Below the pieces are notes generated by a model, which saw only the letters and a list, made by a program, of their open reading frames with translations, had not been told where the DNA came from and did no database searches. A stretch of 64,000 nt of DNA, taken from the IMG/VR virus record IMGVR_UViG_3300028558_000001, positions 32,001 through 96,000 of that record, one strand, 5' to 3'. The DNA comes from a virus. This document shows, one piece after another, positions 1-64,000 of this stretch. The translations under genes were made by a program, and so were the position numbers. Each line of letters begins with the position of its first letter. Positions within the stretch are counted from its first letter, which is position 1.

Positions 1-1046
1 ACGATTATCCTGAGCATGATGTTCTGGAAAATATTGTTCAGGCTGCTATCCGTGTACTGAAATCTTCGAATAGTCAGACTTCTATCGTCGATTATGACGA
101 TATGGTTTACTTGCCGTTGATCCATCGTTGCCGGTTTTGGCAGTATGACAATGTATTCGTTGATGAGGCGCAAGATACTAATCCTGCGCGTCGTGCATTG
201 GTTGCTGCATTGGTCAAGAAAGGCGGTCGAGTTATTGCTGTTGGTGATCCTTCGCAAGCAATCTTCGGATTTACTGGCGCGGATGCTGACTCGCTTGACT
301 TGATTGCTAAAGACTTCAATGCTGAAAGACTTCCTCTGACGGTAACGTATCGTTGCCCGAAGGCGGTTGTTGCTTTCGCCCATCAATGGGTTGACCATAT
401 TCAGGCACATGAAAGTGCGCCCGAAGGTTCTGTTACTGAAACCACTAAAGAAGCTTTCCTAGAGCGGAAAGATTTGGATGGCGAAGCGGCTGTACTTTGT
501 AGAAATACAAAGCCTATTGTCGCCCTTGCCTTCGAATTGATCCGCCGCAAGGTCGCTTGCAAGGTGGAAGGGCGCGACATTGGTAACGGGCTAGTAAAGC
601 TTGCTACTAAATGGTCGCGTATCAAAACATTGTCTGCCCTTCATGATAAGCTTACTGATTATTATGAAAGGGAGAAAGCTAAGCTTCTGCCTAAGAAGCA
701 GGAGAACAAGCTTCAAGACATTGAAGACAGGGTTGAAACCTTGAAGGTTATTATTGAAGAGTGCCGCTCAAAGAATCAGGACAAGGTTTCCGATCTTGTC
801 GTGGCAATTGAAGGTATCTTTGATGATAAAGTGAAAGGTATCCTTGTTCTTTCTACCATTCACAAGTCGAAAGGACGTGAATGGAAGCGAGTGTTCTGGC
901 TTGACCGCAAGAATACTTGCCCTTCTAAATGGGCTAGGCAAGCGTGGCAAGTAGAACAGGAAAATAACCTGTGCTATGTTGCTGCTACTCGCTCAATGTC
1001 GGAACTGATTGAAATCATTGTTCCGGCCCTGCCCAAGGCCAAGTAA
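1..1046 (+). CDS. UvrD/Rep-type SF1 helicase, 5'-truncated by the window edge
   Basis: Frame is open from position 3 (DYPEHDV...DYDDMVY). Motifs VDEAQD, VGDPSQAIFGF, TYRCP, STIHKSKGREW, YVAATRS. Confidence 0.92.
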   Translation, partial: DYPEHDVLENIVQAAIRVLKSSNSQTSIVDYDDMVYLPLIHRCRFWQYDNVFVDEAQDTNPARRALVAALVKKGGRVIAVGDPSQAIFGFTGADADSLDLIAKDFNAERLPLTVTYRCPKAVVAFAHQWVDHIQAHESAPEGSVTETTKEAFLERKDLDGEAAVLCRNTKPIVALAFELIRRKVACKVEGRDIGNGLVKLATKWSRIKTLSALHDKLTDYYEREKAKLLPKKQENKLQDIEDRVETLKVIIEECRSKNQDKVSDLVVAIEGIFDDKVKGILVLSTIHKSKGREWKRVFWLDRKNTCPSKWARQAWQVEQENNLCYVAATRSMSELIEIIVPALPKAK

Positions 1047-1098
1047 TATTGGTTTAGTCATTACCATAGGTCAAACTGTGGTAATGCATGAACTAATA
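1047..1098 (+). repeat. Intergenic stem/internal-loop/stem element, copy 1
   Basis: tattggtt..cattaccatag-gtcaaa-ctgtggtaatg-catg-aactaata; G-U pairs form only on the + strand. Confidence 0.75.
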
Positions 1099-1112
1099 TA
1101 ATGGAGGGTACA

Positions 1113-1334
1113 ATGCAGAAAGCAAACTTTCTTGATAAGGTCGCTTCTCTCTATCGTTGTGGTAATCGTTCTGACCATGATGAGAAATTGAATAATGCGC
1201 CAGATGAGACTTGGACTAAGCCTGAAATGGCTGGAAAGGCTTGTTGTGCATTGCTTGATGAAATGCTTCAAGCAATGATTAAGTGCAATGCCCTGACTTC
1301 GGAAGATGTTCAGGAAATGTATGATAATCTATGA
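1113..1334 (+). CDS. Hypothetical protein
   Basis: ORF with GGAGG-like RBS just after hairpin copy 1. Confidence 0.65.
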   Translation: MQKANFLDKVASLYRCGNRSDHDEKLNNAPDETWTKPEMAGKACCALLDEMLQAMIKCNALTSEDVQEMYDNL

Positions 1335-1381
1335 TTAGTTAATAGTTGCTCATTAGAAATAGTGAGCAATCATGAACTAAT
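1334..1381 (+). repeat. Intergenic stem/internal-loop/stem element, copy 2
   Basis: attagtt-aata-gttgctcatta-GAAA-tagtgagcaat-catg-aactaat; identical to 2319-2366. Confidence 0.9.
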
Positions 1382-1404
1382 GTAGTTCACAGTGGAGAAA
1401 ACAA

Positions 1405-1563
1405 ATGAGCATGTCTTTTAATGAAGAGTCTGGCTATTACATTGCTAATCATAACAATGGTTATGCAATCTTTAGTTATGAAACCGAAGAAATGGTTTTC
1501 TTCCATGAAAACTTTCGGAAGGTTCTGACTCGCAAGAACAAACTCATGAAGAAGGTCAAGTAA
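1405..1563 (+). CDS. Hypothetical 52-aa protein (below the ORF track cutoff)
   Basis: ggagaaaacaaATG...TAA; MSMSFNEESGYYIANHNNG...KKVK. Confidence 0.65.
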   Translation: MSMSFNEESGYYIANHNNGYAIFSYETEEMVFFHENFRKVLTRKNKLMKKVK

Positions 1564-1564
1564 A

Positions 1565-1768
1565 ATGGTTCTTACTTCTGAAATCGTGAGAGACTATATA
1601 GTATCACTCTATGGTAATATCGAAATCTGTGATATTATTCATGGTGACGATCAAGAACCTAATCGAGACTTCTGGCAAGTCTTCTGTAATATCAATAATA
1701 CAGGTACTCGACTCGTTGTTTGGGTTGAAACCTCAGAAGACGGAGAGAAGTATATTGAGGTCGCTTGA
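1565..1768 (+). CDS. Hypothetical protein
   Basis: Abuts the upstream ORF and ends at hairpin copy 3. Confidence 0.6.
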   Translation: MVLTSEIVRDYIVSLYGNIEICDIIHGDDQEPNRDFWQVFCNINNTGTRLVVWVETSEDGEKYIEVA

Positions 1769-1826
1769 TTAGTTTAAGCCTAGCCATTAGTAGCGCAAGC
1801 TGTATAGTGGCTAGTAGTGAACTAAT
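1768..1826 (+). repeat. Intergenic stem/internal-loop/stem element, copy 3
   Basis: attagttt-aagc-ctagccatta..tagc-GCAA-gctg..tagtggctag-tagtg-aactaat. Confidence 0.8.
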
Positions 1827-1845
1827 AAAACTAAGGAGAAAGCAA

Positions 1846-2319
1846 ATGAATATTGTCAAGCAAACGGCAGAAGGTAAGACTGTCAAGCAGCTTCCTACTT
1901 ACTTTGAAGTTGTCGGCAATGACATTTATCTTGGTTCTCACAAGATCGGTACTCTCAATACTGAAATGTGGTCAACCATGACTGATCTTGTTGTTGAGAT
2001 GCTTGAGAATGATACTACTCAGCTTGAGAAAGATCATGAAGAAGCTTTGAAAGAAGCAGAAGATGATTATGCTCAGAAGCTTGAAGAGTGGGAAGATAAA
2101 GTAGAAGACCTGAAAGAAGAAGTTTCAGGTCTTGAGGCTCTCAATAGAGAGCAAGAGGAAATTCTGAATAGACTTGAACTTGCCGAAGGTGTACTTGGCA
2201 GGATCAAGGAACTTGAAGAAGAAAACGATGAATGGCGCGAGAAAGTCTCTGAGTTGTCACGTAAAGTCAGAGAGTTGACTCCTAAGCCCAAGAGAAACTA
2301 CAATAGGCGAGTTGCCTGA
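1846..2319 (+). CDS. Acidic coiled-coil hypothetical protein
   Basis: aaggagaaagcaaATG start; long E/L/K heptad region. Confidence 0.75.
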   Translation: MNIVKQTAEGKTVKQLPTYFEVVGNDIYLGSHKIGTLNTEMWSTMTDLVVEMLENDTTQLEKDHEEALKEAEDDYAQKLEEWEDKVEDLKEEVSGLEALNREQEEILNRLELAEGVLGRIKELEEENDEWREKVSELSRKVRELTPKPKRNYNRRVA

Positions 2320-2366
2320 TTAGTTAATAGTTGCTCATTAGAAATAGTGAGCAATCATGAACTAAT
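2319..2366 (+). repeat. Intergenic stem/internal-loop/stem element, copy 4
   Basis: Exact copy of 1334-1381. Confidence 0.9.
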
Positions 2367-2388
2367 AGCAATGAAAAGGAGAAAGCAA

Positions 2389-2643
2389 ATGCGTCCGTAT
2401 AAAATGACGGATAACAAAGGTCTACAGCCTGATATGACGGTTGATCTTTGGGCTAAACGTGACAATACTACATCAGGCCGGGGCAAATGGCGCTTGGCGT
2501 GGTGGAAACGTGGTAAGGATAGCTTTGTATATGCCGAAGGCGAATGCTCAGCTAACTATTTTAATACTGCCAAAGATGCATTGGCATATGGATTGCGAAG
2601 GTATGATGAAAAAGGAAAGATTTGGCCTCGCAATGAATACTGA
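2389..2643 (+). CDS. Hypothetical protein
   Basis: aaggagaaagcaaATG start (MRPYK...). Confidence 0.7.
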   Translation: MRPYKMTDNKGLQPDMTVDLWAKRDNTTSGRGKWRLAWWKRGKDSFVYAEGECSANYFNTAKDALAYGLRRYDEKGKIWPRNEY

Positions 2644-2710
2644 TTAGACAGTTTTATTGTGTCAACTAGTTTAGTAAAAAGACTAGTTGACATAAGTAAA
2701 CCTATCTGAT
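2643..2710 (+). repeat. Intergenic long hairpin element, copy 5
   Basis: Upper stem tgtgtcaactagttt/agactagttgacata; lower stem attagacagtttta/taaacctatctgat. Confidence 0.7.
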
Positions 2711-2739
2711 ATGAGGATTGGTTTAGTAAGGAGAAAACA

Positions 2740-2958
2740 ATGATCCAAGTTTATAGAGTGACAATAACCGTCCCTGATAATCATCCTGATAATAAGGATG
2801 GTTTCGCCCTCCGTCGTCAGTTTATTATCGGTCAGCCGGTTATAGACATTATCAGGGATAAGGTGGAAGCAAAGGGTTATGAATTCAGTTGGGCTATTGA
2901 CCATATCATGACGCCGACTGAAATCATGAACGAGATTGCCAAGGAGTTTGAACGATGA
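2740..2958 (+). CDS. Hypothetical protein
   Basis: aaggagaaaacaATG start. Confidence 0.7.
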   Translation: MIQVYRVTITVPDNHPDNKDGFALRRQFIIGQPVIDIIRDKVEAKGYEFSWAIDHIMTPTEIMNEIAKEFER

Positions 2959-3167
2959 ATTTCAGGGTCTATTACCCTGATCTTGGCTTCTATCTTTCTT
3001 CTGCATATCATACACTAGATGATGCTGTACAAGCAGGGAAGAAAATTAGAAACGATTACATCGTGAAGCACATGGGCGGCGAGTCAATTGCCTTTCATGG
3101 AAAATTCGTCGGTTTGGTTGTGGTTCCTGAAAAAAGTTCCAAAACCATGTTGACAAAGCCAAAATGA
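2955..3167 (+). CDS. Hypothetical protein
   Basis: ATGA overlap with the upstream ORF. Confidence 0.6.
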   Translation: MNFRVYYPDLGFYLSSAYHTLDDAVQAGKKIRNDYIVKHMGGESIAFHGKFVGLVVVPEKSSKTMLTKPK

Positions 3168-3178
3168 GTCTTTAGGTT
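3150..3178 (+). promoter_or_regulatory. sigma70-type early promoter
   Basis: TTGACA-N17-TAGGTT with A-tracts upstream. Confidence 0.6.
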
Positions 3179-3239
3179 GTGGTCATGCTCAAGAAAAGGA
3201 GCGACGGCGAAAACGGAATGAAAAAAAGTAGCGATTGAG

Positions 3240-3302
3240 TGGTTTTTTATTGTTGCATTATCTCTAGTACCGTGCTACTGATAATGCAACAGCATGAAAC
3301 CA
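3240..3302 (+). repeat. Intergenic stem/internal-loop/stem element, copy 6
   Basis: tggttt..tgttgcattatc..gataatgcaaca-gcatg-aaacca. Confidence 0.75.
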
Positions 3303-3367
3303 AACAAAAGACGGTTTCAAGTGTGGTAAGTGAAGTTAACAATTAACCCAAACTAGGAGAATGTAAC

Positions 3368-4069
3368 ATGACCAATACCAACGAAAACGCCGCTGTTGTC
3401 GCCGCTCCTGTTTCCAAGGGCCGTGGCAATCCGACCGCGATCAAGTATGGTGCGATCACTTTCAAGTCGATCCGTGCCGCTTCGAACTTCGTCGCCAAGA
3501 AGACTGGCGAGAACCCGAAACTGGTTTACTCCCGCGTTTATCAGCGCGTGAAGGCCGGTCATCCGGTTTCCGAAGCCCTTCGTGCTGCGCCCCTCAAGAA
3601 GGGCAAGGCTGGCATGACTGTTACCATTGGCGCGAAGACTTTCAATTCGCTCATGGATGCTCTCAAGCACAAGTTCAAGAAGGCGACTGCCGAAGAGTTG
3701 TCGGTTCTTTATACTCGCACTCTCGCGCGTATGAAGTCCGGTCTGTCCTTCGATGAGGCGATTGTTTCGCGTGACCTTCGTGGCAAGGCTAACTGCAACG
3801 AAATCACGGTCAATGAAGTGACCTATCCTTCGCTCATTGACGCTATCCGCGCTCTCTACACTGGCTTGACTACCAAGAATCAGGCGGCGGTCTACAATCG
3901 CTTCTCCACTGGCCTCAAGAGCGGCAAGAGCTTCATGGAAATCCTTGAGACTCCTGTTCGCGTCTATCAGAAGTCCAATACTCCGCTCTCCGCTCAGGAG
4001 TCGGTTGAGGCGCTTCTGGAAATGTATCCTGACGCTGATGAAGATGTTGACAACTCTGCTGCGGCCTGA
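3368..4069 (+). CDS. Putative DNA-binding protein with three NUMOD1/HTH-like repeats
   Basis: Three ~52-aa repeats T(F/Y)xS(I/L)xxA...(V/L)YxR...KxG; basic; strong aggaga RBS; C-ending codon bias. Confidence 0.7.
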   Translation: MTNTNENAAVVAAPVSKGRGNPTAIKYGAITFKSIRAASNFVAKKTGENPKLVYSRVYQRVKAGHPVSEALRAAPLKKGKAGMTVTIGAKTFNSLMDALKHKFKKATAEELSVLYTRTLARMKSGLSFDEAIVSRDLRGKANCNEITVNEVTYPSLIDAIRALYTGLTTKNQAAVYNRFSTGLKSGKSFMEILETPVRVYQKSNTPLSAQESVEALLEMYPDADEDVDNSAAA

Positions 4070-4078
4070 TACGGAATA

Positions 4079-4106
4079 AGAGGGAAGGAAATCACTCCTT
4101 CCCTCT
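4079..4106 (+). terminator. Hairpin after the repeat-protein gene (no U-tail; terminator or stability hairpin)
   Basis: agagggaagga-aatcac-tccttccctct. Confidence 0.45.
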
Positions 4107-4283
4107 GCCCCTTGCAATAATTTCTATGAAAGGAATTTCATGATGAGCAAGGAATTTATGGGAATTGAGATTTTAAATGCCTTGAAAGCCATTACTGAAT
4201 TAATTTTTGGTAGTGGCTTTCTTTTACCTTGTTTTCTATGATTGCATATGCTAGATCATATGTGATTATACAAACCAAGTTAT

Positions 4284-4375
4284 GGGGAAGGCTAGTAGCC
4301 GATTGACAGGTAGCAACTGTACATTACGCTCTCGCTAAGCAGATGAATTTGTTGGTGCAATTCCAACGTTCCCCT
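4284..4375 (+). ncRNA. tRNA-like element or degenerate tRNA
   Basis: GGGGAA/TTCCCC acceptor-like stem and T-arm GTTGG-TGCAATT-CCAAC; D and anticodon arms non-canonical; no CCA. Confidence 0.3.
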
Positions 4376-4397
4376 TCTCTTTCTAATGGGTGATCCA

Positions 4398-4815
4398 ATG
4401 TCTATGGATATGAGCAAGCTGAATAAGAATATCGTGAATGATGTAATTGCGTTTCACGATTGGGATAACGAGGAGTCCGGCGAAAGGGCTGCTCGTTATT
4501 TCCTCCTTGCCTCTCCAATTGACGTGCTGCTGGATTATCTGAATTATAATGGTATTCTTGGATATGATACCGATATTAAGAATATCCTGTCCTCTGGTAT
4601 CCATAAGGGAGAATGAAATGTTGGTATTTGACAATCTATACGGTCAGCCACTTAATTGTATCTGTTATATTTCTCCAACTAAACTTGGATATGAGATACA
4701 GCATAGAGGATTTAATGACTATTATAATCAGGAGGTAACAGAAGGAGATTGGCTATATTATCCTTCTGAAAGCCTCATGATGGTTCCCAAGGAAGTTGGT
4801 GATTGGGATTGTTAA
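4398..4815 (+). other. Two small hypothetical ORFs (~4398-4616, 4618-4815)
   Basis: Tandem ORFs; aagggaga RBS before the second. Confidence 0.55.
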
Positions 4816-4873
4816 TCAGTTGACAGGGTAGCTATAGGAGCATATCTTATAGCTACCTCAGTGAACTTGTTAT
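4813..4873 (+). repeat. Intergenic stem/internal-loop/stem element, copy 7 (embeds TTGACA-N17-TATCTT)
   Basis: agtt-gaca-gggtagctatagga-gcata-tcttatagctacct-cagtg-aact. Confidence 0.75.
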
Positions 4874-4899
4874 CATAGAATACTCAAAGGAGAATAAAC

Positions 4900-5445
4900 A
4901 TGGCTATTCCTACCATTACCGTCAAGGTTCCTCACTCGCAGTATGATGGTTCTGTTATTGAACCTGATTCTTTTGCTTATGACATTACCGCTAAGAAGTG
5001 GAAGCATAAGCTTACCATCGCAAGGGAAGTGATTGAAAGCTATACCAAGTCTGTCATCACTCAGGACAACTTGGTTTCTCTTGGTGTTCCCCTGCTCCAA
5101 GAGAAGAATTTCGTGACTCATGATGTTGAGCGGGCTAATCTCCTGCGGGCCTCTGAGATTGCCCCGGAACAGCTTGTGGATGGCAGCATTAGCGGTATCC
5201 GTACTGTCTGCTCCAATGAGCTTACCAAGCTTCCTGAGACTTCTTCTGATACCGATTCCGAATCCTCTGAGAAGAAGGGCAGGGGACGCCGCTCGCGCTA
5301 TCCCTACGCCACCTGTGCGATTGGTGAAAGCTTTGAGATTGACGCTGGCTCTCCTGCGATCACTCTCAATCACAGCCTCATTGGTAATCGTGCCTTTCAG
5401 GTGGAAATCAAGAACGGTCGCTTCCTCATCACTCGCACCAAATAG
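4900..5445 (+). CDS. Hypothetical protein with a C-terminal basic, putatively DNA-binding domain
   Basis: aaggagaataaacATG; C-terminal RRSRYPY..IGESF..FLITR resembles small phage DNA-binding domains. Confidence 0.7.
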   Translation: MAIPTITVKVPHSQYDGSVIEPDSFAYDITAKKWKHKLTIAREVIESYTKSVITQDNLVSLGVPLLQEKNFVTHDVERANLLRASEIAPEQLVDGSISGIRTVCSNELTKLPETSSDTDSESSEKKGRGRRSRYPYATCAIGESFEIDAGSPAITLNHSLIGNRAFQVEIKNGRFLITRTK

Positions 5446-5454
5446 GAGCCTATT

Positions 5455-5941
5455 ATGGCAACTAATTCTCTTGAATATGGTATCGTTACTTCTGCAACAC
5501 CAGAAATCAGGTTGTTTGATAGAAACGACGATAATGTTCATATGAACCCAATGCCCGGTAAAGGTTTCAGGTTCTATCGTAACTCTCCTGAGACTTGCGC
5601 CTTGCAAATCAGGGGAGAAAAGCGTTACGCTCATATCTCACTAAACGTTCCTGAACTGGAACTGTTGAGGGAAGCAATCAATAATGAGATTGATTATCTT
5701 CGTCCTCCTATGGGAACCAAACGATAAGGAGTTAATCATGAAGTACATGACTCGCAATATCTTCTCTAACAAACAATGGAATTGTCAAGCGGTAATCATG
5801 GAGGTTATGGATTCTGTTAGTCCATATGTTGTCATGATCCATCCTATGTATGGTCCCAACAGGATTCAACAGGAGCCTAGGGAATTCAAAACAGAGGAAG
5901 AGGCAATTGAATTTGCCAAGAAGGTGATTGGCGTTAACTAA
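5455..5941 (+). other. Two hypothetical ORFs (5455-5727, 5738-5941)
   Basis: Each has an aggag RBS. Confidence 0.65.
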
Positions 5942-6028
5942 ACTTTGGAGGTTTGACTAATATCTAATTAGGATATGGTTGTTGGGATATAATGATCGTC
6001 AGAATAAAGAGTGTTTGATATAAAGGTT

Positions 6029-6078
6029 GACTAACCAGAATCCATATGGTTTTATAGCTATATGGATTCGAGTGAGTT
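6029..6078 (+). repeat. Intergenic stem/internal-loop/stem element, copy 8
   Basis: gact-aacca-gaatccatatggtt-ttat-agctatatggattc-gagtg-agtt. Confidence 0.7.
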
Positions 6079-6102
6079 TACTTCTTATGAAAGGAAATCA
6101 AA

Positions 6103-7360
6103 ATGGACAAGGACATTAAGACGCTTGAGCAAGAGATTGCGACTCAAGAAGCCTTCTTGTTTAACCTCAAGAAGATTAAGAAAGAGAAAGAGGATGCAAT
6201 TCGAGAGAATGTCAAGCCTATCTTTAAATGGGTTGCTGTGAGGCGTCATCCTCGCCAGCATGATTCCTTTGACTTCATGTATGATACTTCAATTGTAAAG
6301 TATTACATATATCGTGAGTGCATGAACAAGGATGAAATGAGGGCTGCTAAGATTTCTGATTGGAATTGGTCTACTGGTGGCATGGATTACCTGTTTAATA
6401 CTGGTAATGGAATGCTAATCACTGGTATTTCTGGGGGGACTCTTATCTTTAATGCAGAAGAAAAGGATCGTCATCTTTGGCTAGAGGTATCGGAATTCCT
6501 TTGCAAGAATCCTGATGGCGGTGATCTTACTCATATCTTTGTGGGAGAATGAAACTATGGCCGACTTCATTCCAAAAAATATTCCTGCATCTGTAAAGAA
6601 AAGGCTCGTTGATTGGAGTGATGAGCGGAGAACAGAGGGCAGATACTTTCTAGCAACTGCCTATGGATGGGCATTTGAACCATCAGATAATGAAGATATT
6701 GCTCTTCATTGTAAATCATTTGGCACTAGAAAAGAAGCATTTGACTATGTTATGAAATATGTTAAGCCCTGCTCATGCGGAAGATGCATTCGTGGAAAGG
6801 AATGAAACTAATGATTAAGTATGTACAGATCAATGACTTTATCTATCAAGTTATTCTTGATGGGCAAGTCATTGGCAAGATCAATAGGAAAAATGAGGGA
6901 TGGCAATATACTCCGACAGGATCGAAGATAAGCGGGGGTTATTTTCCTACTCTTCGATCCTGTAAACAATCATTGGGGTGTTAACATGACATATACTGAT
7001 AGATTCCTTGGTCAAGATCATACAGTAGTTCAATATATAATTGAAGGACAATATAACCTAAACTGTTCAGATTCCTATGCTGGTAAATGGTCTTATCTAG
7101 GAGATAATATCTTCCCTGAACATTTTGGGGAACGCCATGCAAAGTATGGTGAAAAATGGGTTGATGTATGCCCATTTTTCCTTGCATATAAAGATGGGTG
7201 GCAAGTAACAGGCCATTCGGGATATGCTAAAGAAGAACTGGCGAAGGAAGCATTCTTGCGCTTTATCCAGAATTACCCGCGTGATGGATATTACATAAAT
7301 TTCCGCTTGACAAAGAGAATCGTGACGGTTAAAAACGAGACTGTAGATTCACTGTATTGA
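6103..7360 (+). other. Run of four hypothetical ORFs (6103-6552, 6557-6805, ~6802-6984, 6986-7360)
   Basis: Tightly packed, same strand, RBS-like motifs. Confidence 0.65.
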
Positions 7361-7383
7361 CGAAATAATTTTGATAAGGAGTT

Positions 7384-8862
7384 ATGGCTAGCATGTTCAA
7401 GTTAATTGATTATGATACTAAAGAAGATTATTTAGATTCATCGGACAATCTTTTCTTATTCGATACTGGAGCCGAAGCCTCTAAGAAGGCCAAGGAAGTA
7501 GAATTTTGGTTTGGTATTAAAGTAGTTGTCAAACCATATATTGTTCCCACGGATGAATGGAAAGATCGTGAACAAGGGCGATTAGATTCGGGTGAGTATA
7601 CTAAGGTCATCCCCGAACTACAAAAGCATTGCTTACCAGAACATTTTGTTCATGTCTCTAAAAAGAACCCAAGTCTCATTGCATATACTGCTAATCCTGA
7701 CAAGGGCGTGGCAGATAAACAGACTCAATCTTCTGTCATGGGCTATCTAGAGCGTTTTGCTCCTACGTTATCTTATAAAGAACGAGAAGAAATTCATCAT
7801 ACTCATATGGATATGTATTGTGCCGTTGAATTAAAGTGGGCGCGTACTCCTGATGAAATTGAGTATGTATATACTCATTATAGTGAAGATGCTTGTTCTG
7901 TATCAGAATCATGTATGAGATATGCTGCTGATGAATTCACGTCTCAATTCCATCCTGTTCGGGTCTATGGCGACTCTGATCTTTCAGTTGCTTATCTAAC
8001 AGATGAATTTGGTTATACTGTTGCTAGGGCGTTAGTATGGGAGGAGAAATTAATCTATTCTCGCGTCTACGGTGGGAATGATGATGGTAATAAACTTCAT
8101 CATCTTCTTAGGAAGAAGGGCTTTAAGAAGTCCTGTGGTTATTATGATGATGGTGAAGAAGATGAGTATACATCTGACAAATCTTTTGATGGCGCATTGC
8201 TTCCTGCCTTCCTTTATGAAGGCGAGTTAGATAATCAGGTTGATGCTCATGTCATGCCATATATTGATGAGGGATCATTCGTTGATCTAATTAAAGTTGA
8301 TGGGAAGAAGAAGTTCAAACTCAATGCTAATTCTTCTTCTGAAAAGTATTATTGCCAGCATACTAATGGTTTAACTCATGATTGTGAAGAATTAGGCGAA
8401 AGGTATCAATGTTATCATTGCACTGATAGATATACCACTACCGATAGTATGCACTATGTTAAGGTAGATCATTGGAGCACAGAATTATTCTGTACCTACT
8501 GTTATAATAACAGAACCTTTTTCTGTGAGGGAACACAAAGGGACTATTATTCTGATAGTTTTGACTGTGTTATCGTTGATGGTAATATGTATGAAGAGTC
8601 ATATGCCGAAAAGCACTTCCGTAAGTGTGAAGACTGCGATGAGTATTCTAAAGAACCATTAATCACAGTAGAGAATAAAGATGACAAAGTAGAAATTTGT
8701 CATGATTGTTTTTGTAACATTTCTTCTACTCTATTCTATGATAGGAAAGATCATCGTCTATACTCAAATGATCTGAGGGAAGAATTTTCAGCAACGGGTG
8801 AAGTTATTCCTGTTAGGGGTATTGACATTACGGTTGCAACGTGTTTCCATGCTCATACGTAA
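7384..8862 (+). CDS. Uncharacterised phage enzyme-like protein (SCM..HPV.VYG..ARA..YSRVYG..MPYID) with C-terminal CxxC Zn-ribbon repeats; paralogue A
   Basis: Clear paralogy with 10750-11832; CYHC, CTYC, CEDC, CHDC. Confidence 0.8.
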   Translation: MASMFKLIDYDTKEDYLDSSDNLFLFDTGAEASKKAKEVEFWFGIKVVVKPYIVPTDEWKDREQGRLDSGEYTKVIPELQKHCLPEHFVHVSKKNPSLIAYTANPDKGVADKQTQSSVMGYLERFAPTLSYKEREEIHHTHMDMYCAVELKWARTPDEIEYVYTHYSEDACSVSESCMRYAADEFTSQFHPVRVYGDSDLSVAYLTDEFGYTVARALVWEEKLIYSRVYGGNDDGNKLHHLLRKKGFKKSCGYYDDGEEDEYTSDKSFDGALLPAFLYEGELDNQVDAHVMPYIDEGSFVDLIKVDGKKKFKLNANSSSEKYYCQHTNGLTHDCEELGERYQCYHCTDRYTTTDSMHYVKVDHWSTELFCTYCYNNRTFFCEGTQRDYYSDSFDCVIVDGNMYEESYAEKHFRKCEDCDEYSKEPLITVENKDDKVEICHDCFCNISSTLFYDRKDHRLYSNDLREEFSATGEVIPVRGIDITVATCFHAHT

Positions 8863-8888
8863 TCGTTAATCAAAAGGAAATAGTTTTA

Positions 8889-9989
8889 ATGTCATTTTCA
8901 CCTGTTCCCACTGTTAGAAAGACATATGATTTGTCTACAATTGATGTACAATCATTGTTAGAAATGATTATCATTCGTCGCCCTGCTCGTTATGAGGGCG
9001 ACGAAGAACTGATTGAACGTTTTCTTGACCCTATTGACGGGATGCAAGAAGATGAGCATGGCAATCGTATTCTAAAGATTGGCGATGCTCCTGTCATGTG
9101 GTCATGCCATACTGATACGGTTCATTCATCTAAGAGCTTCGACAAGTATCAGCGAATTCGTTTTGATAAGGGAATCATTTCCCTTGCGAAGGATGAGAAG
9201 TCGAATTGTTTAGGAGCCGATTGTACTGCTGGTATCTGGATCATGCTCGAAATGATTAAGGGCGGCGTAGAGGGCTTGTATATCTTTCATAGGGATGAGG
9301 AAGTCGGCGGTTATGGCTCTAGCTATGTCGCCAAGCATCATCTTGATTTGATTAAAGATATTAAGTATGCGATTGCCTTTGATAGAAAAGGAAACAGTTC
9401 TATCATCACGCATCAGGCAATGGAACGCTGTGCATCAGATGCATTTGCGGAGTCACTGTCCAAGCTTCTACCTGTTGGTTATCTTAAGGATGATGGAGGA
9501 ACGTTTACTGATACAGCTAACTATACTTCAATCATTCCAGAATGTACCAATATTTCAGTTGGGTATGATGATGCTCATTCATCAAAAGAGTCATTGAATG
9601 TATATGATCTTTTGAGACTTAGGGAAGCAATGCTTAAGTTTGATCATACACAACTTGTTTGTGAGCGTGATCCATCTATCACTGAATATTCAGAAGACTT
9701 CATGCGATATTCTACAAGAACTTCTGCATATCGTTCTTCTTATGGTTTAGATGATTGGGAAGATCGTGATGCTATTTGGAGAAAGCCAGAAGGAAAAAAG
9801 GTTTTCGATCTGACTCCTCATATTGAGGGTATTGATTATGAAGATTATGATCCAGATGAATATCCAAATATGGCATGTAGGACTCTTAAGGAATTCATTA
9901 CCACCTATCCAGATGTTGCTGCTGATTATCTAGAACAACAAGGATATGCGGTAGAGGATTTCTATGAACAATTTCCTTGGCTCGCTTAG
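8889..9989 (+). CDS. M28/M20-family Zn peptidase/amidohydrolase
   Basis: CHTDTVH, LGADCTAG, RDEEVGG, AIAFDR, FTDTANY, NISVGYDDAH. Confidence 0.88.
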   Translation: MSFSPVPTVRKTYDLSTIDVQSLLEMIIIRRPARYEGDEELIERFLDPIDGMQEDEHGNRILKIGDAPVMWSCHTDTVHSSKSFDKYQRIRFDKGIISLAKDEKSNCLGADCTAGIWIMLEMIKGGVEGLYIFHRDEEVGGYGSSYVAKHHLDLIKDIKYAIAFDRKGNSSIITHQAMERCASDAFAESLSKLLPVGYLKDDGGTFTDTANYTSIIPECTNISVGYDDAHSSKESLNVYDLLRLREAMLKFDHTQLVCERDPSITEYSEDFMRYSTRTSAYRSSYGLDDWEDRDAIWRKPEGKKVFDLTPHIEGIDYEDYDPDEYPNMACRTLKEFITTYPDVAADYLEQQGYAVEDFYEQFPWLA

Positions 9990-10000
9990 GACATTACGGA

Positions 10001-10030
10001 TTGACAGGGAGGATGCAGTCTAGTTAGGAT
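10001..10030 (+). promoter_or_regulatory. Possible sigma70 promoter
   Basis: TTGACA-N18-TAGGAT in intergenic space. Confidence 0.45.
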
Positions 10031-10150
10031 ACGAAATGGGCGGCGATTCCAACTGACGGATAGCCTTAAAAGAATGTCAAGTCAGTTATGGTTTATCCCC
10101 CACGGCCATAGATGGACATGAAGCCCAAACAAAATAGAGGGGTTAGAGCA

Positions 10151-10737
10151 ATGATTTGTTTTGCTTCTGCTGACTTTATTACCAAGTTCAATAAAAGAAA
10201 AGGAGTTAGGACATATTGTAATCCTTATTGTTATGATTGCAGAAACAATTGTTTCTCAATTGAAGGACCAAGCCTGTTCATGATCATTCATGATATTATT
10301 CTTTTTCTTGATGAAGAAAATAGGAATTATTCTTGTAGATCAGCACAATATGCTTTTGAAGATTTGATTGGTTTTAGGCTACATGCAAGTGAAAACAAAG
10401 TTATCTTGTATTGGCCTATGATACCGTTTTGTGAAGAAAAAAGAGGAGTATATAACTAGATATGTCAAACATGTATACTAAATCCGGTCAGTTAAGCGCC
10501 GCTGCTCTCAGGAAGGGCTATCAGCATAAAGCCGATGTAAATTATAAAGATCATAAGTTTTCAACAGTTCTTGAATTTGTTGATCACTATAATATGTATC
10601 GCGTCAGACTTGTTCAGAATGATTATAATAACCTTAATTCATGGCATTTTTATTCTGTAAGTGAAACTCGAAAACAGTTTGAAACCGTTTTGGAAGCAGT
10701 TGTTGATGCTGCTGAAAAAGAATATTTACTTGTATAA
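10151..10737 (+). other. Two hypothetical ORFs (~10151-10459, 10462-10737)
   Basis: RBS motifs; tandem arrangement. Confidence 0.6.
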
Positions 10738-10749
10738 TTGGAGTGAAAT

Positions 10750-11832
10750 ATGTTTAAGTTAATTTCTTCATATGCCAAAGCTGACTTCTTAGTTAATGAT
10801 GAATTAAAGTTATTTAGTAAGGGAAAGGACGCGGCAAGGGCTGCTGCCAATCTCCAACTCATCTATGCTATGAGCTATAAGGTTGCTCCTTATGTTAAGC
10901 CATCTAATGAATGGAAGGAACGTGAGCAAGAGAGATTAGATTCTGGTTATCATAAGAAGGTACTGCCAGAACTACAAAAGTATTGCTTACCAGAACATTT
11001 CGTCCATGTCTGTAAGAAGTCTCCTTCTCTCATTGCATATACTGCTAATGATTATAAGGGTGCGAATGACCTACAGACTCAATCCTCAATCTCTGGTTAT
11101 CTAGAGCGGTTTGCTCCATCTGTAAAAGCACAAGAAGTAGAAGTCCTACAAGAAGCACATGATACTGCTTTTGCTTTCACTGATTTAATGTGGGCAAAGA
11201 CTCCAGATGAAATCGTTGAGTGCTATACCAATTTCGATCCTGATACCAAGGGTGTGTCTGACTCCTGTATGAGGTATGAAAACTTTTACGATGAAGGTTT
11301 TGATGGAGATGATGAAGAAAGAGGATGGATCACTCAGGTTCATCCAGTCTATGTATATGGTGACTCTGATATTTCTATTGCCCATCTAAAGAATCTAGAT
11401 GGAAAGGTAGTGGCAAGGGCTGCTGTCTTTGAAAAGAAGAAAGTATATTCTCGCGTCTATGGCTCCAAGGAAACAACCAATAGGCTTCATCAAATTCTAA
11501 AGAAGAAGGGATATAACAAGTCTTCTGGATACTTTAGTGATGCTGGACTAACAGAGTCTTTATATGGTGCTATGCTTCCAGCTATTAAATGGGATACTAA
11601 GTGTAGGTATTATAGGGATCATTATAATTATAGGCATTCTGATGTTTATTATGTAATGCCATATATTGATGAAGAAGATATTGTTACCCTAGTTAAAGGA
11701 GAGACTGAGAAGGATGATTACTTCTTACTTGGTGATCAGTCAATCAAGATTGCTAAAGAAGGAAAGAAGTATTATCTACTAGGCGCTCAAAGTGCTGATG
11801 GAATTACTTCCTATCATGACTTCTCTAAGTGA
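10750..11832 (+). CDS. Paralogue B of 7384-8862, lacking the Zn-ribbon tail
   Basis: Shared EWK.REQ.RLDSG, PELQK.CLPEHFVHV, SCMRY, YSRVYG, VMPYIDE. Confidence 0.8.
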   Translation: MFKLISSYAKADFLVNDELKLFSKGKDAARAAANLQLIYAMSYKVAPYVKPSNEWKEREQERLDSGYHKKVLPELQKYCLPEHFVHVCKKSPSLIAYTANDYKGANDLQTQSSISGYLERFAPSVKAQEVEVLQEAHDTAFAFTDLMWAKTPDEIVECYTNFDPDTKGVSDSCMRYENFYDEGFDGDDEERGWITQVHPVYVYGDSDISIAHLKNLDGKVVARAAVFEKKKVYSRVYGSKETTNRLHQILKKKGYNKSSGYFSDAGLTESLYGAMLPAIKWDTKCRYYRDHYNYRHSDVYYVMPYIDEEDIVTLVKGETEKDDYFLLGDQSIKIAKEGKKYYLLGAQSADGITSYHDFSK

Positions 11833-11846
11833 CTTTCCTCATTGCA

Positions 11847-11930
11847 TTCGGAAAGAACTTCGTTGACTCTGTTCTAGTTATTTGCTATAAAACTTAGTAG
11901 GTGACTAGAAACAGTTACTATCTTTCTGAA
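11847..11930 (+). repeat. Long intergenic hairpin, copy 9 (embeds TTGACT-N17-TATAAA at 11863-11891)
   Basis: ttcggaaaga/tctttctgaa and ttctagttatttgcta/tagtaggtgactagaa with several G-U pairs. Confidence 0.7.
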
Positions 11931-11939
11931 GACATATGG

Positions 11940-11968
11940 ATTATAACAAGTTTTTAAAAGTGTGTCAA
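11940..11968 (-). promoter_or_regulatory. Perfect sigma70 promoter, antisense to the early region
   Basis: Reverse complement reads TTGACA-cacttttaaaaacttgt-TATAAT (N17, extended TG). Confidence 0.75.
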
Positions 11969-11996
11969 GTGTAAAAATCAATTATAGGAGAGAAAA

Positions 11997-12656
11997 ATGC
12001 TAGTAAAGTGTATTGATGTTGGAGATTTTCCTTCGGTACTTACTAAAGGTATGGTATATGAAGCAGAGGATTATCTATACAACAAAAAGTGTTATATGAT
12101 TCGAAATGATAATGGAATGAACGCTCCATATTATAAGTCACGTTTTGAAGAAGTAGATGTTAAGGAAACTAAAGTGCAAGTAAAGTGTATTAAAGTTGAA
12201 GAGTGGGGAACCCATCTTACTCATGGGAAAGTATATACTGCAACCATTGATGGTAAATATTATAAAATTACTAATGACCTTGGTAGAGACAACGCCGGGT
12301 ATTCTAAAGACAGATTTGAAGTAGTGAAGGAGAATGAAATGAAGTTTGAAGTGGGAAAGATTTATGTTACTAATAATGCAACTAAGTATAAAGTTGTATG
12401 TATTGATAAACCCGGTAATGATCCAATTCTTGCCTACGATGTAAAAGAAGGCTATGTATATACCTTTGATAAGGATGGATACAACTATTATCGTGGGACA
12501 CTCAAGGCGTATATTGAACCCAAGAAGTGGTATACTTATGTTTATCTGAATGATAATGGAACTCCTTTTTCTGTTACTTCTGAAACTAGACCTACAGGAC
12601 CATATTATGATGATCGGAAGGTAATTCATACCTTTGAGTTTGAGCTAGGGGGATAA
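11997..12656 (+). CDS. Hypothetical protein: two SH3-like repeats plus a third domain
   Basis: VKCI..LTxGxVYxA..IxND.G..Y.K.RFE twice; internal aaggag RBS and in-frame ATG at 12339. Confidence 0.75.
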   Translation: MLVKCIDVGDFPSVLTKGMVYEAEDYLYNKKCYMIRNDNGMNAPYYKSRFEEVDVKETKVQVKCIKVEEWGTHLTHGKVYTATIDGKYYKITNDLGRDNAGYSKDRFEVVKENEMKFEVGKIYVTNNATKYKVVCIDKPGNDPILAYDVKEGYVYTFDKDGYNYYRGTLKAYIEPKKWYTYVYLNDNGTPFSVTSETRPTGPYYDDRKVIHTFEFELGG

Positions 12657-12704
12657 TCCTTCAAAAATAATTTGGGCCATAATCGCTTTTTTTGAAAATA
12701 AGTG

Positions 12705-12732
12705 TTGACGCGAAATTGGATTCATATATAGT
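12705..12732 (+). promoter_or_regulatory. sigma70-type promoter with UP-like A/T tracts
   Basis: TTGACG-N16-TATAGT. Confidence 0.55.
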
Positions 12733-12797
12733 GAGGACATGGGGAACGAGATACCCCTACGAAATTCTAGTCAAAACTAACTCAGGAGAAATTGATT

Positions 12798-13769
12798 ATG
12801 GCCCATGAAATTGAAAACCTTAACGGTAAAGACTGCTTCGTTTTCGCTGGTCAGCCCGCTTGGCATGGCCTTGGAACGGAAGTTCCTTCCGACCTTACGC
12901 CACTCGAAATGCTCAAGATTGCTGGTCTTGACTGGAATGTGCTTGAAGTGCCGGATACTTATGAATGGCATGGCAAGCAGATTCCGAATGGAAAGAAGTC
13001 TCTCATTCGTGACATTGACGGCAAGTTCCTTACGTCTGTTTCGGATGCATGGAAGCCCAATCAGAACATCGAAGCTTTCAAGTTCTTTAACGAATTTGTG
13101 GAAGCTGGCGATATGACGATGGAAACGGCTGGCTCTCTCAAGGAAGGCAAGCTTATTTGGGCGCTTGCGAAGGTGAAGGATACCTTTGAACTTTTCAATG
13201 GGGATACTGTTGAAAGCCATCTGCTTTTCTCCAATCCTCATGAATATGGCAAGAGCATCAATATTCGCTTCTGTGCTGAGCGTGTTGTTTGCGCTAACAC
13301 GATGGCGATTGCTCTTTCTGAAAAGGCCAAGAGCTTCATTCGCTTCTCTCATCGTCGTGAGTTTGATCCTGATCTTGCGAAAGAACTGCTTGGCATTTCT
13401 CACGAATATATGAACAAGTACAAGGAAGCGGCTGCTTTCATTGGTTCCAAGTTCTACACTCCCGATTCGGTCAAGGATTACATCACTGAATTGTTCCCTG
13501 TTGTTCAAGCTGCCAATGCCAACGGCAAGCCCCGCAAGGAAATCTCCAAGACTGCTCGCCAGATCATGGAAGAAGTGATTGACTCTCAGCCCGGACGTGA
13601 GTTTGCTCGCGGCACCTTCTGGAATGCTTTCAATGCGGTTACGTTCTACACCAACCATCTTGCTGGTCGGACTCAGGACAATCGCGTGAACTCCCTCTGG
13701 TTTGGTGAAGCTGCCAATATCAATATCAAGGCTCTTGATCTTGCTGTTGAGTATGCTAAAGCAGCGTAA
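12798..13769 (+). CDS. DUF932 family protein (phage/plasmid TIGR03299-like)
   Basis: MAHEIE..PAWHGLG..AGLDW.V..QN..AF.F..ETAGSL..G..R.VCANT..GT.W.AFNAVT.Y..H..WFG. Confidence 0.9.
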   Translation: MAHEIENLNGKDCFVFAGQPAWHGLGTEVPSDLTPLEMLKIAGLDWNVLEVPDTYEWHGKQIPNGKKSLIRDIDGKFLTSVSDAWKPNQNIEAFKFFNEFVEAGDMTMETAGSLKEGKLIWALAKVKDTFELFNGDTVESHLLFSNPHEYGKSINIRFCAERVVCANTMAIALSEKAKSFIRFSHRREFDPDLAKELLGISHEYMNKYKEAAAFIGSKFYTPDSVKDYITELFPVVQAANANGKPRKEISKTARQIMEEVIDSQPGREFARGTFWNAFNAVTFYTNHLAGRTQDNRVNSLWFGEAANINIKALDLAVEYAKAA

Positions 13770-13771
13770 AG

Positions 13772-13819
13772 ATTAGCTTTACAGGAGGCATCAGAAATGG
13801 TGCCTCTCATAAAGTTAAT
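13772..13819 (+). repeat. Intergenic stem/internal-loop/stem element, copy 10
   Basis: attagcttta-ca-ggaggcatca-GAAA-tggtgcctct-ca-taaagttaat. Confidence 0.8.
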
Positions 13820-13832
13820 ATAGGAGGATATT

Positions 13833-14413
13833 ATGAAGCTTACTGATTTTTGGTTTAACCTTGGTAAAGCAGAATCCGTTTATTATGTGTTCCCTGATGG
13901 AAAGGGAGGAGAAATTCAATTCTATTGTTCTGATAGATATAATCCTCTCCAAGGAACCATGAAGCTAAACGCTGATGATGAAATTGCGGCGGCTATGCGT
14001 GGAAATTGTCTTTATATTGGCGTGAAGGAATAAATCATGAATGTTCTCTATGATACTGTTCACAAGAGAGCACAAGATACTTTTGATAGAAACATTGCTC
14101 TAACAAAAGATAACTATAAAGTTTATGTCGATCATTGGTTTAAAACTGCCAATGATCTTCGAGAAGAAATGATTTCTGAGGGTCTACTCAATACAGTTAA
14201 AGAACTTGATGAGTGGATCGAATGGAATAAGAAGTGGAGTATCACAAAATGACCGAGAAAGAATTGAACGAAACGCTTGACTCCATGTGGGAATGGGTTA
14301 TAAAGGATGAAGAAGTTTCCTTGATCCTAGCGCGTGAGCACTTTGTTAGGGTTAACCGTTTGATCATGGAGGAAATACTTATGGAAGGAATTTATGGATG
14401 TTTGATCCATTGA
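13833..14413 (+). other. Three small hypothetical ORFs (13833-14033, 14037-14252, 14249-14413)
   Basis: RBS and overlap packing. Confidence 0.6.
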
Positions 14414-14517
14414 GTCTTGTCGTTGGTATTGTTTTGGGTGTTCTGGGCTGCATCATTATTGCTGCTATCGGAATTTTCTATATTCTAAATGGCTTTGATG
14501 GAGATAGACGTGATTGA
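14398..14517 (+). CDS. 39-aa single-TM microprotein
   Basis: MFDPLSLVVGIVLGVLGCIIIAAIGIFYILNGFDGDRRD; aagga RBS. Confidence 0.6.
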   Translation: MFDPLSLVVGIVLGVLGCIIIAAIGIFYILNGFDGDRRD

Positions 14518-14614
14518 TATTGCTTTTCTTGTCCTTGGCATTCTTGTAGGTATCGTCTTGGGTGCCTCTCTAATTATTAGAGGAATTGTGAATTTCTTTA
14601 ATAACAACGGTTAA
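14510..14614 (+). CDS. 34-aa single-TM microprotein
   Basis: GTG start after ggag; MIDIAFLVLGILVGIVLGASLIIRGIVNFFNNNG. Confidence 0.55.
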   Translation: MIDIAFLVLGILVGIVLGASLIIRGIVNFFNNNG

Positions 14615-14625
14615 TGGAGATTGAT

Positions 14626-17192
14626 ATGAAAGTTGGTGATCGTGTCAAGCTGATCCGTGATGGCGGATATGATGATGTAGATGAAGGCGCAGAAGGTACG
14701 CTTGTCGAGATTGATGAGAACCAATACGCGAAGCCTTTCAATTATATGGTTGAGTTTGATTGTCAGAAGAACCTTGACCCGTTCCCCTGTATGAAGAATG
14801 AAATCAAGCTGGTTAAGGAAGGGAAGGCTATCAAGCCAGATCATTCTGCTTCTGCTTATGTTAAAGCAATGAATGATGTTCTCAATATGCTCAATAAGCA
14901 AGACAGAACTAATACTTCTGTTAATGCTGTTCTGTTTGATCTTGAATCAGAAATCACTGGCCTGATTCGTGAAGCCAAGAAGTGGGGCTAATCATGGCAC
15001 AGTCAATCGGTAAACATAAGATTCTTTGTGTTACTCCAAACATAACAATTTGGTCCAATCCAACTACCATTTACCAACGTAAGAACGGTACTTATTATGT
15101 GAATTGGGACAAACGTGTTACTATCACAAAAGAAAAAGATCACTTTCTTTTTTCCCCTAAGTATGGAATTAAACAAGGATATTATAATGAATAAGTTTAA
15201 AGTTAAGGATCGTGTCAAGCTGATTGTTAATTATGGTAGTGATGACTACCTTAAGAAGGGTACAGAAGGGGAGGTTACAGACAACAGTGCTTCCACTATG
15301 TACCCTTATCGTGTCAGGTTTAAGGACATGACTACTTCTATTCTTTGTGCAGAAGAGGAACTTGAATTGGTGAAGGCTAACGTCAATATTCCTTATATTG
15401 ACAATGTTATTGCTCATCTAGAAAATGAAGCTAAGCAGCTTGAGATTGGCGCGGCTTATGGCGGTTCATGGGGAGACGGCGGCGCATCTGAAATCCGCAA
15501 GGCTATCTATTATTACAAATGTGGTATGAATGGAACTATCCCTGTGAAGTGGGTGCCACTCCATGATCATTTTGTTAAGGTTGGGATTGATCCTGATTAC
15601 CAGAAATATATGGAACTAAAAGATAAGTATGGAGATTGATATGGCACAAGAAAAGAAAATGGTCGATAGACGAGTAAGGGAATTTGATCCAGATTGTTGT
15701 ACTCTGAAACAAGTCAAGGATGAGATTGAACGTCTAATCAAAGATTATGGTTATGATGCTATGATTAAGGAATATGAGGATGATTACTCTGATCATCGGT
15801 ATCTTGGTATCTATATCAAAGAACTAGAAACTGATAAAGAGTTTAATACTCGTCTTCTTCAAGAAGAACAATATAAGGCAAGACAAGAACAACGTGATCG
15901 TGAGACTTTTGAACGTCTCAAGAAACAATTTGAACAGAAAGGAAAATGATTATGGATAATGATACAGAACAGAAGGTTCGGAGCAAGGTACTGAACATTG
16001 TTACGTTTGGTACTTGTATCGCAGGATTTGTCTTAGGGGCTTGGCTTGGTTGGTTTGGGATTTTTCTCTCATTACTTTTCGGACTAGCTATTGGAACGTT
16101 TATTTCTCTTGTTCCTATCTCTGACTCATGTAAGTTTATTGAAGATAAGGAACCTCTAATTCCAGAGATTACTTTTAGTGGTTTTGGTTACAAGACTTCT
16201 ATTGGAGCGATTTATCTTACTCAGCCAAACCAGCCACAAGAAGGCGGTCGGAGAGGCTTCTATATTGAAGCTGTTCGGGATGATAAGCGTCAGGAAAAGA
16301 GAATGTATATTTCTAGGGAAGCTATGTTCCGCCTAATGGAAATATATCTCTATTCTTTTAATGAAGAAGATCGTAAATTTGAAACAGTGGAGAATGATTA
16401 ATGTTTATTATTGTTGATGTTAGTTCAGAAGAATTTATTTGTTCTGCTGATACTCTTGAAGACTTACAGAAGACCTTCAATGATCTTGTTGTTTGTGGAG
16501 ACTATGACGATCCATACTCAACATTTAGTATCTTTGAACAGAAGTTTGATATTAGGATCGCCAGAACTGCTACTTATATTCCTACCGCCGAAAGCGTAGA
16601 AGCCCTAATTACCAAGAAGAGGAAGTGAAATGTCTGAGATTGCAAGCCGAATTGAAATTGAAATTCCCGTCATTACTAAGGAAACTAGAATCCAGTTAAC
16701 CTTGACTGAGCGACAGGCCGAAGTTCTAAAGGCCATTCTTGGTTCTGTTACTGGTCCATCTAGTGGCCCGCGCGGTCAGACCGACGCTATTTACTATTCC
16801 CTAGAGAAACTTAATATTGGGCCAGTGGGACTATACAAGGATATTGTTATTGATGGTAATATGTCATTAAAGGGAAGCAAATGAAATTTGTTATCACAAT
16901 TAATTATTCAATTGAATGGGTTGGTTCATGGACGGAATATGTTCCCGTTGAATATGAATCCATTGAAGCTTTATATATTGATTTAAATACATCAATTGTA
17001 GCAGCAAAGAGACTACAGAATCAGTATTGGTTAGAGGATTGGAGCACTCGCGGTAAGGCTCCACCAGATACAATTACTTTTGCTGGAAAGAAATTTGATT
17101 TAGATTGGTTTGAATGGGATGATCCAGAGCCAATTCGTGAATATGAGATTAATACTCTGGATCATTGGTTTGATAATACTTACTTGGGCTGA
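14626..17192 (+). other. Run of hypothetical ORFs (14626-14991, ~14994-15194, 15188-15639, 15641-15949, 15946-16401 membrane protein, 16401-16628, 16630-16884, 16881-17192)
   Basis: Packed ORFs with overlapping start/stop codons; two begin with an SH3/KOW-like KVxDRVKLI motif. Confidence 0.65.
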
Positions 17193-17671
17193 TTATACTT
17201 GTCGCAATCATCTTTCTTATCGGAATAGATATTGCAATAAGTTTTGATCCAGTCTTTAGAAATCTGTTCCTGCGCCTGTTCCTTGGTAATGATACCGTCA
17301 CAGATCATTCTATGTAACTTGTTTTCAAGTTTATCTTTGACGTGAGCATTCCAAGGCATGGTCGTATAAGACTGAGGCCATAGATTTGTAATATCATTCT
17401 TTCCACCAATCTCTAGTGAGATTAGATGATCAATTTCAAATTTATCTGCTTTGGGATCAATAGAATATTCTGCAAATACTTTCTTCTTGGTTGAAGCAGA
17501 GACATTTCTAACAGAACCAGTATAGCCAGCTAGGCATAGCTGTTCATTGGTGACGGCAGTATCAATAACTCCCGGCGTTAGATTATGATCTGGAAGGATA
17601 GGAAAATCCTTGGCTGCTACTGGTGATACAAATAGTAATGAAAGCAATAACGCGGATAAAAATTTTGTCAT
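17180..17671 (-). CDS. Exported HNH-fold protein with signal peptide
   Basis: MTKFLSALLLSLLFVSPVAA^K; EIDHLISLEIGG..NLWPQ..KDKLENKLH; agagga RBS. Confidence 0.8.
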   Translation of the reverse strand: MTKFLSALLLSLLFVSPVAAKDFPILPDHNLTPGVIDTAVTNEQLCLAGYTGSVRNVSASTKKKVFAEYSIDPKADKFEIDHLISLEIGGKNDITNLWPQSYTTMPWNAHVKDKLENKLHRMICDGIITKEQAQEQISKDWIKTYCNIYSDKKDDCDKYNQPK

Positions 17672-17702
17672 AATTCCTCTTGACTTTGAAATGGGCATGT
17701 AG

Positions 17703-17710
17703 TATTTATG
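17703..17710 (-). promoter_or_regulatory. T4-type late promoter (CATAAATA)
   Basis: 31 nt upstream of the HNH-fold gene start. Confidence 0.55.
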
Positions 17711-17736
17711 GGACAGTGAATAGGGGAGAAATTGGT

Positions 17737-17949
17737 ATGAAATGTGTTTTCGCAGTTTGGTGTAGAGACGATTATGATTATACGGATTATGTATGGAAAC
17801 TTTTCTCTACTAGAGACAAGGCAGAAACATTCATTACCGAATGGAGAAAAAAGAATCCATCAGGTTCTGAACCACTTCCAAATTCCACTATCTATAATAG
17901 ATATGGTCTTTTCATTCATGAATTTAACCTAGACGAAACAGAGGATTAA
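17737..17949 (+). CDS. Hypothetical protein
   Basis: ggggag RBS; MKCVFAVW..FSTRDKAE. Confidence 0.6.
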   Translation: MKCVFAVWCRDDYDYTDYVWKLFSTRDKAETFITEWRKKNPSGSEPLPNSTIYNRYGLFIHEFNLDETED

Positions 17950-17954
17950 TTATA

Positions 17955-18458
17955 ATGAGAACAACTGACACACATGTATTTTTTTGGGGATCATTCTTAT
18001 CTAACTTTTATTATGCCCCATTTGATGTAGCATTTGAAGGTGAAACACTTCATTTTAAATCTTCTGAGCAAGCCTATATGGCTTCAAAAGCTCTGTTCTT
18101 TGGTGATAGCGCGGCCTTTAGGAAGATTCTAGACGCCTTCGATGCTAGAGAAGCCAAGGCCATTGGGCGAACTGTAAACAATTTCGATGCTATCGCATGG
18201 GATGAAGTCTCATATGAAGCGATGTTTTCAGCCTGTGTCGCCAAGTTCGCCAACAATATCATCATCCGCGAAAAGCTTATTGAGACTGGCGATCTAATTC
18301 TTGTGGAAGCAAGTCCCCTAGATTGCATCTGGGGTGTTGGCCTTCATGAAGATGATGATCTAATTCTTAATGAAAAGAACTGGAAAGGCGAGAACCGCCT
18401 AGGGAAGGTTCTTATGGAAGTCCGTTCATTTATGAAAGAAAGTTTTCCCAATGAGTGA
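17955..18458 (+). CDS. NADAR family ADP-ribosylhydrolase (YbiA/T4 gp30.3-like)
   Basis: FLSNFY, SSEQAYMASKA, AKAIGR, LVEASPLDCIWGVG, GENRLGKVLMEVR. Confidence 0.92.
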   Translation: MRTTDTHVFFWGSFLSNFYYAPFDVAFEGETLHFKSSEQAYMASKALFFGDSAAFRKILDAFDAREAKAIGRTVNNFDAIAWDEVSYEAMFSACVAKFANNIIIREKLIETGDLILVEASPLDCIWGVGLHEDDDLILNEKNWKGENRLGKVLMEVRSFMKESFPNE

Positions 18459-18624
18459 TGAGAAATACAATACTATGACGCTAACAATTGTTATTATTAC
18501 TTTCATTATTGCATTGGTTGTTGGCGCAAGCTATTCCAATAACCAGAGCCGACAGGTTGGCATTGAATGTATCAAAGCTGGTTTTGAATGGAAGTTTGGT
18601 AATTGTATTAAAGGGGAGAAATAA
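18451..18624 (+). CDS. 57-aa membrane-anchored microprotein with two Cys
   Basis: MSDEKYNTMTLTIVIITFIIALVVGASY...ECIKAGFEWKFGNCIKGEK; missing from the ORF track. Confidence 0.6.
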   Translation: MSDEKYNTMTLTIVIITFIIALVVGASYSNNQSRQVGIECIKAGFEWKFGNCIKGEK

Positions 18625-18625
18625 A

Positions 18626-19707
18626 ATGGCAGTTCGAATTGGTAAGTATATTTCATTTGATGATGAAAGTCGTTCTGAGACTACTACGTTTAGTCCAACG
18701 ATTGGTAAGGAAATACTGGTTTCTTTTAAGGATAATGATGGAGAAACAGGTTCACGAATTATCTTGAGGAAAGACATTCCTAAGTTAATTACTTATTTAC
18801 AGGATTTTGTGGATGATTACTCATGAAGTTAAATGTTAATATTGATCATACCTGTACTTATTCAAAACGTTCTAAGGAAGCTTATGGAGATTGGCGAAGT
18901 GACTACTCTAATGATTTAGAGTCAGTTACTATTTCAGAAGATGGTTATGGAGAACCAATTGACTTTGAAGTTGAAAATGGTGAAGAAGTCTTTGTGGTTT
19001 GGGCTGAGTATTCTACTGGTGACTCTTTCGGGCGTTCTTCTGGCTCTTTTGATGTTGTTACCGTCTACAAGAGTGAAGACAAAGCTAATAAAGCTGCTAA
19101 GATTTTAACTAGTCCTGTATCTGATGGTAAAGATTATTATGAGTCATGGACAGTTGAATTAACTACAGAAGGCGGTAGCCTTCTAAAGTATAATCGTCCT
19201 TGGATGGGATACTTTGAACATTTAGAAGGGGTTAATGTAACCCCTGCTATCATTGGTTCTGGAAGAAAGGGACGGAGATATGTCTGATTTTAAAGTTGGT
19301 GATAAGGTAACGATGTATGGCTACCACCCTGTTGCAAATGACCTTGATGAAGCTTACAATGGTGAAGTAGGAACAATTGTTGATATTGGTTCATACATTG
19401 AAGTTCAATTTGAAGTAGAAATTGATGGATTAGATAATTATCTTCTATTTGCAAATGAAATTGAATTAATTGAACCTTTTGAATTTAAGGAGGCACTTTA
19501 ATGTCTAAGAAAATTGAATTTGATTTAACTGGTCTTGAAGTTTTAAAGATCATGAATTTTTTTAATAAGTGTAATATCGACACTGATACTGTTTGTGTTT
19601 CTGTTGATATTAATGCGTCAGATAATACTTATGTCTGGCCCATGATTTTTACTGAGATTGCGACTGGCAAAGCAGTAGATGTTACTGATTACCGGGAGGA
19701 AGTTTAA
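18626..19707 (+). other. Four hypothetical ORFs (18626-18826, 18823-19287, 19280-19501 SH3-like, 19501-19707)
   Basis: RBS and overlap packing. Confidence 0.65.
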
Positions 19708-20714
19708 TGAAGCACTTATCATTTCCATCTATTGAACAGTTTCGTAATGTAGTAAAGTCTGTTTCTGATCGTACATATCATAATGGACATGTTCGTAAGC
19801 CAGTCATTATGTTTCGTGGTACTGTAAAGAGTCATGGAACCAATGCATCTATTGTATATGATCGAGAAGAGAATGTATTCTATGCTCAATCTCGTTCCAA
19901 TGTTCTTTCCCTAACTTCTGATAATGCTGGTTTCTGTCAGTATTTTGAGACTAATAGGGAATTTTTTGAGACGTGGTTAAGAAACACTGTGTCGGATGGG
20001 GAACGCTATTACTCTATCTATGGTGAATGGTGTGGTGGAAACATTCAGAAGGGTGTTGCTATCTCAGGTCTTCCTAAGATGTTTCTTATTTTCGCTCTTA
20101 GACTATCTAATTTAGATGAGGATAACAATCCAGTTTCTAACTGGTATTTTGATAATCTTGAAGTCCCAAAGAATGAAATTGGTTGTTATTCAATCGCTTC
20201 ATTTGGAACCTATGAGATTGCCATTGACTTTAACAATCCTGAACTATCTCAGAATCAGTTAGTAGAGTGGACAGAAGGTGTAGAAGAAGTCTGTCCAATT
20301 GGTAAGTTCTTTGGTAATGAAGGTGTTGGTGAAGGAATCGTTTATCATCCAGTGAGTGCCGATATTCCTAATTTTCATCTTTCAGAACTATTTTTCAAGG
20401 TAAAGGGTGAAAAGCACTCTGTTTCAAAGGTGAAGACCCTTGCGGCAGTTGACGTAGAAGTTATTAATTCTATTAATGAATTAGTTGCCTCTCTTGCTAC
20501 TGACAATCGCTTTAACCAAGGAATTCAGGTTCTAACGGAACGTGGCATTGACGTAAATGACTCCAAGAACACCAGAGACTTTATTACATGGGTCAAGGAC
20601 GATGTTATCAAGGAAGATCGGGATACAATCCTTGTTTCTGGCCTTGACTTCGGCAAGGTAATTGGTAATATCACGTCAATGGCCGGTAAGTGGTTTAATA
20701 GTCGGCCAATTTGA
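19707..20714 (+). CDS. RNA ligase, Rnl2 family
   Basis: Motif I TVKSHGTN, AQSR, YGEWCG, EGIV, FKVK. Confidence 0.88.
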   Translation: MKHLSFPSIEQFRNVVKSVSDRTYHNGHVRKPVIMFRGTVKSHGTNASIVYDREENVFYAQSRSNVLSLTSDNAGFCQYFETNREFFETWLRNTVSDGERYYSIYGEWCGGNIQKGVAISGLPKMFLIFALRLSNLDEDNNPVSNWYFDNLEVPKNEIGCYSIASFGTYEIAIDFNNPELSQNQLVEWTEGVEEVCPIGKFFGNEGVGEGIVYHPVSADIPNFHLSELFFKVKGEKHSVSKVKTLAAVDVEVINSINELVASLATDNRFNQGIQVLTERGIDVNDSKNTRDFITWVKDDVIKEDRDTILVSGLDFGKVIGNITSMAGKWFNSRPI

Positions 20715-20738
20715 AATAATTATGAAAGGAAATAATGA

Positions 20739-21446
20739 ATGTCAAGTTACCATGAGTTAAAGAACGCTGCATTTATCACCGTTCTAAACAGTTATCTAAA
20801 TCTACATAACGTTCCTTCTGATATTGCCCTAATCATTAATGAATATATCATTGCTGATAAGATCAATTTCAAGCCACATGCTCACAATCCTTATTCTGTA
20901 GAAGATGGTCTTGGTATCATCGAGCAATTTTCTGGTCCAGTTGATGTTGCTGATCCAGTTTATGTTGAATATGTCAACACTCTACGGACTTCAATCAACT
21001 CTCTTGCTTCAATCATTAAGGTACTCAATCGGTATATTAATGATTGTGAGTTTAATAAGTGGATTGAACTTAATGCCAATATTGACTCTCCATACCGCCA
21101 TAACTTTCATAAGTTAATTGCAGCAGTTCGCCATGATCTTGTTTTTGATTATAATGAACTAATTGCTCTGCGTGTTTACTGGAAGGGTATGTATAAGGCT
21201 GTCCGTTCATACAATCAGAGTAATCTATCCCCATCAACAGTACATTAAGGGGAGCTTATAATAATGAATAAGAATAAGCTCACCAAGGAAGTATTTGAGG
21301 AAATTTTAGAAGTCGCTATTGATGCTTTTGGTTTCTCCTATGTTTGGGATACTATTAAGGATTTCAATAGAGAACTAAATTTTGATGATGATTGTTTAAC
21401 CGATCCTGATGAGGATTTCTATTGGACAGGAGAAGAGGATGAGTGA
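20739..21446 (+). other. Two hypothetical ORFs (20739-21248, 21264-21446 acidic)
   Basis: RBS motifs. Confidence 0.6.
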
Positions 21447-21804
21447 ATATACTACTAAAGATTTATCTGAACTAGTTTCCAAGATTAATTCAGATGTTGA
21501 ACTTGCCATTAAGATTTCTAATGAAGTTAGGACAGGTTTCGCTATTCGATACTCAGGAACTTGGTACGTTCCTGAGACAAGTCGTCTAACATATGAGGAA
21601 GTCCTAGAAGGCATTGAAAAGAATGCCTTTAGGGATGAATTACTTCCTTCTCTGTGTGAGGCACTAGATAACTATAAAAGGTTAGTAGAGACGTATGGTG
21701 AATCATATGTTTTCCATATTGATGATGATCATTGCTTTGTAGAAGAAGACTATGGTTATGACGGACAGTATACGGGTTGGCTAAATTCATCATCTAATTG
21801 TTAA
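21439..21804 (+). CDS. W-x-x-S-x-x-x-C motif protein 1
   Basis: Ends GWLNSSSNC*. Confidence 0.8.
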   Translation: MSEYTTKDLSELVSKINSDVELAIKISNEVRTGFAIRYSGTWYVPETSRLTYEEVLEGIEKNAFRDELLPSLCEALDNYKRLVETYGESYVFHIDDDHCFVEEDYGYDGQYTGWLNSSSNC

Positions 21805-21829
21805 TAATTATCAAGAAAGGATTTATATT

Positions 21830-22198
21830 ATGAGTTATACTAATGAAGATTTAGACTCGGCTGTTAAGGAAATCTATGCGGCAGTAGCAAAGGCAGAAAC
21901 GATTTCAGAGGAACTTCGTGAGGGGTTTACTCTTGAGATTGCCTATGGTATGGGTGGCTGGTACGTTCCCAAGTCATCACGCCTTGATTATGAAACCATT
22001 CTGGCTAAGATCGAGGAAAATAGCTTTTCTGATGATGATCTAGAACTTGTCAAGGAACTTCTAGAGGAATATGCGGAAATGAAGGAAAAGAATCCAACCC
22101 GTAACTATGTGTTTGACTTAGAAGAAGGCGTACTATATCGTAAGTCTTTATATGAGGATGATTCGACTGGTTGGCGTTCATCTTCTTCCTCTTGCTGA
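21830..22198 (+). CDS. W-x-x-S-x-x-x-C motif protein 2
   Basis: IAYGMGGWYVP; ends GWRSSSSSC*. Confidence 0.85.
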   Translation: MSYTNEDLDSAVKEIYAAVAKAETISEELREGFTLEIAYGMGGWYVPKSSRLDYETILAKIEENSFSDDDLELVKELLEEYAEMKEKNPTRNYVFDLEEGVLYRKSLYEDDSTGWRSSSSSC

Positions 22199-22211
22199 AA
22201 AAGGTTTAATA

Positions 22212-22466
22212 ATGAGTGATCTGTTAACTTTCAAAGAGATTATTGATATTATTGCATCTTCTGATGATGTTTCTTCGGAAGATCGCCTTAAGATCAAGAC
22301 CCTTCTTAATCTTTATTATGATAAGAAGCGTTTTTATGAAACCGATTACAAGTTTGATATTGTTAATTGGAAGCTAGTTCCTGTTGATAAGTATGAATCC
22401 ACTTGGGATTCATCTTCTTGTTCTGGTTATGACGAAGATTGGAGTTCTTCTGATGCTGAATGTTGA
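22212..22466 (+). CDS. W-x-x-S-x-x-x-C motif protein 3 (two motif copies)
   Basis: TWDSSSCSGYDEDWSSSDAEC*. Confidence 0.8.
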   Translation: MSDLLTFKEIIDIIASSDDVSSEDRLKIKTLLNLYYDKKRFYETDYKFDIVNWKLVPVDKYESTWDSSSCSGYDEDWSSSDAEC

Positions 22467-22812
22467 ACAGGCAAAGGATGCCCTAGATAAGGCAGTTAAA
22501 GATTTACAGGACGCCTCTGATCGCGAGGGCGTACCAGTTAGATATGTCTTTGGTGACTCAGATTATGGTGGCTTCACATATGTTCCTGATTCACTAAATC
22601 TTCTCACATTTGATCAGGTACTTGAAGCTATTGAATATGAGAAGTTCTCATCATATGAGCTTTCAACTGTTTCTCGTCTTATTAAAGAATATAACGAGAA
22701 GACTAAGAATAGCAAGTATGCTAAATTTAAGTTCAATCTAACTAAAGGAACACTTGACGAATCAGAATATGATGATACTGGTCGTTGGTATTCCTCATCA
22801 GAACGTTGTTAA
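22453..22812 (+). CDS. W-x-x-S-x-x-x-C motif protein 4
   Basis: ggag RBS; YGGFTYVP; ends RWYSSSERC*. Confidence 0.8.
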   Translation: MLNVEQAKDALDKAVKDLQDASDREGVPVRYVFGDSDYGGFTYVPDSLNLLTFDQVLEAIEYEKFSSYELSTVSRLIKEYNEKTKNSKYAKFKFNLTKGTLDESEYDDTGRWYSSSERC

Positions 22813-22824
22813 GGAGAAATTGTT

Positions 22825-23142
22825 ATGAAGCCTATTTCATTTTCTGAGTTATTAGATAAGATCACTGAGGGAGAGATTTCCAAGGAACAGATGGTGGCTA
22901 TCCGTCCACTCATTGATGATTATATGAGGATGAATACTTCTGTTACATCTGAGATTAAGTTTGTTCTAGAAACAAACCAACTATATTTAGATCAGTATTC
23001 AGAAAATCCTTATATGGATGACTGGATGGCTTCAACTGCAAGTTGTTCTGGTTATGAAACCGTTTATAATTATGACAAGTGGGCCAATCAGCGTATTGAT
23101 CCTGAATGGGGTGAGAAAGAGTTTTATCGCTTCGATGATTGA
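22825..23142 (+). CDS. W-x-x-S-x-x-x-C motif protein 5 (motif internal)
   Basis: DWMASTASCSGYE followed by an extension. Confidence 0.75.
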   Translation: MKPISFSELLDKITEGEISKEQMVAIRPLIDDYMRMNTSVTSEIKFVLETNQLYLDQYSENPYMDDWMASTASCSGYETVYNYDKWANQRIDPEWGEKEFYRFDD

Positions 23143-23223
23143 TCCTAATGTTGGTTGTATCCTATTAGGATTAGTAATTATAAGCATCTATCTGTACGTA
23201 ACTACTAGATAAAGGAATATAAG

Positions 23224-24132
23224 ATGATTCTGACTGGTTCTCATGCACTTGCCAAATATATTGATATTGGTCGTGAACCCAAGGACATTGATTATCTTTG
23301 CTCATATGATGAATATGAAGCCTTCGTTTATTTTAATGAAAGCAAGATTGTTCATAAAGGCGATACCAAGTTTGGGCATTTCGTTATCATGCTCGGCTCC
23401 AAGCCAATTGAGTTTGATATTGCTGAGAAGTCAGAATCATCTAAAATTCTTTATGATGCATATAAGGGAAGGGAAGCACTTCCTCTCCATGTTCTATATG
23501 CCATGAAAATGTCTCATCGTTATCTTAGGAATTCTCCTCATTTTCTCAAGACGATGAACGACATTATTCTTATGCGTGATGAAGGAGCAGGAATTACCTC
23601 AAAAATGGCTGAGTGGATTAAGCTCCGTGAGAAGGAAACTTATGTTTACAAGCATCCTGACCTTACCGTTGATAAGGTGAACTTCTTTGTGGATAATTTC
23701 TATAAATTTGATCATGACGACGTTCATGAAGCTATCAAGGTAGGCGATGCTCCTGCTTATCAGGCTATCAAGATTCCCGGAGAAGATGTGAAGTGTTCCA
23801 AGGAACTATTTGATGCCCTTCCATATGAGAAGAAGCTTCTTTGCACCTATGAAGAGTCTTGCGTCCTTGCACTAGAGCGCCACCAGATTCCAAATAACTA
23901 CAATCCTGATCCTCTCAAGTCTTTCCAGATTGCTCTACAGAAGGTTTGTTCTTCTATTACTTCTGGATGGTTTCGTGAATGGTCATGGGAAAATTACTAT
24001 CAGGTACTTGACTTCTATGCTCAGAAAGGGCATAATGACTATGTTGATCGTCTCAGGAAGGCAGATGATGAAGGTCGTCTACGTCTTTGGGATGACGTTA
24101 AGCAAAAACTAATGAATAATAAAGCAGCTTAA
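23224..24132 (+). CDS. Pol-beta-superfamily nucleotidyltransferase-like protein
   Basis: ILTGSHAL...KDIDY...IEFD (GS, DxD, third acid) plus a C-terminal domain with DHDDVHE. Confidence 0.75.
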   Translation: MILTGSHALAKYIDIGREPKDIDYLCSYDEYEAFVYFNESKIVHKGDTKFGHFVIMLGSKPIEFDIAEKSESSKILYDAYKGREALPLHVLYAMKMSHRYLRNSPHFLKTMNDIILMRDEGAGITSKMAEWIKLREKETYVYKHPDLTVDKVNFFVDNFYKFDHDDVHEAIKVGDAPAYQAIKIPGEDVKCSKELFDALPYEKKLLCTYEESCVLALERHQIPNNYNPDPLKSFQIALQKVCSSITSGWFREWSWENYYQVLDFYAQKGHNDYVDRLRKADDEGRLRLWDDVKQKLMNNKAA

Positions 24133-24133
24133 T

Positions 24134-25132
24134 ATGAAAGGAAATTCCCTCTTGGTTGATATTAACCTAAATTATAATGATTCTCTATATTCGTCTGTAG
24201 AAGGTAAGTTTGTTTTAAAGCATTTACATGAGAATGTAGATATTGTTTGTGAAGAATTTGATTCTTCCAATACTCTACAGGAAATCATGGCGATTACCAA
24301 ACAAGTTATCAAAAATATTGTCATCATCCAACATTCTGTTCATACTGTTTATATGTTATCTGATAACTATCATATCCGTATGTTTAAGAATAATAAGATT
24401 GTTTCCCTATCCGTTAAAGGTTCACAAAAGAACGTTGACTATTTTAAGGGAATCATTAATGTAGCAGAAGAAGAACCTGTTGTGCATTGGTTCCATAAGG
24501 AAGGTTCCTCTTTCGCTCAGGAGAGCTTTCCTCTCAAGAATAACAATATGCCTATTGATGAAATGTATCCATTCATCAAGGATGGATTGACAGATTATTA
24601 TGATAGATATATGAAGTCTTCTGCATCTATCCTCCTACTCATTGGTCCTCCCGGCTGTGGTAAGACAACATTCCTTCGTGGTCTTCTCCATTATACCTCA
24701 TCTGATTCTATGATGACTTATGATGAACTTCTACTACAGGATGACCACTTCTTCATTCGGTTCATTAAGTCAGATGATCTATTCCTAATTATCGAAGATG
24801 CTGATACAATGATTAGACCAAGAGACGAAGGTAATAAGCTAGTTGCTCGTTTCCTAAACCTATCAGATGGTATCATGGATATTCAGAACAAGAAAATCGT
24901 TTTCACAACCAATCTTGATTCTCTTGCTAATGTCGATCCAGCACTTACCCGCGAAGGCCGTTGTTTTGATGTTCTTCACTTCCGTCATCTTAATTTTGAT
25001 GAGGCAACAAAACTAGCAGATAAGTGTGAGATTGATTTCAATCCAGCAAGACGCTCTGATGAGTTTCCAGTATCAGAAGTCTTTAATAACAAGCGCAACA
25101 ATGATCGCAAAACAAAGTTAGGATTCTTTTAA
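24134..25132 (+). CDS. AAA+ ATPase
   Basis: GPPGCGKT, IIEDAD, FTTN, DPALTREGRCFD. Confidence 0.9.
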   Translation: MKGNSLLVDINLNYNDSLYSSVEGKFVLKHLHENVDIVCEEFDSSNTLQEIMAITKQVIKNIVIIQHSVHTVYMLSDNYHIRMFKNNKIVSLSVKGSQKNVDYFKGIINVAEEEPVVHWFHKEGSSFAQESFPLKNNNMPIDEMYPFIKDGLTDYYDRYMKSSASILLLIGPPGCGKTTFLRGLLHYTSSDSMMTYDELLLQDDHFFIRFIKSDDLFLIIEDADTMIRPRDEGNKLVARFLNLSDGIMDIQNKKIVFTTNLDSLANVDPALTREGRCFDVLHFRHLNFDEATKLADKCEIDFNPARRSDEFPVSEVFNNKRNNDRKTKLGFF

Positions 25133-26144
25133 TGAAAGCATATGAAATTCTAGTAGACTCACAGATTGAACCAGAAGCCAAGGTCGGAACACTTTGTTAT
25201 GAACTAAAGGGAATTGATTTTGGTGCTGCCGAACATGACTCTCATGTTCTAGGCGTCGAATGTGTTGCCGTCTCTCTTAAGGAGTCCGGCGACTATCCAT
25301 TCTTCTGTATTCCTGCGGCCCATCTAAAGGAACTTAAATGACTCCTAAAGAATTGGAACAGTTGGATGAAGCACTCCATAATGCCAGAGTGTTTCTCAAC
25401 GTGTATATGTCTGAATTTGATTCCATTACTCCTGTAATGATGAAGCAAATGGATGATGCAATTGCTTTAGTTAAATCAAAGTTAGGGGAGAGTGAGAATG
25501 TCAAAGATATTTACAAACAACTGCCACACCAGATTATGCCCTAATATCTTCGCTGGTTATCTAACAACCTCTAATAATTATCTAATCGAATTAAATTGGT
25601 GGGATAAGATTTTATTATGTCTGCGGCTAACTAATACAAAGAAGTTAGATATTAAGTATGTAGCCAATATTAATAAGATGAGGAAGTGATGAGTAGAACA
25701 GAAAAGGTATATGGCTATACAACAAAAGATTTGTTAGTAGGAACTACACCACGAAAAGTACAAGTATTTGATAATGGTGCTGCTCGTTGGGTAACTCAAA
25801 GGGATGGTAAACTCACAATGATTTCAGGAAAAGCTACCGATTCAACATTCATTGCCAATAAGGATTCTGATAATGAATGGATTCGTAATAATTTCAAGGC
25901 TAAGCGTGATCGTGTGAATGTCCCTCAGTCACGCGAAGAACTTGCTGAGAAGCAGAAAGCCCTTCGTGAAGATATTAGGGCTACCTGTATTGCCAAGTAT
26001 GGTGAAAATGTAGAATATGAAGGCGAAATCCGTAAAATGGATTATTATAGGGTTGACGGCTTTGGTGCAATCAGTTATAAAAGCAATAGGATCACTGGTT
26101 GGAACCGTGGTGGACTTTTTATCAAATCAACTGCCGCTGATTAA
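25132..26144 (+). other. Small hypothetical ORFs (25132-25341, 25338-25544, ~25498-25689, 25689-26144)
   Basis: Packed ORFs. Confidence 0.6.
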
Positions 26145-26172
26145 TTGTTAAATAGTGGCAAAGGAGAGAGAA

Positions 26173-26328
26173 ATGAAACATATTAAAAATCCTATTGCCA
26201 AAGACCTTCGTACTCCGAAGTACCGACTCAGGGTCGTGAAGGACAAGAAATCATATGACCGCAAGGCACAGAAAAGGGAGGATCAAAAATCCTCCCTTTC
26301 TGACGTTTATTATCCTGCAATAGTGTAA
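26173..26328 (+). CDS. ArfA-like (alternative ribosome-rescue factor-like) 51-aa basic protein
   Basis: aaggagagagaaATG; KNPIAKDLRTPKYRLRVVKDKKSYDRK versus E. coli ArfA [29 protein letters not shown]; missing from the ORF track. Confidence 0.6.
   Translation: MKHIKNPIAKDLRTPKYRLRVVKDKKSYDRKAQKREDQKSSLSDVYYPAIV
26273..26299. terminator. Hairpin between convergent units, lying inside the ArfA-like ORF
   Basis: aaagggaggat-caaaa-atcctcccttt. Confidence 0.65.
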
Positions 26329-26717
26329 CTGATTTCTTCTCTTGAGAATTTCTTGCGACCGTCATTTGGTGAGACTTTCGTAAGCTTCCCTGCTTTCACC
26401 ATTTTTGAAAGAACAGGTGAAAGACTGTTCTTAACCACCTTCGTTTCCTGCATGATCTGATCGAAATTACAGGCTTTCATCTTCTGAATAGCATGGAGAA
26501 TTTTCTTCTCCGCCGTATCGAGGATGATTGGTTTTTCTTTTTCTGGCTTCACCATAGAAACAACATTGTCGGTGTTGTCCTTCTCTATGGTCATAGTGAA
26601 CTCAATCTTCTTCAATATGCCAAGGTCTTCAAGGGCTGCTAGAGCGCCCGTTACCTTGGCTTGGTTCTTGAGGGAAAGATTGTTAATGTCCACAACTCCA
26701 TGATATTTCCAAGCCAT
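26310..26717 (-). CDS. Protein with C-terminal winged-HTH domain (putative regulator)
   Basis: ggagg RBS; EKKILHAI..QIMQET.V.KNSLSPVLSKMVKAGKL..Y. Confidence 0.65.
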   Translation of the reverse strand: MAWKYHGVVDINNLSLKNQAKVTGALAALEDLGILKKIEFTMTIEKDNTDNVVSMVKPEKEKPIILDTAEKKILHAIQKMKACNFDQIMQETKVVKNSLSPVLSKMVKAGKLTKVSPNDGRKKFSREEISYTIAG

Positions 26718-26748
26718 ATGAACCTCCATCATGTACTAACGATTCGGG

Positions 26749-26777
26749 ATCATACCTGACTCATACCTACCCGTCAA
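26749..26777 (-). promoter_or_regulatory. sigma70 promoter for the wHTH gene
   Basis: TTGACG-N17-TATGAT; the -35 lies within hairpin tacccgtc-aagc-gacgggta (26768-26787). Confidence 0.6.
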
Positions 26778-26790
26778 GCGACGGGTATCT

Positions 26791-28464
26791 TTAGAAATCG
26801 TAGAGGTCGCGTAGTCCTTCGTAAGTAGCCCATTCACCTTCGACAGGTTGTCTTGACGCCTTTTCATACATTCCTAGGCTTTCATACTCAGAAGTGAAGC
26901 CAAATGGAACTAGATCGGCCATGATTTCTTCCTCTGTTCTATCTCTTAGGTTTTGTAGTGTATAATTATCAGAGAATTCTTTAAAGTATCCCTGATCGGA
27001 TAGCCAAGCGAACAGTACCAGACCCATAACCAAATCGTCAGTGCTTCCAGTTTCCGCTTCATATGAATTGTTTTTTCTGGAGAATGTTGATAATTCATGG
27101 ATAGTATCAAAATCATTAACGATAAACTGGTTTTGTTCCACTAATAGTTTTAGAAGAGAACAACCAATGTTCTTGACCTGACGAGTCGTTCTGATGCCGC
27201 GATCCTGAGAAGATTGCTGGCCGAATCCAGAAGAAACCGTCTTGCCGCCGCGACCATTGTTAATGGTATAGATGATGTTTTCATATTCAAAATCGAATAG
27301 AACAGATGATGATACCTGTTCTCCAATATCATTGATTTCAACTAGGACATATGCGTTATGATAAATCTTAGCCATATTGTAGATGATCTGAGCGTAATCA
27401 AGGGGTGTAGTTAAATTAGAACGATAGACGCATACCTGTTGATATGGCATGTCCGTAACGTCAATTATAGAAAACGCTGAGTAATCTAAGCCCTTGCCTC
27501 TGGATACGTCAGCTACTAGGACGTATGAATGATCCTCTTGAGGAATAACATATTGTTTAATTCCAAGCTTTTCCTCAAGAACTCTTCCTTGAACAAGTTC
27601 CTTGAGCTTCCAACCGGCGATTAGTGTTCCTGATGAACCCATGAATTCACAATTGAATTCCTGATCAAACTTCTCAATATCATTATTCATTGATTGGAGA
27701 GTCATTGCTCTCCAAGCTTCGTCTCTACCGGGAACGTCTGACCAAATAGCTTCAATACGATTATATGGGTTGCGCCCTTCCTCTGCATCTTTCCAAATCT
27801 TATAGAAATGGTTAAGACCGCATGGAGTAGAAATCATGATGACTTTAGTTCTCTTACCTTCTGAAACGGTAGGATAAACAGATGCGAAGAATTCATCGAA
27901 GTTCTCAATGAAGGCTGTTTCGTCAAGTACTAGACACTGGAAAGTATAACCACGAACAGCATCAGATGAAGTCGCGGCGGCAATAACACGACAACCATTT
28001 TCAAGAACGAATGAGTTTTTATTAAACTCTTTTACGCCTTGCTGGAGCCATTTAGGTAGATGCTGGTAAGATGTTTGAAGCTTACCAAGAATTTCTTTGG
28101 CAGTATCGCCCTTGTTGGCTAGTAGACCTACAGTTTTTTGATCATTAAAGATAATATAATGAAGGAGGAATCCACGAACAGCTTCGGTCTTTCCACTCTG
28201 TCTAGCCATCTTGGCAATCGTATAACGATTATCAATCATTGACTCTACAAGATCAACCTGATAGTCTCTGAGTTTAAATGATGATAAACCATCTTCTGTA
28301 ATAATCTTTACATACTTCTCAATGAAATAGATAGGATCATTCTTACATTTAATTCTTTCCTGAATCATTTCAGGAGTGAAGTTAATCTGAACGCCTTCTT
28401 TCTTGAGAAGCGGATTACCGTTATATGGTTTATCTTCGATGATATAATTGTCGTCATCAATCAT
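26791..28464 (-). CDS. 17: Terminase large subunit
   Basis: ARQSGKT, LVLDETAF, ISTPCG, ADVSRG..DYS, DDLVM. Confidence 0.97.
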   Translation of the reverse strand: MIDDDNYIIEDKPYNGNPLLKKEGVQINFTPEMIQERIKCKNDPIYFIEKYVKIITEDGLSSFKLRDYQVDLVESMIDNRYTIAKMARQSGKTEAVRGFLLHYIIFNDQKTVGLLANKGDTAKEILGKLQTSYQHLPKWLQQGVKEFNKNSFVLENGCRVIAAATSSDAVRGYTFQCLVLDETAFIENFDEFFASVYPTVSEGKRTKVIMISTPCGLNHFYKIWKDAEEGRNPYNRIEAIWSDVPGRDEAWRAMTLQSMNNDIEKFDQEFNCEFMGSSGTLIAGWKLKELVQGRVLEEKLGIKQYVIPQEDHSYVLVADVSRGKGLDYSAFSIIDVTDMPYQQVCVYRSNLTTPLDYAQIIYNMAKIYHNAYVLVEINDIGEQVSSSVLFDFEYENIIYTINNGRGGKTVSSGFGQQSSQDRGIRTTRQVKNIGCSLLKLLVEQNQFIVNDFDTIHELSTFSRKNNSYEAETGSTDDLVMGLVLFAWLSDQGYFKEFSDNYTLQNLRDRTEEEIMADLVPFGFTSEYESLGMYEKASRQPVEGEWATYEGLRDLYDF

Positions 28465-28901
28465 TCTTTATTCTTTCTTAGTGTTTCTAGTGCTTCGTCT
28501 AGGTCTTTTGTAGTACCAACAAATAGATTGTTAGTTACTGTCTTTGGTCCTTGCTGACTTGTTGACTGACCCATTTGTTTCTTTAGATCAATAGTCTTCT
28601 TTTGAAGGTCCATTAAATCTTGGTTGGCTTTAAGCATAGTAGCAAAAATAGTTCCTAATACTTCATATGCTCTGGGATTCTGGCTTTGTTCTGCGATCTG
28701 TGATAGCTGATCAATTGCATCGTTGCCATCTTCGATTAGCTTCTTGATATTTCCTCTGGCATATTCGAAGTCTGCTTTAACTGAGTCATCATTAGCATCA
28801 TCAATTATTTTTGATACTGCCGTAGATGGTTCAGCAGTAAAGATAGAATTTAGAGGCGAGAGGCCAAGTTTCTTGCCGATTGGATCGTTATTAGCGGTCA
28901 T
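28461..28901 (-). CDS. 16: Terminase small subunit
   Basis: DFEYAR..PRAYEV..NNLFVGTT.DL; position before gene 17. Confidence 0.92.
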   Translation of the reverse strand: MTANNDPIGKKLGLSPLNSIFTAEPSTAVSKIIDDANDDSVKADFEYARGNIKKLIEDGNDAIDQLSQIAEQSQNPRAYEVLGTIFATMLKANQDLMDLQKKTIDLKKQMGQSTSQQGPKTVTNNLFVGTTKDLDEALETLRKNKE

Positions 28902-29692
28902 AGGTCACTCATAATTGTTATAATACCAAAATTATCCGTCGCTTTGATATTTGCTTGTGGAATAGAATTTGCAACTAAAGTAGTTGGATTGCCATTAGCA
29001 TCCAATCCGGGTTCAGTTGTCATAGTGAATACTTCTGAATTATCATCAGCTAGATATACATTAGATTCAATGAACTTGATAATCTTCTGTGTTCTTACTG
29101 GCCCATAGAGTGCCGCCTTAAGAGTAAAGTTTAGGGTCCAAATGATAACCTGTTTATCAGAAAACACTTCTGATGTTGTATTCTCTAATTCAATACCATC
29201 ATAGATGATTGGAACATCTACCGTAACACCCATTTCTGGAATAAGATTACATGTGACTGTATATTCTGGTTCAAAGAATGGCAGAATTTGTTCTACAATT
29301 TTAGTACCGTCACTCATATTCTTTACATAAACATAGAGTTTTAATCGTATGTTATATGGAACAGGAGAAAACTGATAGCTCATTGAATTAGGATCAGCGG
29401 TCATAATGGCGCGTCTATTGGTTGAAACGCCTTTGCGATCACCATCATAAGCTATTGAAACTATTTCGTAGGACATTCTTGGGAGAGTAATTGCCGCCTG
29501 TCTATCTAGGTTGGGGTCTTGCTCGTCTCTAACCAACATCTTTTCTTTGTTGGCAAAAGATAATGGAACAGTAATAGCTTGTGTTTCAGTATTAGAAATA
29601 CTTCTAGTAATTTGAATATCAGAAAACAATGCTCCGAAAAGAGACATGTATTTTCTTAAAAGATCGAAACCAAATGGTGCGTTGCTTAACAT
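28898..29692 (-). CDS. 15: Tail sheath stabiliser/completion protein
   Basis: FGALFSDI, VPLSFANKEK, LPRMS, PVPYN, IVEQILPFF.P. Confidence 0.93.
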   Translation of the reverse strand: MLSNAPFGFDLLRKYMSLFGALFSDIQITRSISNTETQAITVPLSFANKEKMLVRDEQDPNLDRQAAITLPRMSYEIVSIAYDGDRKGVSTNRRAIMTADPNSMSYQFSPVPYNIRLKLYVYVKNMSDGTKIVEQILPFFEPEYTVTCNLIPEMGVTVDVPIIYDGIELENTTSEVFSDKQVIIWTLNFTLKAALYGPVRTQKIIKFIESNVYLADDNSEVFTMTTEPGLDANGNPTTLVANSIPQANIKATDNFGIITIMSDL

Positions 29693-30420
29693 TAGTGTTC
29701 AATTTCTCCAAATGGATTATCTTCTGTGAATACAACAAACGTATCTGCTTCTTTAAGTAATTCTTCATTATCTGCAAGTGGATCAATATGGATAAGATCA
29801 TATAGTTCGGAGATAATATAGTTTCCATCTTCGTCAGTCATTAGACCTCCGACTTCGTTTTCAACGGCATAAGCTAGCTCATCAGTTGTAAACTTCTGTT
29901 CAAGAATATCAATAGCAGGAATACCAGTATTGAAAGTTTCATTTGAATATTCAAATAATTCACATGTAAGTCTATATGAATATAGAGTACCTAGTTCATA
30001 GAAGATTTCTCTGTTATCAGTAAATTTGATCTGAAATAACTTCTGGTGAATTGGAAGGAAGATTAAATCTCCTTCCATTGGTCTAGAGATAGAATAAGGT
30101 GTACCGATAACTGTTTTGAATCTATCAATGGATACTGCTAGTGTAATCTGTGATCTAACTTGCATACCAAACTTGGAATAGATCGTATCTTGTGGAGCGT
30201 TATTGAAACCTGAAATAGATTCGATAAGCATTTCAATTGTGATTGGCGTATCATAGACTGACTGATCATCTGTAAAATAGATTTGATCGAAATTCTGTAG
30301 GTTTCTAGGAATATAGATTACATCTTGTCCGTAAATTTGAATCATTTCATCTACAAGGCTTTGGACCAAGCCTTGTTCAGAAGCATATGTAGTTTGATTA
30401 AAGTACGGATTAACTGTCAT
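29692..30420 (-). CDS. 14: Neck protein
   Basis: NPYFN..EQ.L..LV.E.IQ..G, SKFG, RPMEGDLI, L.CELFEYS.E. Confidence 0.93.
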   Translation of the reverse strand: MTVNPYFNQTTYASEQGLVQSLVDEMIQIYGQDVIYIPRNLQNFDQIYFTDDQSVYDTPITIEMLIESISGFNNAPQDTIYSKFGMQVRSQITLAVSIDRFKTVIGTPYSISRPMEGDLIFLPIHQKLFQIKFTDNREIFYELGTLYSYRLTCELFEYSNETFNTGIPAIDILEQKFTTDELAYAVENEVGGLMTDEDGNYIISELYDLIHIDPLADNEELLKEADTFVVFTEDNPFGEIEH

Positions 30421-31142
30421 TAAATATATTTCCAGTTTTTAAATCGTTCTGTTTTACTATTTAACCTACACGTAATGGTTCTAGGAGTAACATTATATAC
30501 TTTGGCTGCATCAATAAGTAGTTGATATTCTACTTCATCAATAATAAATGGCTTTGATTTAATTACTTTATTTCTATACTCTGGATTTTCCCATAACTTT
30601 TTAGTATTATTACGGTGAACTTCTTTTAACTCACTTGAATCTTTATCAAGCCAAGTTTGTCTGTTTTCAACTGGAGATTTTTCTTCCCAATATTTGATCA
30701 TAGCTTCTCTATGGCTGCGAGCGCCATCATCCGACTTTTTATAAATCCTAGTTTTAAGACCTTCTTTATATTTTTCTTTTACTTCTGGCCTTTGCATGGC
30801 TTCCTTCGTTTTTTTAGAAATCTTTTCTTTAATAGTTAGAGCTTTATTTTCATCAGTAGTCCAACGTGCTACAGTTGTGTGTAAATTGTAGTATCTTACT
30901 TTTATCTCTTCTTTTTTAACCATATTAAGGTAATATTGTTCTTTTTCAAACAGGTCTTTTTTATTAGTATATATTCTAATAATAATACGTCTTTTAAAAT
31001 CATCTGGTCTTCTTTTATAGGAAGCTTTCATCCATCTAGAAGAACAAATATATCCATCATCTTCTGTTCCCCAATGACAACCTACATAATATCTCTTATG
31101 TTTTCGGTCGAACCAGATGTAAACGAAACCATATTTTTCCAT
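30420..31142 (-). mobile_element. Free-standing Seg-like GIY-YIG homing endonuclease between genes 13 and 14
   Basis: YGFVYIW..YYVGCH..YICSS..YYN; C-terminal NUMOD1-like domain. Confidence 0.85.
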
Positions 31143-31150
31143 AAAATTTT

Positions 31151-31182
31151 CTCCTGTAATTGTTTCTACAGAAGTATTTATG
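31151..31182 (-). promoter_or_regulatory. Late promoter CATAAATA plus RBS-sequestering hairpin
   Basis: Minus strand: CATAAATA-cttctgta-gaaacaat-tacAGGAG-N8-ATG. Confidence 0.65.
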
Positions 31183-31197
31183 GTAAAAGTGTACCCC

Positions 31198-31956
31198 TCA
31201 GCCTATATAAACACCCATAGGAGCAAAGTATGTTTCTCTCATTTCCTTTTCAAGCTTTTCCTGTTCAATAACAGCTTCATCATAAATCTGCTTACCATTG
31301 AAAGTAATACCAGAAGGAAGAGTCATTGGACCGTACTTAGATGTATTAGTTCCGTATTGCTTTTTGATTAGAGCCGTGGCATACTTCTGTAGCCAACGAT
31401 TACCCCAAATTCTAGGATATTCATCTGGATCAATAACGTTATATGCTTCAACCATAATGAAGATACCGGGATTGATACCTGTCCAATCCATATCAATATA
31501 TAGAGTATTCTTAAATCTATTGTATCTTACTGGCTTCTCACCAACTAGAATCTGTTCTAGGAATTCTAGTCTTGATAGAGCCATGTAATATGGAACCATT
31601 GAGACAGATGTTAGATTATGAAGATCGTTTAACATGATCTGATAATGTAGGGAGAACATGTTATTAGTACTCATTTCCAAATCAATTGGGAAAATGCGTA
31701 CTGCCCCGACAAAGTTATCAGGGAGAGTAATGTACTTGTTATCAATATCTTGTTGTGTTAGACAATATGCATAATACGTCTGTTCTGTACCATCATAATG
31801 AAAGTCAGTGAAGTAATTTAGGGCTTCGTCAATTCTATCATCCAACTGATTAGCCAAATCAACTGTATCACCTTGAATGTTGATTTGTAGAACTGGCGCA
31901 CCTAATGCTCTTAGGCAATATGCTGCAAATTCATCCCTTGAGGTAGGTACTGCCAT
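31198..31956 (-). CDS. 13: Neck protein
   Basis: YCLRALGAPV..IN, FTDFHYDG, WLQKYATALIK.Q.G.N..K. Confidence 0.94.
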   Translation of the reverse strand: MAVPTSRDEFAAYCLRALGAPVLQINIQGDTVDLANQLDDRIDEALNYFTDFHYDGTEQTYYAYCLTQQDIDNKYITLPDNFVGAVRIFPIDLEMSTNNMFSLHYQIMLNDLHNLTSVSMVPYYMALSRLEFLEQILVGEKPVRYNRFKNTLYIDMDWTGINPGIFIMVEAYNVIDPDEYPRIWGNRWLQKYATALIKKQYGTNTSKYGPMTLPSGITFNGKQIYDEAVIEQEKLEKEMRETYFAPMGVYIG

Positions 31957-31970
31957 GTCTTATTCCTTAC

Positions 31971-32468
31971 TTAATGATGAGCACATAATTGGAAATGCAT
32001 TGGATCAATATCATTGTTTGCACCGCGCCAACAAAATCCATGCTTCTGTAGAATTGTAGCAAACTTCTCATCAATCATCTGTCCACCAGTATACTTATGA
32101 GGGAATGGATTATGTTGTGGGTCCATATCAATAGCACATCCCCATGAATGTACTGATAGACGTGAACCGCCGCGTTCAAGGCGATAACAGAAGGTTCCAC
32201 CAGTAATATTGAGTCTCTTGGCAACAATGTAATCATGACCAAGTGTATTAAGTACGTCAGTAAAAGCAGCGTCGAATGTCTCTAGTGTCTTTTTATGAAC
32301 TTCTAGATGTAACATCGCTTCTTTTGGATTGCCAGAATAGAACATTGGATATGGAGTAACCCAATGTGTCATGTTTTCGGCATACCACTTTGGATCAACG
32401 TTGCCGTTTCTTCCTCTTGGATTGCCATAAAAAGCATCTAGTTCAACAATATTTTCTTTAGGCCACAT
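31971..32468 (-). CDS. M15-family peptidoglycan peptidase (probable endolysin)
   Basis: R..SVHSWGCAID...DPMHFQ Zn motif; AATAAATA at 32499-32506 upstream. Confidence 0.85.
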   Translation of the reverse strand: MWPKENIVELDAFYGNPRGRNGNVDPKWYAENMTHWVTPYPMFYSGNPKEAMLHLEVHKKTLETFDAAFTDVLNTLGHDYIVAKRLNITGGTFCYRLERGGSRLSVHSWGCAIDMDPQHNPFPHKYTGGQMIDEKFATILQKHGFCWRGANNDIDPMHFQLCAHH

Positions 32469-32504
32469 TATGAATTTTCCTCTGTTAGTTATATATTCTA
32501 TTTA

Positions 32505-33149
32505 TTAGGAAACAGGCCAAACAACTGCATCAATTTCAGCAGTTGTAGTAATTGAATTGTTACTAATTCCATTTAGAACTGTGCCATATGTAATATAAGT
32601 ATTAGAAATCCAATTTCCTACTTCTGTGGCTAGTGTGATACATTCTGACCCTAGAATTGAAGTAGCAACTCCATTGTTATCAATCCAAGTCTTAGACTGA
32701 GTTGGATAATTCTGACCAAAGAGGGCTAGAAGTGATAATGATGCTTGCGTTGATGAAGTACCATCACATAGAATTTCTTTTGGAGTAGAATTGGCTTCCG
32801 CTACATTAACAGTAATGCCTTTATATAGGACATTGTAATGAACTAGATCAGTATATACATTTAATGATACTGATGGAGAAGGGGCAACAGTCTGATACAT
32901 AGAAGTTGCAACAATGGTGTTGGCAAATCTTTCATATGTAATACCACAAACTACCTGATTGTTTGCTGGTTGTTGAACAGGATCAGCTACCCTATAAATG
33001 TTTAGGGGTAATAGATCAGCATCGGCCATTGCCCATAATGTTGACCATGCGTATGAAACTGTATTAGCACCAGCACCAGTTGTAACTGGATTGCCGGGCG
33101 CTAATGGAATTATTGCCCCTGATGCATCTAAACTTACTAAAGTAGTCAA
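32505..33149 (-). CDS. Tail-fibre-associated protein (DUF4376-like C-terminus)
   Basis: Position after the adhesin; C-terminal ITT.AEIDAVVWP. Confidence 0.6.
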   Translation of the reverse strand: MTTLVSLDASGAIIPLAPGNPVTTGAGANTVSYAWSTLWAMADADLLPLNIYRVADPVQQPANNQVVCGITYERFANTIVATSMYQTVAPSPSVSLNVYTDLVHYNVLYKGITVNVAEANSTPKEILCDGTSSTQASLSLLALFGQNYPTQSKTWIDNNGVATSILGSECITLATEVGNWISNTYITYGTVLNGISNNSITTTAEIDAVVWPVS

Positions 33150-33160
33150 TTATATTCTCC

Positions 33161-33934
33161 TTAACCCCAAGATATTAAAACTCGTCCATTACCACCAGTG
33201 CCGCCTTGTGAATAACCTGATATAAGACCACCGCCGCCACCGCCGCCTACTGTTACGGACAGTCCTGTTCCTACTGCTATATTTCCAATGTAATAAGTAG
33301 ACTGTGAATAACCAGCGCCACCGCCTCCCCCGCCGCCGATCCCGCCACCGGAATTATAACCGCCGCCACCGCCACCACCCGGCCATGATCCTCCACCACC
33401 GGCTGTTCCCCCCGCAGCACCGCCGCCACCACCACCCGGCGAGCCGCCACCAGCACCGGCATAACCTAATCCACCAGAACCACCAGAATTACCACCGTCG
33501 TTTACTTGATTACCACCACCAGCAGAACCACCACCGCCTCCAGCATAATATCCAGAACCACCACCGCCTCCAGAAGCCCACAAATATCCACTTATTTGTG
33601 ATGTTCCACCACCAGAACCACCAGCATAAACATAATTAGTATAGCCAGCAGTACCGCCGCCGCCGCCACCCCAAACTTGGAATGTTATCCAGTTGAAGTG
33701 AGGAACATACCAAGTATAAGTTCCGGGCGTTCCTTGGTCCCATGAACCGGGAACGGCAGAAGTAGTTCCATAGAATTGTTTAATATCAATCAGACCTGAT
33801 GTGGGTACACCAGCGTTAGCAGAAATATTAGGAACGTATGAACCACCGCGATAATATGATTTTAAATCATTACCACCACCGAATTCGTTAATAATATTTT
33901 TTAAGCTTATTAGTCCAGAAGATGGAAGAGTCAT
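33161..33934 (-). CDS. Glycine-rich adhesin (gp38-like receptor-binding tip)
   Basis: N-terminal LPSSG.ISL..I..EFG..YYRGG..P.SG.I...FYG, followed by polyglycine motifs. Confidence 0.75.
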   Translation of the reverse strand: MTLPSSGLISLKNIINEFGGGNDLKSYYRGGSYVPNISANAGVPTSGLIDIKQFYGTTSAVPGSWDQGTPGTYTWYVPHFNWITFQVWGGGGGGTAGYTNYVYAGGSGGGTSQISGYLWASGGGGGSGYYAGGGGGSAGGGNQVNDGGNSGGSGGLGYAGAGGGSPGGGGGGAAGGTAGGGGSWPGGGGGGGYNSGGGIGGGGGGGAGYSQSTYYIGNIAVGTGLSVTVGGGGGGGLISGYSQGGTGGNGRVLISWG

Positions 33935-35757
33935 TTACTTTCCAGTATTTTGATTCTATCTTGTAGTTCTTTAATTTGCTTTTGTTGAGCCTGAACCGCG
34001 CCAATTAAATCGAAGATAATCTTATTTTCAGAAACAGTTAAATATGGATTTCCATTTTCATCTTTAGATGTTTCATTAATATGAACTGCATCTGGATTAA
34101 TTGGTACAACTTCCTGTGCGATCAAACCTCTTTGACGTTCACCTTCTTCTTTACCATTGATAGAACGTCCAATAGTATTCCAAGAGAAATCAACTACTCT
34201 ATATGAGTTTACTCTATGTAGACCTTCAACTGCATTAACAGAGACAATGTTTTCCTTAAGTCTTTCATCTGACCATGAAGCGTAAAGATCGCCAGTAGTA
34301 TAGAAGTTTCCATCATAGTTCATTAACCATTTAATAGTATTAGTATGGTCATTGAAACCATGTTGGTAGGAAGAGCCATTAGCAGCGGAAACATAAGTAG
34401 AGGTTCCGTTAGGTGTTATTTGAATTCTGGCAACAGAATTAGCATCATAGATATAACCAGTTGTAAGAATATGATTTGTGGATGATATTAATCCACCAAA
34501 GTTAGTTCCTGCTCCAGTACCGTCAATATTTACAACGCCAGTTGAAAGGTTCCAAGAAAGAGGTCTAAAGCTATTATATGTTCCTGTAGTATTGCCAGAT
34601 GCAGTCTGCATGAAGTACATAGAAGCACCATCATTACGGAAGAAAGTAGCATATGTTCCTCCGACTAATCTATATTGACCACCAGTACCGGAAGCATCAG
34701 TAGCAATTGCTAAGATAGAATTTGCTGCGATAGTATTGGCATTAATAGTATTTGATGTATGGGCAACAATAGTAGTTGTATTTGCTACGATAGTATTTGC
34801 GGTAATTGCAACCAAGTTAGCATTATTAGCTGTTACTGAATTGGAAGTAACAGATACTAAGTTAGCGGTATTAGATGTTAAAGCAGTAATTGTTCCGGTA
34901 TTGCTTCCAAGATTTACGGTAGAAACAGTATTAGTAGAAACAGTATTAGAAACAGTTAATATGCCTGTTGTACTATTGTATGTAAATGCCGCAGAAGCAC
35001 CCATTGTTCCAGAGCTATTAAACTGAACCTGTGTGTTAGCACCACCAGCAGCTACTAATGACGCAATAGAAACATATGAACCATTAGCATTTAAATAAAA
35101 TGATCCATTTGAAATGGCCGCTGTAGAAGGAACGGTAATATTAATGTTAGAGGTAGAGTTAGCTACCGCTATACTTGATGGTGTTAGAGTAACCTTGACA
35201 GTTGAGTTACCAACTAATACTGTATTATTTGTAGTTAGATTGGCATTAAGTGTTACAGTATTTCCAAATGTAGTTGGAGCATTTACAGTTAGGTTGTTTG
35301 AGGTAACTACTAGATTATTAGAATTAAATGCAGTATTAGAAACATTGAATGTAAGTAGGTTGGTGTTTACAGTATATGTATTAGAAGTAACTGATGAGTT
35401 TACAACAGATACAGACCATATAGAAGTATTAACTGAAACAGAGTTTGACGGAGTTAATGCAATATTCAGAGGGGTCATTGAGAAGAAGGTATTTGTAGTA
35501 TTGGCAAATACCGTATTGGTAACAATATTTAAAGTATTTGGAGCATTGATGGTCCCGCCACCAATGGAGTTACCGACGTTTAATACATTGATACCAATAT
35601 AGCCGTTACATACACCATTACCAGTTGTTACTGATCCAGTAGTGCTAGAATCTACAGTAAAGGTATTTGATGAAATGATTGTAGCAATCTGGTTAGTTCT
35701 GGTTAACCAAACTCCAAATGACTGACTATTTGCAACTGTAGAGACTGTAATTGACAT
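33931..35757 (-). CDS. Tail fibre with C-terminal S74 intramolecular chaperone
   Basis: WSDERLKEN cleavage motif, GLIAQEV, coiled-coil end; N/S/T-rich beta shaft. Confidence 0.88.
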   Translation of the reverse strand: MSITVSTVANSQSFGVWLTRTNQIATIISSNTFTVDSSTTGSVTTGNGVCNGYIGINVLNVGNSIGGGTINAPNTLNIVTNTVFANTTNTFFSMTPLNIALTPSNSVSVNTSIWSVSVVNSSVTSNTYTVNTNLLTFNVSNTAFNSNNLVVTSNNLTVNAPTTFGNTVTLNANLTTNNTVLVGNSTVKVTLTPSSIAVANSTSNINITVPSTAAISNGSFYLNANGSYVSIASLVAAGGANTQVQFNSSGTMGASAAFTYNSTTGILTVSNTVSTNTVSTVNLGSNTGTITALTSNTANLVSVTSNSVTANNANLVAITANTIVANTTTIVAHTSNTINANTIAANSILAIATDASGTGGQYRLVGGTYATFFRNDGASMYFMQTASGNTTGTYNSFRPLSWNLSTGVVNIDGTGAGTNFGGLISSTNHILTTGYIYDANSVARIQITPNGTSTYVSAANGSSYQHGFNDHTNTIKWLMNYDGNFYTTGDLYASWSDERLKENIVSVNAVEGLHRVNSYRVVDFSWNTIGRSINGKEEGERQRGLIAQEVVPINPDAVHINETSKDENGNPYLTVSENKIIFDLIGAVQAQQKQIKELQDRIKILESK

Positions 35758-35772
35758 TTATATCCTATTTCT

Positions 35773-35991
35773 TTACGTTAATTTCTGTAAAATTAAGTTT
35801 AACTTTTCGTTAATATCTTCTACTTGCTTTTTAATATCATCATGCTCTACAATCATCTTCGTCAATTTAATTCTATTTTCACGTTCTTTCTTATAACCAT
35901 TTAGACCTTCAACATTGGTGTTCAAGATCGCTTTGGAATGAGAATCTCTTACTAAATATGGGTTATTTTCAACTTTAATATAGGATGACAT
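35773..35991 (-). CDS. Small conserved T4-like-phage protein
   Basis: IKVE..LVRD..S.AILN motif; TATAAATA at 36010-36017. Confidence 0.75.
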   Translation of the reverse strand: MSSYIKVENNPYLVRDSHSKAILNTNVEGLNGYKKERENRIKLTKMIVEHDDIKKQVEDINEKLNLILQKLT

Positions 35992-36009
35992 GCATAAATT
36001 CCTTTATGT

Positions 36010-36017
36010 TATTTATA
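36010..36017 (-). promoter_or_regulatory. T4 late promoter TATAAATA
   Basis: Exact consensus 18 nt upstream of the ATG. Confidence 0.7.
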
Positions 36018-36020
36018 AGA

Positions 36021-39000
36021 TTAAGCGGATGAAGGCGTAGCGATTGCTCTCAAATCACTTAATCTTGGATATAGGTATGATCCTGCATTTGATAGTAGGA
36101 CTACCTTAACAGCAAATGTGCTGTATGTGGTATATACCTGTCCAGTATTAGCTACATAAGTCAAGATACTTGTATTAGCTGGATCGAGATATGCAGTAGC
36201 ATTGCTTGGACTTGGAGCAGTAACAGGTAATGTAAAGATATATTCCTTGGTATCCTGCTTATTTACAGTAGATGATCTTACTGTATTTGTAGTGTTCATA
36301 GGAGTCCATAGTTTATTATTGAATGGATCAGAATCATATTGATTTAGGAATTTACCATATACATAAATCTGTGTGCCAGTAGGCCAATAAGCACCTAGAT
36401 ATACGATCAAATCTTCTGCATCCATACCTGTAGTTAGGGTAACTGTCTGAGAAATATATCTATTGACGGCCTGACCGTTATTGTTCAACTCAGATGTATA
36501 AACATCGTTGTTTGCATCTTCTGCATTGATTACAGTATGTAGGCATACTGCACCTAGCTTAGCAGTATCAATAATAGGTGAAATTAGGCTTGTCTGAGAT
36601 ACAAATGATGCATTGATTACAAGTGACTTATTTCCGTTCTTATAGATCAATTCATTTGAACGAGACATTACAACACGTTCCTGATCAATGAATGGAGTCG
36701 AAACACCAAATGATAGACCAGTTGAAGTTGTATCTGTTACATATGAAGTCGCTGAATTAGAAGTTCCAATTAAGTTATATGTTAGTGCAGTATCATTCAT
36801 TGCAGTAACAGCAAGTTTAGGCATTAATTCGCCATAATAAATATCGTTTAATGTAACTGTATTAGCATATGCTCCACTTGTTGAACCAATCAAGTACATG
36901 TTATTTGAGAACTGGATTGTTGAATTTGCCGTAGAGTTAGTGATATATAGGCTTGAGCTATTAGCAATAGAGACAATGCCAGTCAATCCAGTATTGCCAA
37001 TGATATTACCGATAGCAACTGTGCTGCTTGTAAATGTTGGTGCTGTATTGATAGAGAACGTTGTTCCAGTTAGAATGCTATTAACGTTAGCAACAAAAGC
37101 CTGTGACGTTGCAGAGTTTCTAAGAACAATCTTAGAGTTTGCTGTAAATAGACCTGAATTTGGAACAGTAATAATAGTATTACCTGATGTAGTTGCACCT
37201 GTTGTTACAACATCATTGGCAACAGGATATACTGCTTCTCCAAGCTGGAAGCTTCCACCATTAGTATTAGTAATAGTGAAGTATTCAGTATTATCATTTA
37301 CTAATTGTGCTGTGCCATTTAATGCAGTAAATGCATAAGTATATAGGTTAAACTTCAATCTCTTTGTCTGATCGGCAGTCCATGTTGTATTCTGAGAAGA
37401 CGTGAACAAATCACCTGTTCCGGTTAAGGAATAGATTGGTGAACCTGAAATAGTATCAGTTTTGCCAAGTTCTGCAACCCATAAGTTGTAGTTTGGATTT
37501 GAACCGTCTGGCATAATAACGATGCAATATTGTGTACCTGTCTGTAGAAGTACAGGAGCCTCAAATTGTACATTGGTTGCAACTGATGAATCAGATGAAA
37601 CATTGATCTGAGAAGGTGTTAAGTGAACTTGTGAGAAGTTCTGAATCGTCGCACCGGGATAACCATTCTGCATGTCACGGATCATAACTGTAACACCCAA
37701 GATTGGGTCTACTGATTCAAAGAACAAATCTACAGAAGAAACGAAAACCCCTTGAATATCATTTGATCCAAATACTTCATTGGTAATTGTAATACCCTGT
37801 GCTAATGGATCGACAATATAGTTAGATACGCCCTGAATAGTTGACGTAGTTGATGAAGTTGTCATAGTATTTGACACTTTTGTTGCAACTATCTGTGGGG
37901 TAATTGTATTAAGAGTTACGTTATTTTCTGCATAGGCAATATTAGTACCATAATAGGTAGCTGATGCAGTTGTAGTAATTGCATTTGATAGCGTTACCAT
38001 GTTATTAACATCACAAAGATTAAATGTTCTATTACCTGATCTAAAGGTAGCCGCTGGTAGGTAGAACATACCATAGATAGTTCCAGTAGAATCAGTAACT
38101 AGATTTTGACCGGCTTTAATATTGAAGTTAGAATCAGTTAATACGCAATCAGCAGATACGTTGGTATCATCCATCCAAGCATATAGTCTTGTATTTGGCT
38201 TCAAACCAGTTGCAATAAATTTAATTAGTTTAGCTTGACAATATGGCTGGATACTTACGTTTGTAACGTATGTTCCTAGATTATAGCTATTATTAGCTGC
38301 GGTTACGCCATATTTAGTACCATACTGAACATAATTATTATTTACAGTAGTAGTAGATACGGTAGCATTGGCATATGCAGTAAATGCCTGTGAAATATTT
38401 GGATTGCCTTCTGATACAATTAGAGGGCTTCCGTTATATGTTCCAGTAATTAAATTGCTTAGGCTTACTGCACCAGCCTTAATATATTGCTGAGAAGTAC
38501 TAGTAGAAGCAGATGAAGATGTTTCCTGCCAATTTCCCCATTGAGTAGGCCAAGCATTTGATATATTGGAGAAATTAGAGTATGAGTTATCTGTAACTAC
38601 AACATCTGGATTTACTGTTACGTCTGGTTGATAATCGCCAGTTGGGTTTAGAGTAATCGTACCTGACCATACATATAAGCTGTCTTGGGCAGCATTCATT
38701 GTCTCAGAAGCAAATGGCTGAGCAATGAATGGAGAAGAATTCTGGTTTGCAGTTAGTGAAACAATTCTACCATCAGATGAAACAGAGCAATTATCTCCAT
38801 TAATCTTATTATATTGTAGATGTACTAATTGTTGATTAAAAATAGGACGTGCTTCGCAGTTTGCAGAGTCAATAGCGATATTGAAATTAATATCACTAGT
38901 ATTACAAATTGTGAAATTCTGGAATGGGTCTGCTAGAATACCATTCTGCATTCTGTTCTGACCAGATGAATTTGTAATCATTAGGTTTTTTGCAGATAAT

Positions 39001-41969
39001 TCTAATGATGATAATGAAGTATAGTATTCTACTTGCTTTAGGCGAGCATCAAGACCACCAATATCCTTCATGGTATAACGTTTATTTGAGTTATATTGAA
39101 ATGTAACGATACCTGTTGTAGTATCATCTACAGTTAGAGTAGGATATGGAGGAACAGATACAGTTGCTAGAGTAATACCAGCAGTAATATCAGAAGGAGG
39201 AACGGGATTTTCCGCTGGAGTTCCTTCAATAATAACAACGGAACCTTTAGGAGTAAATCCTACTTTATCATAACGACCAAGATAATACTGTACCGCTGAC
39301 TGGAATGGAGAATCAATTACAGGAATATAACCATTATTAATGAATGTAAGTGTATTTGCTGGATTTAATACTGTACTTGGAGTAGCAATAACAGCAGCAA
39401 GGTTAGCAGCATATGGGATAGTATTCTGTGTAAATAATCTGAAATCTACACAGTTTCTAAGAGGATATGTGGCACCAGTTGATGGTGAGGTATATAGTGG
39501 AATATTTTTAGTATAAATGGTATTAGCAGTTACGCCAGTATCATCCACTGGATATGAATCAACTGAGAAGAACCCGATACCAGCCGATGTACTCATTGAG
39601 TATGATGTAACGCCTACTAGAAGTTTAGTTGAAGATGTGATAGTAGCACCATGATTATATAGTGATGCTAGACCATAATATGTATCACGCTGTCCATTGT
39701 CCAACTGCATTAGTGAACTTACATTTAGATTAGTATTTGAATATGAAGTACCAGCAAAAACAACAGCATTTTGTACGTCTGGAATACCTAAGCACCAAGG
39801 GCCAGTTGCTCCGTTGGGGTGAGTTGAACAATCAATTGTAACCCAAGTTAGGTTATTCAAAGTTTTTAAAGCTGGAGAAGCTGATGATCTTTGAACTGGA
39901 TAAATGATATTAGCATTGAAAGCAGAAGCAGTTGTGATGCCCAAATTGATAGTAAATGATGTTGAGCTATTAATAGTAATTGAAGGATTAGGAAAATGCT
40001 GACCAGCTACATATACCTGATTGTGAGCAGCAGTAGTCCAAGCATAAGTTGTTGGAGAAGAAACACTTAATGAAGTGCTATTAGCAATTGCGGTAATCTG
40101 ACGAATATCAGTTACAGTTGAGTTACCAATCTGAATATAGTCACCAACAATGTAAGCTGTATTGAATGCTGTGCTTAGACCACTTACAGTTGTTGTTGTG
40201 GTATTAGCTAGAGTCACAGTACCAGCGGCGGCTGAAAGGCTTGTTGTAGTAGAGTTAGTGATAATGAAATCAGATTGTACCTGTACCGCTGATAAAGTTC
40301 CAGTACCAAATGGGAGAGCATTAACGCCACCGACATAGGTTGGAATTGTTACGGTAGCTTGACCTGATGTATTAAAGCTAATTGAAGTATCTACGTTAAA
40401 GTCAAACTGACCAGATGTAGTATTTGTTGCATCTTTAAGAGTCTTAATAGCAGACTGATTAAATGGATATACTAAGCAACCTAGAGTGCTCTCATTTAGA
40501 GTACAATTTCCATTAACGTCTAGGATAACATCTGATACACCACCAGAAACGTATATAGAACGTACACTCTGGAAATTAGCACCAGATTGTAGGACAATAT
40601 TTGTTAAAAATACTAGATACTGTGCTGATGGTGTGCCGGGAACACCAGAGTAATATTCTACACCAATAACAGTTGCAGTTCCTAGTAAGGAACCAGCAGC
40701 AGAGATAGAACCAACGCCAATTCCCTTGGCTAGGTTCAATGAAATTCCATGAGAAGTAGCAGAACGTAGCTGTACAGACTGACCAATGGTTGGATTGAAT
40801 GCGCCAGCAAATTCATTTACAATTAGATAATTACCAAGAGTTGTGGTAATAGTTTGTGATGCTGCCTGTGCAACATCATTACCTTTACGGACTTTATTAA
40901 CTAACATTCCATTAGTTTGGACTTTATATCCATGAACATAAGCAGAACCCGGATCAATAGAAAGCTTAACATAGCTAGTATTTGGAGTTACGCCATCTGG
41001 TTGATATAAAGTAGTACAACGTAGATTGAATGGGCTAATAATAAAGTTGCCGCTCGTATCATCTGAAATCTGCGCCATTGCATCGCCAATAGTAGCATAA
41101 TCAGAAGCTTGACGGATAATGGCAGGATTACCACCTACGAAATCAACGATAGAGAAGAAGTTATTGGTTGAGCTTGAGCTTGTTGCTCTTTCTATCAATG
41201 TAGGAGTTAATTGAAGGCGATGAGCGCCGGGACCAGCATAGTTAGGAGAACCAGCAGAGTTATCGAGAAGTGAGCTATTTTCTTCTGGAGTTACAATAGT
41301 TTCAACTGTATTGAAACCAATTGAAATCTGATCTGGAGTATTATTATATTTAGAAACAATCATTGACTGCTTCTGAACGTCAAGGAAATATCCCTTATGG
41401 AAGATAGTACCATCTGAAACAGATAGAGAATATCCAACACCAGTTGCAGCAGAATTAGCACCGGAAATAGAGGAATTGGCAACAGTAATTGAACCAACTG
41501 CGACGTTAGCTGCATTGTAAATAGTTAGAACTTCATTCTCTTGGAATGTCTTAATGGTAGTGTCGTTTGATGAATTTAGATAATTCACATAGAGGGTATT
41601 TAGGTCAGGAGCTTGTGATACGTAACCAGCATATGTGTCAGTGATATATGCTCTCAGTCCGTTAGTAGATTGAACGTATGATCCTTTGAAATTTGAAATA
41701 GTAAAGGCAGAACTATTAGCATAAGAATCTAGAATTTTTACATATGGGAGAGAAGAATTAAAGGTAATTTTGCAGCCGTCAACGATTGAACCATCAACAA
41801 AGATATTCTTACCAAATTTTTCAATTTGGTACTGAGCCATTGTCTGTGTCTGGTTTACTTCTCTGATTTGGATCGGAGCAGTTGGTCTATGAAGGATTCT
41901 ATAAAATTGGTTATTAGAATTAAAGTCATCAAAATAAGGATATTGATTTAGATCAGTGTCAATTGACAT
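36021..41969 (-). CDS. Large virion structural protein, VrlC/DUF4815-like
   Basis: LN..PYFDDF..FYRIL..P..Q.RE, PGAHRL, NKRYTMKDIG.L..R...VEYYTSLS.LE, DPLAQ. Confidence 0.88.
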   Translation of the reverse strand: MSIDTDLNQYPYFDDFNSNNQFYRILHRPTAPIQIREVNQTQTMAQYQIEKFGKNIFVDGSIVDGCKITFNSSLPYVKILDSYANSSAFTISNFKGSYVQSTNGLRAYITDTYAGYVSQAPDLNTLYVNYLNSSNDTTIKTFQENEVLTIYNAANVAVGSITVANSSISGANSAATGVGYSLSVSDGTIFHKGYFLDVQKQSMIVSKYNNTPDQISIGFNTVETIVTPEENSSLLDNSAGSPNYAGPGAHRLQLTPTLIERATSSSSTNNFFSIVDFVGGNPAIIRQASDYATIGDAMAQISDDTSGNFIISPFNLRCTTLYQPDGVTPNTSYVKLSIDPGSAYVHGYKVQTNGMLVNKVRKGNDVAQAASQTITTTLGNYLIVNEFAGAFNPTIGQSVQLRSATSHGISLNLAKGIGVGSISAAGSLLGTATVIGVEYYSGVPGTPSAQYLVFLTNIVLQSGANFQSVRSIYVSGGVSDVILDVNGNCTLNESTLGCLVYPFNQSAIKTLKDATNTTSGQFDFNVDTSISFNTSGQATVTIPTYVGGVNALPFGTGTLSAVQVQSDFIITNSTTTSLSAAAGTVTLANTTTTTVSGLSTAFNTAYIVGDYIQIGNSTVTDIRQITAIANSTSLSVSSPTTYAWTTAAHNQVYVAGQHFPNPSITINSSTSFTINLGITTASAFNANIIYPVQRSSASPALKTLNNLTWVTIDCSTHPNGATGPWCLGIPDVQNAVVFAGTSYSNTNLNVSSLMQLDNGQRDTYYGLASLYNHGATITSSTKLLVGVTSYSMSTSAGIGFFSVDSYPVDDTGVTANTIYTKNIPLYTSPSTGATYPLRNCVDFRLFTQNTIPYAANLAAVIATPSTVLNPANTLTFINNGYIPVIDSPFQSAVQYYLGRYDKVGFTPKGSVVIIEGTPAENPVPPSDITAGITLATVSVPPYPTLTVDDTTTGIVTFQYNSNKRYTMKDIGGLDARLKQVEYYTSLSSLELSAKNLMITNSSGQNRMQNGILADPFQNFTICNTSDINFNIAIDSANCEARPIFNQQLVHLQYNKINGDNCSVSSDGRIVSLTANQNSSPFIAQPFASETMNAAQDSLYVWSGTITLNPTGDYQPDVTVNPDVVVTDNSYSNFSNISNAWPTQWGNWQETSSSASTSTSQQYIKAGAVSLSNLITGTYNGSPLIVSEGNPNISQAFTAYANATVSTTTVNNNYVQYGTKYGVTAANNSYNLGTYVTNVSIQPYCQAKLIKFIATGLKPNTRLYAWMDDTNVSADCVLTDSNFNIKAGQNLVTDSTGTIYGMFYLPAATFRSGNRTFNLCDVNNMVTLSNAITTTASATYYGTNIAYAENNVTLNTITPQIVATKVSNTMTTSSTTSTIQGVSNYIVDPLAQGITITNEVFGSNDIQGVFVSSVDLFFESVDPILGVTVMIRDMQNGYPGATIQNFSQVHLTPSQINVSSDSSVATNVQFEAPVLLQTGTQYCIVIMPDGSNPNYNLWVAELGKTDTISGSPIYSLTGTGDLFTSSQNTTWTADQTKRLKFNLYTYAFTALNGTAQLVNDNTEYFTITNTNGGSFQLGEAVYPVANDVVTTGATTSGNTIITVPNSGLFTANSKIVLRNSATSQAFVANVNSILTGTTFSINTAPTFTSSTVAIGNIIGNTGLTGIVSIANSSSLYITNSTANSTIQFSNNMYLIGSTSGAYANTVTLNDIYYGELMPKLAVTAMNDTALTYNLIGTSNSATSYVTDTTSTGLSFGVSTPFIDQERVVMSRSNELIYKNGNKSLVINASFVSQTSLISPIIDTAKLGAVCLHTVINAEDANNDVYTSELNNNGQAVNRYISQTVTLTTGMDAEDLIVYLGAYWPTGTQIYVYGKFLNQYDSDPFNNKLWTPMNTTNTVRSSTVNKQDTKEYIFTLPVTAPSPSNATAYLDPANTSILTYVANTGQVYTTYSTFAVKVVLLSNAGSYLYPRLSDLRAIATPSSA

Positions 41970-42014
41970 ATTTATTTCTTCTCTCTTTTATATGGCTTTA
42001 TATCTATTTATCTA

Positions 42015-45000
42015 TCAAAATTTAATGATAAGCTTAATTTCTTCTTTTGATACCAATGATTTCGTAATTGGCGCAATATCATTAATATAAATTACCTTAC
42101 CAGTATTTCTAATTAGATCAGGATATTCCATTGTATTCTGGAAGGTAGAATATCCAACAGCACCGGAAGTATTTCCAATAAAGCTATTGGTAGTCTGGAA
42201 TGTTCCATTAACATCGTTCAGACGTAATACTGGATATGTATTAGAAATTGTTCCATTTGCAGTCAAAGTAGTAATAGTATTATTTGTAGACCATGCAGAT
42301 GAATTTGAAATCAATTTAATATATGTAGTATTAGCGAATGTAATTACACCATTTGCACCAGTATTAGCATTGGTTAGGACCAATCCTTTGGTAAATACGC
42401 CAGTATTTGCAGTATATAGTAAATCAATTTCATCAGAGGTTGAAATAATTCTTCCAGATGCACCGCTTATGGCTTGGTTAATGTATTCATTATTTGCAAA
42501 TACTCCAGAATTTGAAGACAAGGTAATTCTAGCAGTCTGATTAAATCTTACACCAAAATTATTTGTTACATCTACTGTATTATTTGATATAGCAACGTTA
42601 GCAACAGTAGCATAAGTATTTGAATTATAATCAATAAGAGTATCATTTGCAGAAATGATACCAGAGACGTTACTTAGACGAATATGGTTTTGATCAATAA
42701 CCTGTGTTATTGTGGCAGTGGCCCAAGAAGTTCCATCAGATACAGACTCTACGTTTGAACTAATAGAGAATGATGTAACGTTTGCAGATACAACATTTGA
42801 TGTTGCACCAGAAGTCAACCCAACAACATTTGCTCCTGTTACATATGTTCCCTGTACGTTTGCCAATTCAATGAATGATGAATTAGAATATACCAAGATG
42901 CCACAAGCATTAGAAGAAGGCTGAGTAACGAATTCGTTAACAACATAGTTCGTTAACATATTTGAAACATTCAATTTAACGCGAGAGAAATTGTTTACGG
43001 TTAGATATACGTCATTAAATGATGGATTCTTAATGATACCTGCACGTCTGTAACTTCCATATGTAGGAAATTTATATAGTTCATTAGATGAAGTATCGAA
43101 TGTTAGTGATACACCAGCATATGTTGCTCCTAGTTCTGAGTATACATCAGAACCATGACCAGTAATTGGGCTTACAGAGGCATATACAGCGGCATTTGAA
43201 CCAAATAAGCCATTTGCTTCGATAGTAACATTTGCATATGTATAGTTGTTACCGGAATTAAGGAGTATGATGTTATCAATCTCATATGATGAATATTGGT
43301 TTGTATTACATACACAATAAGCAGCCGCGCCTACGCCATCACCCACAATATTAACAGTTGGTGAAATAATATATTCTGTTAGGCTATTTGGTGAAGTAGA
43401 AAATGTCAGAACTGTTGCATTTGCAACTAACTGACCAAGATTAGAAATAATATTTATGGGCTGTCCAGAAGTAAATGCTCCAGAAGTAGATGATACCGTA
43501 ATATTAGGGAAGCTATTCATGTTTGCAATACGTGAATTTAAGGTAGATGACTGACCTGTAATGTACGTATTGACAGAGAACACTCCCTGAATGTTATTCA
43601 GAACTAAGGTTGAGGAATTAGCAAAAATAACAGTTCCGTTTGCTGATAAATCTACACCAGTTGAAGTGAAACACTTAACTATTTCACCATTAATATATGA
43701 TAGATTTGGTGAAGATACCGTATCAAATGTTAGCTTAATAGAAGATAAGTTTGTCTGAGTGATTGTACCAACAGTGTCGGTAACAGTCAATGAGGTTGGT
43801 TCTAGAGCAGATGTAACAGCATAGTGAACATTAGCAGAGAATGAATTATAAAATGGTACTGATACAGTAATAATTGATGAGTTAACAGCAGTAATTCTTC
43901 TAATATTGTTGTTAGTGTCTGAACCAACTCTAATATATTGATTTACTGCATAATCGGTAGTAAACTGAGTACCAGAGATTGCGGTAATTTGGTTATTACC
44001 ATTAGTCACAGTAACCGTACCGTTTTTAATACTACCACCTTGATTAGTATTAAAAATTGGAGTATTATTAGAAACGTTAAAATATGTATTTGAAGTTTTG
44101 TAAATATTTACAACAGAAGAGTTGGCAGAAATTACCGCGCCTGTAGCGCCATTATCTGTCTGATATACTGTATCGTTGACATTAAAAAATCCAGACTGAT
44201 ATACATATGCAATAGAATCTGTTCTCTGTTCTACTGATTGACCAGTCTGAATTGTTCCGTTAATATTTCCTAGATTTAAATTAACGTAAACATTAAATGG
44301 AGTATATACAGTTACTAACTTACTGGAACCAGAGTATGATGCAATCTTTCTGATCTGACCAGAACCAAATCCACTCTTAAAGTAGATTGATGAATTTGCA
44401 TAAAAATTATCAAGACTAGAAGCAGTATTGGCAACCTGTACTGAATATTGGTTAACAAATGACTGTAGTATTCCATCATGATATGCTTGATAATTAGAAC
44501 CAGAATTAGTGATATTTAAATTATCAATGGTGCCGGGAATGGCAGATGCAGCAACATTAACATCTTGTAAAACAGGAACGAATTGTGCTGTGGCAAAGTT
44601 ACTATAGCTGATTGAATCAATAGTATACATATACTTCCATAGATAACCGTCACCAGTAGAAAATGTTCCAGATGGTGAAGTTAGAAATGGCTTGATGGTA
44701 GATGGAGCGCCATTATTATTATCAAGGCATTTATATACTTGATTTGAATCGTTAACAACATAAAACTGCTTAGTAAATAACAAACTGTCAGTTGGATCAT
44801 ATTGAGCATATACTACATTAGAAGTCCAAGGATAGTTTGGAATCATAAATGAAATATTAGAAGCATTTAACAATTTACCATAAGTCATGTCATGGTAAAT
44901 TGATTGCTCGTATTCATAATATGAATTTACAGCAGATGGAGGACTAGTATCGTTTGTCCAAGGATTAGTGCGCCCCATGAAAACGTAATAGTTATTCTCA

Positions 45001-45068
45001 GTATTCGTTAAATCATTTATTAGATTTTGAATAACGTTAACATAGTGCTGATTGGTAAGTATTGCCAT
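42015..45068 (-). CDS. 8: Baseplate wedge subunit, gp8-like, with large insertions
   Basis: YVFMGR..PW, VYKCLDN, DGYLWKYMYTI; C-terminal G.VIYI....I....KEEIKLIIKF. Confidence 0.85.
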   Translation of the reverse strand: MAILTNQHYVNVIQNLINDLTNTENNYYVFMGRTNPWTNDTSPPSAVNSYYEYEQSIYHDMTYGKLLNASNISFMIPNYPWTSNVVYAQYDPTDSLLFTKQFYVVNDSNQVYKCLDNNNGAPSTIKPFLTSPSGTFSTGDGYLWKYMYTIDSISYSNFATAQFVPVLQDVNVAASAIPGTIDNLNITNSGSNYQAYHDGILQSFVNQYSVQVANTASSLDNFYANSSIYFKSGFGSGQIRKIASYSGSSKLVTVYTPFNVYVNLNLGNINGTIQTGQSVEQRTDSIAYVYQSGFFNVNDTVYQTDNGATGAVISANSSVVNIYKTSNTYFNVSNNTPIFNTNQGGSIKNGTVTVTNGNNQITAISGTQFTTDYAVNQYIRVGSDTNNNIRRITAVNSSIITVSVPFYNSFSANVHYAVTSALEPTSLTVTDTVGTITQTNLSSIKLTFDTVSSPNLSYINGEIVKCFTSTGVDLSANGTVIFANSSTLVLNNIQGVFSVNTYITGQSSTLNSRIANMNSFPNITVSSTSGAFTSGQPINIISNLGQLVANATVLTFSTSPNSLTEYIISPTVNIVGDGVGAAAYCVCNTNQYSSYEIDNIILLNSGNNYTYANVTIEANGLFGSNAAVYASVSPITGHGSDVYSELGATYAGVSLTFDTSSNELYKFPTYGSYRRAGIIKNPSFNDVYLTVNNFSRVKLNVSNMLTNYVVNEFVTQPSSNACGILVYSNSSFIELANVQGTYVTGANVVGLTSGATSNVVSANVTSFSISSNVESVSDGTSWATATITQVIDQNHIRLSNVSGIISANDTLIDYNSNTYATVANVAISNNTVDVTNNFGVRFNQTARITLSSNSGVFANNEYINQAISGASGRIISTSDEIDLLYTANTGVFTKGLVLTNANTGANGVITFANTTYIKLISNSSAWSTNNTITTLTANGTISNTYPVLRLNDVNGTFQTTNSFIGNTSGAVGYSTFQNTMEYPDLIRNTGKVIYINDIAPITKSLVSKEEIKLIIKF

Positions 45069-45097
45069 TTCTATCCTGTTAATCCTTGATTAAGTTC

Positions 45098-47221
45098 TTA
45101 TAATCCGAAAGTAAATACTGGCACGTAACCACTATTATATGTTACAGTAAAGTTTACGCCATTGGCGGCATATGTTACTGAGGTATTTGCGACTCCAACA
45201 CTAGTATTTATTTCATTATCTACTAATGCTGACGTAGAATTTAGTTCCATGTCCCTCAAAGAGTATTTACCAAATAATTTCATACCGCATGGATGAACAA
45301 AATCTTCAACTAATTGTTGATATGTAGATAACATTCGTGGAGCAATTAGTTCATATGAGTAAGCCTGATAATAATCAGAGTCTTGTAGATAATTTGTAGA
45401 AGATAATATACCCTTATTATCTTTATAATAACCTGCTGATACACCATTCAAATCAACTACTGCTACGCCTGACACGGATGTTACATTATTTGATGTTAGA
45501 GAAACAATTTCATTTGGTTGATAACCAAATCCAGAATCAATTACCTGAACACCACCAATAATACCAGAAGCCGAATTAGCAGTAGCAGATACCACGGCAT
45601 CAGAACCCCAAAATCCACCAGAACCATCAGAAATCATTAATGGAGAGATAGCAGTATCAACAATACTTACAGTTGGACTAGATGAATAACCAATACCGGG
45701 ATTGATGTTATTTAGATATGATATTTTACCAATAATCATTGTGGTAAATGTTAGGGCATTTTGAATTTGAGTATCTAGATTCTCAATATCTGGAATATTA
45801 ACAGCAGGGAAACCCCAATTAGTTTGTCTGTTTGATGATGTAATAGTAGCAATAGCGCCAGAAGTTGCGCCACTAATGCTGATATTATTAACAAAGTGAC
45901 CGTTGGTAGTATTAAGAGAAACTGATGTAGAATTAGTTGCCGTGACAATACCATTTGCAACAAGAGTTGTTTTAGCTATGGTTGAATTGATCGTAATAAC
46001 ATTATTATTTGAACTGACTAGGGTAATTCCGGTATGTGGTAATGGATCAATCTTAGCTAAGGAAGTATTATTACCAGAAACTAGAATATAGCTTCCTTGT
46101 GATTCATCAACTGTTAATCCAGCAATTGATAATGTGGTATTTGATAAAGTTTCTCCGCTTACAATTGTATTACCTGATACATACTTTACGTCCAAACCAA
46201 CGACGTTGGCGGATGAGTTAACTGTTTCTCCGATAGAGAATGTTCCACTTAGGCCGGTATAATATAAAATATAACCATATGATGGAATTTCTAACTGAGT
46301 GCCATTATATGTATTGGCAATATCGGAGTTTAAGTAATATACTTGTTTATCTAATAGACCACCAATAGAGAAGGTTGCCCCTGAACCACCGCCACCAGTA
46401 ACAGAAATAACAGCATTTGCTGAATAACCAAATCCACCATTAAGAAGCTGGAAAGAGACCTTACCGTTTTGTGTTAAGGTACTAGTAACTATGGCTTTAG
46501 CTCCACTACCAGTACCATTAACGCTCAATACGTCGCCAACATTATAATTAGCACCACCCTGTACGATAGAAACAGTAGATAATGAACCGAAAATGATAGG
46601 GGCAAGTGATACATTCATTCCAGAAATATCATCTGAAAGAACTAACTCTCCATAAGCAAATTTACCATTAATATTAGATAGAATTAGCACATTAATTAAT
46701 CTATTATTAATGTTTTTAATTACATACTGTTCTACAATAGCATTCGCATTGGTTGTAGTTCCAGTAATTTTGGTTCCAACTAATTGTTCTAGATATGGTG
46801 AATCTGAAACTTCAATGTACTGAGGAACAACCCATGTTCCGTCAGATGCTTTTAGGATAGATTCAGATGGGATATTAATGTCTACATCTTCATTGAATAC
46901 CATACGAAATAGGAGTTGGGTGGCTCTAAAAGAACCCTTTGCCTTATAAAATTCATTAATATGTTTTACTAAAAGTCTTTTATCAGATAGAATATTCGCT
47001 GGAAGACCGTTTAGATATGTGTCAGTAAAATATGATAAAAAGCTATCTAACGTGTTATCAATGTCTGTATAATCAGCAATTGATCTTATTAAATAATTAA
47101 CGTTTCCTTCTTGTTCCATCCACTCATAATATGCTTGCATGAATGCAACCAGATTAGGGCCATCTGTTCTATAAATTTCTGGAAATTGCTTAGCAATTAG
47201 TGGAGAAATTATTTTATCCAT
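45098..47221 (-). CDS. 7: Baseplate wedge initiator, gp7-like
   Basis: QFPE..F..AYYEW.E, FYKAKGS..LLFR, LQDSDYYQ.YSYE..HP.G. Confidence 0.8.
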   Translation of the reverse strand: MDKIISPLIAKQFPEIYRTDGPNLVAFMQAYYEWMEQEGNVNYLIRSIADYTDIDNTLDSFLSYFTDTYLNGLPANILSDKRLLVKHINEFYKAKGSFRATQLLFRMVFNEDVDINIPSESILKASDGTWVVPQYIEVSDSPYLEQLVGTKITGTTTNANAIVEQYVIKNINNRLINVLILSNINGKFAYGELVLSDDISGMNVSLAPIIFGSLSTVSIVQGGANYNVGDVLSVNGTGSGAKAIVTSTLTQNGKVSFQLLNGGFGYSANAVISVTGGGGSGATFSIGGLLDKQVYYLNSDIANTYNGTQLEIPSYGYILYYTGLSGTFSIGETVNSSANVVGLDVKYVSGNTIVSGETLSNTTLSIAGLTVDESQGSYILVSGNNTSLAKIDPLPHTGITLVSSNNNVITINSTIAKTTLVANGIVTATNSTSVSLNTTNGHFVNNISISGATSGAIATITSSNRQTNWGFPAVNIPDIENLDTQIQNALTFTTMIIGKISYLNNINPGIGYSSSPTVSIVDTAISPLMISDGSGGFWGSDAVVSATANSASGIIGGVQVIDSGFGYQPNEIVSLTSNNVTSVSGVAVVDLNGVSAGYYKDNKGILSSTNYLQDSDYYQAYSYELIAPRMLSTYQQLVEDFVHPCGMKLFGKYSLRDMELNSTSALVDNEINTSVGVANTSVTYAANGVNFTVTYNSGYVPVFTFGL

Positions 47222-48981
47222 TATAGATTTACGACCTGTACAGAAATTGTTGTTGGATCAATTTGCAGTATTGTATTATTTTGTCCATAAATGTCTTTGG
47301 ATTTTGAAGTAGCATAGAAAACTACGCCGGGAGAATTCAAGTAGTCATTTACAGTTATGGCACTCGTAGAAACTACACCAGTATCGTAATTAACATTTCC
47401 AATTTTAGAATAAATTGAAGGGCTGGTATAATTGACAAGATACAACGTTCCATCTGTAGCTACACCGCTTACTGTATCAGTGATGTAATAGCTAATGCCA
47501 CTAGAAAGAAAATTTGGAGTAAAAACTGATCCCGAAGTAATTGCATTATAGAAATTCATAGTACAACTATATGGAGTGTTTAGAGTTGCTTCAATCTGTA
47601 TTTTCATAGTAACAGTTGTTTCATTGGATAGAATATATTGATCTAGGGAATCAATCATGTCTGTTAGTTTAGAGAATCTTAGAGTAGTATCAAATTTATT
47701 TAGATTAGTAGTATTAAAATTGATGATACCATTAGAAACGATGCTCTGATATTCTGGGATAGTTAATGATGTATTAGAAATATCTACATGAAGTAAAGTA
47801 GATACATCTAGAAGCATGTCGCTTGGATCAACCATGACTGGAGAAATACCTACTGTATTTCTTTGTGAAATGAAATTAACTACATCTGCTTTTTGAGATA
47901 GTGAAATTGGTTCACCGGCAGTATTGATAACTGATATAAAAACTCTACCATAATCAACAGAAGTAGAGGTAGCAGTTCCGCCGTATACGTTAACATCTGA
48001 AACGTTCTGGAAATTTTCTTTAATTAGTTGCTTATAATCAGATGCAACTACTGCTCTATTCTGCGCCTTTGATGAATTAATGGCATTGAATTTAATAGAG
48101 TTAATATCTTCTGATGCACCACCACCAGAAGATGGACTTACAACATTAATTGTCAATGAATTAATAGTTGTGTTATTAATAGCTCCTAAGTTATCTGATA
48201 GAGTAAATGTTGTTACGCCATCTGCATCTGGACCAGCACACATTCTATATGTAGCCTGAATGACAGAATTGTTTAATGGTCTATGGCCGGTAACTCCATC
48301 ACCAAATACGATAGTGTACTTATCATCTGTTGATGCTTGAATAAAATAAATGTAAGAATTTGAATCAATCCCGAATAGATCACTCTGTAGTGATAGAGTA
48401 TATGTATTACCATTCTCAGTTAAGTAAACTGTTAGACTATCAGTATCAATATTTGGGTTTGATAAATCAAAAGATTGATTTTCATTGGTGTAATCTACAA
48501 CGAATGTTTCCGTAGTATAAAATCCATCATATACTGTTAGTGATGGAATATTGAAATAACCATTAGAAGAGAAATATATAGAATTTTCATTGGTCATGAA
48601 CTGATATGATGAATTACTATTCAGCCCGGAAAATCTTAATCCTGCTGGTAATTCTAGGCTATTTGTATTTGAGGTCTGAATCTGTAAATTCAGAATAGCC
48701 TCTGATGACTTCATAGAGCGAGGAAGATATTGCATTTCCTTAACTCTAGAAATTACAGAATTCTTCAATTGAGCAGTATCTAGAAATGATTCTGAGAACA
48801 TCATATTCATATAGAATGCATTCTGATACGTATTCTGTGCTAGAATATCTAGTAATACATTCATAGTTGATCCAGTAAAATCATAATCCTTAAAAATCGT
48901 CTGTGATTTAAGGTAAGTGATTAGATTTTGTTTATATGTATCTGGGTCTAGTACAGCAAAAGAAGGTGAACTATTAGCCAT
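47221..48981 (-). CDS. 6: Baseplate wedge subunit
   Basis: FKDYDF.GS..LLDILA.NT..ESFLDTA, FGDG..G, QNRAV...DY. Confidence 0.93.
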   Translation of the reverse strand: MANSSPSFAVLDPDTYKQNLITYLKSQTIFKDYDFTGSTMNVLLDILAQNTYQNAFYMNMMFSESFLDTAQLKNSVISRVKEMQYLPRSMKSSEAILNLQIQTSNTNSLELPAGLRFSGLNSNSSYQFMTNENSIYFSSNGYFNIPSLTVYDGFYTTETFVVDYTNENQSFDLSNPNIDTDSLTVYLTENGNTYTLSLQSDLFGIDSNSYIYFIQASTDDKYTIVFGDGVTGHRPLNNSVIQATYRMCAGPDADGVTTFTLSDNLGAINNTTINSLTINVVSPSSGGGASEDINSIKFNAINSSKAQNRAVVASDYKQLIKENFQNVSDVNVYGGTATSTSVDYGRVFISVINTAGEPISLSQKADVVNFISQRNTVGISPVMVDPSDMLLDVSTLLHVDISNTSLTIPEYQSIVSNGIINFNTTNLNKFDTTLRFSKLTDMIDSLDQYILSNETTVTMKIQIEATLNTPYSCTMNFYNAITSGSVFTPNFLSSGISYYITDTVSGVATDGTLYLVNYTSPSIYSKIGNVNYDTGVVSTSAITVNDYLNSPGVVFYATSKSKDIYGQNNTILQIDPTTISVQVVNL

Positions 48982-48997
48982 TTATTATTTTTACCTT

Positions 48998-49417
48998 TTA
49001 ACGAAGACGTTTAAGAATTAATGATAGTGTTATCGGAGCAGGGTTGTTTACTAATGAAAATGTCAGAGATACATTTAAATAATTTTCATCTGAACTTGGC
49101 GAAACATCTAGAGAAACAATCTTTACGCGAGGTTCATTGAATTCAATTGTATTTGTTATAGCGAATTTTATAGTATTTATCCCAATATCAACGTTCTGTT
49201 CGAACAATTGGCGCTTAACATCTGATCCAATAGTAGAATCATACCATCTTTCCCCAAGATTTGTTAGGATAAGACATTTTAGTGACTGCTTAATCGCCTG
49301 TTCATTAGTAACAACAGCAAGTCCATTAGATAATGGATTCATATCAAGGTTCATTGGTATATCAGAGAAATATACCTCTTGCTTTTTATTTGGTGTAATG
49401 AAATCAGAACGACTCAA
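48998..49417 (-). CDS. 25: Baseplate wedge subunit
   Basis: AIKQS...LILTN.GER..IGS..LFE..EPRV. Confidence 0.92.
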   Translation of the reverse strand: MSRSDFITPNKKQEVYFSDIPMNLDMNPLSNGLAVVTNEQAIKQSLKCLILTNLGERWYDSTIGSDVKRQLFEQNVDIGINTIKFAITNTIEFNEPRVKIVSLDVSPSSDENYLNVSLTFSLVNNPAPITLSLILKRLR

Positions 49418-49431
49418 TGTAGTATCCTTAT

Positions 49432-50175
49432 TTAAGAAATATTGACTTTTCCAGAAGCAGTAAGATCAATGTCGCCTCCGTCAGCCTTAAGAGTAATTTT
49501 ACCAGATGATTCAACCATAATATCACCAGCAGCAGTTTTAATCGTTACAGTTTGTGCATTAATAGTAGTAGTACCAGATGCCTTGACGGTAAAATTTTGA
49601 CATGCTAGTTGATAATTTCCATTGACTTTAATATCATAGTTTCCTTCAACATATGATCCTTTTTCTGATGCACAGTGTTCATATCTAACACCAGAAATAA
49701 ATTCGATAGAATCACCATCTGTTGAATGGTGAATAGAACCATCATGAGCGGTAACAGTATCTCCAGACGAACTTTGTTCATTGCCGTGCTTGGCATGTTG
49801 GTAGCCAGAAGCACCAGAAACACTAATTACAGACTGTCCTACTGCACCTGATACCGTTCCGCCATGCTCGGAATGATGATCACCATCCGTTTGTTTAACT
49901 GATGATCCGGCAATCTTAGTGTGATGATTGCCTTCTGTTGTGCTTGTCGTGCCGCCTTGGTTGTAATTATGAACTGTATTAGTAGAAAAGTGTTTCCAGC
50001 TTCCATCAGATGCAAATTCATGATAAGAACCTGTCTTATGTCCCCAACCTAAACTCTCAGAACCGGGAGTAGAATCTTGACGATGCCAAGAACCGTCTCT
50101 AAATTGATAGAAATCAACGTAGGGATATGTACCATTATTTGCTAAATCAGGAAGTTTCTGATTTTTATCTGTCAT
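49432..50175 (-). CDS. 5: Baseplate spike, gp5 C-terminal beta-helix part (separate gene)
   Basis: YPY..DSTPG.E..HKTGSY.E followed by 8-residue xxG repeats. Confidence 0.8.
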   Translation of the reverse strand: MTDKNQKLPDLANNGTYPYVDFYQFRDGSWHRQDSTPGSESLGWGHKTGSYHEFASDGSWKHFSTNTVHNYNQGGTTSTTEGNHHTKIAGSSVKQTDGDHHSEHGGTVSGAVGQSVISVSGASGYQHAKHGNEQSSSGDTVTAHDGSIHHSTDGDSIEFISGVRYEHCASEKGSYVEGNYDIKVNGNYQLACQNFTVKASGTTTINAQTVTIKTAAGDIMVESSGKITLKADGGDIDLTASGKVNIS

Positions 50176-51512
50176 TTAAATAGTGTTCCTACAACCGATT
50201 TAATTTGGTTTATCTGTGCTGTTGGTAGATTTAAACCAAGACCATTTACAATATTTACCATATTTCCATTGAGCATACTCGCGGCTGGAGAACAGGCCAA
50301 TTCGGCAAGAGCTTTTTTACCAGACTCAGGCATTTTAAGAATTGCTTGGTTCTTGGCAAATTTCTGTAACGCTTGTTGTACTGTGCTAACATTTAATACA
50401 GAATTTGGTAAATGATCTGTGTTAGTTTTCTGAATTAAGTTACCAATTACTGGAATTAATTGTGCGACGTTATTCAGAATATTTCCCTGAGTGATACCAG
50501 AACCTAATGAATTAGACGTTGTTGCGTCATTCATCTGTGAAATATATTGTTGAATTAATGCTTCAAGAGTTAAATCTGTTAAAGTACCAGAGTTAATTAA
50601 ATTTAATAGATCACTAGCAAATTGACTTCCCTGTGATTGAACAATAGACTGAACATCTGGAGTGTAGCTAGTTTGTGTTTCTAACTGCATTAATGCTGAA
50701 TAGATAACTTGTCTTGAAGTATCTGAAATATTAGTTGAATTTAGAGCATTAACTAATGCTTGAATAATGTACTCCATTGACGTAGAAGATGCCGCCTGTG
50801 AAATACCAGATGATACAGATGATCCAGTTGTTTGAATATTCCCCATTGGAGAAGATATATTCATTAACTGTTTTAATTTTGTTAGAGCCTGTACAGCCTG
50901 TGGTAGTGATGCTGATAGATTGTTTGGATCGACTTGCTGTAATTGTCCTAGAACAGATTGTACAGAGCCGGGGAGAGAAGCAATAGTTGGTGCTGTTCCT
51001 AATTTAGTAACTTGTTTTGCTAATGCAACAATATCTCTAGCATCATTATCTGTTGTTGCTGGCGGCATATTGCTTCCGCTATCATCATTCTTAATATTCT
51101 TATTAGCTCTTGTTGAGAATGCATTATTAGCAACTCTTGCACCGGGAGGGGTGGAATTGGTTTTAGGATCAACTTGAACCTGTCCATTTACCGTAGTTCC
51201 AGCAACAGGATCGCCTGATTTTGCAATTGTTCCGAGCATGATTGGATATTGATGATCTGCATCTAAGAACATACCAAATACAGTAGAACCTTTTATAACT
51301 CCTACGGGAGCGGAACCAATTTGATTGTGTGCGGCTGATTTAATATTTTGAAGTGGAATACCCCAAGGATAATCGGATTCAGGAATACCAGCAGGATCAT
51401 CATATTTTCCATGAATCTTTAACTGTACTCTACCAGCTTTATCTTTATCATCTAAATTATGAACTTCTGCAATGAAGAATGAGCCGCCTTGTCCAAAGTT
51501 ACGATCAGTCAT
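50172..51512 (-). CDS. 5: gp5 N-terminal OB-fold part plus a non-lysozyme helical extension
   Basis: GRVQLKI.G..PW..P..SAA..G.APVG...GS.VFG.FLD...QYP.MLGTI. Confidence 0.82.
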   Translation of the reverse strand: MTDRNFGQGGSFFIAEVHNLDDKDKAGRVQLKIHGKYDDPAGIPESDYPWGIPLQNIKSAAHNQIGSAPVGVIKGSTVFGMFLDADHQYPIMLGTIAKSGDPVAGTTVNGQVQVDPKTNSTPPGARVANNAFSTRANKNIKNDDSGSNMPPATTDNDARDIVALAKQVTKLGTAPTIASLPGSVQSVLGQLQQVDPNNLSASLPQAVQALTKLKQLMNISSPMGNIQTTGSSVSSGISQAASSTSMEYIIQALVNALNSTNISDTSRQVIYSALMQLETQTSYTPDVQSIVQSQGSQFASDLLNLINSGTLTDLTLEALIQQYISQMNDATTSNSLGSGITQGNILNNVAQLIPVIGNLIQKTNTDHLPNSVLNVSTVQQALQKFAKNQAILKMPESGKKALAELACSPAASMLNGNMVNIVNGLGLNLPTAQINQIKSVVGTLFK

Positions 51513-51515
51513 CTA

Positions 51516-52733
51516 TTAAACTCCATTTTCCAATGAACCCTTAATACATTCAATATAGTCTACATAACGTGGTCTATCCGTAGCAGAACCAATCTCACGA
51601 TGAATTCTAGAGACTAAGAAATTACCGGAAATAAGAGGATCATTTGGAACATTAGTTGTTATTGCTACTTTCTGTGGTAGATTTAAATATATAACATCAC
51701 CGGCTTTGACTTTAGTATCTCCATTAACTTTTAACTTAACTGCGATCTGAGACATGTCAGCGACATATGCCATTTGATTTGGAGTAGTTTGATCAATATG
51801 TGTGTTCTGTCTATTATTTGAATCAACTGGAATGAAGCTGAATAGGCCAGCAGTTGCGCCAAATAAGCTTTTAAAAGTATTTGAGTTGAAACCACCAGTA
51901 CCGCCGACCCCATTACTTTGGTCTGGAGTTACAGTTTTAGTGACATACTGCCTTGTTCTAAAATCATATGTAGATACTTTTTGAGAAAGAGCGCCCATAT
52001 TAACACGATCAATAGCATCTGCCTGTTTAATAACTTCAAATGAAATTATGTTAGCATCCGTCAAGCTGGTTAGCGTTGATCCAACAGAATCGCTTTGATA
52101 GAAAGTTTTAACTGGACCTTGTGAAAATAGGTATTCCATTGTCTTGAAATGAAATCCAACAGCATTTTCAAAATATAGATAGGATGAAGATTTAGAAGTA
52201 GATGATGTTGCTCTGCGTCTAATCATATCAATTGCTTCATATGGCTTTTTATTAGGAACAACAATTTTTTGCGTTCCATCCGTTGCCTCTGTAGAAATTG
52301 ATTTAGAACTCTTCAAAAATGTTTTATGAATATCTGAAATGATAGACGAAATAAGATCATTATATGACTTAGATACATAATTAGCTTTTGCATGGATAGC
52401 TTCAATAGATACGCATCTTAGCGTATAGACCTTGGCTTTCATTATTCCTAAATCTTTATTGTTCTCAACTGAATTTAAATGAAATGTGTAATCAAGCACG
52501 TCGCCACCGGGAGCGGCAAAGGAAAACTCAACAGTCTCATCGCCAACTATTTTTAGATTACCTAATGAATCATCCATATCAAGAACGTTAATATCACATA
52601 CAATGCCGGGAGTGAAAATAGATTCATAGACTGACGCCATAACGAAACAGTTACCTAGATTAAGTGTTCCTCTTTCACAAGTTAACATAAGTGTATATAT
52701 TAAAATGTCGCCGGGATTAAAACTATTTCCCAT
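51516..52733 (-). CDS. Baseplate hub protein, gp27-like
   Basis: SVYESI..P, YLYFEN..GFHFKT, V.GD...KAGDVI, SG.FLV..I; position between genes 53 and 5. Confidence 0.75.
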   Translation of the reverse strand: MGNSFNPGDILIYTLMLTCERGTLNLGNCFVMASVYESIFTPGIVCDINVLDMDDSLGNLKIVGDETVEFSFAAPGGDVLDYTFHLNSVENNKDLGIMKAKVYTLRCVSIEAIHAKANYVSKSYNDLISSIISDIHKTFLKSSKSISTEATDGTQKIVVPNKKPYEAIDMIRRRATSSTSKSSSYLYFENAVGFHFKTMEYLFSQGPVKTFYQSDSVGSTLTSLTDANIISFEVIKQADAIDRVNMGALSQKVSTYDFRTRQYVTKTVTPDQSNGVGGTGGFNSNTFKSLFGATAGLFSFIPVDSNNRQNTHIDQTTPNQMAYVADMSQIAVKLKVNGDTKVKAGDVIYLNLPQKVAITTNVPNDPLISGNFLVSRIHREIGSATDRPRYVDYIECIKGSLENGV

Positions 52734-53611
52734 TATTTAAGAAGCCTTGTTAATTCTATTGATACTTGTGTCGCATATGAATTATTCAATAATCTAATAG
52801 ACTTGTTATTGTTATTCTTCTCATCTTCATAATCATAATAGGTGACTGGTGAATAGTATACTAACTCATCATTAGGAACGTTACTATAAACTGTAAATGT
52901 TAAATTCTGTGATGAAAGATAAGTGAAAGTAGCTCCAGATGTTCTACCAACTAATCTAACTTTGCAATCACTTGTAGGAACAACCGTTCCATTGATATGC
53001 TGGATTGATAGTGAATTAGTTCCAGAAGCAATTACAGTTCCATATCCATTTGTTACATCTTCAAGATAAACGTCAACGATTTCTCCTTTAGTGAATATTA
53101 CATTATCTATAGGAGAAATATTTACCATCATATTTGTATTAATAATCCAGTCTTCTTGTATTCTAGTATAAGCAGATATAACATTATTATATCCTAATAC
53201 TGGAGCATAATACTTTTGGATATTTGGAGGGTATGCTGCATATACAGATGGATCAATTGGATTTGGATTATCATACCAATTATTTCTATAATATATTACT
53301 GTTTCTTGAGCTTGTTGGACAGAGCCATATTGAGAAATAATGTATGTAGTAAAGTCATCATAGGGAAGATACCAGTCATAATATGGGTCAACCACTTGAT
53401 TAGACATGAATACTAGCCAATTCATATATGGATCGGAATAATATGCTTCTGCAACCTGATCTGATCTAATATCATTAGAAATATCATATGAATAATATAG
53501 ATATGGGTCTTTTGCAACAGTGTTTAAAAATGAGACACGCTCAGAAATATTTACTGCTTGCTGACCATTATAATTAATGATTGGGAATTTAGAAAAATAT
53601 GTCTGTGTCAT
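52733..53611 (-). CDS. 53: Baseplate wedge subunit
   Basis: YFSKFP.I.Y, R.DQVA..YY.DP...WLV...N..DPYYDW, YDYE...N..K.SIRLL. Confidence 0.9.
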   Translation of the reverse strand: MTQTYFSKFPIINYNGQQAVNISERVSFLNTVAKDPYLYYSYDISNDIRSDQVAEAYYSDPYMNWLVFMSNQVVDPYYDWYLPYDDFTTYIISQYGSVQQAQETVIYYRNNWYDNPNPIDPSVYAAYPPNIQKYYAPVLGYNNVISAYTRIQEDWIINTNMMVNISPIDNVIFTKGEIVDVYLEDVTNGYGTVIASGTNSLSIQHINGTVVPTSDCKVRLVGRTSGATFTYLSSQNLTFTVYSNVPNDELVYYSPVTYYDYEDEKNNNNKSIRLLNNSYATQVSIELTRLLK

Positions 53612-53612
53612 A

Positions 53613-54488
53613 TTAATTCCTATCTATCTGTTTAACAGTGCCATCACCATTGACTTGCCAATCACTCTTAAGATGATATTCGATTTCTAATAGGCTAATG
53701 CTCATTACTACTGACGCTGGACCTTTACTATCACCAAAAAAAGCAGGAGAACCTTCACCAGCATAATCTACTTCTACTGCTTCAATTACGCATGGCTTGA
53801 ATTTATACATATAATCGTTAGCTGGAGAAATAGAAATATAAACCATATCTGGATATGAAAGAAGAGTACCAGCCACGGCGGCGGTTGTATCTGGTAATGC
53901 ATGATATTTAAATGCATTAGTAATATTTTTCACGGCATTTGTTTCATCTAAATTTTTAGGAGTGAACTTCCATGAAAAGGTATGTTGTTTGAATGTAGGT
54001 GAATTAAATAGGACCGTAAGGAATGGATTAACGGCAACACCTGAAAGGCTTAGGACATTGTTTAGACTTGTTCCAGCCCCAGAAGCGACGTTTTGCGCGG
54101 CCATGACGGCTAGACCAGCACCAGCACCTAATGCGCCAGTAGCTAGTGATGAAAGAACGGCGGTTGCACTGTTTGTTGCACTCTTTCCACCAGAAATGGC
54201 AGATTCAATTGCTGCGCCAACGGCGGGATTTTGTGGTCCTCTATCATATGCAATTGTTTGATGATCAATTAATTTTGTAGGAAGAGGAAGTGATATACCA
54301 TCAGTGGCGCGATTAAAGCCCCTCTTGAAAATATCTGGTCTTTCATATTGGACAAACTGAAACATCATATAATAGTTTGAAGTATCAAGATCAGAAGGGA
54401 ACTTTAGTTTAGCCCCGACGCCGAGTCCAGTGCCTCCAGACTGTCCATTAAGAAATTGAATTACATTTGTGTCGAAATTGATAGCCAA
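53613..54488 (-). CDS. 48: Baseplate tail-tube cap
   Basis: I.LPLP, NP....LF..P.F..H.F.WKF.PKN..E...V..I...FK, YP, KFKPCV. Confidence 0.88.
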   Translation of the reverse strand: MAINFDTNVIQFLNGQSGGTGLGVGAKLKFPSDLDTSNYYMMFQFVQYERPDIFKRGFNRATDGISLPLPTKLIDHQTIAYDRGPQNPAVGAAIESAISGGKSATNSATAVLSSLATGALGAGAGLAVMAAQNVASGAGTSLNNVLSLSGVAVNPFLTVLFNSPTFKQHTFSWKFTPKNLDETNAVKNITNAFKYHALPDTTAAVAGTLLSYPDMVYISISPANDYMYKFKPCVIEAVEVDYAGEGSPAFFGDSKGPASVVMSISLLEIEYHLKSDWQVNGDGTVKQIDRN

Positions 54489-54500
54489 CTTATATCCTAT

Positions 54501-54567
54501 AATAAATATTATATCTATTTAAACTATTTATAGGAAAACGCGCGACTTATCTCTAGGAGTATTTATG
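54501..54567. promoter_or_regulatory. Cluster of late promoters between divergent genes 48 and 4
   Basis: AATAAATA (+, 54501-08), TATAAATA (-, 54525-32), CATAAATA (-, 54560-67). Confidence 0.6.
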
Positions 54568-54577
54568 GAAAAGTATA

Positions 54578-55039
54578 GTGGCATATAAGTACTATAATGG
54601 TTATTATAAACCCAAGAATCCAAAGAAGTATAATGGTAAGGATTTAAATAATATTGTTTATCGTTCTGGTCTTGAATTAAAACTCTTTATGTACTTGGAT
54701 GCTCATCCTGACGTGATTTATTGGGGAAGTGAAGAACTAACCGTAGATTACATATCACCAAAAGACAACCGTAAACATAGATACTTTCCAGATGTAATTG
54801 TTAAACTTAAAGATCGCAACGGAAAGATTATTACTATGATGATCGAAATAAAGCCCTCGGATCAAGTTAATGAACCGAAGGCTATTGAGCGTGGTAAGCA
54901 ACCAACTAAACGACAGATTAATGAAATAATTACTTATGGTGTTAATCAAGCCAAATGGGCGGCAGCTAAAGTTTTCTGTGCCCAACAAGGTTGGGTATTT
55001 GAAATCATGACAGAGAAAGATATTAAAGGGTTGAAATAA
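54578..55039 (+). CDS. 4: Head completion nuclease
   Basis: PKNPKKY.G...IVYRS..E, W.SEE, HRYFPD, IEIKP, VNQAKW.AA. Confidence 0.93.
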   Translation: MAYKYYNGYYKPKNPKKYNGKDLNNIVYRSGLELKLFMYLDAHPDVIYWGSEELTVDYISPKDNRKHRYFPDVIVKLKDRNGKIITMMIEIKPSDQVNEPKAIERGKQPTKRQINEIITYGVNQAKWAAAKVFCAQQGWVFEIMTEKDIKGLK

Positions 55040-55412
55040 TATACTCAATAGCTTGAGGTACATGTTCAACAGTATTAAATTCACCGTTTAAAATATCTTC
55101 AATATGATAGATAGATACAATCTCATCTGTCTTGGAAGTAAAATACATCGGAGAAATAGTAGTATAATAGATGAACATTATTGCATCATCATATTTAATT
55201 GTTTCTGATAAAATGAAATTTTCTTCATCAACATTACAACCAGCTTCTTCTAATAGTTCTCTTTTAGCAGCAGTACGTGGAAGTTCACCTTCCTCTACTT
55301 TACCACCAATACCATTTAGTTGATCCTTCTGCCAATCTGGTCTTTTCTTTCGGATAAGAAGAACCTTATCCATAGTTTGGTTAAAAACAAACGTTAGTAC
55401 ATATTCTTGCAT
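55023..55412 (-). CDS. NUDIX hydrolase
   Basis: GGKVEEGELPRTAAKRELLEEAG Nudix box. Confidence 0.92.
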   Translation of the reverse strand: MQEYVLTFVFNQTMDKVLLIRKKRPDWQKDQLNGIGGKVEEGELPRTAAKRELLEEAGCNVDEENFILSETIKYDDAIMFIYYTTISPMYFTSKTDEIVSIYHIEDILNGEFNTVEHVPQAIEYIISTL

Positions 55413-55663
55413 TAATATTGCTCCTGTAAATTATTCCTTGTAAAAGTTAATGAAATCTTATTATCTACTACTTTAGATTCATAACTAACCAAAACTCCAT
55501 ACGTTACACCATTATGATAACGGTCAATAGCATGTGCCATAATGGTGGATACATTATATCCATACATAGCCGCAAAATCATGAGCAAATTCTGGAGAATA
55601 CTCATACTCAATACCTTTATAACAACCTTTAATTGTTCCAGTTATTCCATCATACATAGCCAT
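55412..55663 (-). CDS. 83-aa protein resembling a segment of major capsid protein gp23
   Basis: EYSPEFAHDFAAMYGYN versus T4 gp23 AYSIELAQDLRAVHGMD (recalled from memory). Confidence 0.5.
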   Translation of the reverse strand: MAMYDGITGTIKGCYKGIEYEYSPEFAHDFAAMYGYNVSTIMAHAIDRYHNGVTYGVLVSYESKVVDNKISLTFTRNNLQEQY

Positions 55664-55941
55664 TAAATTTCCTTAATATCAATTACAATTTGATTATTAT
55701 CAATCATTATAGGAGTATTGTTAGTAGAATCACATACTATATTAAAAACTTCTAATTCTGGAAATGAAAAGTTAATAATACTACGAACATTAAGTCTAGT
55801 TAAAGCATCATTCATTTCAAATAAAATATAATCATAGATAACTTTTTTAATAGTTTCTCTTAAAGGTAAAGAGATTAAATTTGATATATTATCATCTACA
55901 TTAATGATAATAGTATCTTTTGGTGACATTACATTTAACAT
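55663..55941 (-). CDS. 92-aa protein resembling the C-terminal domain of tail sheath gp18
   Basis: LFEMNDALTR..IVCDSTNNTPIMIDNNQIV versus gp18 LFELNNAFTR..VVCDTTNNTPSVIDRNEFV. Confidence 0.7.
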   Translation of the reverse strand: MLNVMSPKDTIIINVDDNISNLISLPLRETIKKVIYDYILFEMNDALTRLNVRSIINFSFPELEVFNIVCDSTNNTPIMIDNNQIVIDIKEI

Positions 55942-55953
55942 TAATTATTCCTT

Positions 55954-58167
55954 TTAAATTAAGCATCCATCTGCACCGTTGCCGACACATGCAGCAGCAC
56001 CGGTAGTTGAAACATCAATGTATTTCTTTTCAAAGAGAGAATTTTCCCAATCAATGTCAACTAGGTTTTGCTGAATCTTTTCCCACTTGTGAAGTAGATA
56101 TACGTCCTTGAGACAATATTCAGCGTCTTTTCTTACTCCACTAAAGTAATTGACACGATACTTCTCAAAGCGACGAATCCAATCCTTCTTAAGAAGATTA
56201 TCATGATCATCAGAGGAAATATCTGCACCAATTCCATATACAGCAGAACAAGCTGTCCATAGATTTCCAAAGGCTCTAAGAGCTTCGACAACTAATCCAG
56301 ATGCAAAGATTGCTCCTGTACCATAATATTCAATGATTTCTTCACCGCTCATGACTTTAGTGAATGGAGCCTGATCGTAATCTTTATCTCCTGATCCTGC
56401 TAGGAATGAAATACCAGCAAAAGTTTCCTTATGGTTAAAGACATATTCTTCTACTGTATCCCAATCATCAACTGTTACTGTATTAGAAATATTATGTCTA
56501 ACTGTTGGATCAACACATAGATCAAGATTAGTACCAGCTTCAACCCAATTTTTCTGAGCCTTAGCAATTAGTTCAAGATGCTTAACTCCTAACAAATCCT
56601 TATTGAAGATAGAAGTCTCAGGAGCAATAACAGGGAATGATACAACATAATCCGTTTTATTAGCTGACCATACTGATTCTTCTACCATATATGGATTGGT
56701 CTTCTTGATTAACTGAGCTACTTCGGTATCCTTGTTTAACTGCATGTTTCTTAGATACATTGGTGCATGTTCGCCACCAATACCAGAAGCAGTCATTAGA
56801 AGAACAGATGCATTACCAGATGGCTTGGAGCATGTGGTACGAGCAGCAGGATTAATGCCAATCATTTCGGCAACAATCTTATTAGTTTTCTTAACGATTT
56901 CAGCACCAGTTCTTAGAACTTCTTCATCAAATAGAATAGCAGGATTATTCATCCAACCAGTAATTGATACTCCTAATAGTGCTTCTCTCTCAAAAATCTT
57001 CTTTGAGGTCTCTGGTAAGAAGTTAAAGGTAGTATAACCAGCCTGTAGTGTACCGATAATTGCTCCTACCTTACATGCTCGATAGAATGTTTCAATATCA
57101 GAACACATACCGCCATTGGTTTCTACAAGATTACAGCCCTGCCAACCAGTCTGACCTTCATATTGAGGGAACATACCAATTTCTACACAAGGATTGTAGA
57201 CATGTTCTTCTGAATCAACAAAGACGAATCCGGGTTCACCAAATTCCTTAACACTCTTCATAAGTGAAGCGAACTTTTCTCTAGTAATCTTGGAGCGAAC
57301 AATGACTGCGGAGTTATTGGAACGTCCTCTTTGTGGGTTATCTGTGAACCAATTACCAGTCTTTGCCGTTGCCATTTCCTCATCTTCTGGTGAGAATAGG
57401 CAAATTGTAGCAGAACGACGAACACCACCAGAAATGACAGCATCAGCAGCATACATTACAATATCATAGACATGAATTGGTTTTAATTCAATTCCGCCCT
57501 TCTTGGAAAGTGTTAGTCCCTGTAATAGATACTCGATCTTATCTAGAGCTAGACGGAGAGGTTCTGGACCCGGAGCCTTGAAGCCACCTGAAATCATTGA
57601 ATTCTTAAGTCTAATTAGGGATAGATCAAAGTAAACTCTGCGGCCTTCGTATTCAGGATACTTACCGCCGCCCTCAAAGAAGGAAGCCATTAGAACGTCT
57701 AATGCTGTTGCCCATCCTTCAATAGAATCTTCAACGACATGAAGCTTGGGCTGCTTGGTGCGGAGTTTAATTTTGGGGAGTTTAGAGATATGGTGCTTTT
57801 GTACAGAGAAACCAGCACCAGCACCACATAACATAACCCAAAAGATTTCACCAAAAAATTCTGGTCTATCTGCATATGTAGAAGTACAATTATACATCTT
57901 CATATGGTTCTTAAGGATTTGATCGCCACCGAACTGTAAAGCTCTCTGAGCGCCTAGAACTAACTTGTCTTGATATGCGGAAGTTGCTTCTTCGATTAGT
58001 TCTAGTAATTGTGGTGTTAATTTATCTTCATAATACTTTTTATGCATATTCATAACTCTTAAGACTGATTCATTCCAAGTCTCGTATCTTCCAAGTTCCT
58101 CATCCCATCTAGAATAACCTTCATAAAACTTGGTGTCAGACATTAATTGACGTGTATTCAAATACAT
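55954..58167 (-). CDS. nrdJ: Class II (B12-dependent) monomeric-type ribonucleotide reductase
   Basis: YNC, LCG.G.GFSV, SGGVRRSA, NPCVEI, GCNL, KPSG, C-terminal Cys pair; no nrdB nearby. Confidence 0.85.
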   Translation of the reverse strand: MYLNTRQLMSDTKFYEGYSRWDEELGRYETWNESVLRVMNMHKKYYEDKLTPQLLELIEEATSAYQDKLVLGAQRALQFGGDQILKNHMKMYNCTSTYADRPEFFGEIFWVMLCGAGAGFSVQKHHISKLPKIKLRTKQPKLHVVEDSIEGWATALDVLMASFFEGGGKYPEYEGRRVYFDLSLIRLKNSMISGGFKAPGPEPLRLALDKIEYLLQGLTLSKKGGIELKPIHVYDIVMYAADAVISGGVRRSATICLFSPEDEEMATAKTGNWFTDNPQRGRSNNSAVIVRSKITREKFASLMKSVKEFGEPGFVFVDSEEHVYNPCVEIGMFPQYEGQTGWQGCNLVETNGGMCSDIETFYRACKVGAIIGTLQAGYTTFNFLPETSKKIFEREALLGVSITGWMNNPAILFDEEVLRTGAEIVKKTNKIVAEMIGINPAARTTCSKPSGNASVLLMTASGIGGEHAPMYLRNMQLNKDTEVAQLIKKTNPYMVEESVWSANKTDYVVSFPVIAPETSIFNKDLLGVKHLELIAKAQKNWVEAGTNLDLCVDPTVRHNISNTVTVDDWDTVEEYVFNHKETFAGISFLAGSGDKDYDQAPFTKVMSGEEIIEYYGTGAIFASGLVVEALRAFGNLWTACSAVYGIGADISSDDHDNLLKKDWIRRFEKYRVNYFSGVRKDAEYCLKDVYLLHKWEKIQQNLVDIDWENSLFEKKYIDVSTTGAAACVGNGADGCLI

Positions 58168-58213
58168 TAACTTACTTACCTCTTTATAATTTTTGATTAA
58201 ATTTCATAGCGAC

Positions 58214-58221
58214 TATAAATA
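58214..58221 (+). promoter_or_regulatory. T4 late promoter TATAAATA
   Basis: Exact consensus upstream of the gp2-like gene. Confidence 0.7.
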
Positions 58222-58249
58222 CTTACATACTATATTTAACTCTCTAATA

Positions 58250-58954
58250 ATGGATTTTTACTTGGCAGACTACCTTTTTCAACAAATTCGCAAAGAAGCT
58301 AAAACATTCCGAGACGAAGACGGTCAACCGATCAGTCTCAGACGAAATGAAGAAAAGGCCAGAGAATGGTATCAGAACGCGGCTGAGCAAGTAGCATCAG
58401 TCAATAATAACAGACTATTCCAGTCTATGGACCCATTTACTCGTTTCCAACGTATTGACTCAAGGTCAATTGGAAAAATGTACATGTTCCAATACGCAGC
58501 CAAGCATAGGGATAGACTTCCCTATTATGACATGTTTCCAATCGTTTTTCCAATAGAAATTTATTCTAATGGATTTCTTGGTATTAACCTCCATTACCTT
58601 CGCCCATATCATAGAGCATGGTTAATGGATGAACTTTTCAAGTTGAAAAATAATGATAGCTGGAATAAGAACACTAAACTCCAAGAAGATAAAGAAGCCG
58701 CTCTTTCATATCAATTCTTGAAGTCAGTTATTCCTTCCCCACTATTCAAGCCTACACTTCACAGGTATCTCATTTCAGATTCATCTAAAGGATATTACGC
58801 TGGTGTAGTATCTCCAAATTTCTATTATATCAATCCCGGTTTATGGGATTACGCTGCCCTTCTACCAACTCAACGTTTCGTAAAGGGTATCCACAATACG
58901 GCAATCTCATCAGAGCAAGTCTGGTTGGATTCAAACTCTGCTCGTTATCGGTGA
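58250..58954 (+). CDS. 2: DNA end protector protein (start 58250 or TTG at 58262)
   Basis: GKMYMF.Y.AKH...LPYYD.FP..F, GINLHYL, LPTQRF, VW.DS. Confidence 0.9.
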   Translation: MDFYLADYLFQQIRKEAKTFRDEDGQPISLRRNEEKAREWYQNAAEQVASVNNNRLFQSMDPFTRFQRIDSRSIGKMYMFQYAAKHRDRLPYYDMFPIVFPIEIYSNGFLGINLHYLRPYHRAWLMDELFKLKNNDSWNKNTKLQEDKEAALSYQFLKSVIPSPLFKPTLHRYLISDSSKGYYAGVVSPNFYYINPGLWDYAALLPTQRFVKGIHNTAISSEQVWLDSNSARYR

Positions 58955-58983
58955 TAAGAATAGTATTATAGCAAAGAATACTC

Positions 58984-59024
58984 GTCCTGCCAAGTAGAAA
59001 TATTTGGCAGGATTTGTCTTTTTT
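58984..59024 (+). terminator. Rho-independent terminator
   Basis: gtcctgccaagta-GAAA-tatttggcaggat followed by ttgtctttttt. Confidence 0.75.
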
Positions 59025-59026
59025 AC

Positions 59027-59055
59027 TTGACACGTTTTTTGGAACTTGGTATAAT
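59027..59055 (+). promoter_or_regulatory. Perfect sigma70 promoter upstream of primase
   Basis: TTGACA-N17-TATAAT with extended TG. Confidence 0.85.
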
Positions 59056-59135
59056 CCATATGTGTTCAGCAAGATAGTAATTGTTTTTGGTGACACTACA
59101 GGATCAACAGTTAGTAATAGGCGAAGTTAGGTATC

Positions 59136-60155
59136 ATGAATTATCTTGAATTGAAATATATGAATTTAGTTGCCTACAAGTTAAGGAACTATAAGCAACG
59201 ATCCAATAGACTCATTAACTTTTCATGTCCATATTGTGGAGATTCTTCTCATAAGAAGAATAGAGCTAGAGGATATATTCTAGAGAAGAATGGTTCTTCT
59301 GTATTCTATTGTCATAATTGTTCTGTTACAAAATCAGTAGAACAATTTATTAAATTTCTTGATGAAACAACATATCAAGAAATGATGATGGAAAAGTTTG
59401 AAGACACTAGAAAAGAAAAGAAAGATGAATATCAGGTTGACTTTTCGACGGTCAAGAGGACTTTTTCTAATAAGATATTAGGCGGAATGAAAAAGATTTC
59501 ACAACTGAAACATGATCATCCTGTCAAGAAATATATTGAATCAAGAATGATCCCAACTAATCTTCATTATAAGTTATATTACTGTCCAAAGTTCATGGCT
59601 TGGGTAAATTCGATCATTCCAGATAAGTTTTCAAAAGAAGCACTTGCCTATGATGAACCTAGACTCCTTATTCCTTTTTGGGACAAGGAGGGCAATATCC
59701 ATGCGTTTCAGGGAAGAAGTTTCAAGAGAAAGACCGATACCAAGTATATCACAATCGTCTTGGATGAATCAACGCCAAAATTATATGGGCTTGACACTCT
59801 GGACGAAAGGGCTAGAATCTACGTTCTTGAGGGTCCAATTGATTCTATGTTCATACCAAATGCCATAGCAACGGCTGGTGGAGATATGGTATCGGCAGTC
59901 TCAGGATTTGATAAAGAGAACCTTGTTATCGTATATGATAATGAACCACGTAGTATTGAAACTCATCATAAACTTGACAAAGCTATAGATAACGGGTATA
60001 ATGTTTGTATATTTCCAGATGCGGTCACTGAAAAAGATATTAATAAAATGCGCGAAGCTGGAAGAAGTTCGCCCGGTATTAAGTCAATAATTGATTACAA
60101 TATCTATTCTGGTTTAGAGGCCAAGCTAAGATTAGCCGAATGGTCCAAGAGATAA
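59136..60155 (+). CDS. 61: DNA primase
   Basis: CPYCGDS..CHNC Zn finger; FQGR; TOPRIM EGPIDS, YDNE, KDIN. Confidence 0.95.
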   Translation: MNYLELKYMNLVAYKLRNYKQRSNRLINFSCPYCGDSSHKKNRARGYILEKNGSSVFYCHNCSVTKSVEQFIKFLDETTYQEMMMEKFEDTRKEKKDEYQVDFSTVKRTFSNKILGGMKKISQLKHDHPVKKYIESRMIPTNLHYKLYYCPKFMAWVNSIIPDKFSKEALAYDEPRLLIPFWDKEGNIHAFQGRSFKRKTDTKYITIVLDESTPKLYGLDTLDERARIYVLEGPIDSMFIPNAIATAGGDMVSAVSGFDKENLVIVYDNEPRSIETHHKLDKAIDNGYNVCIFPDAVTEKDINKMREAGRSSPGIKSIIDYNIYSGLEAKLRLAEWSKR

Positions 60156-60167
60156 TAAGGAAAAAGA

Positions 60168-60582
60168 ATGAATGAGAAATCCGAAGCCCAATTGCTAATT
60201 GACAAAGTTACAAAAACTTTTTATGATTATGATAATGAGACAATGTATGTTGGTATATTAGATTTTATGATGCTATTAATTGATGCAGCAAAATTGATAG
60301 ATAAACAGGAAAAAGAAATTTTATCTCTTAAGGACGACATTTATAATGACAAATGGAGATATTCTTGAGAGAAGTATGGTTTGGAGATAATTAGTGAATA
60401 CAGTTTCACCTTTTAAACGAGTCACAGTTAAAGATATAAGTGGAAACATAATATATAGTATTGTTGGATACACAAATAATTTTGTTATTAATTCCGATAT
60501 AACACAAGAATTGGGATTTGATATTATTGATGTGATCATAACAGATGATAGCCATGAAGTAATAGTGAGGAAGCAACATTGA
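60168..60582 (+). other. Two small AT-rich hypothetical ORFs (60168-60368, 60394-60582)
   Basis: RBS motifs; they fill the gap before thyA. Confidence 0.5.
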
Positions 60583-61463
60583 AACAGTACCTTGATCTTA
60601 TACAAGATGTTCTAGATAATGGTGAAGAACATGATGATCGTACCGGAACTGGTACGCGCTCTGTTTTTGCTCGCCATGTACGCTTTGACCTATCCAAGGG
60701 GTTCCCTCTAGTCACAACCAAGAGGGTTCCATTTAAGGCTGTGTATGGTGAACTTCTATGGTTCCTTGAAGGTTCTACGGATGAGCGTAGGCTTGCTGAA
60801 ATTACTTTTGGCACTCGCGATCTAGATAAGAAAACAATCTGGACTGATAATGCTTTTGCTAATTATTGGAAAGATTATGCAAGTTTTTTTGGAGATTGTG
60901 GTAGAATCTATGGAATACAGTGGCGGAAGTGGCGTGGAACAGAGATTGTAAAAAACAACTGGAACAAGAAAGTTGAAGAACCAATCATCATTGACCAAAT
61001 CAAGAATGTGATCAAGTCAATTAAGGATGATCCTTCTGGCCGTAGGCATGTTGTAATGGCATACAATCCCGGTGAATTGAATCAGATGGTTTTGCCTCCG
61101 TGCCATATGTTTTTTCAGTTTTGGGTTTCTAACAAGAAAAAGCTATGTTGCCAGTTCTATATGAGAAGCAATGATGTTTTTCTTGGTCTTCCATTTAATA
61201 TTGCATCATATGCTCTACTTACTCATATGATGGCGCAAGTTTGTGGTCTTGAGGCTGGTGAGCTAATCTATACTGCTGGTGATGTACATCTATATCAAAA
61301 TCATATTGATCAGGCAATTGAACAGTTAAGCAGGGAACCATATCCACTTCCTCGGATTGAAATTGATCCGACTATTATGGACATTGACGATTTTAAACTT
61401 GACTCCATCAAGTTGGTAGATTATAAGTGTCATCCTGCAATTAAGGCACCAATGGCCGTCTAA
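60579..61463 (+). CDS. thyA: Thymidylate synthase (ThyA/td), intronless
   Basis: DRTGTGT, ELLWFL.G, RRH, LPPCH, RSND..LGLPFNIASY, DVHLY. Confidence 0.96.
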   Translation: MKQYLDLIQDVLDNGEEHDDRTGTGTRSVFARHVRFDLSKGFPLVTTKRVPFKAVYGELLWFLEGSTDERRLAEITFGTRDLDKKTIWTDNAFANYWKDYASFFGDCGRIYGIQWRKWRGTEIVKNNWNKKVEEPIIIDQIKNVIKSIKDDPSGRRHVVMAYNPGELNQMVLPPCHMFFQFWVSNKKKLCCQFYMRSNDVFLGLPFNIASYALLTHMMAQVCGLEAGELIYTAGDVHLYQNHIDQAIEQLSREPYPLPRIEIDPTIMDIDDFKLDSIKLVDYKCHPAIKAPMAV

Positions 61464-61472
61464 GGAATTAAT

Positions 61473-61973
61473 ATGAAAGTTAAAATCATTGCATGTATGG
61501 CGAACAATGGAATTATCGGTAAGGATGGTTCCATTCCTTGGAAGTGTTCTGATGATATGCATTTTTTCAAGTTTATGACTTGGGATAGAATTGTCATTAT
61601 GGGAAGAAAGACTTTTGAGTCGATCCCTAATGGACCGCTTGAGGGCCGTACTAGCTACATCATCACTTCTGCAAATGTGGATGAGATTCCTTTTACAATC
61701 GGTAAGAGGTATTTTAATTCTCTAGAAGAAGCTATTGAACGCGCCAAGTTTACAGAGAAGCTTTATCCTGATATGGATGATTGTTGGATCATTGGTGGCG
61801 CGTCCATCTACAAGCAAGCTATTCCCCTTGCTGATGAAATCTTTCTAAATGTTCTATATGATGATTATGAAGGTGATACCCACATGCCTCCCTTTGAGGA
61901 TAAGTATCGTCTTGTTTCGTCAAAGAACAAGAAGAATTTTATTGCCGAACATTATGAGAGGATCAAAGAATGA
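61473..61973 (+). CDS. frd: Dihydrofolate reductase
   Basis: IG..GSIPW...D...FK..T, IMGRKTFES, L.GR, IIGGA.IY, EGDT. Confidence 0.95.
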   Translation: MKVKIIACMANNGIIGKDGSIPWKCSDDMHFFKFMTWDRIVIMGRKTFESIPNGPLEGRTSYIITSANVDEIPFTIGKRYFNSLEEAIERAKFTEKLYPDMDDCWIIGGASIYKQAIPLADEIFLNVLYDDYEGDTHMPPFEDKYRLVSSKNKKNFIAEHYERIKE

Positions 61974-62191
61974 GCAGTAGGTTTGATAGGATAATTGAAG
62001 AGGTATTTGATTTGCCTTGGTATAAAGGAATATTTTTTATTATTGGACTAGCAATCCTTACAATTATATTCATGCCAATAGCAGTAATGTTTACTGTTGG
62101 CTTTGTTATGGTCATGCCAAAGTTTATTTTTCTACTCTTTGGTCTTTTCTGTGTCGGATATTTCATATACACATTCAATCGTGTAAAATGA
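61970..62191 (+). CDS. Small membrane protein
   Basis: Two hydrophobic helices; ATGA overlap. Confidence 0.6.
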   Translation: MSSRFDRIIEEVFDLPWYKGIFFIIGLAILTIIFMPIAVMFTVGFVMVMPKFIFLLFGLFCVGYFIYTFNRVK

Positions 62192-62194
62192 AAG

Positions 62195-62227
62195 GCTAAA
62201 TAGCAATAAAGGATTATTGCTATTTTG
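62195..62227 (+). promoter_or_regulatory. Late-promoter-like TAAATA plus a 12-bp hairpin over the RBS and start codon
   Basis: gcTAAATA overlapping aaatagcaataa-AGGA-ttattgctattt then TTG. Confidence 0.6.
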
Positions 62228-62635
62228 TGGTTGTATAACGAAAATGAATTTGGTATCAAAGATATTGGTGATGACGTTGCTTTTGTTTATCTCATTACCA
62301 ATCTTCTAACTAATAAGAAATATATTGGTAAAAAGAACTTCTATTTCCAGAAGACCAGACAGGTTAAAGGAAAGAAGAAACGGTATAAAGAAATCTCCGA
62401 TTGGTTGTCATACTATGGTTCTAATGAAGAACTAAAGAATGATGTTCTCCAATATGGAGAAGGTGCTTTTAAAAGAGAAATACTTAGGTTATGTAAGACA
62501 AAAGGTGAAGCATCTTACTTTGAAGCAAAATTCCAATTTGAAACAGATTGTATCCTAAGCGAACAATATTACAATTCATGGATTAGCTGTAGAGTTAGAA
62601 AATCTCACCTTAAAAATCTTCAACAGGCCACTTGA
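62225..62635 (+). CDS. Small GIY-YIG endonuclease
   Basis: AFVYLITN...KKYIGKK, YYGS, F.REIL, YYN. Confidence 0.82.
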   Translation: MWLYNENEFGIKDIGDDVAFVYLITNLLTNKKYIGKKNFYFQKTRQVKGKKKRYKEISDWLSYYGSNEELKNDVLQYGEGAFKREILRLCKTKGEASYFEAKFQFETDCILSEQYYNSWISCRVRKSHLKNLQQAT

Positions 62636-62725
62636 CAGACAAATAGCCTATCTCTAAAAGAGACTCACTGAATAGTCAGTAATTCAAATATCTTTCAAAC
62701 CAACTAAGGAACTAGGACTATATAA

Positions 62726-63320
62726 ATGCGTGAATACGTGAAGAATATTGCTCATGATCGTTCAAAAAAGAATGAAACTTATGATGAGCCTTATGAAATT
62801 GATTTATCTGAGGAACATGAAGCTTCGAAGAAAAATCGCTCTGAAAAGAGAAATCACAAGGACAAGGATTATCGGCGCAAATATGAGGATGATGATGATG
62901 GATGGAATTGATTTAAAAGATATTTCGGATGACTATCTAGTTGATCGTTATGATTACCTAGATGCTCTGATCAATATTGATGGATGGGATTGGAATCCTT
63001 CTATCCTCTCTGCTTTTGAGGTAGAGAAATCATTGGTATGGAAAGAGTTCATGACAAGAACTGACCCTAAAAAACATGAAGTGGAGAAGTAAATTTTGTT
63101 AACAGCTATTATGCTTGTTCTACTACTTTATTGCTTCTATCGCATCGTGAAGTTTATTTGGTTCCGAGCACCACCTTACGCTGATTATTCGTCATCTTAT
63201 CTTGACTCGGCGGAAGAAGTATACTATAATACTGAAATTGAAGGTCGAACAGATCGCTATTACGATCCAAAGACCCATAATATGCACGTTCCCTATAAGA
63301 AGGAAGAAAATGGAAATTAA
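62726..63320 (+). other. Three small hypothetical ORFs (62726-62911, ~62898-63092, 63096-63320 membrane-anchored)
   Basis: RBS and packing. Confidence 0.55.
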
Positions 63321-64000
63321 TGAATTAAATAGGAACGCCAAGGGAGGAACAGAACTTCTGATGGAAAGGCTTTACTCCACCATTCCATCAGAAGTTCTAG
63401 ATAAGTTTCAAATCATTCCCTCTCGCGTTAGAGAGTTAGATAAATATAAGATTAGAATCTTATATGCCCATGACCTAGCAGAAGACCCTGAATCAGAAGC
63501 GGCTCTAGAACATGGTAAGTGGCAGAATTTCCATAAAATTGTTTTCGTATCTAATTGGCAGATGCAATCATTTATCAATAGGTATAGAATTCCTTGGTCA
63601 TCATGTCTAGTGATTCCAAATTCAATCGAACCTATTAAGTGGGTCGATAGGCCAAACGGAAACATTAAGATAATTTATCATTCAACCCCTCATCGTGGTT
63701 TGAATATCCTAGTTCCAGTATTTGAGAAACTAGCAGAAGTAGATAAAGAGATTGAACTAGACGTTTATTCATCATTTGAATTATATGGATGGAAAGAACG
63801 TGATGCTCCTTTCGAAGAACTTTTCGAGAAGTGCCGTACTCATCCACAAATTCGGTATCATGGCTCTCAGCCTAATGACGTGATCCGTCAGGCCGTATCG
63901 GAAGCTGATATTTTCGCTTATCCCAATACGTGGCAAGAAACCTCCTGTCTTTGTTTAATTGAAGCTATGGCCGCTGGCTGTCTATGTGTCCATCCTAACT
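63310..64000 (+). CDS. GT-B (GT4-like) glycosyltransferase, 3'-truncated by the window edge
   Basis: Own translation: MEINELNRNAKGGTEL..AHD..VFVSNWQ..IPNSI..HSTPHRGL..FAYPNTWQETSCLCLIEAMAAG (E-x7-E); absent from the ORF track. Confidence 0.9.
   Translation, partial: MEINELNRNAKGGTELLMERLYSTIPSEVLDKFQIIPSRVRELDKYKIRILYAHDLAEDPESEAALEHGKWQNFHKIVFVSNWQMQSFINRYRIPWSSCLVIPNSIEPIKWVDRPNGNIKIIYHSTPHRGLNILVPVFEKLAEVDKEIELDVYSSFELYGWKERDAPFEELFEKCRTHPQIRYHGSQPNDVIRQAVSEADIFAYPNTWQETSCLCLIEAMAAGCLCVHPN

What the first reader, a model, noticed from the sequence alone, without database searches (positions are those of the whole stretch)
1047..13819. Family of about 10 intergenic stem/internal-loop/stem RNA elements punctuating the early region (RNase III-like sites)
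Seen: copies at 1047, 1334, 1768, 2319, 2643, 3240, 4813, 6029, 11847 and 13772. Most start at a stop codon and end just before the next RBS. The shared shape is a lower stem (often AUUAGUU/AACUAAU), a small internal loop (typically 4-5 nt per side) whose 3' side is conserved (CAUG/UAGUG/CAGUG/GAGUG then AAC/AGU), and a 10-16 bp upper stem of variable sequence. Three have GAAA loops and one GCAA. Many G-U pairs work only on the + strand, and there are no U-tails. Established: T7 early-mRNA RNase III sites have this architecture; RB49-type T4 phages carry promoter/stem-loop cassettes between small ORFs. Inference: a T4-like phage cutting its early polycistron into stabilised monocistrons, T7-style. 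Alternatively these are binding sites for a phage protein, or promoter cassettes (copies at 4813 and 11847 embed TTGAC-N17 -10-like boxes).
Basis: partly seen in the sequence, partly recalled or inferred. Interest (0 to 1): 0.75.

Follow-up and report, generated by a model that had tools for sequence, protein, structure and literature searches.

The report
Hairpin connectors between phage early genes
An uncultured T4-like phage joins about twenty unrelated small genes with one standard folded RNA hairpin that closely resembles the sites where phage T7's early message is cut by the host enzyme RNase III. It is a new family of an already familiar kind of phage signal, and no RNA data yet test it.

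Summary
The window is bases 32001-96000 of a complete 176.7-kb distant T4-like phage. A covariance model finds 16 strict copies of a 48-59-nt two-tier hairpin, all on the + strand. Five lie in the window (1048, 1334, 1768, 2319, 13772) and eleven just upstream.

2643 is a degenerate composite. 11847 belongs to a different repeat family.

The fold is strongly supported: 96.7% of cells paired, 15 of 20 pairs with compensatory changes, z -5.5 to -7.8, and about 7 kcal/mol more stable as + strand RNA.

Each copy sits in a fixed connector: stop codon, hairpin, A-rich spacer, GGAG, ATG. The genes it joins are unrelated ORFans. The connectors hold no sigma-70 promoter and no U-tail, so they are not PeSLs in the strict sense and not terminators.

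Geometry matches T7 RNase III sites. The helix is about 22 bp with a never-paired internal loop. The apex stack is that of T7 R1.1, and the conserved 3' arm starts 13 nt from the apex, as R1.1's cut does.

Best reading (about 0.5): host RNase III processing and stability signals, which also serve as recombination joints. It is a new variant of a known kind. This scan has noted similar hairpin-punctuated arrays in several other phages.

The parts
1048..1097 (+). Strict family member after the UvrD-like helicase gene. It has a 9-bp lower stem (AUUGGUUUA/UGAACUAAU), a GU/CA mismatch loop, an 11-bp upper stem and a GUCAAA loop.
   Evidence: CM R1 63.1 bits on + versus 23.8 on -. Fold -23.3 kcal/mol, z -6.18. 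The stop codon TAA begins 4 nt before it.
1334..1381 (+). Strict member with a GAAA tetraloop and apex CAUUA-GAAA-UAGUG. Its sequence is identical to the copy at 2319.
   Evidence: CM 59.7 bits, z -6.17. A 51-nt stretch is identical to 2317-2366, and the flanks are unrelated.
1768..1826 (+). Strict member with an extended apex: an extra 4-bp helix capped by GCAA.
   Evidence: CM 52.5 bits, z -5.96. It differs from genome 28037 by a compensatory G:C to C:G swap.
2319..2366 (+). Strict member, identical to 1334-1381, lying between unrelated genes.
   Evidence: CM 59.7 bits.
13772..13819 (+). The most distant strict member, after the DUF932 gene. The lower stem is AUUAGCUUUA/UAAAGUUAAU and the loop is GAAA.
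   Evidence: CM 56.2 bits, z -7.68. Its lower stem shows compensatory changes relative to the consensus.
3240..3302 (+). Marginal relative. It has the same two-tier shape and GCA|UGAAAC on the 3' side, with a 13-bp upper stem and a small apical helix.
   Evidence: CM 16.7 bits, E 0.13, z -6.56.
4813..4872 (+). Shape-only relative with a 14-bp upper stem and CAG|UGAAC on the 3' side. It embeds a promoter-like TTGACA-17-TATCTT.
   Evidence: CM 11.2 bits. Promoter scan 10 of 12. z -5.45.
6025..6084 (+). Shape-only relative with a 14-bp upper stem and GAG|UGAGU on the 3' side.
   Evidence: CM 10.2 bits, z -6.59.
2641..2742 (+). Degenerate composite spacer. It holds the stop codon plus a remnant 5' arm (UGAUUAGAC), an unrelated 16-bp hairpin at 2657-2695, and an orphan 5' arm (AUUGGUUUAGU) just before the SD.
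   Evidence: The CM matches only the simple hairpin, at 10-14 bits.
11833..11996 (.). Not a member. This spacer belongs to a different four-copy repeat family and carries a perfect TTGACA-17-TATAAT (with TG) on the minus strand at 11968..11940.
   Evidence: copies at genome 43833, 153219, 91019 and 17073. No CM hit.
1098..1115 (+). Example of the downstream half of the connector: an A-rich unpaired spacer, the GGAG Shine-Dalgarno and the ATG. The same layout lies at 1382-1407, 1827-1848, 2367-2391 and 13820-13835.
   Evidence: GGAG lies 6-10 nt before the ATG in 16 of 16 loci. The 3' arm lies 22-34 nt before the ATG. The SD is unpaired in the spacer folds.
4184..4221 (+). A 16-bp hairpin followed by a T-run. 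It is the only terminator-like site on the + strand after the array and is a possible end of the transcription unit.
   Evidence: (terminator scan).

Best explanation
The elements are a lineage-specific family of structured RNA connectors. Each is a 48-59-nt two-tier hairpin that starts at the stop codon of one small gene. An unstructured A-rich leader of 22-34 nt follows, with a GGAG Shine-Dalgarno for the next gene.

The connectors carry no promoter of their own, so the roughly 20 genes at the head of the + strand block are most likely transcribed as one long message.

The hairpin most likely works like the RNase III signals of the T7 early transcript. Host RNase III binds the quasi-continuous helix of about 22 bp. 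The always-mismatched internal loop limits cutting to the 3' strand, at or next to the junction before UGAAC, 13 nt from the apex. The upstream mRNA keeps a protective 3' hairpin. The downstream mRNA starts with a standard open leader.

A second, non-exclusive role is as a joint for recombination, because the repeated connectors sit between unrelated genes and copies have exchanged parts.

Shown here: the family, its fold, its strand, its placement, the lack of promoter or terminator features, the likeness to T7 R1.1, and exchange between copies. Inferred: the single transcript, early timing, cleavage, the enzyme and the cut position.
For: Family and fold:
- 16 loci at 40-68 bits on the + strand. 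The same loci score 19-37 bits on the - strand. Nothing else in the 176 kb is credible.
- 96.7% of cells are paired, 15 of 20 pairs have changes on both sides, and 0 of 500 shuffles reach this. Slid controls pair at 28-41%.
- z scores are -5.5 to -7.8.

RNA strand:
- Mean dG is -23.5 kcal/mol on + versus -16.4 on -, with + more stable in 19 of 21 (p 1e-4).
- There are 2-7 G.U pairs per element, and U.G wobbles are conserved at two fixed positions.

Placement:
- The stop codon begins -7 to +2 nt from the element in 16 of 16 loci.
- GGAG lies 6-10 nt before the ATG in 16 of 16.
- The gaps are a uniform 65-96 nt.

No promoter and no terminator:
- Sigma-70-like sites are at chance level and none lies in a strict element: 40 found versus 40.3 expected, and 21 versus 21.3.
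- The genome has many perfect TTGACA-17-TATAAT sites elsewhere.
- The 3' flanks are A-rich and none is flagged as a terminator.

Likeness to RNase III sites:
- T7 early sites folded here have the same plan: a 9-10 bp upper stem, a 3-5 nt loop (GCAA in R0.3 and R1.1), and a 3' loop strand reading UAUGAU or CAUGAA.
- E. coli RNase III substrates span about two helical turns. Internal loops limit cleavage to one strand and leave a protective 3' hairpin. At least an 11-bp helix is needed between cut and tetraloop. The distal box is U-A then U.G. Native R1.1 has a U.C pair at proximal-box position 4 (PMC1540722, PMC3867540).
- In our family the 3' arm UGAAC begins 13 nt after the apex in 13 of 16 loci.
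- 9 of 16 loci carry the exact R1.1 stack x/UA/UG/AU/CG.
- 5 loci have C.U at position 11.
- Position 9 is A-U or U-A in 13 of 15.
- Model R1 run over T7 1-14000 has its best hit on the R1.1 hairpin, 5859-5887.

Recombination joints:
- The flanking genes are unrelated ORFans.
- Identity between copies begins and ends at the hairpin ends.
- Two stem variants and two apex variants occur in all four combinations.
Against: - There are no RNA data, and the host is unknown.
- No promoter was found ahead of the array. The best + strand match between genome 25.0 and 27.85 kb is 8 of 12, so the single-transcript premise is unproven.
- The T7 hit is weak (14.8 bits, E 0.19). It covers only the upper stem and only R1.1. 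Other T7 sites have different apex stacks.
- By E. coli rules, four copies have G-C or C-G at position 11, which blocks catalysis. Two copies have G-C at position 9, which weakens binding.
- RNase III has little sequence specificity. It therefore does not explain why the lower stem AUUAGUUUA/UGAACUAAU is so conserved in sequence while the upper stem varies. Another protein, or homogenisation by recombination, may be involved.
- The phage encodes no RNase III, dsRBD or RegB (the RegB search had no positive control).
- No related genome carries the family, so conservation across phages could not be tested.
Confidence: 0.5

Rival explanations
1. The connectors are PeSL-like modular shuffling cassettes without the promoter. 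They are selected mainly as short repeated DNA homologies at which T4-type recombination inserts, deletes or swaps single ORFan genes. The RNA fold is then secondary, for example a mild attenuator or stabiliser.
For: - Near-identical connectors lie between unrelated genes.
- Identity starts and stops exactly at the hairpin ends; 33334 and 34319 share 51 identical nt.
- Stem variant and apex variant occur in all four combinations at 28037, 33768, 30231 and 30514, which implies exchange inside the hairpin.
- The degenerate half-elements at 2641-2742 resemble the 'half PeSLs' of PMC4122927.
- The array lies in a block of ORFans typical of a hyperplastic region.
Against: - The defining sigma-70 promoter is absent.
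- Homology of 9 + 9 nt plus the SD region is short for homologous recombination.
- Compensatory changes, conserved U.G wobbles, a never-paired internal loop and a fixed 13-nt spacing point to selection on the + strand RNA fold, not just on sequence identity.
- No close relatives are available to show gain or loss at the joints.
Confidence: 0.18
2. The hairpins are decay barriers and insulators that RNase III does not cut. RNase E or another single-strand nuclease cuts in the A/U-rich spacer. The hairpin then blocks 3' exonucleases and keeps upstream coding sequence from pairing with the next ribosome-binding site.
For: - The hairpins are stable, at -19 to -28 kcal/mol.
- They are followed by an A/U-rich, unpaired spacer and an open SD in every copy.
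- GNRA loops are common.
- T4-type mRNA decay is known to run through RNase E and related enzymes; the T4 review PMC3014915 does not mention RNase III at all.
Against: - A simple barrier needs no conserved mismatch loop. It also needs no fixed 13-nt apex-to-arm distance, no R1.1-like U-A/U.G box and no helix of two turns.
- Selection for stability alone should often close the internal loop. The two loop positions next to the lower stem are non-canonical in most distinct copies; the exceptions are four A/U and one U/A opposite the first position and one U/A at the second.
Confidence: 0.17
3. The hairpins are binding or cleavage sites for an unidentified phage-encoded RNA-binding protein or endoribonuclease. 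That protein would recognise the sequence-conserved lower stem and internal loop.
For: - The lower stem and the 3' loop strand are conserved in sequence, while the upper stem is conserved only in structure.
- The family is confined to one phage lineage.
Against: - No candidate partner was found. The array proteins have no Pfam match, and the genome has no dsRBD or RNase III domain.
- Subfamilies keep the fold with different lower-stem sequences at 29157, 29577, 31088 and 45772.
Confidence: 0.08
4. The hairpins are integron attC-like sites that fold in single-stranded DNA and are used by a site-specific recombinase to capture promoterless gene cassettes.
For: - The architecture is parallel: a same-orientation array of unrelated promoterless ORFs, each followed by an imperfect palindrome with conserved ends, an unpaired central spacer and a variable centre.
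Against: - The complete genome has no tyrosine or serine recombinase.
- The arms ATTAGTTTA and TGAACTAAT do not fit the attC core sites RYYYAAC and GTTRRRY (consensus from established knowledge).
- The fixed spacing to the SD and the conserved wobble pairs fit an RNA role.
Confidence: 0.03
5. The hairpins are intrinsic transcription terminators or attenuators.
For: - They are strong hairpins directly after stop codons.
- PeSL stem-loops of RB49 terminate efficiently in a reporter (PMC2839356).
Against: - No U-tract follows any of them; the 3' flank is A-rich, and none is flagged by the terminator scan.
- About 17 successive terminators without promoters would silence the array.
Confidence: 0.02

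Closest known systems
RNase III processing signals of the phage T7 early transcript (R0.3, R0.5, R1, R1.1, R1.3), above all R1.1
   Same: - Both are intercistronic, starting at or next to the upstream stop codon and ending before the next SD.
- Both have a lower stem, an internal loop and an upper stem of 9-12 bp capped by a 3-7 nt loop that is often GNRA, spanning about two helical turns in all.
- The 3' loop strand reads (C/U)AUGA(A/U) in both.
- The R1.1 apex CAUUC-GCAA-GAGUG compares with CAUUA-GAAA-UAGUG or CAUUG-GCAA-CAGUG here, so the U-A/U.G/A-U/C-G stack is the same.
- A C.U mismatch lies at position 11 in both.
- It is 13 nt from the apex to the R1.1 cut, and 13 nt to the conserved UGAAC here (PMC1540722).
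   Different: - The host phage is a T4-like myovirus, not a podovirus.
- There are 16-21 copies, against 5 in the T7 early RNA.
- The internal loop is small and symmetric (2x2 or 3x3), not asymmetric 4-6 nt.
- The lower stem is conserved in sequence.
- No T7 promoter is interleaved.
- Cleavage is untested.
- The similarity is probably convergent or coincidental, not homology.
PeSLs (promoter-early stem-loops) of T4-type phages RB49/phi1, T4/PST and KVP40/nt-1 (PMC2839356, PMC4122927)
   Same: - Both are repeated intergenic cassettes in a hyperplastic region of a T4-like genome.
- Both run stop codon, stem-loop, SD, start codon.
- Both lie between unrelated ORFans.
- Both contain G-T pairs in the stems.
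- There is evidence of exchange between copies, with the crossover within the hairpin.
- Degraded half-elements occur in both.
   Different: - The defining sigma-70 promoter is absent.
- There is no AT-rich UP-like region.
- The stem is AU-rich and two-tiered, not a G-run/C-run terminator-like hairpin.
- No U-tail is present.
- Two marine viral contigs whose DUF932 protein is 42-46% identical do have a PeSL-type unit (GC hairpin with T-run, then TTGACA-17-TATATT) at the position where this phage has the promoterless hairpin.
Integron attC sites
   Same: Both form an array of promoterless cassettes, each ending in an imperfect palindrome with conserved ends, an unpaired central spacer and a variable centre.
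   Different: There is no integrase. The core-site consensus is not met. The features here point to RNA on the coding strand.
Neisseria Correia (nemis) and other palindromic intergenic repeats that are cut by RNase III when transcribed (from my own knowledge, not checked here)
   Same: Both are short palindromic repeats spread between genes, whose transcripts form long hairpins that can be RNase III substrates.
   Different: Those are 100-150-bp bacterial mobile elements with terminal inverted repeats and target duplications. The elements here are 50-nt phage connectors fixed in register with stop codon and SD.

Membership tests
Bacterial RNase III processing signal (T7 R1.1 type) | A double helix of about two turns (about 20-22 bp), which may be quasi-continuous | tested here: met
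   The helix is 9-10 bp lower stem plus 2-3 mismatches plus 10-12 bp upper stem, giving 22-24 stacked positions in all strict members. The requirement is from PMC1540722.
Bacterial RNase III processing signal (T7 R1.1 type) | An internal loop, bulge or mismatch at the target site that limits cleavage to one strand | tested here: met
   The 2x2 or 3x3 loop is mostly purine.A plus pyrimidine.pyrimidine. In most of the 15 distinct sequences it is not Watson-Crick paired. The role of such loops is described in PMC1540722 and PMC3867540.
Bacterial RNase III processing signal (T7 R1.1 type) | A helix of at least 11 bp between cut and apex, with a U-A/U.G distal box | tested here: inconclusive
   It is 13 nt from the apex to the conserved UGAAC in 13 of 16 loci. 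The exact U-A/U.G box is present in 9 of 16, and the U.G at the third pair in 12 of 16. The other copies have A-U/U-A or G.U there.
Bacterial RNase III processing signal (T7 R1.1 type) | No antideterminant pairs in the proximal box (no GC or CG at pb2 or pb4, by E. coli rules) | tested here: inconclusive
   Position 9 is A-U or U-A in 13 of 15 and G-C in 2. Position 11 is a mismatch or wobble in 11 and G-C or C-G in 4. The rules were derived for the E. coli enzyme, and the host here is unknown.
Bacterial RNase III processing signal (T7 R1.1 type) | rnc-dependent cleavage in vivo, or cleavage by the purified enzyme | not testable with these tools
   No RNA data are available, and the phage is uncultured.
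PeSL (promoter-early stem-loop) | A sigma-70-type early promoter (-35, N17, -10) inside the cassette | tested here: not met
   No strict element holds a site of 9 of 12 or better, apart from one borderline 9 of 12 at 1781. Counts equal those of shuffles. The genome has perfect consensus promoters elsewhere.
PeSL (promoter-early stem-loop) | A stem-loop between stop codon and SD/start of small ORFan genes in a hyperplastic region | tested here: met
PeSL (promoter-early stem-loop) | Copies mediate insertion, deletion or replacement of genes between close relatives, and form mini-circles | not testable with these tools
   No close relative was found. Only within-genome exchange between copies is seen.
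Integron attC site | An integron integrase (tyrosine recombinase) in the element | tested here: not met
   PF00589 and PF00239 are absent from the complete genome, and the controls rang.
Integron attC site | Core sites R'' RYYYAAC and R' GTTRRRY at the ends | tested here: not met
   The arms are ATTAGTTTA and TGAACTAAT. Neither strand fits the consensus, which I take from established knowledge.
Intrinsic terminator | A G+C-rich hairpin followed by a U-tract | tested here: not met
   None of the elements is flagged, and the 3' flanks are A-rich.
Any Rfam family | A match at the gathering score | tested here: not met
   There were no matches in the window or in the 40 kb upstream.

The most novel reading that the evidence does not exclude
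The sequence-conserved lower stem and mismatch loop (AUUAGUUUA ... N-A-N/UGAACUAAU) are read by an as yet unrecognised phage-encoded endoribonuclease or RNA-binding protein, not by host RNase III. The array would then be a self-contained phage mRNA-punctuation system whose connectors also act as the crossover points for swapping single genes.
Probability: 0.1. Interest if true: 0.75.

Novelty: new variant of a known kind. Interest (0 to 1): 0.48.

Why it matters
If these hairpins are cut by RNase III, a T4-type phage would organise its first genes the way T7 does: one long message cut into stabilised single-gene mRNAs. In known T4 relatives each gene instead has its own promoter, as in PeSLs. 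RNase III is not part of the known T4 post-transcriptional repertoire; the T4 review PMC3014915 never mentions it.

The family makes a sharp, cheap prediction: a cut 13 nt 3' of the apex, just before UGAAC, that depends on the mismatch loop and the U-A/U.G box.

The family also shows, within one genome, that such connectors exchange parts. This ties RNA punctuation to the modular shuffling of ORFan genes.

The general design has turned up repeatedly in this scan in unrelated phages. The class therefore seems common and under-described, not unique to this phage.

Tried and rejected
Searches that found nothing:
- Rfam over the window and the 40 kb upstream gave no family.
- Near and distant DNA searches in the phage collection gave nothing.
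- An exact-motif scan of IMG/VR gave 109 single matches, about the chance level, and no contig with two.
- Relatives were sought through the UvrD-like helicase (IMG/VR and metagenomes), DUF932 and the 492-aa protein. The best were 36-64% identical, and none has the family next to the gene.
- The CM run over four large viral genomes gave one hit. It lies inside a coding region and has no upper stem, so it is a chance match.

Readings tested and rejected:
- Promoter cassette: rejected for the strict family.
- Terminator: rejected, since there is no U-tract.
- attC-like site: rejected, since there is no recombinase and the core sites do not fit.
- Phage-encoded RNase III, dsRBD or RegB: none was found. 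The RegB search had no positive control, so that absence is weak.
- Gene duplication as the source of the repeats: rejected. Only 2 weak pairs occur among 43 proteins, and neither links adjacent cassette genes.

Steps that did not work as hoped:
- A sliding 70-nt MFE scan was too noisy to be useful.
- The T7 records in the collection do not annotate the RNase III sites. The site names were therefore assigned from gene positions, the folds and PMC1540722. The exact coordinates of the other T7 cuts are from memory only.
- The promoter that drives the array was not found.

Full report
**What the DNA is.** The window is bases 32001-96000 of a single 176,660-bp virus record with direct terminal repeats, rated complete. 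It is 37% G+C. It encodes T4-type baseplate, tail, terminase, RNA ligase and ribonucleotide reductase proteins. Its gp6-like wedge protein is only 33-35% identical to those of Caulobacter phage Cr30 and Sinorhizobium phages phiM12 and phiN3. It is therefore a distant, uncultured T4-like myovirus. Genes run on the + strand from about genome 27.3 kb to 58 kb, and on the - strand after that.

**Checking the observation.** Hairpins with a lower stem, an internal loop and an upper stem are present at all ten coordinates. All ten elements tested, seven strict members and three shape relatives, fold far better than dinucleotide shuffles, with z from -5.5 to -7.8 and 0 of 200 shuffles as good.

A descriptor search over the whole genome showed that the family continues upstream of the window. 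I built a covariance model from twelve tightly bounded copies. It finds 16 loci at 40-68 bits, all on the + strand:
- genome 27779, 28037, 28279, 28615, 28882, 29920, 30231, 30514, 30785, 31088, 31440
- window 1048, 1334, 1768, 2319 and 13772

Nothing credible appears anywhere else in the 176 kb.

- 3240 scores 16.7 bits (E 0.13).
- 4813 scores 11.2 bits and 6029 scores 10.2 bits, so they share the shape only.
- 2643 is matched only as a plain hairpin. It is a degenerate composite with a remnant 5' arm, an unrelated 16-bp hairpin and an orphan 5' arm before the SD.
- 11847 is not matched. Its whole spacer (11833-11996) recurs at genome 153219, 91019 and 17073. It also carries a perfect TTGACA-17-TATAAT on the minus strand.

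Two more upstream junctions (genome 29157, 29577) hold the same two-tier shape with a different, mutually similar lower stem.

**Anatomy.** The consensus runs as follows:
- The lower stem is 9-10 bp, AUUAGUUUA paired with UGAACUAAU, and includes a conserved U.G.
- The internal loop is a symmetric mismatch of 2-3 nt per side. It is usually purine opposite A, next to pyrimidine opposite pyrimidine.
- The upper stem is 10-12 bp and variable in sequence, except for a conserved ...GCAUU / AGUGC... core.
- The apex is GAAA, GCAA, a 6-7-nt loop, or an extra 4-bp helix capped by GCAA.

On the 15 distinct sequences, 96.7% of cells form standard pairs. Fifteen of 20 pairs show changes on both sides, in 50 cells. 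No shuffle in 500 reaches these values, and sliding the 3' partner by 1-3 columns drops pairing to 28-41%.

The fold belongs to the + strand. Mean energy is -23.5 kcal/mol on + against -16.4 for the reverse complement, and + is more stable in 19 of 21 elements (p 1e-4). This is because each element has 2-7 G.U pairs, which would be A.C mismatches on the other strand. The model also scores the + reading 20-40 bits higher.

**Placement.** From genome 27783 to 34740 there are 19 consecutive gene junctions. Fifteen carry a strict member and two carry the shape variant. One carries the degenerate composite, and one has no spacer because the genes abut. The gaps are a uniform 65-96 nt.

In all 16 strict loci the upstream stop codon begins 7 nt before to 2 nt inside the element. 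A GGAG lies 6-10 nt before the next ATG. The 3' arm lies 22-34 nt before that ATG. The spacer after the hairpin is A-rich and unpaired in the folds. The unit is thus a standard connector: stop, hairpin, open leader with SD, start.

**What the connectors are not.**
- They hold no sigma-70-type promoter. Promoter-like sites are at the chance level (40 versus 40.3 expected, and 21 versus 21.3). None of 9 of 12 or better lies in a strict element, except a borderline one at 1781. This is not because the phage avoids the consensus, since perfect TTGACA-17-TATAAT sites occur at ten other places in the genome.
- The variable distance between the two conserved arms also rules out a split promoter.
- No U-tract follows any element. 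About seventeen terminators in a row without promoters would silence the array.
- There is no T4-late TATAAATA in the region.
- Rfam has no match.
- The genome has no tyrosine or serine recombinase, and the arms do not fit the attC core sites. The tempting parallel with integron cassette arrays therefore fails its defining tests.

**Comparison with T7.** I folded the T7 early intergenic spacers. R0.3, R0.5, R1, R1.1 and R4.7 show a 9-10 bp upper stem, and R1.3 a longer one of about 13 bp. All are capped by a 3-5 nt loop (GCAA in R0.3 and R1.1) and followed on the 3' side by UAUGAU or CAUGAA. Here the 3' side reads CAUGAAC, UAUGAAC or UAGUGAAC.

The literature sets these rules for the E. coli enzyme (PMC1540722 and PMC3867540):
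- Substrates typically have two helical turns.
- Internal loops or mismatches restrict cleavage to one phosphodiester, which leaves a protective 3' hairpin.
- An 11-bp helix between the cut and the tetraloop is the minimum.
- The distal box is U-A then U.G.
- G-C or C-G is an antideterminant at proximal-box positions 2 (binding) and 4 (catalysis).
- Native R1.1 has a U.C pair at position 4.
- The 28-nt product implies a cut 13 nt after the GCAA loop.

Read against these rules, the family shows the following:
- The helix has 22-24 stacked positions.
- The 3' arm UGAAC begins exactly 13 nt after the apex in 13 of 16 loci (12 nt in two, 14 in one). This holds however the 13 are split between stem and loop.
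- Nine loci carry the R1.1 stack (closing pair, U-A, U.G, A-U, C-G), and twelve have the U.G.
- Five have C.U at position 11.
- Position 9 is A-U or U-A in 13 of 15.

As an unbiased check, I ran the model built only from this phage over T7 bases 1-14000 with filters off. It gave two hits. The better one (14.8 bits, E 0.19) lies on the R1.1 hairpin, 5859-5887, aligned upper stem to upper stem. The score alone is not significant. However, a random best hit would land on one of the eight or so known sites in roughly 1-2% of trials. That estimate uses site positions I hold from memory of Dunn and Studier 1983, because the records here do not annotate them.

Against the RNase III reading: four copies have G-C or C-G at position 11 and two have G-C at position 9. 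Other T7 sites have other apex stacks. RNase III does not explain why the lower stem is conserved in sequence.

**Evolutionary behaviour.** The 43 proteins of the block are unrelated to one another, apart from one short match and one pair of large paralogues outside the array. The twenty array proteins tested have no Pfam family.

Similarity between copies begins and ends at the hairpin. The copies at 33334 and 34319 share 51 identical nucleotides (stop codon plus element) between unrelated flanks. The copies at 28279 and 30785 have identical stems and different loops.

Two stem variants differ by a compensatory G:C to C:G swap plus two loop changes. Two apex variants are GAAA and a 15-nt GCAA-capped extension. 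All four combinations of stem and apex variant occur, at 30231, 30514, 28037 and 33768. This points to exchange inside the hairpin, as was mapped for PeSL mini-circles in RB49 (PMC2839356). The connectors therefore also behave as recombination joints.

In two marine viral contigs whose DUF932 protein is 42-46% identical, that gene is followed by a true PeSL-type unit: a GC-rich hairpin with a T-run, then TTGACA-17-TATATT. In this phage the promoterless hairpin holds that position.

**Limits.**
- No close relative carries the family in INPHARED, IMG/VR or the metagenome contigs. All covariation is therefore among paralogous copies of one genome, and gain or loss of cassettes could not be tested.
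- The promoter that drives the array was not found. The 2 kb upstream (genome 25.25-27.3 kb) is ORF-poor, G+C-rich and repetitive, and matches nothing known.
- The host is unknown.
- The phage encodes no RNase III, dsRBD or RegB, so any RNase III would be the host's.

**Verdict.** The finding is a real, uncatalogued, lineage-specific RNA element family. It is larger and cleaner than reported, once four of the ten listed copies are set aside as outliers and one as foreign to the family.

The most likely function (about 0.5) is that of T7-type RNase III processing and stability signals on a promoterless polycistronic message, with a second role as recombination joints between ORFan cassettes. 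The main rivals are a PeSL-like recombination cassette whose fold is secondary (0.18) and an uncut decay barrier and insulator (0.17).

It is a new variant of known kinds, namely T7 RNase III signals and PeSLs. Notes of this scan describe comparable hairpin-punctuated early-gene arrays in several unrelated phages, which lowers the surprise but suggests the class is widespread.

Noticed in passing
L001:5250-7300 (genome 25.25-27.3 kb, just upstream of the window and of the hairpin array): About 2 kb has no convincing ORF. G+C rises to 55% in a 37% genome. An 11-bp tandem repeat (TACTTCGTAGG, about 9 copies) lies at L001 5503-5599, along with several 25-32-nt direct repeats. There is no Rfam hit even at E 1 and no match in the phage collection. 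It could hold the unidentified promoter of the array, an origin or a non-coding RNA.
   Followed up: partly
window 11833-11996: This spacer has a perfect TTGACA-17-TATAAT (with TG) on the minus strand at 11968..11940, inside an all-plus gene block. The spacer is one of four copies of a repeat (genome 43833, 153219, 91019, 17073). It is probably an antisense small-RNA unit.
   Followed up: partly
window 7384-8862 and 10750-11832: Two large proteins (492 and 360 aa) are paralogues, 45% identical over 359 aa. They have no Pfam or PHROG family, and the 492-aa one found no relatives in IMG/VR.
   Followed up: no
window 3368-4069: This 233-aa ORF has 54% G+C in a 37% genome and follows a 200-nt spacer. 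It is probably a recent foreign acquisition, and it has no family.
   Followed up: no
window 4069-4400: A 330-nt spacer holds three strong hairpins, at 4079-4106, 4184-4221 (with a T-run, terminator-like) and 4237-4270. It also holds a possible 34-aa hydrophobic ORF at 4140-4244. It may mark the end of the first transcription unit.
   Followed up: no
L139:6190-6330 and L140:527-660: In two marine viral contigs the DUF932 gene (42-46% identical) is followed by a GC-rich hairpin with a T-run and then TTGACA-17-TATATT. This is a PeSL-type terminator-promoter unit, at the position where this phage has a promoterless two-tier hairpin.
   Followed up: partly
genome-wide (for example genome 91027, 91974, 105708, 108159, 153221 on +; 138703, 1077 on -): Ten perfect 12-of-12 sigma-70 consensus promoters are present in the genome, far from the hairpin array. 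The phage clearly uses host-consensus promoters elsewhere.
   Followed up: no

Follow-up and report, generated by a model that had tools for sequence, protein, structure and literature searches.

The intergenic element at 11.9 kb of the window, that is, of the whole 64,000-nucleotide stretch of DNA analyzed, belongs to a family of promoter/leader elements with exactly four copies in the phage genome. These copies fall into two classes, the promoter of the primase gene and three gene-less cassettes (at 11.9 kb of the window and at 17 and 153 kb of the genome), each of which is antisense to both of its flanking genes. The anatomy, copy number, orientation and selective constraint of the cassettes were observed directly, as was the fact that related phages conserve a backward promoter before gp55, and we infer that the promoter fires and that its transcript acts. 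Our preferred reading of the 11.9-kb element, which is held tentatively, is an early counter-transcription cassette acting in cis.

The window corresponds to bases 32001–96000 of a virus record that is 176,660 bp long and has terminal repeats. The phage is an uncultured T4-like virus whose primase is 42–44% identical to gp61 of Sinorhizobium phage phiM12 and of T4-like cyanophages, and its genome also encodes a gp2-like protein and homologues of RNR, uvsY, uvsW, gp55 and gp47. The coordinates of the features are collected in Table 1.

Table 1. Features of the 11.9-kb cassette, its flanking genes and the primase copy (window coordinates unless stated otherwise)
Feature	Position	Strand	Remarks
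360-aa upstream sense gene	10750–11832	+	no Pfam/PHROG family; codon score +0.27
39-nt 3' block, AGTCAACGAAGTT-CTTTCC-GAATGnAATGA-GGAAAG-TCA	11830–11868	-	common to the three gene-less copies
Plus-strand TTGACT-N17-TATAAA	11863–11891	+	TTGACT 11863–11868, TATAAA 11886–11891
Central hairpin	11869–11914	-	CTGTT...AACAG
Conserved 5' leader block	11887–11939	-	from the base after the -10 to about +47
Perfect sigma-70-type promoter, extended -10	11940–11968	-	12/12 hexamer matches, TG present; -35 TTGACA 11963–11968, 17-nt spacer ending TGt, -10 TATAAT 11940–11945; predicted start near G at 11933
219-aa downstream sense gene	11997–12656	+	no Pfam/PHROG family; codon score +0.27
Intrinsic terminator of gp2-like DNA-end-protector gene	58984–59023	+	13-bp stem and T run
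Primase early promoter, sense member of the family	59027–59055	+	same architecture; predicted start near 59062
Primase leader	59056–59135	+	conserved 5' block, hairpin, CGAAGTT (59122–59128), ribosome-binding site
Primase leader hairpin	59078–59113	+	TAATTGTT (59078–59085) / AACAGTTA (59106–59113)
gp61-type DNA primase gene, 339 aa	59136–60155	+	42–44% identical to annotated gp61 primases
Family copy starts, genome coordinates	16970; 43968; 91027; 153221	+; -; +; +	43968 = window 11968; 91027 = window 59027

The sequences quoted for 11.9 kb and 59 kb in an earlier, sequence-only reading of this DNA were found exactly as given, and the perfect antisense sigma-70 promoter that it claimed at 11.9 kb is present on the minus strand. 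The claimed homology to the primase promoter and leader was also confirmed: in an ungapped comparison, the promoter with its spacer is identical at 23/29 positions (79%) and the next 47 nt at 35/47 (74%). The similarity past the -10, put at about 35 nt, is real and reaches somewhat further, over these 47 nt. The pattern shared by both copies (TTGACA, 17 unspecified bases and TATAATCCATATG) occurs in only two places in the window, at 11.9 and 59 kb; shuffled windows gave a mean of 0.05 matches, and none of 100 shuffles gave two. The genome holds four homologues instead of the pair described, as established by BLAST, a consensus-promoter scan and an nhmmer profile run without filters. This profile, built from the four copies, detected no fifth copy in the genome.

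The TTGACA hexamer, the 17-nt spacing, the TG and the TATAAT hexamer (14 promoter-defining positions) are intact in 4/4 copies, each with 12/12 hexamer matches plus TG when scored against the sigma-70 consensus. Divergence among the copies amounts to 14–31% across the spacer-containing promoter and 19–62% in the leader, where three copies differ by 19–26% and the 17-kb copy by 49–62%. Since all the promoter-defining positions are intact while the neighbouring sequence has diverged, the gene-less promoters are clearly under selection for promoter function. The spacer of the 11.9-kb promoter is 79–86% identical to those of the 59-kb and 153-kb copies, and common descent rather than convergence is therefore indicated. 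The 5' leader block of the 11.9-kb copy is 74% identical to the primase leader and 81% identical to that of the 153-kb copy.

The gene-less cassettes account for three of the roughly six perfect intergenic consensus promoters in the genome. With three copies, an all-antisense arrangement (3/3) would arise by chance with a probability of 1 in 8, a point against the counter-transcription reading. The 17-kb copy lies between two minus-strand orphan genes, pointing backward, and the 153-kb copy lies between uvsW and the gene for the late sigma factor gp55, about 1.5 kb from uvsY. Neither terminal inverted repeats nor target-site duplications were seen at the cassette ends. An inert relic of an inverted duplication, an outcome that the sequence-only reading had linked to the absence of both a minus-strand transcript and conservation in relatives, is a very improbable explanation. 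No orthologues were found in any collection searched, as a relic would have it, but the promoter positions and a 39-nt block are intact in copies otherwise 20–55% diverged, and all three gene-less copies share the same placement and orientation. This constraint argues against a relic, and by its sequence the cassette element is not one.

The search for relatives consisted of several comparisons. BLAST, as proposed earlier, recovered the four copies within the genome, and BLASTN of the 400-bp region gave no match in 50,697 phage records. No orthologue of the cassette was found in the phage records, the viral contigs or the metagenome contigs, and neither exact nor degenerate patterns of the 3' block had a match in the two contig collections. 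The promoter combined with CCATATGT was detected in seven metagenome and two viral stretches, none of which contains the leader or the 39-nt block. One represents a relative's primase promoter, five (L091, L096, L097 and L099, on three or four contigs) correspond to a backward promoter before a tail-fibre gene in another phage group, and the remainder are unrelated bacterial promoters. With the four-copy nhmmer profile, the primase loci yielded only one weak match to the promoter region, upstream of the L052 primase (E 2e-4), and the gp55 loci of relatives yielded nothing significant.

The 39-nt 3' block is shared by the three gene-less copies and absent from the primase copy, and the 11.9-kb copy was grouped with the other two cassettes for this reason. 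The block contains a 6-bp stem, CTTTCC/GGAAAG, with an 11-nt loop, GAATGnAATGA, and shows no mismatches among the three copies save at the central loop base (C at 11.9 kb; T and A elsewhere), being unchanged even in the most diverged copy, at 17 kb. Its distance from the start of the -35 is 100 nt in two copies and 110 nt in the third, and between the 5' leader and the block the gene-less copies are only about 50% alike. That only one base is free while the rest of the block is invariant has the appearance of purifying selection and not of recent copying, and gene conversion would have lacked a homologous stretch in which to begin, because non-aligning sequence flanks the block on both sides. 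The module is most likely a sequence-specific recognition site, for example for processing, pausing or protein binding. Polymerase interference alone needs no invariant 39-nt module, which is a weakness of the counter-transcription reading.

The predicted central hairpin, located between the promoter and the block, has its 5' arm, CTGTT(T)CTAGT, in conserved sequence, and its apical part is variable. The presence of a hairpin in both the 11.9-kb and primase copies, with a shared 5' arm, was corroborated, and CGAAGTT is likewise contained in both. Each copy forms its hairpin on the same conserved 5' arm with a different 3' arm, a weak indication that the pairing of this arm may matter. The counter-transcripts of the three gene-less copies were predicted to fold no more stably than shuffled sequences (z -0.4, 0.0 and -0.8). 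At 11.9 kb, the minus-strand RNA reached -17.7 kcal/mol (z -0.4) and the plus-strand RNA -32.3 kcal/mol (z -5.0), and the gene-sense strand was favoured at two of the three loci (z -5.0 at 11.9 kb and -1.7 at 153 kb). The plus-strand palindrome at 11.9 kb has a 14-bp upper stem, in which four G-U pairs become A-C mismatches on the promoter strand. This better predicted folding of the sense strand fits a sense transcript passing through the cassette.

No known RNA family was recognized in these structures. Rfam gave no matches at the gathering score in the whole window, and only chance-level snoRNA and miRNA matches at E up to 10; a search of the window for tRNA and tmRNA genes found none. A covariance model constructed from seven phage junction hairpins (two-tier, RNase III-like), which recovers its known copies at 53–64 bits, gave no match at 11830–11970 at E ≤ 10 with the filters off. 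By this model, the predicted 11.9-kb plus-strand hairpin is similar in size to the junction hairpins and is not a member of their family.

The main alternative, somewhat unlikely although with several points in its favour, is that the cassettes are trans-acting small RNAs or decoys, each a gene in its own right that encodes an RNA of about 105 nt. The 39-nt module would then be the business end, binding a protein or pairing with host or phage RNA; as a decoy, the RNA could compete with the primase mRNA for a leader-binding factor, its 5' part being the same as the primase leader. A block invariant save for one loop base beside a middle that has diverged to about 50%, the fixed promoter-to-block distance, the hairpin kept on one 5' arm with differing 3' arms, and the use of three of only about six perfect intergenic promoters would all suit an RNA gene. 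Against it stand folds no more stable than shuffled sequence, the lack of a terminator in the scan of 10700–12800 and the lack of an Rfam family. The target searches also gave chance-level results: the block paired with 282 phage translation-initiation regions at -25.3 kcal/mol at best (shuffled blocks, -20.8 to -26.3), and the variable middle, tested for a guide-like match, matched the rest of the genome no better than by chance. Moreover, an RNA gene can work in either orientation, which leaves the all-antisense placement unexplained.

The 11.9-kb cassette fills the 164-bp gap between the 360-aa and 219-aa genes and overlaps the former by three bases, its 3' TCA being complementary to the TGA stop codon. 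The codon scores of both genes (Table 1) compare with a mean of +0.29 for known genes, whereas the minus-strand ORFs near the promoter scored from -0.03 to -0.34 and were rejected as genes; the claim that no sizeable ORF lies downstream of the promoter therefore holds by codon usage. A 5-codon ORF (ATG...TAG) at the predicted start site was also discarded, having no ribosome-binding site and not being kept in the 17-kb copy. No relative of the 219-aa protein was found among 5.8 billion protein sequences, and no homologue of the 360-aa gene in the viral contig collection. Close relatives, in which gain, loss or replacement of neighbouring genes could be compared, were not found either.

The 219-aa gene has its ribosome-binding site (AGGAGA) and ATG only 29 nt beyond the opposite-strand -35 hexamer, which leaves no room for a sigma-70 promoter of its own. 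No such promoter was found between the cassette and the ribosome-binding site of the downstream gene at either the 11.9-kb or the 17-kb copy, and these genes would therefore be read through the cassette. The plus-strand TTGACT-N17-TATAAA reported to face the antisense promoter does exist, but it is a weak match to the consensus and the paralogues do not conserve it: TATAAA is without the conserved final T of the -10, TTGACT falls inside the invariant 3' block, and the other two gene-less copies are without a -10 at that spacing. The terminator scan of 10700–12800 found no terminator-like site on either strand.

Judged by its predicted features, the 59-kb copy serves gene 61 as an ordinary, conserved early promoter. 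Among 62 primase loci of related viral contigs, 40 carry a sigma-70 promoter of consensus or near-consensus sequence 7–55 nt before the start, and one primase subclade, which includes L098, carries the same TATAATCC(A/G)T(A/T)TGT as the phage's own primase copy; the promoter at this site is therefore taken as ancestral. The primase promoter/leader of the relatives is single-copy in the fragments examined. The resemblance of the primase copy to the others ends after CGAAGTT, where the ribosome-binding site and the ATG at 59136 follow, and the leader is without the second hairpin of the gene-less copies.

The pairing of the 11.9-kb element with the primase is secondary. A dedicated antisense regulator, in which a sense transcript across the 11.9-kb gap silences or stabilizes the primase mRNA by complementarity to its leader, is highly improbable. 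The complementarity part of this earlier proposal stands, with predicted leader duplexes of -60 and -58 kcal/mol for the 11.9-kb and 153-kb sense RNAs compared to about -30 for shuffled sequence, but it is automatic for any inverted duplicate and nothing else supports regulation. The 17-kb copy gives -30 kcal/mol, equal to shuffled sequence, and the most constrained part of the cassette, the 3' block, is without a counterpart in the primase leader.

The gp55 site was analyzed in 80 loci of relatives (78 distinct) fetched with an alignment query, a single-sequence query of gene 55 having given none. A near-consensus antisense promoter was found within -220 to +45 of gp55 in 41/78 distinct loci, about 24 of them with a perfect match. 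Transcription from it would enter the upstream gene at its 3' end, the predicted start being mostly 13–36 nt from that gene's stop codon, so the conserved traits are position and orientation, not a long RNA. Co-directional gaps of 50–300 nt were then compared in all of the fetched loci. Backward promoters with at most one mismatch were present in 34/49 gp55 gaps, 0/29 primase gaps and 4/125 of all other gaps, and sense promoters in 25/49, 21/29 and 8/125, respectively. The sense gp55 promoter of the relatives is usually back-to-back with the backward one. The cultured Synechococcus phage S-RIM8 carries a backward TTGACA-N17-TAGAAT before gp55, P-SSM3 a weaker one and T4 none.

The predicted backward early promoter before gp55 is thus a conserved trait of this T4-like branch. 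The 153-kb copy has exactly the same position and orientation as the relatives' promoter, and the 11.9-kb cassette is therefore a paralogue of the occupant of a conserved backward-promoter site. Unlike the 153-kb copy, the relatives' promoters have no conserved leader or 39-nt block downstream, and no Rfam match was obtained for their gp55-site elements. Because these elements share no alignable RNA with the cassettes of this phage, an equal function of the two would be a presumption, which counts against the counter-transcription reading. No published description was found of the backward promoter before gp55 or of gene-less backward cassettes of this kind.

A position beside uvsW also raises the reading, distinctly unlikely in our view, that the gene-less cassettes and the backward promoter at the gp55 site are R-loop replication origins of a MotA-less T4-like branch. 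The promoter-made RNA would stay hybridized and prime the leading strand, the uvsW/gp55 promoter would be the counterpart of ori(uvsY), and the 39-nt block would be a processing or primosome-loading signal. The T4 origins oriF and oriG consist of a promoter and a downstream A+T-rich unwinding element (Kreuzer and Brister, 2010, PMC3016281). The cassettes resemble them as minimal units of about 100 bp with a promoter and downstream sequence, as strong gene-less promoters present in several copies per genome, and in having one copy close to uvsW and uvsY, about 1.5 kb from the latter. Additionally, T4 oriE depends on an early promoter (PMC3016281), and the backward promoter at the gp55 site is widely conserved (about 70% of relatives).

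By contrast, oriF and oriG use MotA-dependent middle promoters and those of the cassettes are of the sigma-70 early type. Transcription-primed origins, as proposed in the sequence-only reading, were not supported by the one feature tested, downstream A+T richness: the DNA downstream of the cassettes is of average composition, the first 100 bp having 64–70% AT (21st–79th percentile) when the genome mean is 63%, and no A+T-rich element was found downstream of any copy. In the windows +0 to +50 and +50 to +100 of the three gene-less copies, this 64–70% AT falls at the 49th–79th percentile of the genome (composition only). R-loops can form at T4 origins without any specific sequence (PMC3016281), and the conserved 39-nt block is therefore left unexplained by an origin. 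Furthermore, the gene-less cassettes are not located at the strand-switch points of the genome, and the fourth copy is plainly the promoter of the primase mRNA.

The cassettes were also compared with the promoter-early stem-loops (PeSLs) of T4-type phages (Arbiol et al., 2010, PMC2839356; Comeau et al., 2014, PMC4122927), which they resemble as repeated intergenic modules around a near-perfect sigma-70 early promoter in a T4-like genome. All four copies have a sigma-70-like early promoter (-35, about 17 nt, -10). The upstream stem-loop/terminator is found only at the primase copy (58984–59023) and not at 11.9 kb, where the 29 nt before the promoter coincide with the ribosome-binding site region of the next gene, read on the opposite strand. 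Likewise, a ribosome-binding site and start codon in the same orientation are found only at the primase copy, which alone shows the full layout. The gene-less copies differ from PeSLs in having their hairpins downstream of the promoter and an additional invariant 39-nt block, and the family differs in numbering only four copies here, with one in the conserved core and not in a hyperplastic region.

That the cassettes are PeSL-like mobile promoter cassettes with an effect at the DNA level, in which the blocks are recombination substrates shuffling orphan genes and the transcripts are by-products, is unlikely. The stem-loop, early promoter, ribosome-binding site and gene at the primase copy have the PeSL layout (PMC4122927), two of the cassettes are among orphan genes without relatives, and in the other phage group the homology of two contigs (L096/L097) breaks about 20 nt after the backward consensus promoter. 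However, a PeSL shares the orientation of the gene it serves and has a ribosome-binding site and start codon at its end (PMC4122927), and neither is true of the three cassettes. One of the three is located in the conserved core, with uvsW and gp55 as its neighbours, and the invariant block with its one free loop base has the look of purifying selection, not of recent copying.

Among phages, lambda OOP, P22 sar and the pR/pL pair of coliphage 186 are examples of cis-antisense RNAs or face-to-face promoters. Another is CfrI, a cis-antisense RNA of cyanophage S-PM2 (Millard et al., 2010, as cited in PMC5931967). The likeness lies in a promoter on the opposite strand that would give a short untranslated RNA, and in the possibility that RNAs pair and polymerases collide. 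The 11.9-kb promoter lies on the strand opposite to its flanking genes and has no intrinsic terminator that would define a 3' end. The known examples differ in being single-copy with a defined terminator, while here three dispersed paralogues share a module, and the cassettes are placed between genes and not over a specific coding region.

In the preferred reading, counter-transcription in cis, each cassette comprises a perfect sigma-70 early promoter, a conserved leader of about 65–75 nt with a hairpin and the invariant 39-nt module, set in the gap between two co-directional genes and pointing backward. Early in infection, the host RNA polymerase would fire from the cassette promoter against the sense operon, giving an untranslated counter-transcript of about 105 nt that would extend up to the stop codon of the upstream gene; since no terminator is present, it may run further and would then enter the 3' end of the 360-aa gene. 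Converging polymerases could interfere with each other, or the counter-transcript could pair with the sense intergenic RNA. By either route, read-through from the upstream to the downstream gene would be uncoupled or damped while the early promoters are active. The cassettes probably make such short early counter-transcripts. Among the proposals of the sequence-only reading, that of ncRNA genes fits best, the cassettes being gene-less, antisense and under selection, with the transcript itself a prediction.

Three of the approximately six strongest intergenic early promoters of this phage serve no gene. If the cassettes time or insulate the late-transcription and recombination genes, or prime replication, they would represent an unrecognized layer of control in a phage group that ranks among the most abundant in water. 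The question can be addressed experimentally, because cultured cyanophages such as S-RIM8 carry the gp55-site promoter.

Other possible sources of the 39-nt block were also considered. Derivation from the phage's own tRNAs was rejected, as 0/24 of them have a CTTTCC acceptor arm. Mimicry of a CRISPR repeat was considered as well, but the core with its 24 specified bases has no copy in the metagenome contigs and the 11-nt loop is untypical. At the 153-kb copy, a 66-aa ORF beginning within the block runs antisense inside uvsW, has a negative codon score and was discarded. The 23-nt core of the block (CTTTCC, loop and GGAAAG) had one exact match in 596 billion prokaryote bases, where about 0.07 were expected. 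The matching stretch, in a Chlamydiaceae genome assembled from a metagenome, covers the end of a tRNA-Ser(GCU) gene together with its trailer; the match may be due to chance, and no connection to the phage was found. The same Chlamydiaceae locus contains a partial repeat of the tRNA end about 110 nt beyond the match.

In most T4-like relatives of this phage, a near-perfect sigma-70 promoter that reads backward, antisense to the flanking co-directional genes, is kept immediately upstream of gp55, the late sigma factor gene. The relatives were the loci L106-L185 (gp55 on the + strand, from about 1501 in each), together with L087, L089 and L090. Among gaps of 50-300 nt, the backward promoter was detected in 34 of the 49 preceding gp55, versus none of the 29 preceding primase and only 4 of 125 other gaps. 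Its predicted start lies mostly 13-36 nt off the stop codon of the upstream gene, and a sense promoter for gp55 is usually found back-to-back with it. A tandem pair of backward promoters, spaced 76 nt, precedes gp55 in one relative (L112). In the 153-kb cassette of the phage itself, a weak sense promoter for gp55 extends over the backward promoter's spacer; the two promoters would be expected to compete for the same DNA.

The primase gene (gp61) was analyzed in the loci L005-L084, where it begins at about 3001. A consensus or near-consensus sigma-70 promoter was observed 7-55 nt 5' of the start codon in 40 of 62 primase loci, often with a short palindrome 3' of it. An early promoter before primase is a conserved trait of the clade. 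Beyond the four family members, only two perfect intergenic TTGACA-N17-TATAAT promoters were found in the genome, both outside the window; one is upstream of an ordinary gene, and the other just 5' of tRNA-Cys in the tRNA region (the genome carries 24 tRNA genes).

The central palindrome of the 11.9-kb cassette forms a much better hairpin on the + (gene-sense) strand, with a 14-bp stem including four G-U pairs, and the + strand fold of the whole gap gave a z of -5.0. The covariance model of the two-tier junction hairpins of the phage did not match this palindrome.

Features located in this part of the analysis
Feature	Position	Strand	Context
Weak sense gp55 promoter, TTTAAA-N18-TACAAT	L086:4207-4236 = genome 153207-153236	-	153-kb cassette
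Perfect promoters outside the family	genome 1077; genome 138703	-; -	
Central palindrome	window 11869-11914		11.9-kb cassette
Region with match to block core	L186:2100-2300		tRNA-Ser(GCU) 3' end + 15-nt trailer
Regions with perfect backward promoter, TTGACA-N14-TGg-TATAAT-CCATATGT	L097:1416-1553; L096:9523-9640		gap before tail-fibre or baseplate gene

In CALNYX010000017.1 (L186), a contig of a metagenome-assembled Chlamydiaceae genome, the 3' end of a tRNA-Ser(GCU) gene with its trailer has exactly the sequence of the invariant block's 23-nt hairpin core, and a 22-nt repeat of the tRNA end occurs again ~110 nt downstream. This was the one exact match in 596 billion bases of prokaryote genomes, versus about 0.07 expected, and it may be due to chance.

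A perfect backward promoter was also found in another phage group. The two contigs, L096 and L097, are similar upstream of it and unrelated from ~20 nt past it, a limit of similarity that identifies the promoter as the apparent marker of a recombination breakpoint.

Follow-up and report, generated by a model that had tools for sequence, protein, structure and literature searches.

Comparison of a gene cluster in a T4-type phage with its relatives shows that small acidic proteins bearing a W-x-x-S-x-x-x-C motif and the nucleotidyltransferase encoded beside them belong together as a unit that is conserved across unrelated phages. Because the partners in a second enzyme clade lack this cysteine but have an invariant serine, the serine, not the cysteine, is on sequence grounds the constant of the family.

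Organization of the gene cluster

The window analysed here is a 64,000-nucleotide stretch from a complete 177-kb T4-type rhizosphere phage; a single contig of the run that is probably its source contains the DNA, and near-identical pieces are present in two further rhizosphere runs. Seven ORFs, all verified as present and co-oriented on the plus strand, encode five acidic paralogues of phrog_899 type, the enzyme, and an AAA+ ATPase. ORF1 (21439..21804; 121 aa, net charge -14; a weak phrog_899 match and BLAST) has a helix plus hairpin module, a lineage-specific insert, and the terminal W-x-x-S-x-x-x-C (codons 21778-21804). ORF2 (21830..22198; 122 aa, net -15) has the canonical helix with a YGMGG hairpin, the insert, and a terminal motif at 22172-22198; its match to phrog_899 (E 6e-9) extends to the last profile column, and when it is aligned with 43 other partner sequences the only invariant columns are the W, S, and C. 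ORF3 (22212..22466; 84 aa), identified by motif reading, consists only of the insert, in which a C+5 motif lies internally at 22404-22421 and a C+7 motif forms the end at 22440-22466. ORF4 (22453..22812; 119 aa, terminal motif 22786-22812) is matched by an orthologue (E 1e-16) in L268, the closest relative; we have corrected its start to the ATG at 22453, which has a GGAG upstream and overlaps the end of ORF3. ORF5 (22825..23142; 105 aa; BLAST and motif reading) has the insert and an internal motif at 23023-23046, followed by 31 residues. A promoter and terminator scan gave no signal above chance level.

The initial annotation, made from the sequence alone, had described five tails and an internal copy in ORF3, and these read exactly as claimed: W0, S+3, and C+7 are kept in five of the six motif copies, the Cys is the last residue in four genes (ORF1-4), and a helix plus GxxYVP module is common to three (ORF1, ORF2, and ORF4). 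The core that it proposed for all five paralogues stands in part; they are connected by BLAST (E 1e-5 to 1e-23), but ORF5 matches the L[TD][YF] core pattern loosely. A genome-wide scan shows the terminal motif to be restricted to this cluster. Further upstream, a 169-aa plus-strand ORF without the tag (20739..21248) has a BLAST homologue in L268 (4519-5244, E 8e-15), and because this 241-aa homologue ends in W-x-x-S-x-x-x-C, the ORF may be a partner gene that is missing its tail.

Distribution of the enzyme and its partners

A scan of the neighbours of enzyme homologues finds motif genes flanking the enzyme in 38/45 independent lineages but 0/1,729 control ORFs (74 motif ORFs, same strand, within 3 kb, with lineages defined as enzyme clusters at <65% identity), bearing out a pairing in unrelated phages that the initial annotation had suggested. 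With a DNA pattern as its starting point, the reverse search recovers true motif ORFs, most of which have the enzyme at their locus or elsewhere on their contig; four of four further genomes that are at least 90% complete among those searched carry it. The enzyme is present in 734 of 50,697 GenBank phage records, including RB69-, JS98-, and phi92-like coliphages and phages of Acinetobacter, Vibrio, Streptomyces, and Gordonia, and a C-domain profile search yields 1,552 clusters at 50% identity; the non-phage records are a few plasmids, and seven genome-contig matches are all MAG contigs. RB69-like phages have both parts, and a search of T4 found neither; Enterobacter phage CC31 has an intact-looking enzyme and no detectable partner, and in the L030/L052 lineage the partner genes are found on the opposite strand, at a distance of about 6 kb. 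Arrays range from one to six partner genes per locus.

The tag is carried by many unrelated bodies (24 body clusters). Homologous enzymes have 538 acidic neighbours, of which 186 are Cys-ended, and W-x-x-S is present in 176 of these. In about 96% of clade-1 tails the Cys is the final residue; its position varies (+5, +7, and +8, a Ser-Cys spacing of +2 to +5); both the C+5 and C+7 spacings, and internal repeats such as that in ORF3, are common among relatives. Several type-1 partners run past the Cys, as ORF5 does, and the distance of the W and S from the end is variable. Internal W-x-x-S repeats are found 53 times, where 13 are expected, and 31 have no nearby Cys. All six serine codons are used, so the constraint acts on the protein, and a DNA-level cause of the conserved tail is ruled out.

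The AAA+ ATPase (24134..25132, phrog_14322) carries Walker A and Walker B motifs together with an arginine finger, and had initially been counted as part of the system. We reject it as a third component because an ATPase of this type is near the enzyme in only 2/44 and 0/33 lineages, and is never adjacent there; its relatives are mainly in Pseudomonas jumbo phages. No other neighbouring family recurs in more than four lineages. An RNA ligase is near the enzyme in 3/44 and 3/33 lineages, a ligase or PNK is found nearby in some genomes, and one contig encodes an enzyme-RNA ligase fusion. We note also an Rnl2 ligase upstream of the cluster, both here and in the closest relative.

Partners without cysteine

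The second enzyme clade, from actinophages and vibriophages, has the same catalytic motifs as clade 1 but a different partner scaffold (type 2), present in 35/35 clusters and unrelated to type 1 (hhalign 0.2%). Type-2 partners have an invariant G-[YW]-x-x-S, in which the Ser is the sole 100% column among 127 sequences; it is internal, about 25 residues before the end, and just four of the 127 have a Cys near it. In 11 loci (seven clusters), including that of the cultured phage PT11-V22, the type-2 partner is fused to the enzyme C-terminus. P0190, in which a type-1 partner seems to be fused N-terminally, is a gene-call artefact in which TAG is read as Q, with a stop at residue 77. The similarity of the type-2 partner to Tad3 (ESM score 0.81) was not borne out by Pfam in any of 49 members, and a PDB sequence search gave no match for the enzyme or for either type of partner.

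The partner switch coincides with one split of the enzyme tree, and the two clades could therefore differ in chemistry. Both the partner Cys and the enzyme Cys (C242) are missing from clade 2; as this is a single split in a quick tree, with exceptions to the pattern (L160 and L261), we make no claim of covariation between them.

The enzyme

The enzyme matches the Pfam families DUF7275 and DUF7277, with scores of 229 and 41 bits where the curated cut-off is 27, and phrog_2141 (E 2e-91). Its assignment as a nucleotidyltransferase was sound: G5-S6, D21-x-D23, E63, and H164-D165-x-x-H168 are all present, with G5-S6, D21, D23, and E63 conserved at 99-100% among homologues, and K95-x-S-H98-R and K109...D113 as further N-domain residues. 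In the AF2 model (pLDDT 97) residues 1-140 (23224..23643) adopt the MenT/ANT(2'') nucleotidyltransferase fold, placing this predicted domain in the Pol-beta superfamily; the closest matches in a VIA fold search are MenT1 (Z 10.7), ANT(2'') (9.6), MenT3 (9.2), MenT4 (9.0), and LnuA (8.8), with an rmsd of 2.9-3.5 Å across 113-136 residues. A complex prediction of the enzyme with ATP, Zn, and ORF2 gave a median score of 0.01 (mark 0.32) and carries no weight as evidence.

The helical C-domain (residues 138-302, 23635..24132), delimited by conservation and structure prediction (pLDDT 93 when predicted alone), retains invariant H164-D165-x-x-H168, E210-E211, and E218-R219 in both clades; C242 is specific to clade 1, where it is present in 89/90 loci. 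This His/Asp/Glu cluster is probably a second, metal-dependent site. In a fold search of the PDB the best score was Z 4.2, reached by transglycosylase helices that we judged to be generic, and one HD protein scored Z 2.9; no solved structure thus gives a clear match. Against viral structures the significant matches are confined to its own family, and the domain is also present in giant-virus proteins.

Comparison with known systems and alternative explanations

Pol-beta enzymes that modify a dedicated protein have precedents. GlnD, which has an additional HD domain, uridylylates a Tyr of one conserved partner fold, PII, and its second metal-dependent domain removes the NMP; in MNT-HEPN type VII toxin-antitoxin systems the Pol-beta enzyme transfers NMP to a hydroxyl group in its small partner. 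The phage enzyme is likewise paired with a dedicated small partner, to which NMP transfer would be analogous, but it differs from GlnD in its candidate Ser acceptor, its two unrelated partner scaffolds, its paralogue arrays, and a C-domain with no clear HD-fold match.

We narrowly favor covalent modification of the serine, to which the invariant Ser and the fusions point. The initial annotation had proposed the motif as substrate or recognition tag, with Ser modification, thioether formation, and C-terminal activation among the outcomes; the first of these now leads, since Ser is constant across clades, and the other two are weakened by the Cys-free clade 2 and the variable Cys spacing. Among near folds, ANT(2'') and LnuA nucleotidylate hydroxyls, and MenT toxins, MenT1 among them, are able to phosphorylate Ser/Thr hydroxyls (PMC11375011). 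The Ser-kinase precedent offered initially needs correction, however, as the MenA-type activity is toxin auto-phosphorylation (PMC11375011), and the corresponding position, two residues before the DxD (MenT1 T39, MenT3 S78), is Pro19 here. We note too that an invariant Ser is also compatible with non-covalent, pseudo-substrate binding.

The strongest alternative, although we consider it unlikely, is that the enzyme is RNA-directed, whether as a host-takeover toxin of MenT type or as an RNA repair enzyme resembling RlaP, with the partners serving as non-covalent inhibitors or adaptors, their aromatic-x-x-Ser mimicking the RNA 3'-OH. On this side are the MenT folds as closest matches, the ligase fusion, the ligase or PNK genes near some enzymes, a small upstream gene as in MenAT1, and the partnerless enzyme of CC31. 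Counting against Ser modification are the activity of MenT1, the nearest solved fold, on tRNA 3' ends (PMC11375011), the ligase fusion, the upstream Rnl2, and again CC31. The enzyme shares with the MenT1/MenT3/MenT4, AbiEii (DUF1814) plus MenA systems (PDB 8an4, 6j7n, 6y56) the fold of residues 1-140 (Z 9.0-10.7), hG[GS], DxD, and a probable motif III/IV Lys and Asp. Unlike them it is phage-borne and has 150 additional residues that form a domain with a separate invariant site, and the auto-phosphorylation position is Pro in 121/229 and 46/60 enzymes (Ser/Thr in 28/229 and 4/60). Its net charge is acidic (-6), and arrays of up to five or six partners, motif repeats, and partner fusions are ill-suited to a simple antitoxin; there is no AbiEii (DUF1814) match for the enzyme in Pfam, NCBIfam, or PADLOC, and no MenA/AbiEi antitoxin match among 44 + 49 partners. 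RlaP (PMC7824862) is similarly a phage Pol-beta nucleotidyltransferase sometimes found near RNA ligases, but the enzyme has no RlaP Pfam match, and its ligase linkage is weak compared with its tight linkage to Ser-motif proteins.

Less probable still is a RiPP-like thioether synthesis, in which the N-domain would activate Ser and the C-domain eliminate it to dehydroalanine, with the Cys closing a lanthionine ring in clade 1 and the dehydroalanine remaining an electrophile in clade 2. As in lanthipeptide systems (LanB/C, LanM, LanKC, LanL, and class V), clade 1 combines a leader-like conserved N-terminal module and a Ser...Cys core, usually Cys-terminated, with a two-domain enzyme that has a second His/Cys site including C242. 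Yet type-2 partners are without Cys while their enzymes retain H-D-x-x-H, EE, and ER, so that Ser/Thr plus Cys, the RiPP criterion for all precursors, is found in clade 1 only; the Ser-Cys spacing varies, internal W-x-x-S copies are frequently without Cys, and protease, transporter, and tailoring genes are not recurrent beside the enzyme. LanB, LanC, LanM, kinase, and lyase gave no Pfam match and were absent from the enzyme fold searches, although absence from the fold lists is non-exclusive.

It is very unlikely that the partners are specificity adaptors only, for an enzyme that modifies a small molecule (like ANT(2'') or LnuA, whose folds match) or a host protein. The diverse partner bodies would fit, and the anti-Gabija protein Gad2, with a predicted nucleotidyltransferase domain and 170 homologues, is a precedent for counter-defence by a phage accessory nucleotidyltransferase (10.1101/2023.05.01.538930), but this reading leaves unexplained why two unrelated scaffolds share one invariant Ser, and Gad2 itself, as described, is 400 aa long and stands alone, with no partner array; the enzyme has no Gad2-named family match, the distinction being by description. 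The Emajogi cytotoxic nucleotidyltransferase was set aside by annotation, its homologues being called Gad2-like, and a homologue label of 'gp205' was rejected as a link to ICP1 Oad1, which is about 22 kDa when tagged and has no homologues outside ICP1 (PMC12392090). Ubiquitin/ThiS-like activation, in which the enzyme would adenylate the terminal Cys carboxylate and C242 form a thioester for conjugation, is the least probable of all, for although most clade-1 partners end in Cys and the enzyme Cys is essentially invariant there, several partners continue past it, the W and S lie at variable distances from the end, and clade 2 has neither Cys and an internal Ser.

A proposed mechanism

Returning to modification of the serine, we propose a two-part phage module in which the enzyme would be a writer and the small acidic partners its clients. 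The DUF7277/DUF7275 enzyme, with the fold and residues described above, would bind Mg-NTP at a site of the MenT/ANT(2'') type and, as genetic pairing and fusion suggest, dock its partners through the aromatic-x-x-Ser. A nucleotide-derived group would be passed to the partner serine, most likely as NMP, possibly extended, or else as phosphate, and the C-domain metal site may perform a second step on this adduct, whether removal, transfer, or elimination. The clade-1 tail Cys would have an accessory part, perhaps tethering the partner to Cys242 or binding a metal. Tandem genes and W-x-x-S repeats would multiply acceptor sites, and would therefore suit a stoichiometric role in the phage-host conflict, as a covalent nucleotide sink or as modified decoys; this is the most speculative step.

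A broader proposal, which we regard as possible but doubtful, is of an undescribed phage-wide pathway that neutralises host defences, in which a two-site enzyme, its C-domain a new catalytic fold, uses Ser-tagged carriers as primers or sinks, and builds protein-linked oligonucleotides (such as nucleic-acid or tRNA-end decoys), traps a host signalling nucleotide covalently, or makes reactive dehydroalanine or thioether. Literature searches with the DUF, PHROG, and RB69 ORF names and related themes returned no paper on the family from the library consulted. If the proposed mechanism is correct, an enzyme able to recognise a portable Ser tag on small proteins of such variety would represent a new pathway of protein modification in phages; it would also assign a function to a helical domain without a solved match, and might provide a tool for site-specific labelling.

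The tagged gene array and its genome

The window derives from a complete T4-type phage of 176,660 bp (gp23 match, direct terminal repeats), whose DNA came from rhizosphere; its terminase shares about 50% identity with the terminases of Sinorhizobium phages phiN3 and phiM12. The five small ORFs (ORF1–ORF5, 21439–23142), the 302-aa nucleotidyltransferase (23224–24132; hereafter the enzyme) and a 332-aa AAA ATPase (24134–25132) are all present in one orientation with ribosome-binding-like sites; ORF4 starts at 22453. Re-reading the sequence agrees with the W-x-x-S-x-x-x-C tails that the initial annotation gave to ORF1–ORF5, and W, the Ser at +3 (S+3) and Cys are the sole invariant residues in the tail region of the five-way alignment. 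The small proteins are acidic (net charge −7 to −15), the ORF2 match to phrog_899 extends to the last profile column, and the window's genes carry an added lineage-specific insert of 50–65 residues, which L268, the closest relative, has too. A genome-wide search found no further gene with the terminal motif elsewhere in the phage.

Two ORFs just upstream may be decayed partners: a 169-aa ORF (20739–21248) whose homologue in L268 ends in the tag, and an acidic 60-aa ORF (21264–21446) with a C-terminal W plus acidic residues but neither Ser nor Cys. An Rnl2-family RNA ligase (phrog_548; 19707–20714) also lies upstream of the array, and L268 has a PHA02142-type ligase in the matching position. 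We also note a 167-aa ORF (17955–18458) that is NADAR-like by appearance alone, with homologues near the enzyme at two other loci (L061 and L066), and a 172-aa secreted-looking protein (17180–17698, minus strand) with an HNH-like DHLI..GG motif, oriented opposite to its neighbours.

The nucleotidyltransferase and its distribution

The enzyme belongs to the Pol-beta superfamily and to DUF7275; it matches DUF7277 plus DUF7275 (Pfam) and phrog_2141 (PHROGs), all of them families of unknown function. Its AF2 model has a pLDDT of 97, and residues 1–140 align with MenT1 (Z 10.7), ANT(2'') (9.6), MenT3 (9.2), MenT4 (9.0) and LnuA (8.8); G5, S6, D21, D23, E63, K95, H98 and K109 are 99–100% conserved among homologues. 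MenT1 is auto-phosphorylated at T39, two residues before DxD, to which S78 of MenT3 is equivalent (PMC11375011). The window enzyme has Pro at this position, as do between about half and three quarters of the homologues.

Residues 138–302, folded alone, are confidently predicted to form a helical domain, for which a fold search found no solved structure matching above Z 4.2; its significant matches among viral structures are to its own family only, two giant-virus proteins included. This C-domain carries a second invariant set, H164-D165-x-x-H168, E210-E211, E218-R219 and C242, a putative metal site. The two giant-virus proteins, from Sylvanvirus and Satyrvirus (BFVD A0A3G5AJ90, A0A3G5AE53), have 508–571 aa and carry the DUF7275 domain within a larger architecture.

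This large family counts 734 records from phages and, at 50% identity, 1,552 clusters, and is nearly confined to phages, with three plasmid records and seven MAG contigs outside them. At one locus (L027:5700–6750) the gene is broken into 55-aa and 209-aa frames, by frameshift or assembly error, and is intact in the close relatives L030 and L032. An incomplete jumbo-phage record (L072, G012) has two enzyme copies, with no partner beside the copy examined.

Pairing with Cys-tailed partners

The initial annotation pointed to similar motif genes beside such enzymes in other phages, and this is borne out. After clustering enzyme loci at 65% identity, 38 of 45 lineages have a same-strand motif ORF no more than 3 kb from the enzyme, and none of the 1,729 control ORFs, which lie farther off or on the opposite strand, carries the motif; 1–6 small acidic ORFs with the terminal motif flank the enzyme at 91 loci. 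A motif-blind count gives a terminal Cys in 186 of 538 acidic neighbours, with W-x-x-S in 176 of the 186. In a reciprocal DNA-pattern search most true motif ORFs share a locus or contig with the enzyme, which was also found in all four further near-complete genomes searched; it was not found in two incomplete records with a real-looking motif ORF.

W and S+3 are fixed in the tail register and S+4 is present in 92% of the C+7 class, while the Cys varies in position (+5, +7 or +8). The canonical order of these type-1 partners is helix, YGMGG hairpin, variable acidic linker and tail. The tag is also found at the end of numerous unrelated bodies; internal W-x-x-S repeats occur at four times expectation, mostly without Cys. 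Type-1 homologues in NC_018855.1 and MT150133.1 are labelled 'tail completion protein', probably a misannotation.

Neither enzyme nor partner was found in T4. RB69 carries the enzyme as ORF134c and partners as ORF136c and ORF137c. Enterobacter phage CC31 has the enzyme with no detectable partner, and in its relatives partners are eroding. In the CC31-like enzymes (L026, L031, L038 and L040) F and H replace H106 and D113, which are conserved elsewhere, and partners are disappearing from these loci (two, one damaged, or none).

A second clade with Cys-free partners

Distant homologues (phrog_6944) from phages of Gordonia, Streptomyces, Vibrio and Alteromonas retain H-D-x-x-H, EE and ER along with the nucleotidyltransferase motifs. 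At the C242 position, however, they have mostly Ile, Val or Ala, and their loci have no Cys-tailed neighbours. Instead, a type-2 partner (phrog_18295/8206/13591; profile seeded with seven neighbours from this clade) is present in 1–5 tandem copies at 64 of 66 loci, covering 35/35 lineages. Profile comparison shows its scaffold to be unrelated to type 1, and at the loci of the Cys-tailed clade its profile matches only one ORF, 5 kb off. It contains the segment G-[YW]-x-x-S-[YWFH]-x-G, whose Ser is the sole 100% column across 127 sequences, and it is fused to the enzyme C-terminus at 11 loci (7 lineages), including cultured phage PT11-V22.

The partner switch falls on one split of the enzyme tree, a quick tree only, so that the covariation of tail Cys and C242 counts as a single event and we claim no proof from it. 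Two long branches, L160 (phage DSS3_PM1) and L261, have an enzyme Cys at or adjoining position 242, yet their type-2 partners are Cys-free.

Neighbours outside the module

The AAA ATPase had been proposed as a component of the module, which its distribution contradicts: homologues lie near the enzyme in only 2/44 and 0/33 lineages, about 4–5 kb away. In L268 its homologue is one gene apart from the enzyme, and the relatives of this ATPase in GenBank come mostly from Pseudomonas jumbo phages. About 3/44 and 3/33 lineages have an RNA ligase or PNK close by, and a single contig (L266:5001–6893) encodes a 630-aa in-frame fusion of enzyme, PHA02142 and RNA ligase (P0266), with two tagged partners upstream and an Nlig-Ia gene following. 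The neighbourhood survey found no recurrent protease, transporter or other gene beside the enzyme.

Proposed mechanism and relation to known systems

The enzyme-partner system is real. What is shown is the fold with its catalytic residues, a nearly obligate genetic link to two unrelated scaffolds, the fusion and one invariant Ser. It is undescribed as far as the literature searched shows, a search that found no account of it and had most subscription papers outside its range. By the defining features that were tested, the enzyme does not fit MenAT, lanthipeptide or RlaP systems. It may resemble GlnD-PII and MNT-HEPN, by analogy, in joining a writer to a dedicated acceptor; the differences would be Ser as the acceptor, client genes in arrays and an additional domain without a solved match.

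We infer that the partner binds the enzyme and that its Ser hydroxyl would take NMP (or phosphate), in the way that hydroxyls serve as acceptors for ANT(2'') and LnuA and, in cis, for MenT1; a Ser supplied in trans could stand in for the cis acceptor lost to Pro in the enzyme family. We lean slightly towards such covalent modification of the partner Ser. GlnD is the model for a second step, which the C-domain may by analogy carry out. An RNA-directed enzyme with non-covalent partners seems to us unlikely, although a reading to be taken seriously; thioether chemistry is improbable, and partners acting as an adaptor for another substrate are more doubtful still. C-terminal activation we regard as the least probable of all.

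The partner arrays and W-x-x-S repeats suggest that the partners may act as a stoichiometric sink or decoy, and with Gad2 as a precedent a role for the module in counter-defence is plausible.

Follow-up and report, generated by a model that had tools for sequence, protein, structure and literature searches.

A 51-codon open reading frame (ORF) in the genome of an uncultivated phage contains a strong hairpin shortly before its stop codon. The locus raises two linked questions. Is the product a ribosome-rescue peptide related to ArfA of Escherichia coli, and is the hairpin placed there so that translation starts from a non-stop mRNA that yields the peptide, as with arfA? We find that the best joint explanation is probably a real gene of the ArfA lineage with a predicted rescue mechanism, and a hairpin that serves as a two-way terminator.

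Genomic setting of the ORF

The window, a stretch of 64,000 nucleotides, comprises bases 32001-96000 of an IMG/VR record that is complete, with terminal repeats, at 176,660 bp. The phage genome has 37% G+C and 24 tRNA genes. No tmRNA gene was found in the whole phage genome, nor any gene with an RF-1 domain. Judged by sequence comparison, the phage is a distant, uncultivated member of the T4-like group. Its large terminase is ~50% identical to the nearest terminases, which belong to Sinorhizobium phiM12-type phages, cyanophages, and others. No close phage relatives were found via the gene convergent with the ORF, and a megablast search of the region against cultured phages was also empty. Two ARAGORN predictions outside the window, both among the 24 tRNA genes, are a phage tRNA with the anticodon CUA, which would read the amber stop (G000:C1:130875-130950, minus strand), and a tRNA-like gene whose anticodon loop is odd (137467-137543).

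The ORF extends on the plus strand from an ATG at 26173 to a TAA at 26326-26328 (26173..26328; 51 codons and the stop; product P0001). It lies where a sequence-only reading of this DNA had located it, and the ribosome-binding site that this reading described is also in place: a Shine-Dalgarno sequence, AAGGAG, can be read at 26161..26166, 6 nt before the ATG. The same reading had proposed a late promoter on the basis of a TTAAATA box upstream. Such a box can be read at 26148..26154 on the plus strand, but it is weak evidence for a promoter. The motif [ACGT]TTAAATA has 49 occurrences in this genome, whose G+C content is 37%, and the box differs from the NATAAATA form. We rejected the late promoter because the motif is too common. 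A promoter scan listed no sigma-70-like site directly upstream of the ORF, and the gene may simply be co-transcribed with the plus-strand genes that precede it.

The gene is present in a single copy in the phage genome and closes a plus-strand block. Its 3' end shares 19 nt with that of a convergent gene on the minus strand (26310..26732; 140 aa), whose product weakly matches a MarR-like winged-helix family (Pfam MarR_2, E 1.6e-4, which does not reach the cut-off). This convergent gene is, in turn, the last of a minus-strand block in which the genes for the large and small terminases (TerL and TerS) lie.

Distribution and annotation of the family

P0001 had been described as unannotated. This does not hold, as the exact product is already in the protein collection with a precomputed hit to DUF7230 (PF23876.2). 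Against version 1 of the DUF7230 model (PF23876), P0001 scores 25.0 bits (E 2.1e-5) and just misses the curated cut-off of 27 bits; among PHROGs, it matches phrog_20887 (E 1e-6). These are its best-scoring families, and neither has an assigned function. An NCBIfam search with P0001 gave no match. In the literature searched, we found no mention of DUF7230 and no record of its link to ArfA.

The family is large and mostly phage-borne. An exhaustive profile search of 1.84 billion proteins recovered 960 cluster representatives (E <= 0.001). When the best 150 of these 960 are considered, 59 match DUF7230, one matches ArfA, and 90 match nothing. We detected relatives on 286 IMG/VR viral contigs, at 26 bacterial genome loci, and in 87 cultured-phage records, including those of Acinetobacter T4-like phages, the Sinorhizobium phages phiM12, M7, and M19, and the Ralstonia jumbo phage RsoM2USA. 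Across the close homologues of P0001 (n = 33), the stretch N6-Y17, together with R20 and V21, is invariant. On the strength of these homologues, we regard the ORF as a real phage gene.

Chromosomal members occur in SAR11 and SAR86. A SAR11 copy (L020, 2992-3105, from a Pelagibacteraceae MAG) lies between genes for a response regulator and a PfkB kinase, with thiE, dapB, nth, and dnaJ close by; a SAR86 copy (L011, 3001-3132, from a single-cell genome) lies downstream of ubiE, ubiB, and tatC. Because the clade is chromosomal in SAR11 and SAR86 among housekeeping genes, the phage copies look like borrowed host rescue factors.

Relationship to ArfA

Direct searches do not connect P0001 with ArfA. 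With E <= 10 allowed, the Pfam ArfA model (PF03889; cut-off 25.5 bits) matched neither P0001 nor anything else in the complete phage genome. BLASTP of P0001 against E. coli ArfA returned no alignment, and the family profile matched no chain among PDB sequences. P0001 is also short and basic, and these observations would fit a resemblance that arose by convergence among short Lys/Arg-rich peptides, with P0001 serving an unrelated role such as generic nucleic-acid binding.

Profile-profile comparison argues for homology. We used hhalign to compare 79 family sequences that lack GKG with a set of ArfA sequences (42 enterobacterial, 8 diverse), with bridging sequences excluded from both sides, and obtained Prob 95.5, E 1.5e-8, and a score of 47. 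A second hhalign comparison (alignments A1 and A3) gave Prob 80.2 and E 1.4e-5, and placed P0001 residues 4-36 on ArfA residues 12-47 with one 3-residue gap, at GKG. Column shuffles of the same composition scored 8.5 +/- 1.8 (n = 100; maximum 15.3) and the reversed block scored 10.5, while the true block scored 36.5. Since these controls lie far below the 36.5-47 of the real comparisons, the ArfA signal is not one of composition. Class-level sampling for canonical ArfA yielded copies in only 7 of 301 and 3 of 300 genomes, so the ArfA alignment is dominated by enterobacteria and the 8 diverse genes.

Single-profile searches in the opposite direction also lead to ArfA. Over the six frames of the E. 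coli K-12 chromosome, the DUF7230 model has a sole hit, and this is inside arfA. Its score of 12.6 bits is weak for a genome-wide search, yet arfA was the gene named beforehand. Furthermore, intermediate sequences exist. Four Pelagibacteraceae ORFs (L018, L020, L022, and L025) and a viral one (L078) score 26-33 bits on Pfam ArfA, above its curated cut-off, and read N.[IV]AKDLRTPKY[RK].R[IV]V..KKGKGSF.RK, a pattern in which the ArfA hallmark comes after the family core. Other alpha- and gammaproteobacterial genes that pass the ArfA model read RNP[VA]A..L....[FY]R.RVVK.KKGK, and so connect the E. coli form with the clade.

Thus, by four independent lines of sequence evidence, P0001 is a divergent member of the ArfA lineage, within a GKG-less clade that Pfam files as DUF7230. 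Convergence is largely refuted, and we consider it very improbable. The likeness to ArfA that was first noticed by eye is a real homology, as seen in the profile-profile scores, the shuffled controls, and the bridging relatives. The profile check that had been proposed for it gave a divided answer: the Pfam ArfA model itself finds nothing, whereas profile-profile comparison and bridging sequences do show similarity. The caveat that GKG is missing was also correct. Its absence takes the form of a clean 3-residue deletion, and sister sequences retain GKG.

Conserved residues and inferred mode of action

In E. coli, ArfA residues 21-30 lie in the ribosomal A site, where Pro23 packs on A1492 and A1493, and residues 31-48 fill the mRNA tunnel (PMC5378476). 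ArfA cut at residue 47 stays active, while ArfA cut after residue 40 is inactive, and a hydrophobic patch (L19/L24/F25) holds Trp319 of RF2 (PMC5378476). A KH pair near the tunnel entry (K44-H45) is common to ArfA and BrfA (PMC8012679).

The conserved core of P0001 comprises residues 4-33 (IKNPIAKDLRTPKYRLRVVKDKKSYDRKAQ; 26182..26271, plus strand). It aligns to E. coli ArfA 12-44, with the 3-residue gap at GKG, and corresponds to the A-site mid-region and the mRNA-tunnel tail of ArfA (region assignment from PMC5378476). Like ArfA (YhdL; PF03889), which is an RF2-dependent rescue factor, P0001 is a small basic peptide. The two match without gaps over N.I...L..P.[FY]R.RV.K.K and then at SY.RK, and have in common the Pro23 equivalent and the basic tunnel segment. 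P0001 retains equivalents of ArfA N14, I16, L20, P23, F25 (as Tyr), R26, R28, and V29, and also of K31, K33, S38, Y39, R41, and K42. The A-site mid-region (Pro23, F25-R26-x-R28-V29) is present as P15, Y17, R18, R20, and V21, and three of these (P15, Y17, and R20) are >= 90% conserved in the best 150 of the 960 cluster representatives. Residue 47 of ArfA aligns with residue 36 of P0001.

The differences from ArfA are equally clear. In addition to failing the Pfam model, P0001 has an N-terminus that is 8 residues shorter. Its version of the KKGKGSY.RK motif is KDKK-SYDRK, in which the flanking KK and SY.RK are retained and GKG is deleted. The KH pair is absent, with Q33-K34 in its place, although several relatives have Y.RK.KH at equal spacing. 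The RF2-contact patch is also not retained: ArfA L19/L24/F25 correspond to D11/K16/Y17 in P0001, and D11 and K16 are invariant in close relatives. With L19 and L24 replaced by an invariant Asp and Lys, dependence on RF2 cannot be assumed.

From the retained residues, binding of P0001 to the vacant tunnel and the A site can be soundly inferred. On a ribosome that has stalled at the 3' terminus of a truncated mRNA, the basic segment V22-R35 would thread into the vacant mRNA tunnel. N6-V21, the invariant N-terminal portion with the equivalent of ArfA Pro23, would occupy the A site and help a host class-I release factor to cut the nascent chain free. Ribosomes would in this way become available again at a time when mRNA is being destroyed, be it by the phage or by a host defence. 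The contact of P0001 with the release factor may differ from that of E. coli ArfA.

A peptide that fills the tunnel and the A site need not rescue the ribosome. P0001 might instead act as a blocker or mimic to the benefit of the phage, for example by keeping tmRNA-SmpB or host ArfA/ArfB off stalled ribosomes, or by shutting down host ribosomes. This would account for the retention of the tunnel-binding half alongside the change of the RF2-contact residues L19 and L24 to invariant Asp and Lys. It would also suit the N-terminal core (NPIAKDLRTPKY), which is more rigidly conserved than in canonical ArfA and suggests a precise, possibly different, contact. However, a self-inhibitor is hard to explain in the streamlined genomes of SAR11 and SAR86, where the clade is chromosomal among housekeeping genes, and the bridging members shade gradually into canonical ArfA. 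We therefore consider a blocking role improbable, and favor a rescue peptide of the ArfA lineage.

The hairpin within the ORF

The hairpin lies at 26273..26299 (extended stem 26269-26302), within codons 34-43 of the plus-strand ORF. It has 11 G+C-rich base pairs and a 5-nt loop (AAAGGGAGGAT / CAAAA / ATCCTCCCTTT), and ends 27 nt (9 codons) before the stop of the ORF. The position given for it in the sequence-only reading is exact, and the structure is stronger than chance. It folds at -20.2 kcal/mol on the plus strand (z = -6.0; none of 200 shuffles was as good) and at -21.3 kcal/mol on the minus strand. By strength it ranks in the top five of the 36-nt hairpins of the 64-kb window, and it is one of two below -19 past position 20000. 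Two other very strong hairpins (each -20 kcal/mol) were observed in the window. One, at 58983-59018, is followed by a T-run and has the look of a classic terminator; the other, at 4073-4108, has a G-rich stem (AGAGGGAAGGA) similar in style to that of the 26273 hairpin.

The surroundings of the hairpin are those of a terminator. It stands 10 nt downstream of the stop codon of the convergent gene, which is where a terminator for that gene would be expected, as had been cautioned from the outset. Its tails are UUUUCUGU on the minus strand and UUUCUGAC on the plus strand, the T-run being better on the minus strand. With an A-run and a T-run on its flanks, the hairpin reads as a two-way intrinsic terminator. 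The terminator scan did not list the 26273-26299 hairpin, since the T-run is paired into the stem, and an Rfam search of the region matched no family. Taken together, the hairpin looks like a two-way terminator at the junction between the plus-strand block and the minus-strand terminase block.

Beyond the hairpin, the ORF continues through the final two bases of codon 43 and codons 44-51 (DVYYPAIV; 26300..26325, plus strand). This tail is unconserved and partly hydrophobic, and the tails of relatives are unrelated to it in sequence and length. Its last 16 nt and the stop codon overlap the 3' end of the convergent gene.

Is the gene built to yield a non-stop message?

A terminator inside the ORF means that plus-strand transcripts ending there have no stop codon. 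A transcript terminated in this way would give a peptide of ~43-44 residues that contains the entire conserved part. The in-ORF terminator might have been selected for regulation, in the manner of arfA and brfA, with most plus-strand transcripts stopping at the hairpin and the peptide translated from a non-stop mRNA. Under such a design, the peptide would be SsrA-tagged and destroyed while host trans-translation works, and would accumulate only when tmRNA is saturated or disabled; phage-induced mRNA decay or attack by an RNA-cleaving defence could be the triggers.

The layout at this locus lends itself to this idea. The hairpin is very stable and starts one codon past the conserved core. A transcript end 7-9 nt past the G+C stem corresponds to ~43-44 residues, or approximately ArfA residue 55 by alignment. 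In E. coli arfA, the hairpin spans codons 51-67, and the 3' fragment annotated as derived from arfA begins in codon 55, where the message is cut. Both genes have a stable in-ORF hairpin just past the functional part, and the tail behind it is unconserved and partly hydrophobic; that of P0001 resembles the destabilising tail of full-length ArfA (PMC8012679). BrfA of Bacillus subtilis is likewise an RF2-dependent rescue peptide made from a non-stop mRNA, with an intrinsic terminator before the stop (PMC8012679). The placement of the terminator ahead of the stop codon in its gene equals that in the window, although BrfA is, according to the same review, unrelated to ArfA in sequence and evolution and has another N-terminal binding mode (PMC8012679). 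The same logic is thus found in two unrelated rescue genes, and here the phage has no tmRNA of its own.

The wider family, however, provides evidence against a selected design. Among 82 distinct family loci, a strong in-ORF hairpin (<= -12 kcal/mol) is present at one, that of the window, and the family-wide version of the non-stop design was accordingly rejected for the sampled loci. Near-stop hairpins are not commoner in family ORFs (2 of 82 loci) than in control ORFs of the same loci (59 of 440). SAR11 copies end directly after the basic segment, and Acinetobacter phage copies retain an ordinary stop at the terminator edge. In contrast to arfA, this gene is phage-borne and its hairpin, which the relatives do not conserve, doubles as the terminator of the convergent gene. 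Termination of that gene fully explains the hairpin, given its position 10 nt past the stop and the better T-run on the minus strand. An open tail of 18 codons has approximately a one in four chance of arising without selection, and close phage relatives in which the layout could be compared were not found.

On balance, we consider a selected non-stop design possible but unlikely. The plain terminator reading is at least as good as an arfA-type design, and the in-ORF terminator may be incidental. We are somewhat doubtful of the fuller proposal, in which the peptide comes from a terminator-truncated, stop-less message and survives only when tmRNA is overwhelmed, possibly with a different release-factor contact. 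If it were true, a built-in sensor would free a phage rescue factor exactly when mRNA is shredded, either by host shut-off or by an RNA-cleaving defence.

Other arrangements at the 3' ends of family genes were observed. In two IMG/VR contigs (L069 and L097), no stop codon interrupts the ArfA-like ORF ahead of a tRNA-Arg gene, and the ORF extends 39 nt into that gene, so that tRNA processing would remove its stop codon. A link between ORF ends and tRNA genes was rejected as a family pattern, as the ORF reaches into a tRNA at only 2 of 81 distinct loci. In Acinetobacter phage AB-Navy1, an intrinsic terminator annotated by the depositors (L124:1308-1324) falls within the last codons of a homologous 41-aa gene, whose stop codon lies within the T-run, at the base of the stem. 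The layout in AB-Navy71 is alike, with the loop alone changed.

Implications for the ArfA lineage

Phage ArfA genes are already known by annotation from two papers, with function predicted only (PMC12753301, PMC8953757). Gp30 of pelagiphage HTVC027P, which has a direct match to PF03889, was annotated as ArfA and is transcribed early and again late (PMC12753301); g10 of Citromicrobium phage RXM was simply called ArfA (PMC8953757). Both are ArfA-family peptides of marine alphaproteobacterial phages, and are likened to P0001 here by published annotation alone.

The link between DUF7230 and ArfA, which spans SAR11, SAR86, and many phages, is more valuable than the in-ORF terminator of the window. 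It suggests a working function for a large family (960 clusters, the majority in phages, with members in SAR11 and SAR86, which are among the most abundant marine bacteria). A review restricts the occurrence of ArfA to some beta- and gammaproteobacteria (PMC8012679). With the bridging sequences, the lineage extends beyond this range, to alphaproteobacteria and many phages. If phages bring a rescue factor of their own, ribosome recycling would be limiting during infection, or would be a target in the conflict with RNA-cleaving defences. With its altered RF2-contact residues, the clade is also naturally suited to asking how a release factor is activated without a stop codon.

Finally, some members of the family carry no gene annotation in their GenBank records. 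These include the homologues in Acinetobacter phage AB-Navy71 (L126:701-826) and in RsoM2USA (L127:701-823). The RsoM2USA copy has both KKGKGSF and KH, and a tRNA-like hairpin (GGTTCGAATCC) lies downstream of it.
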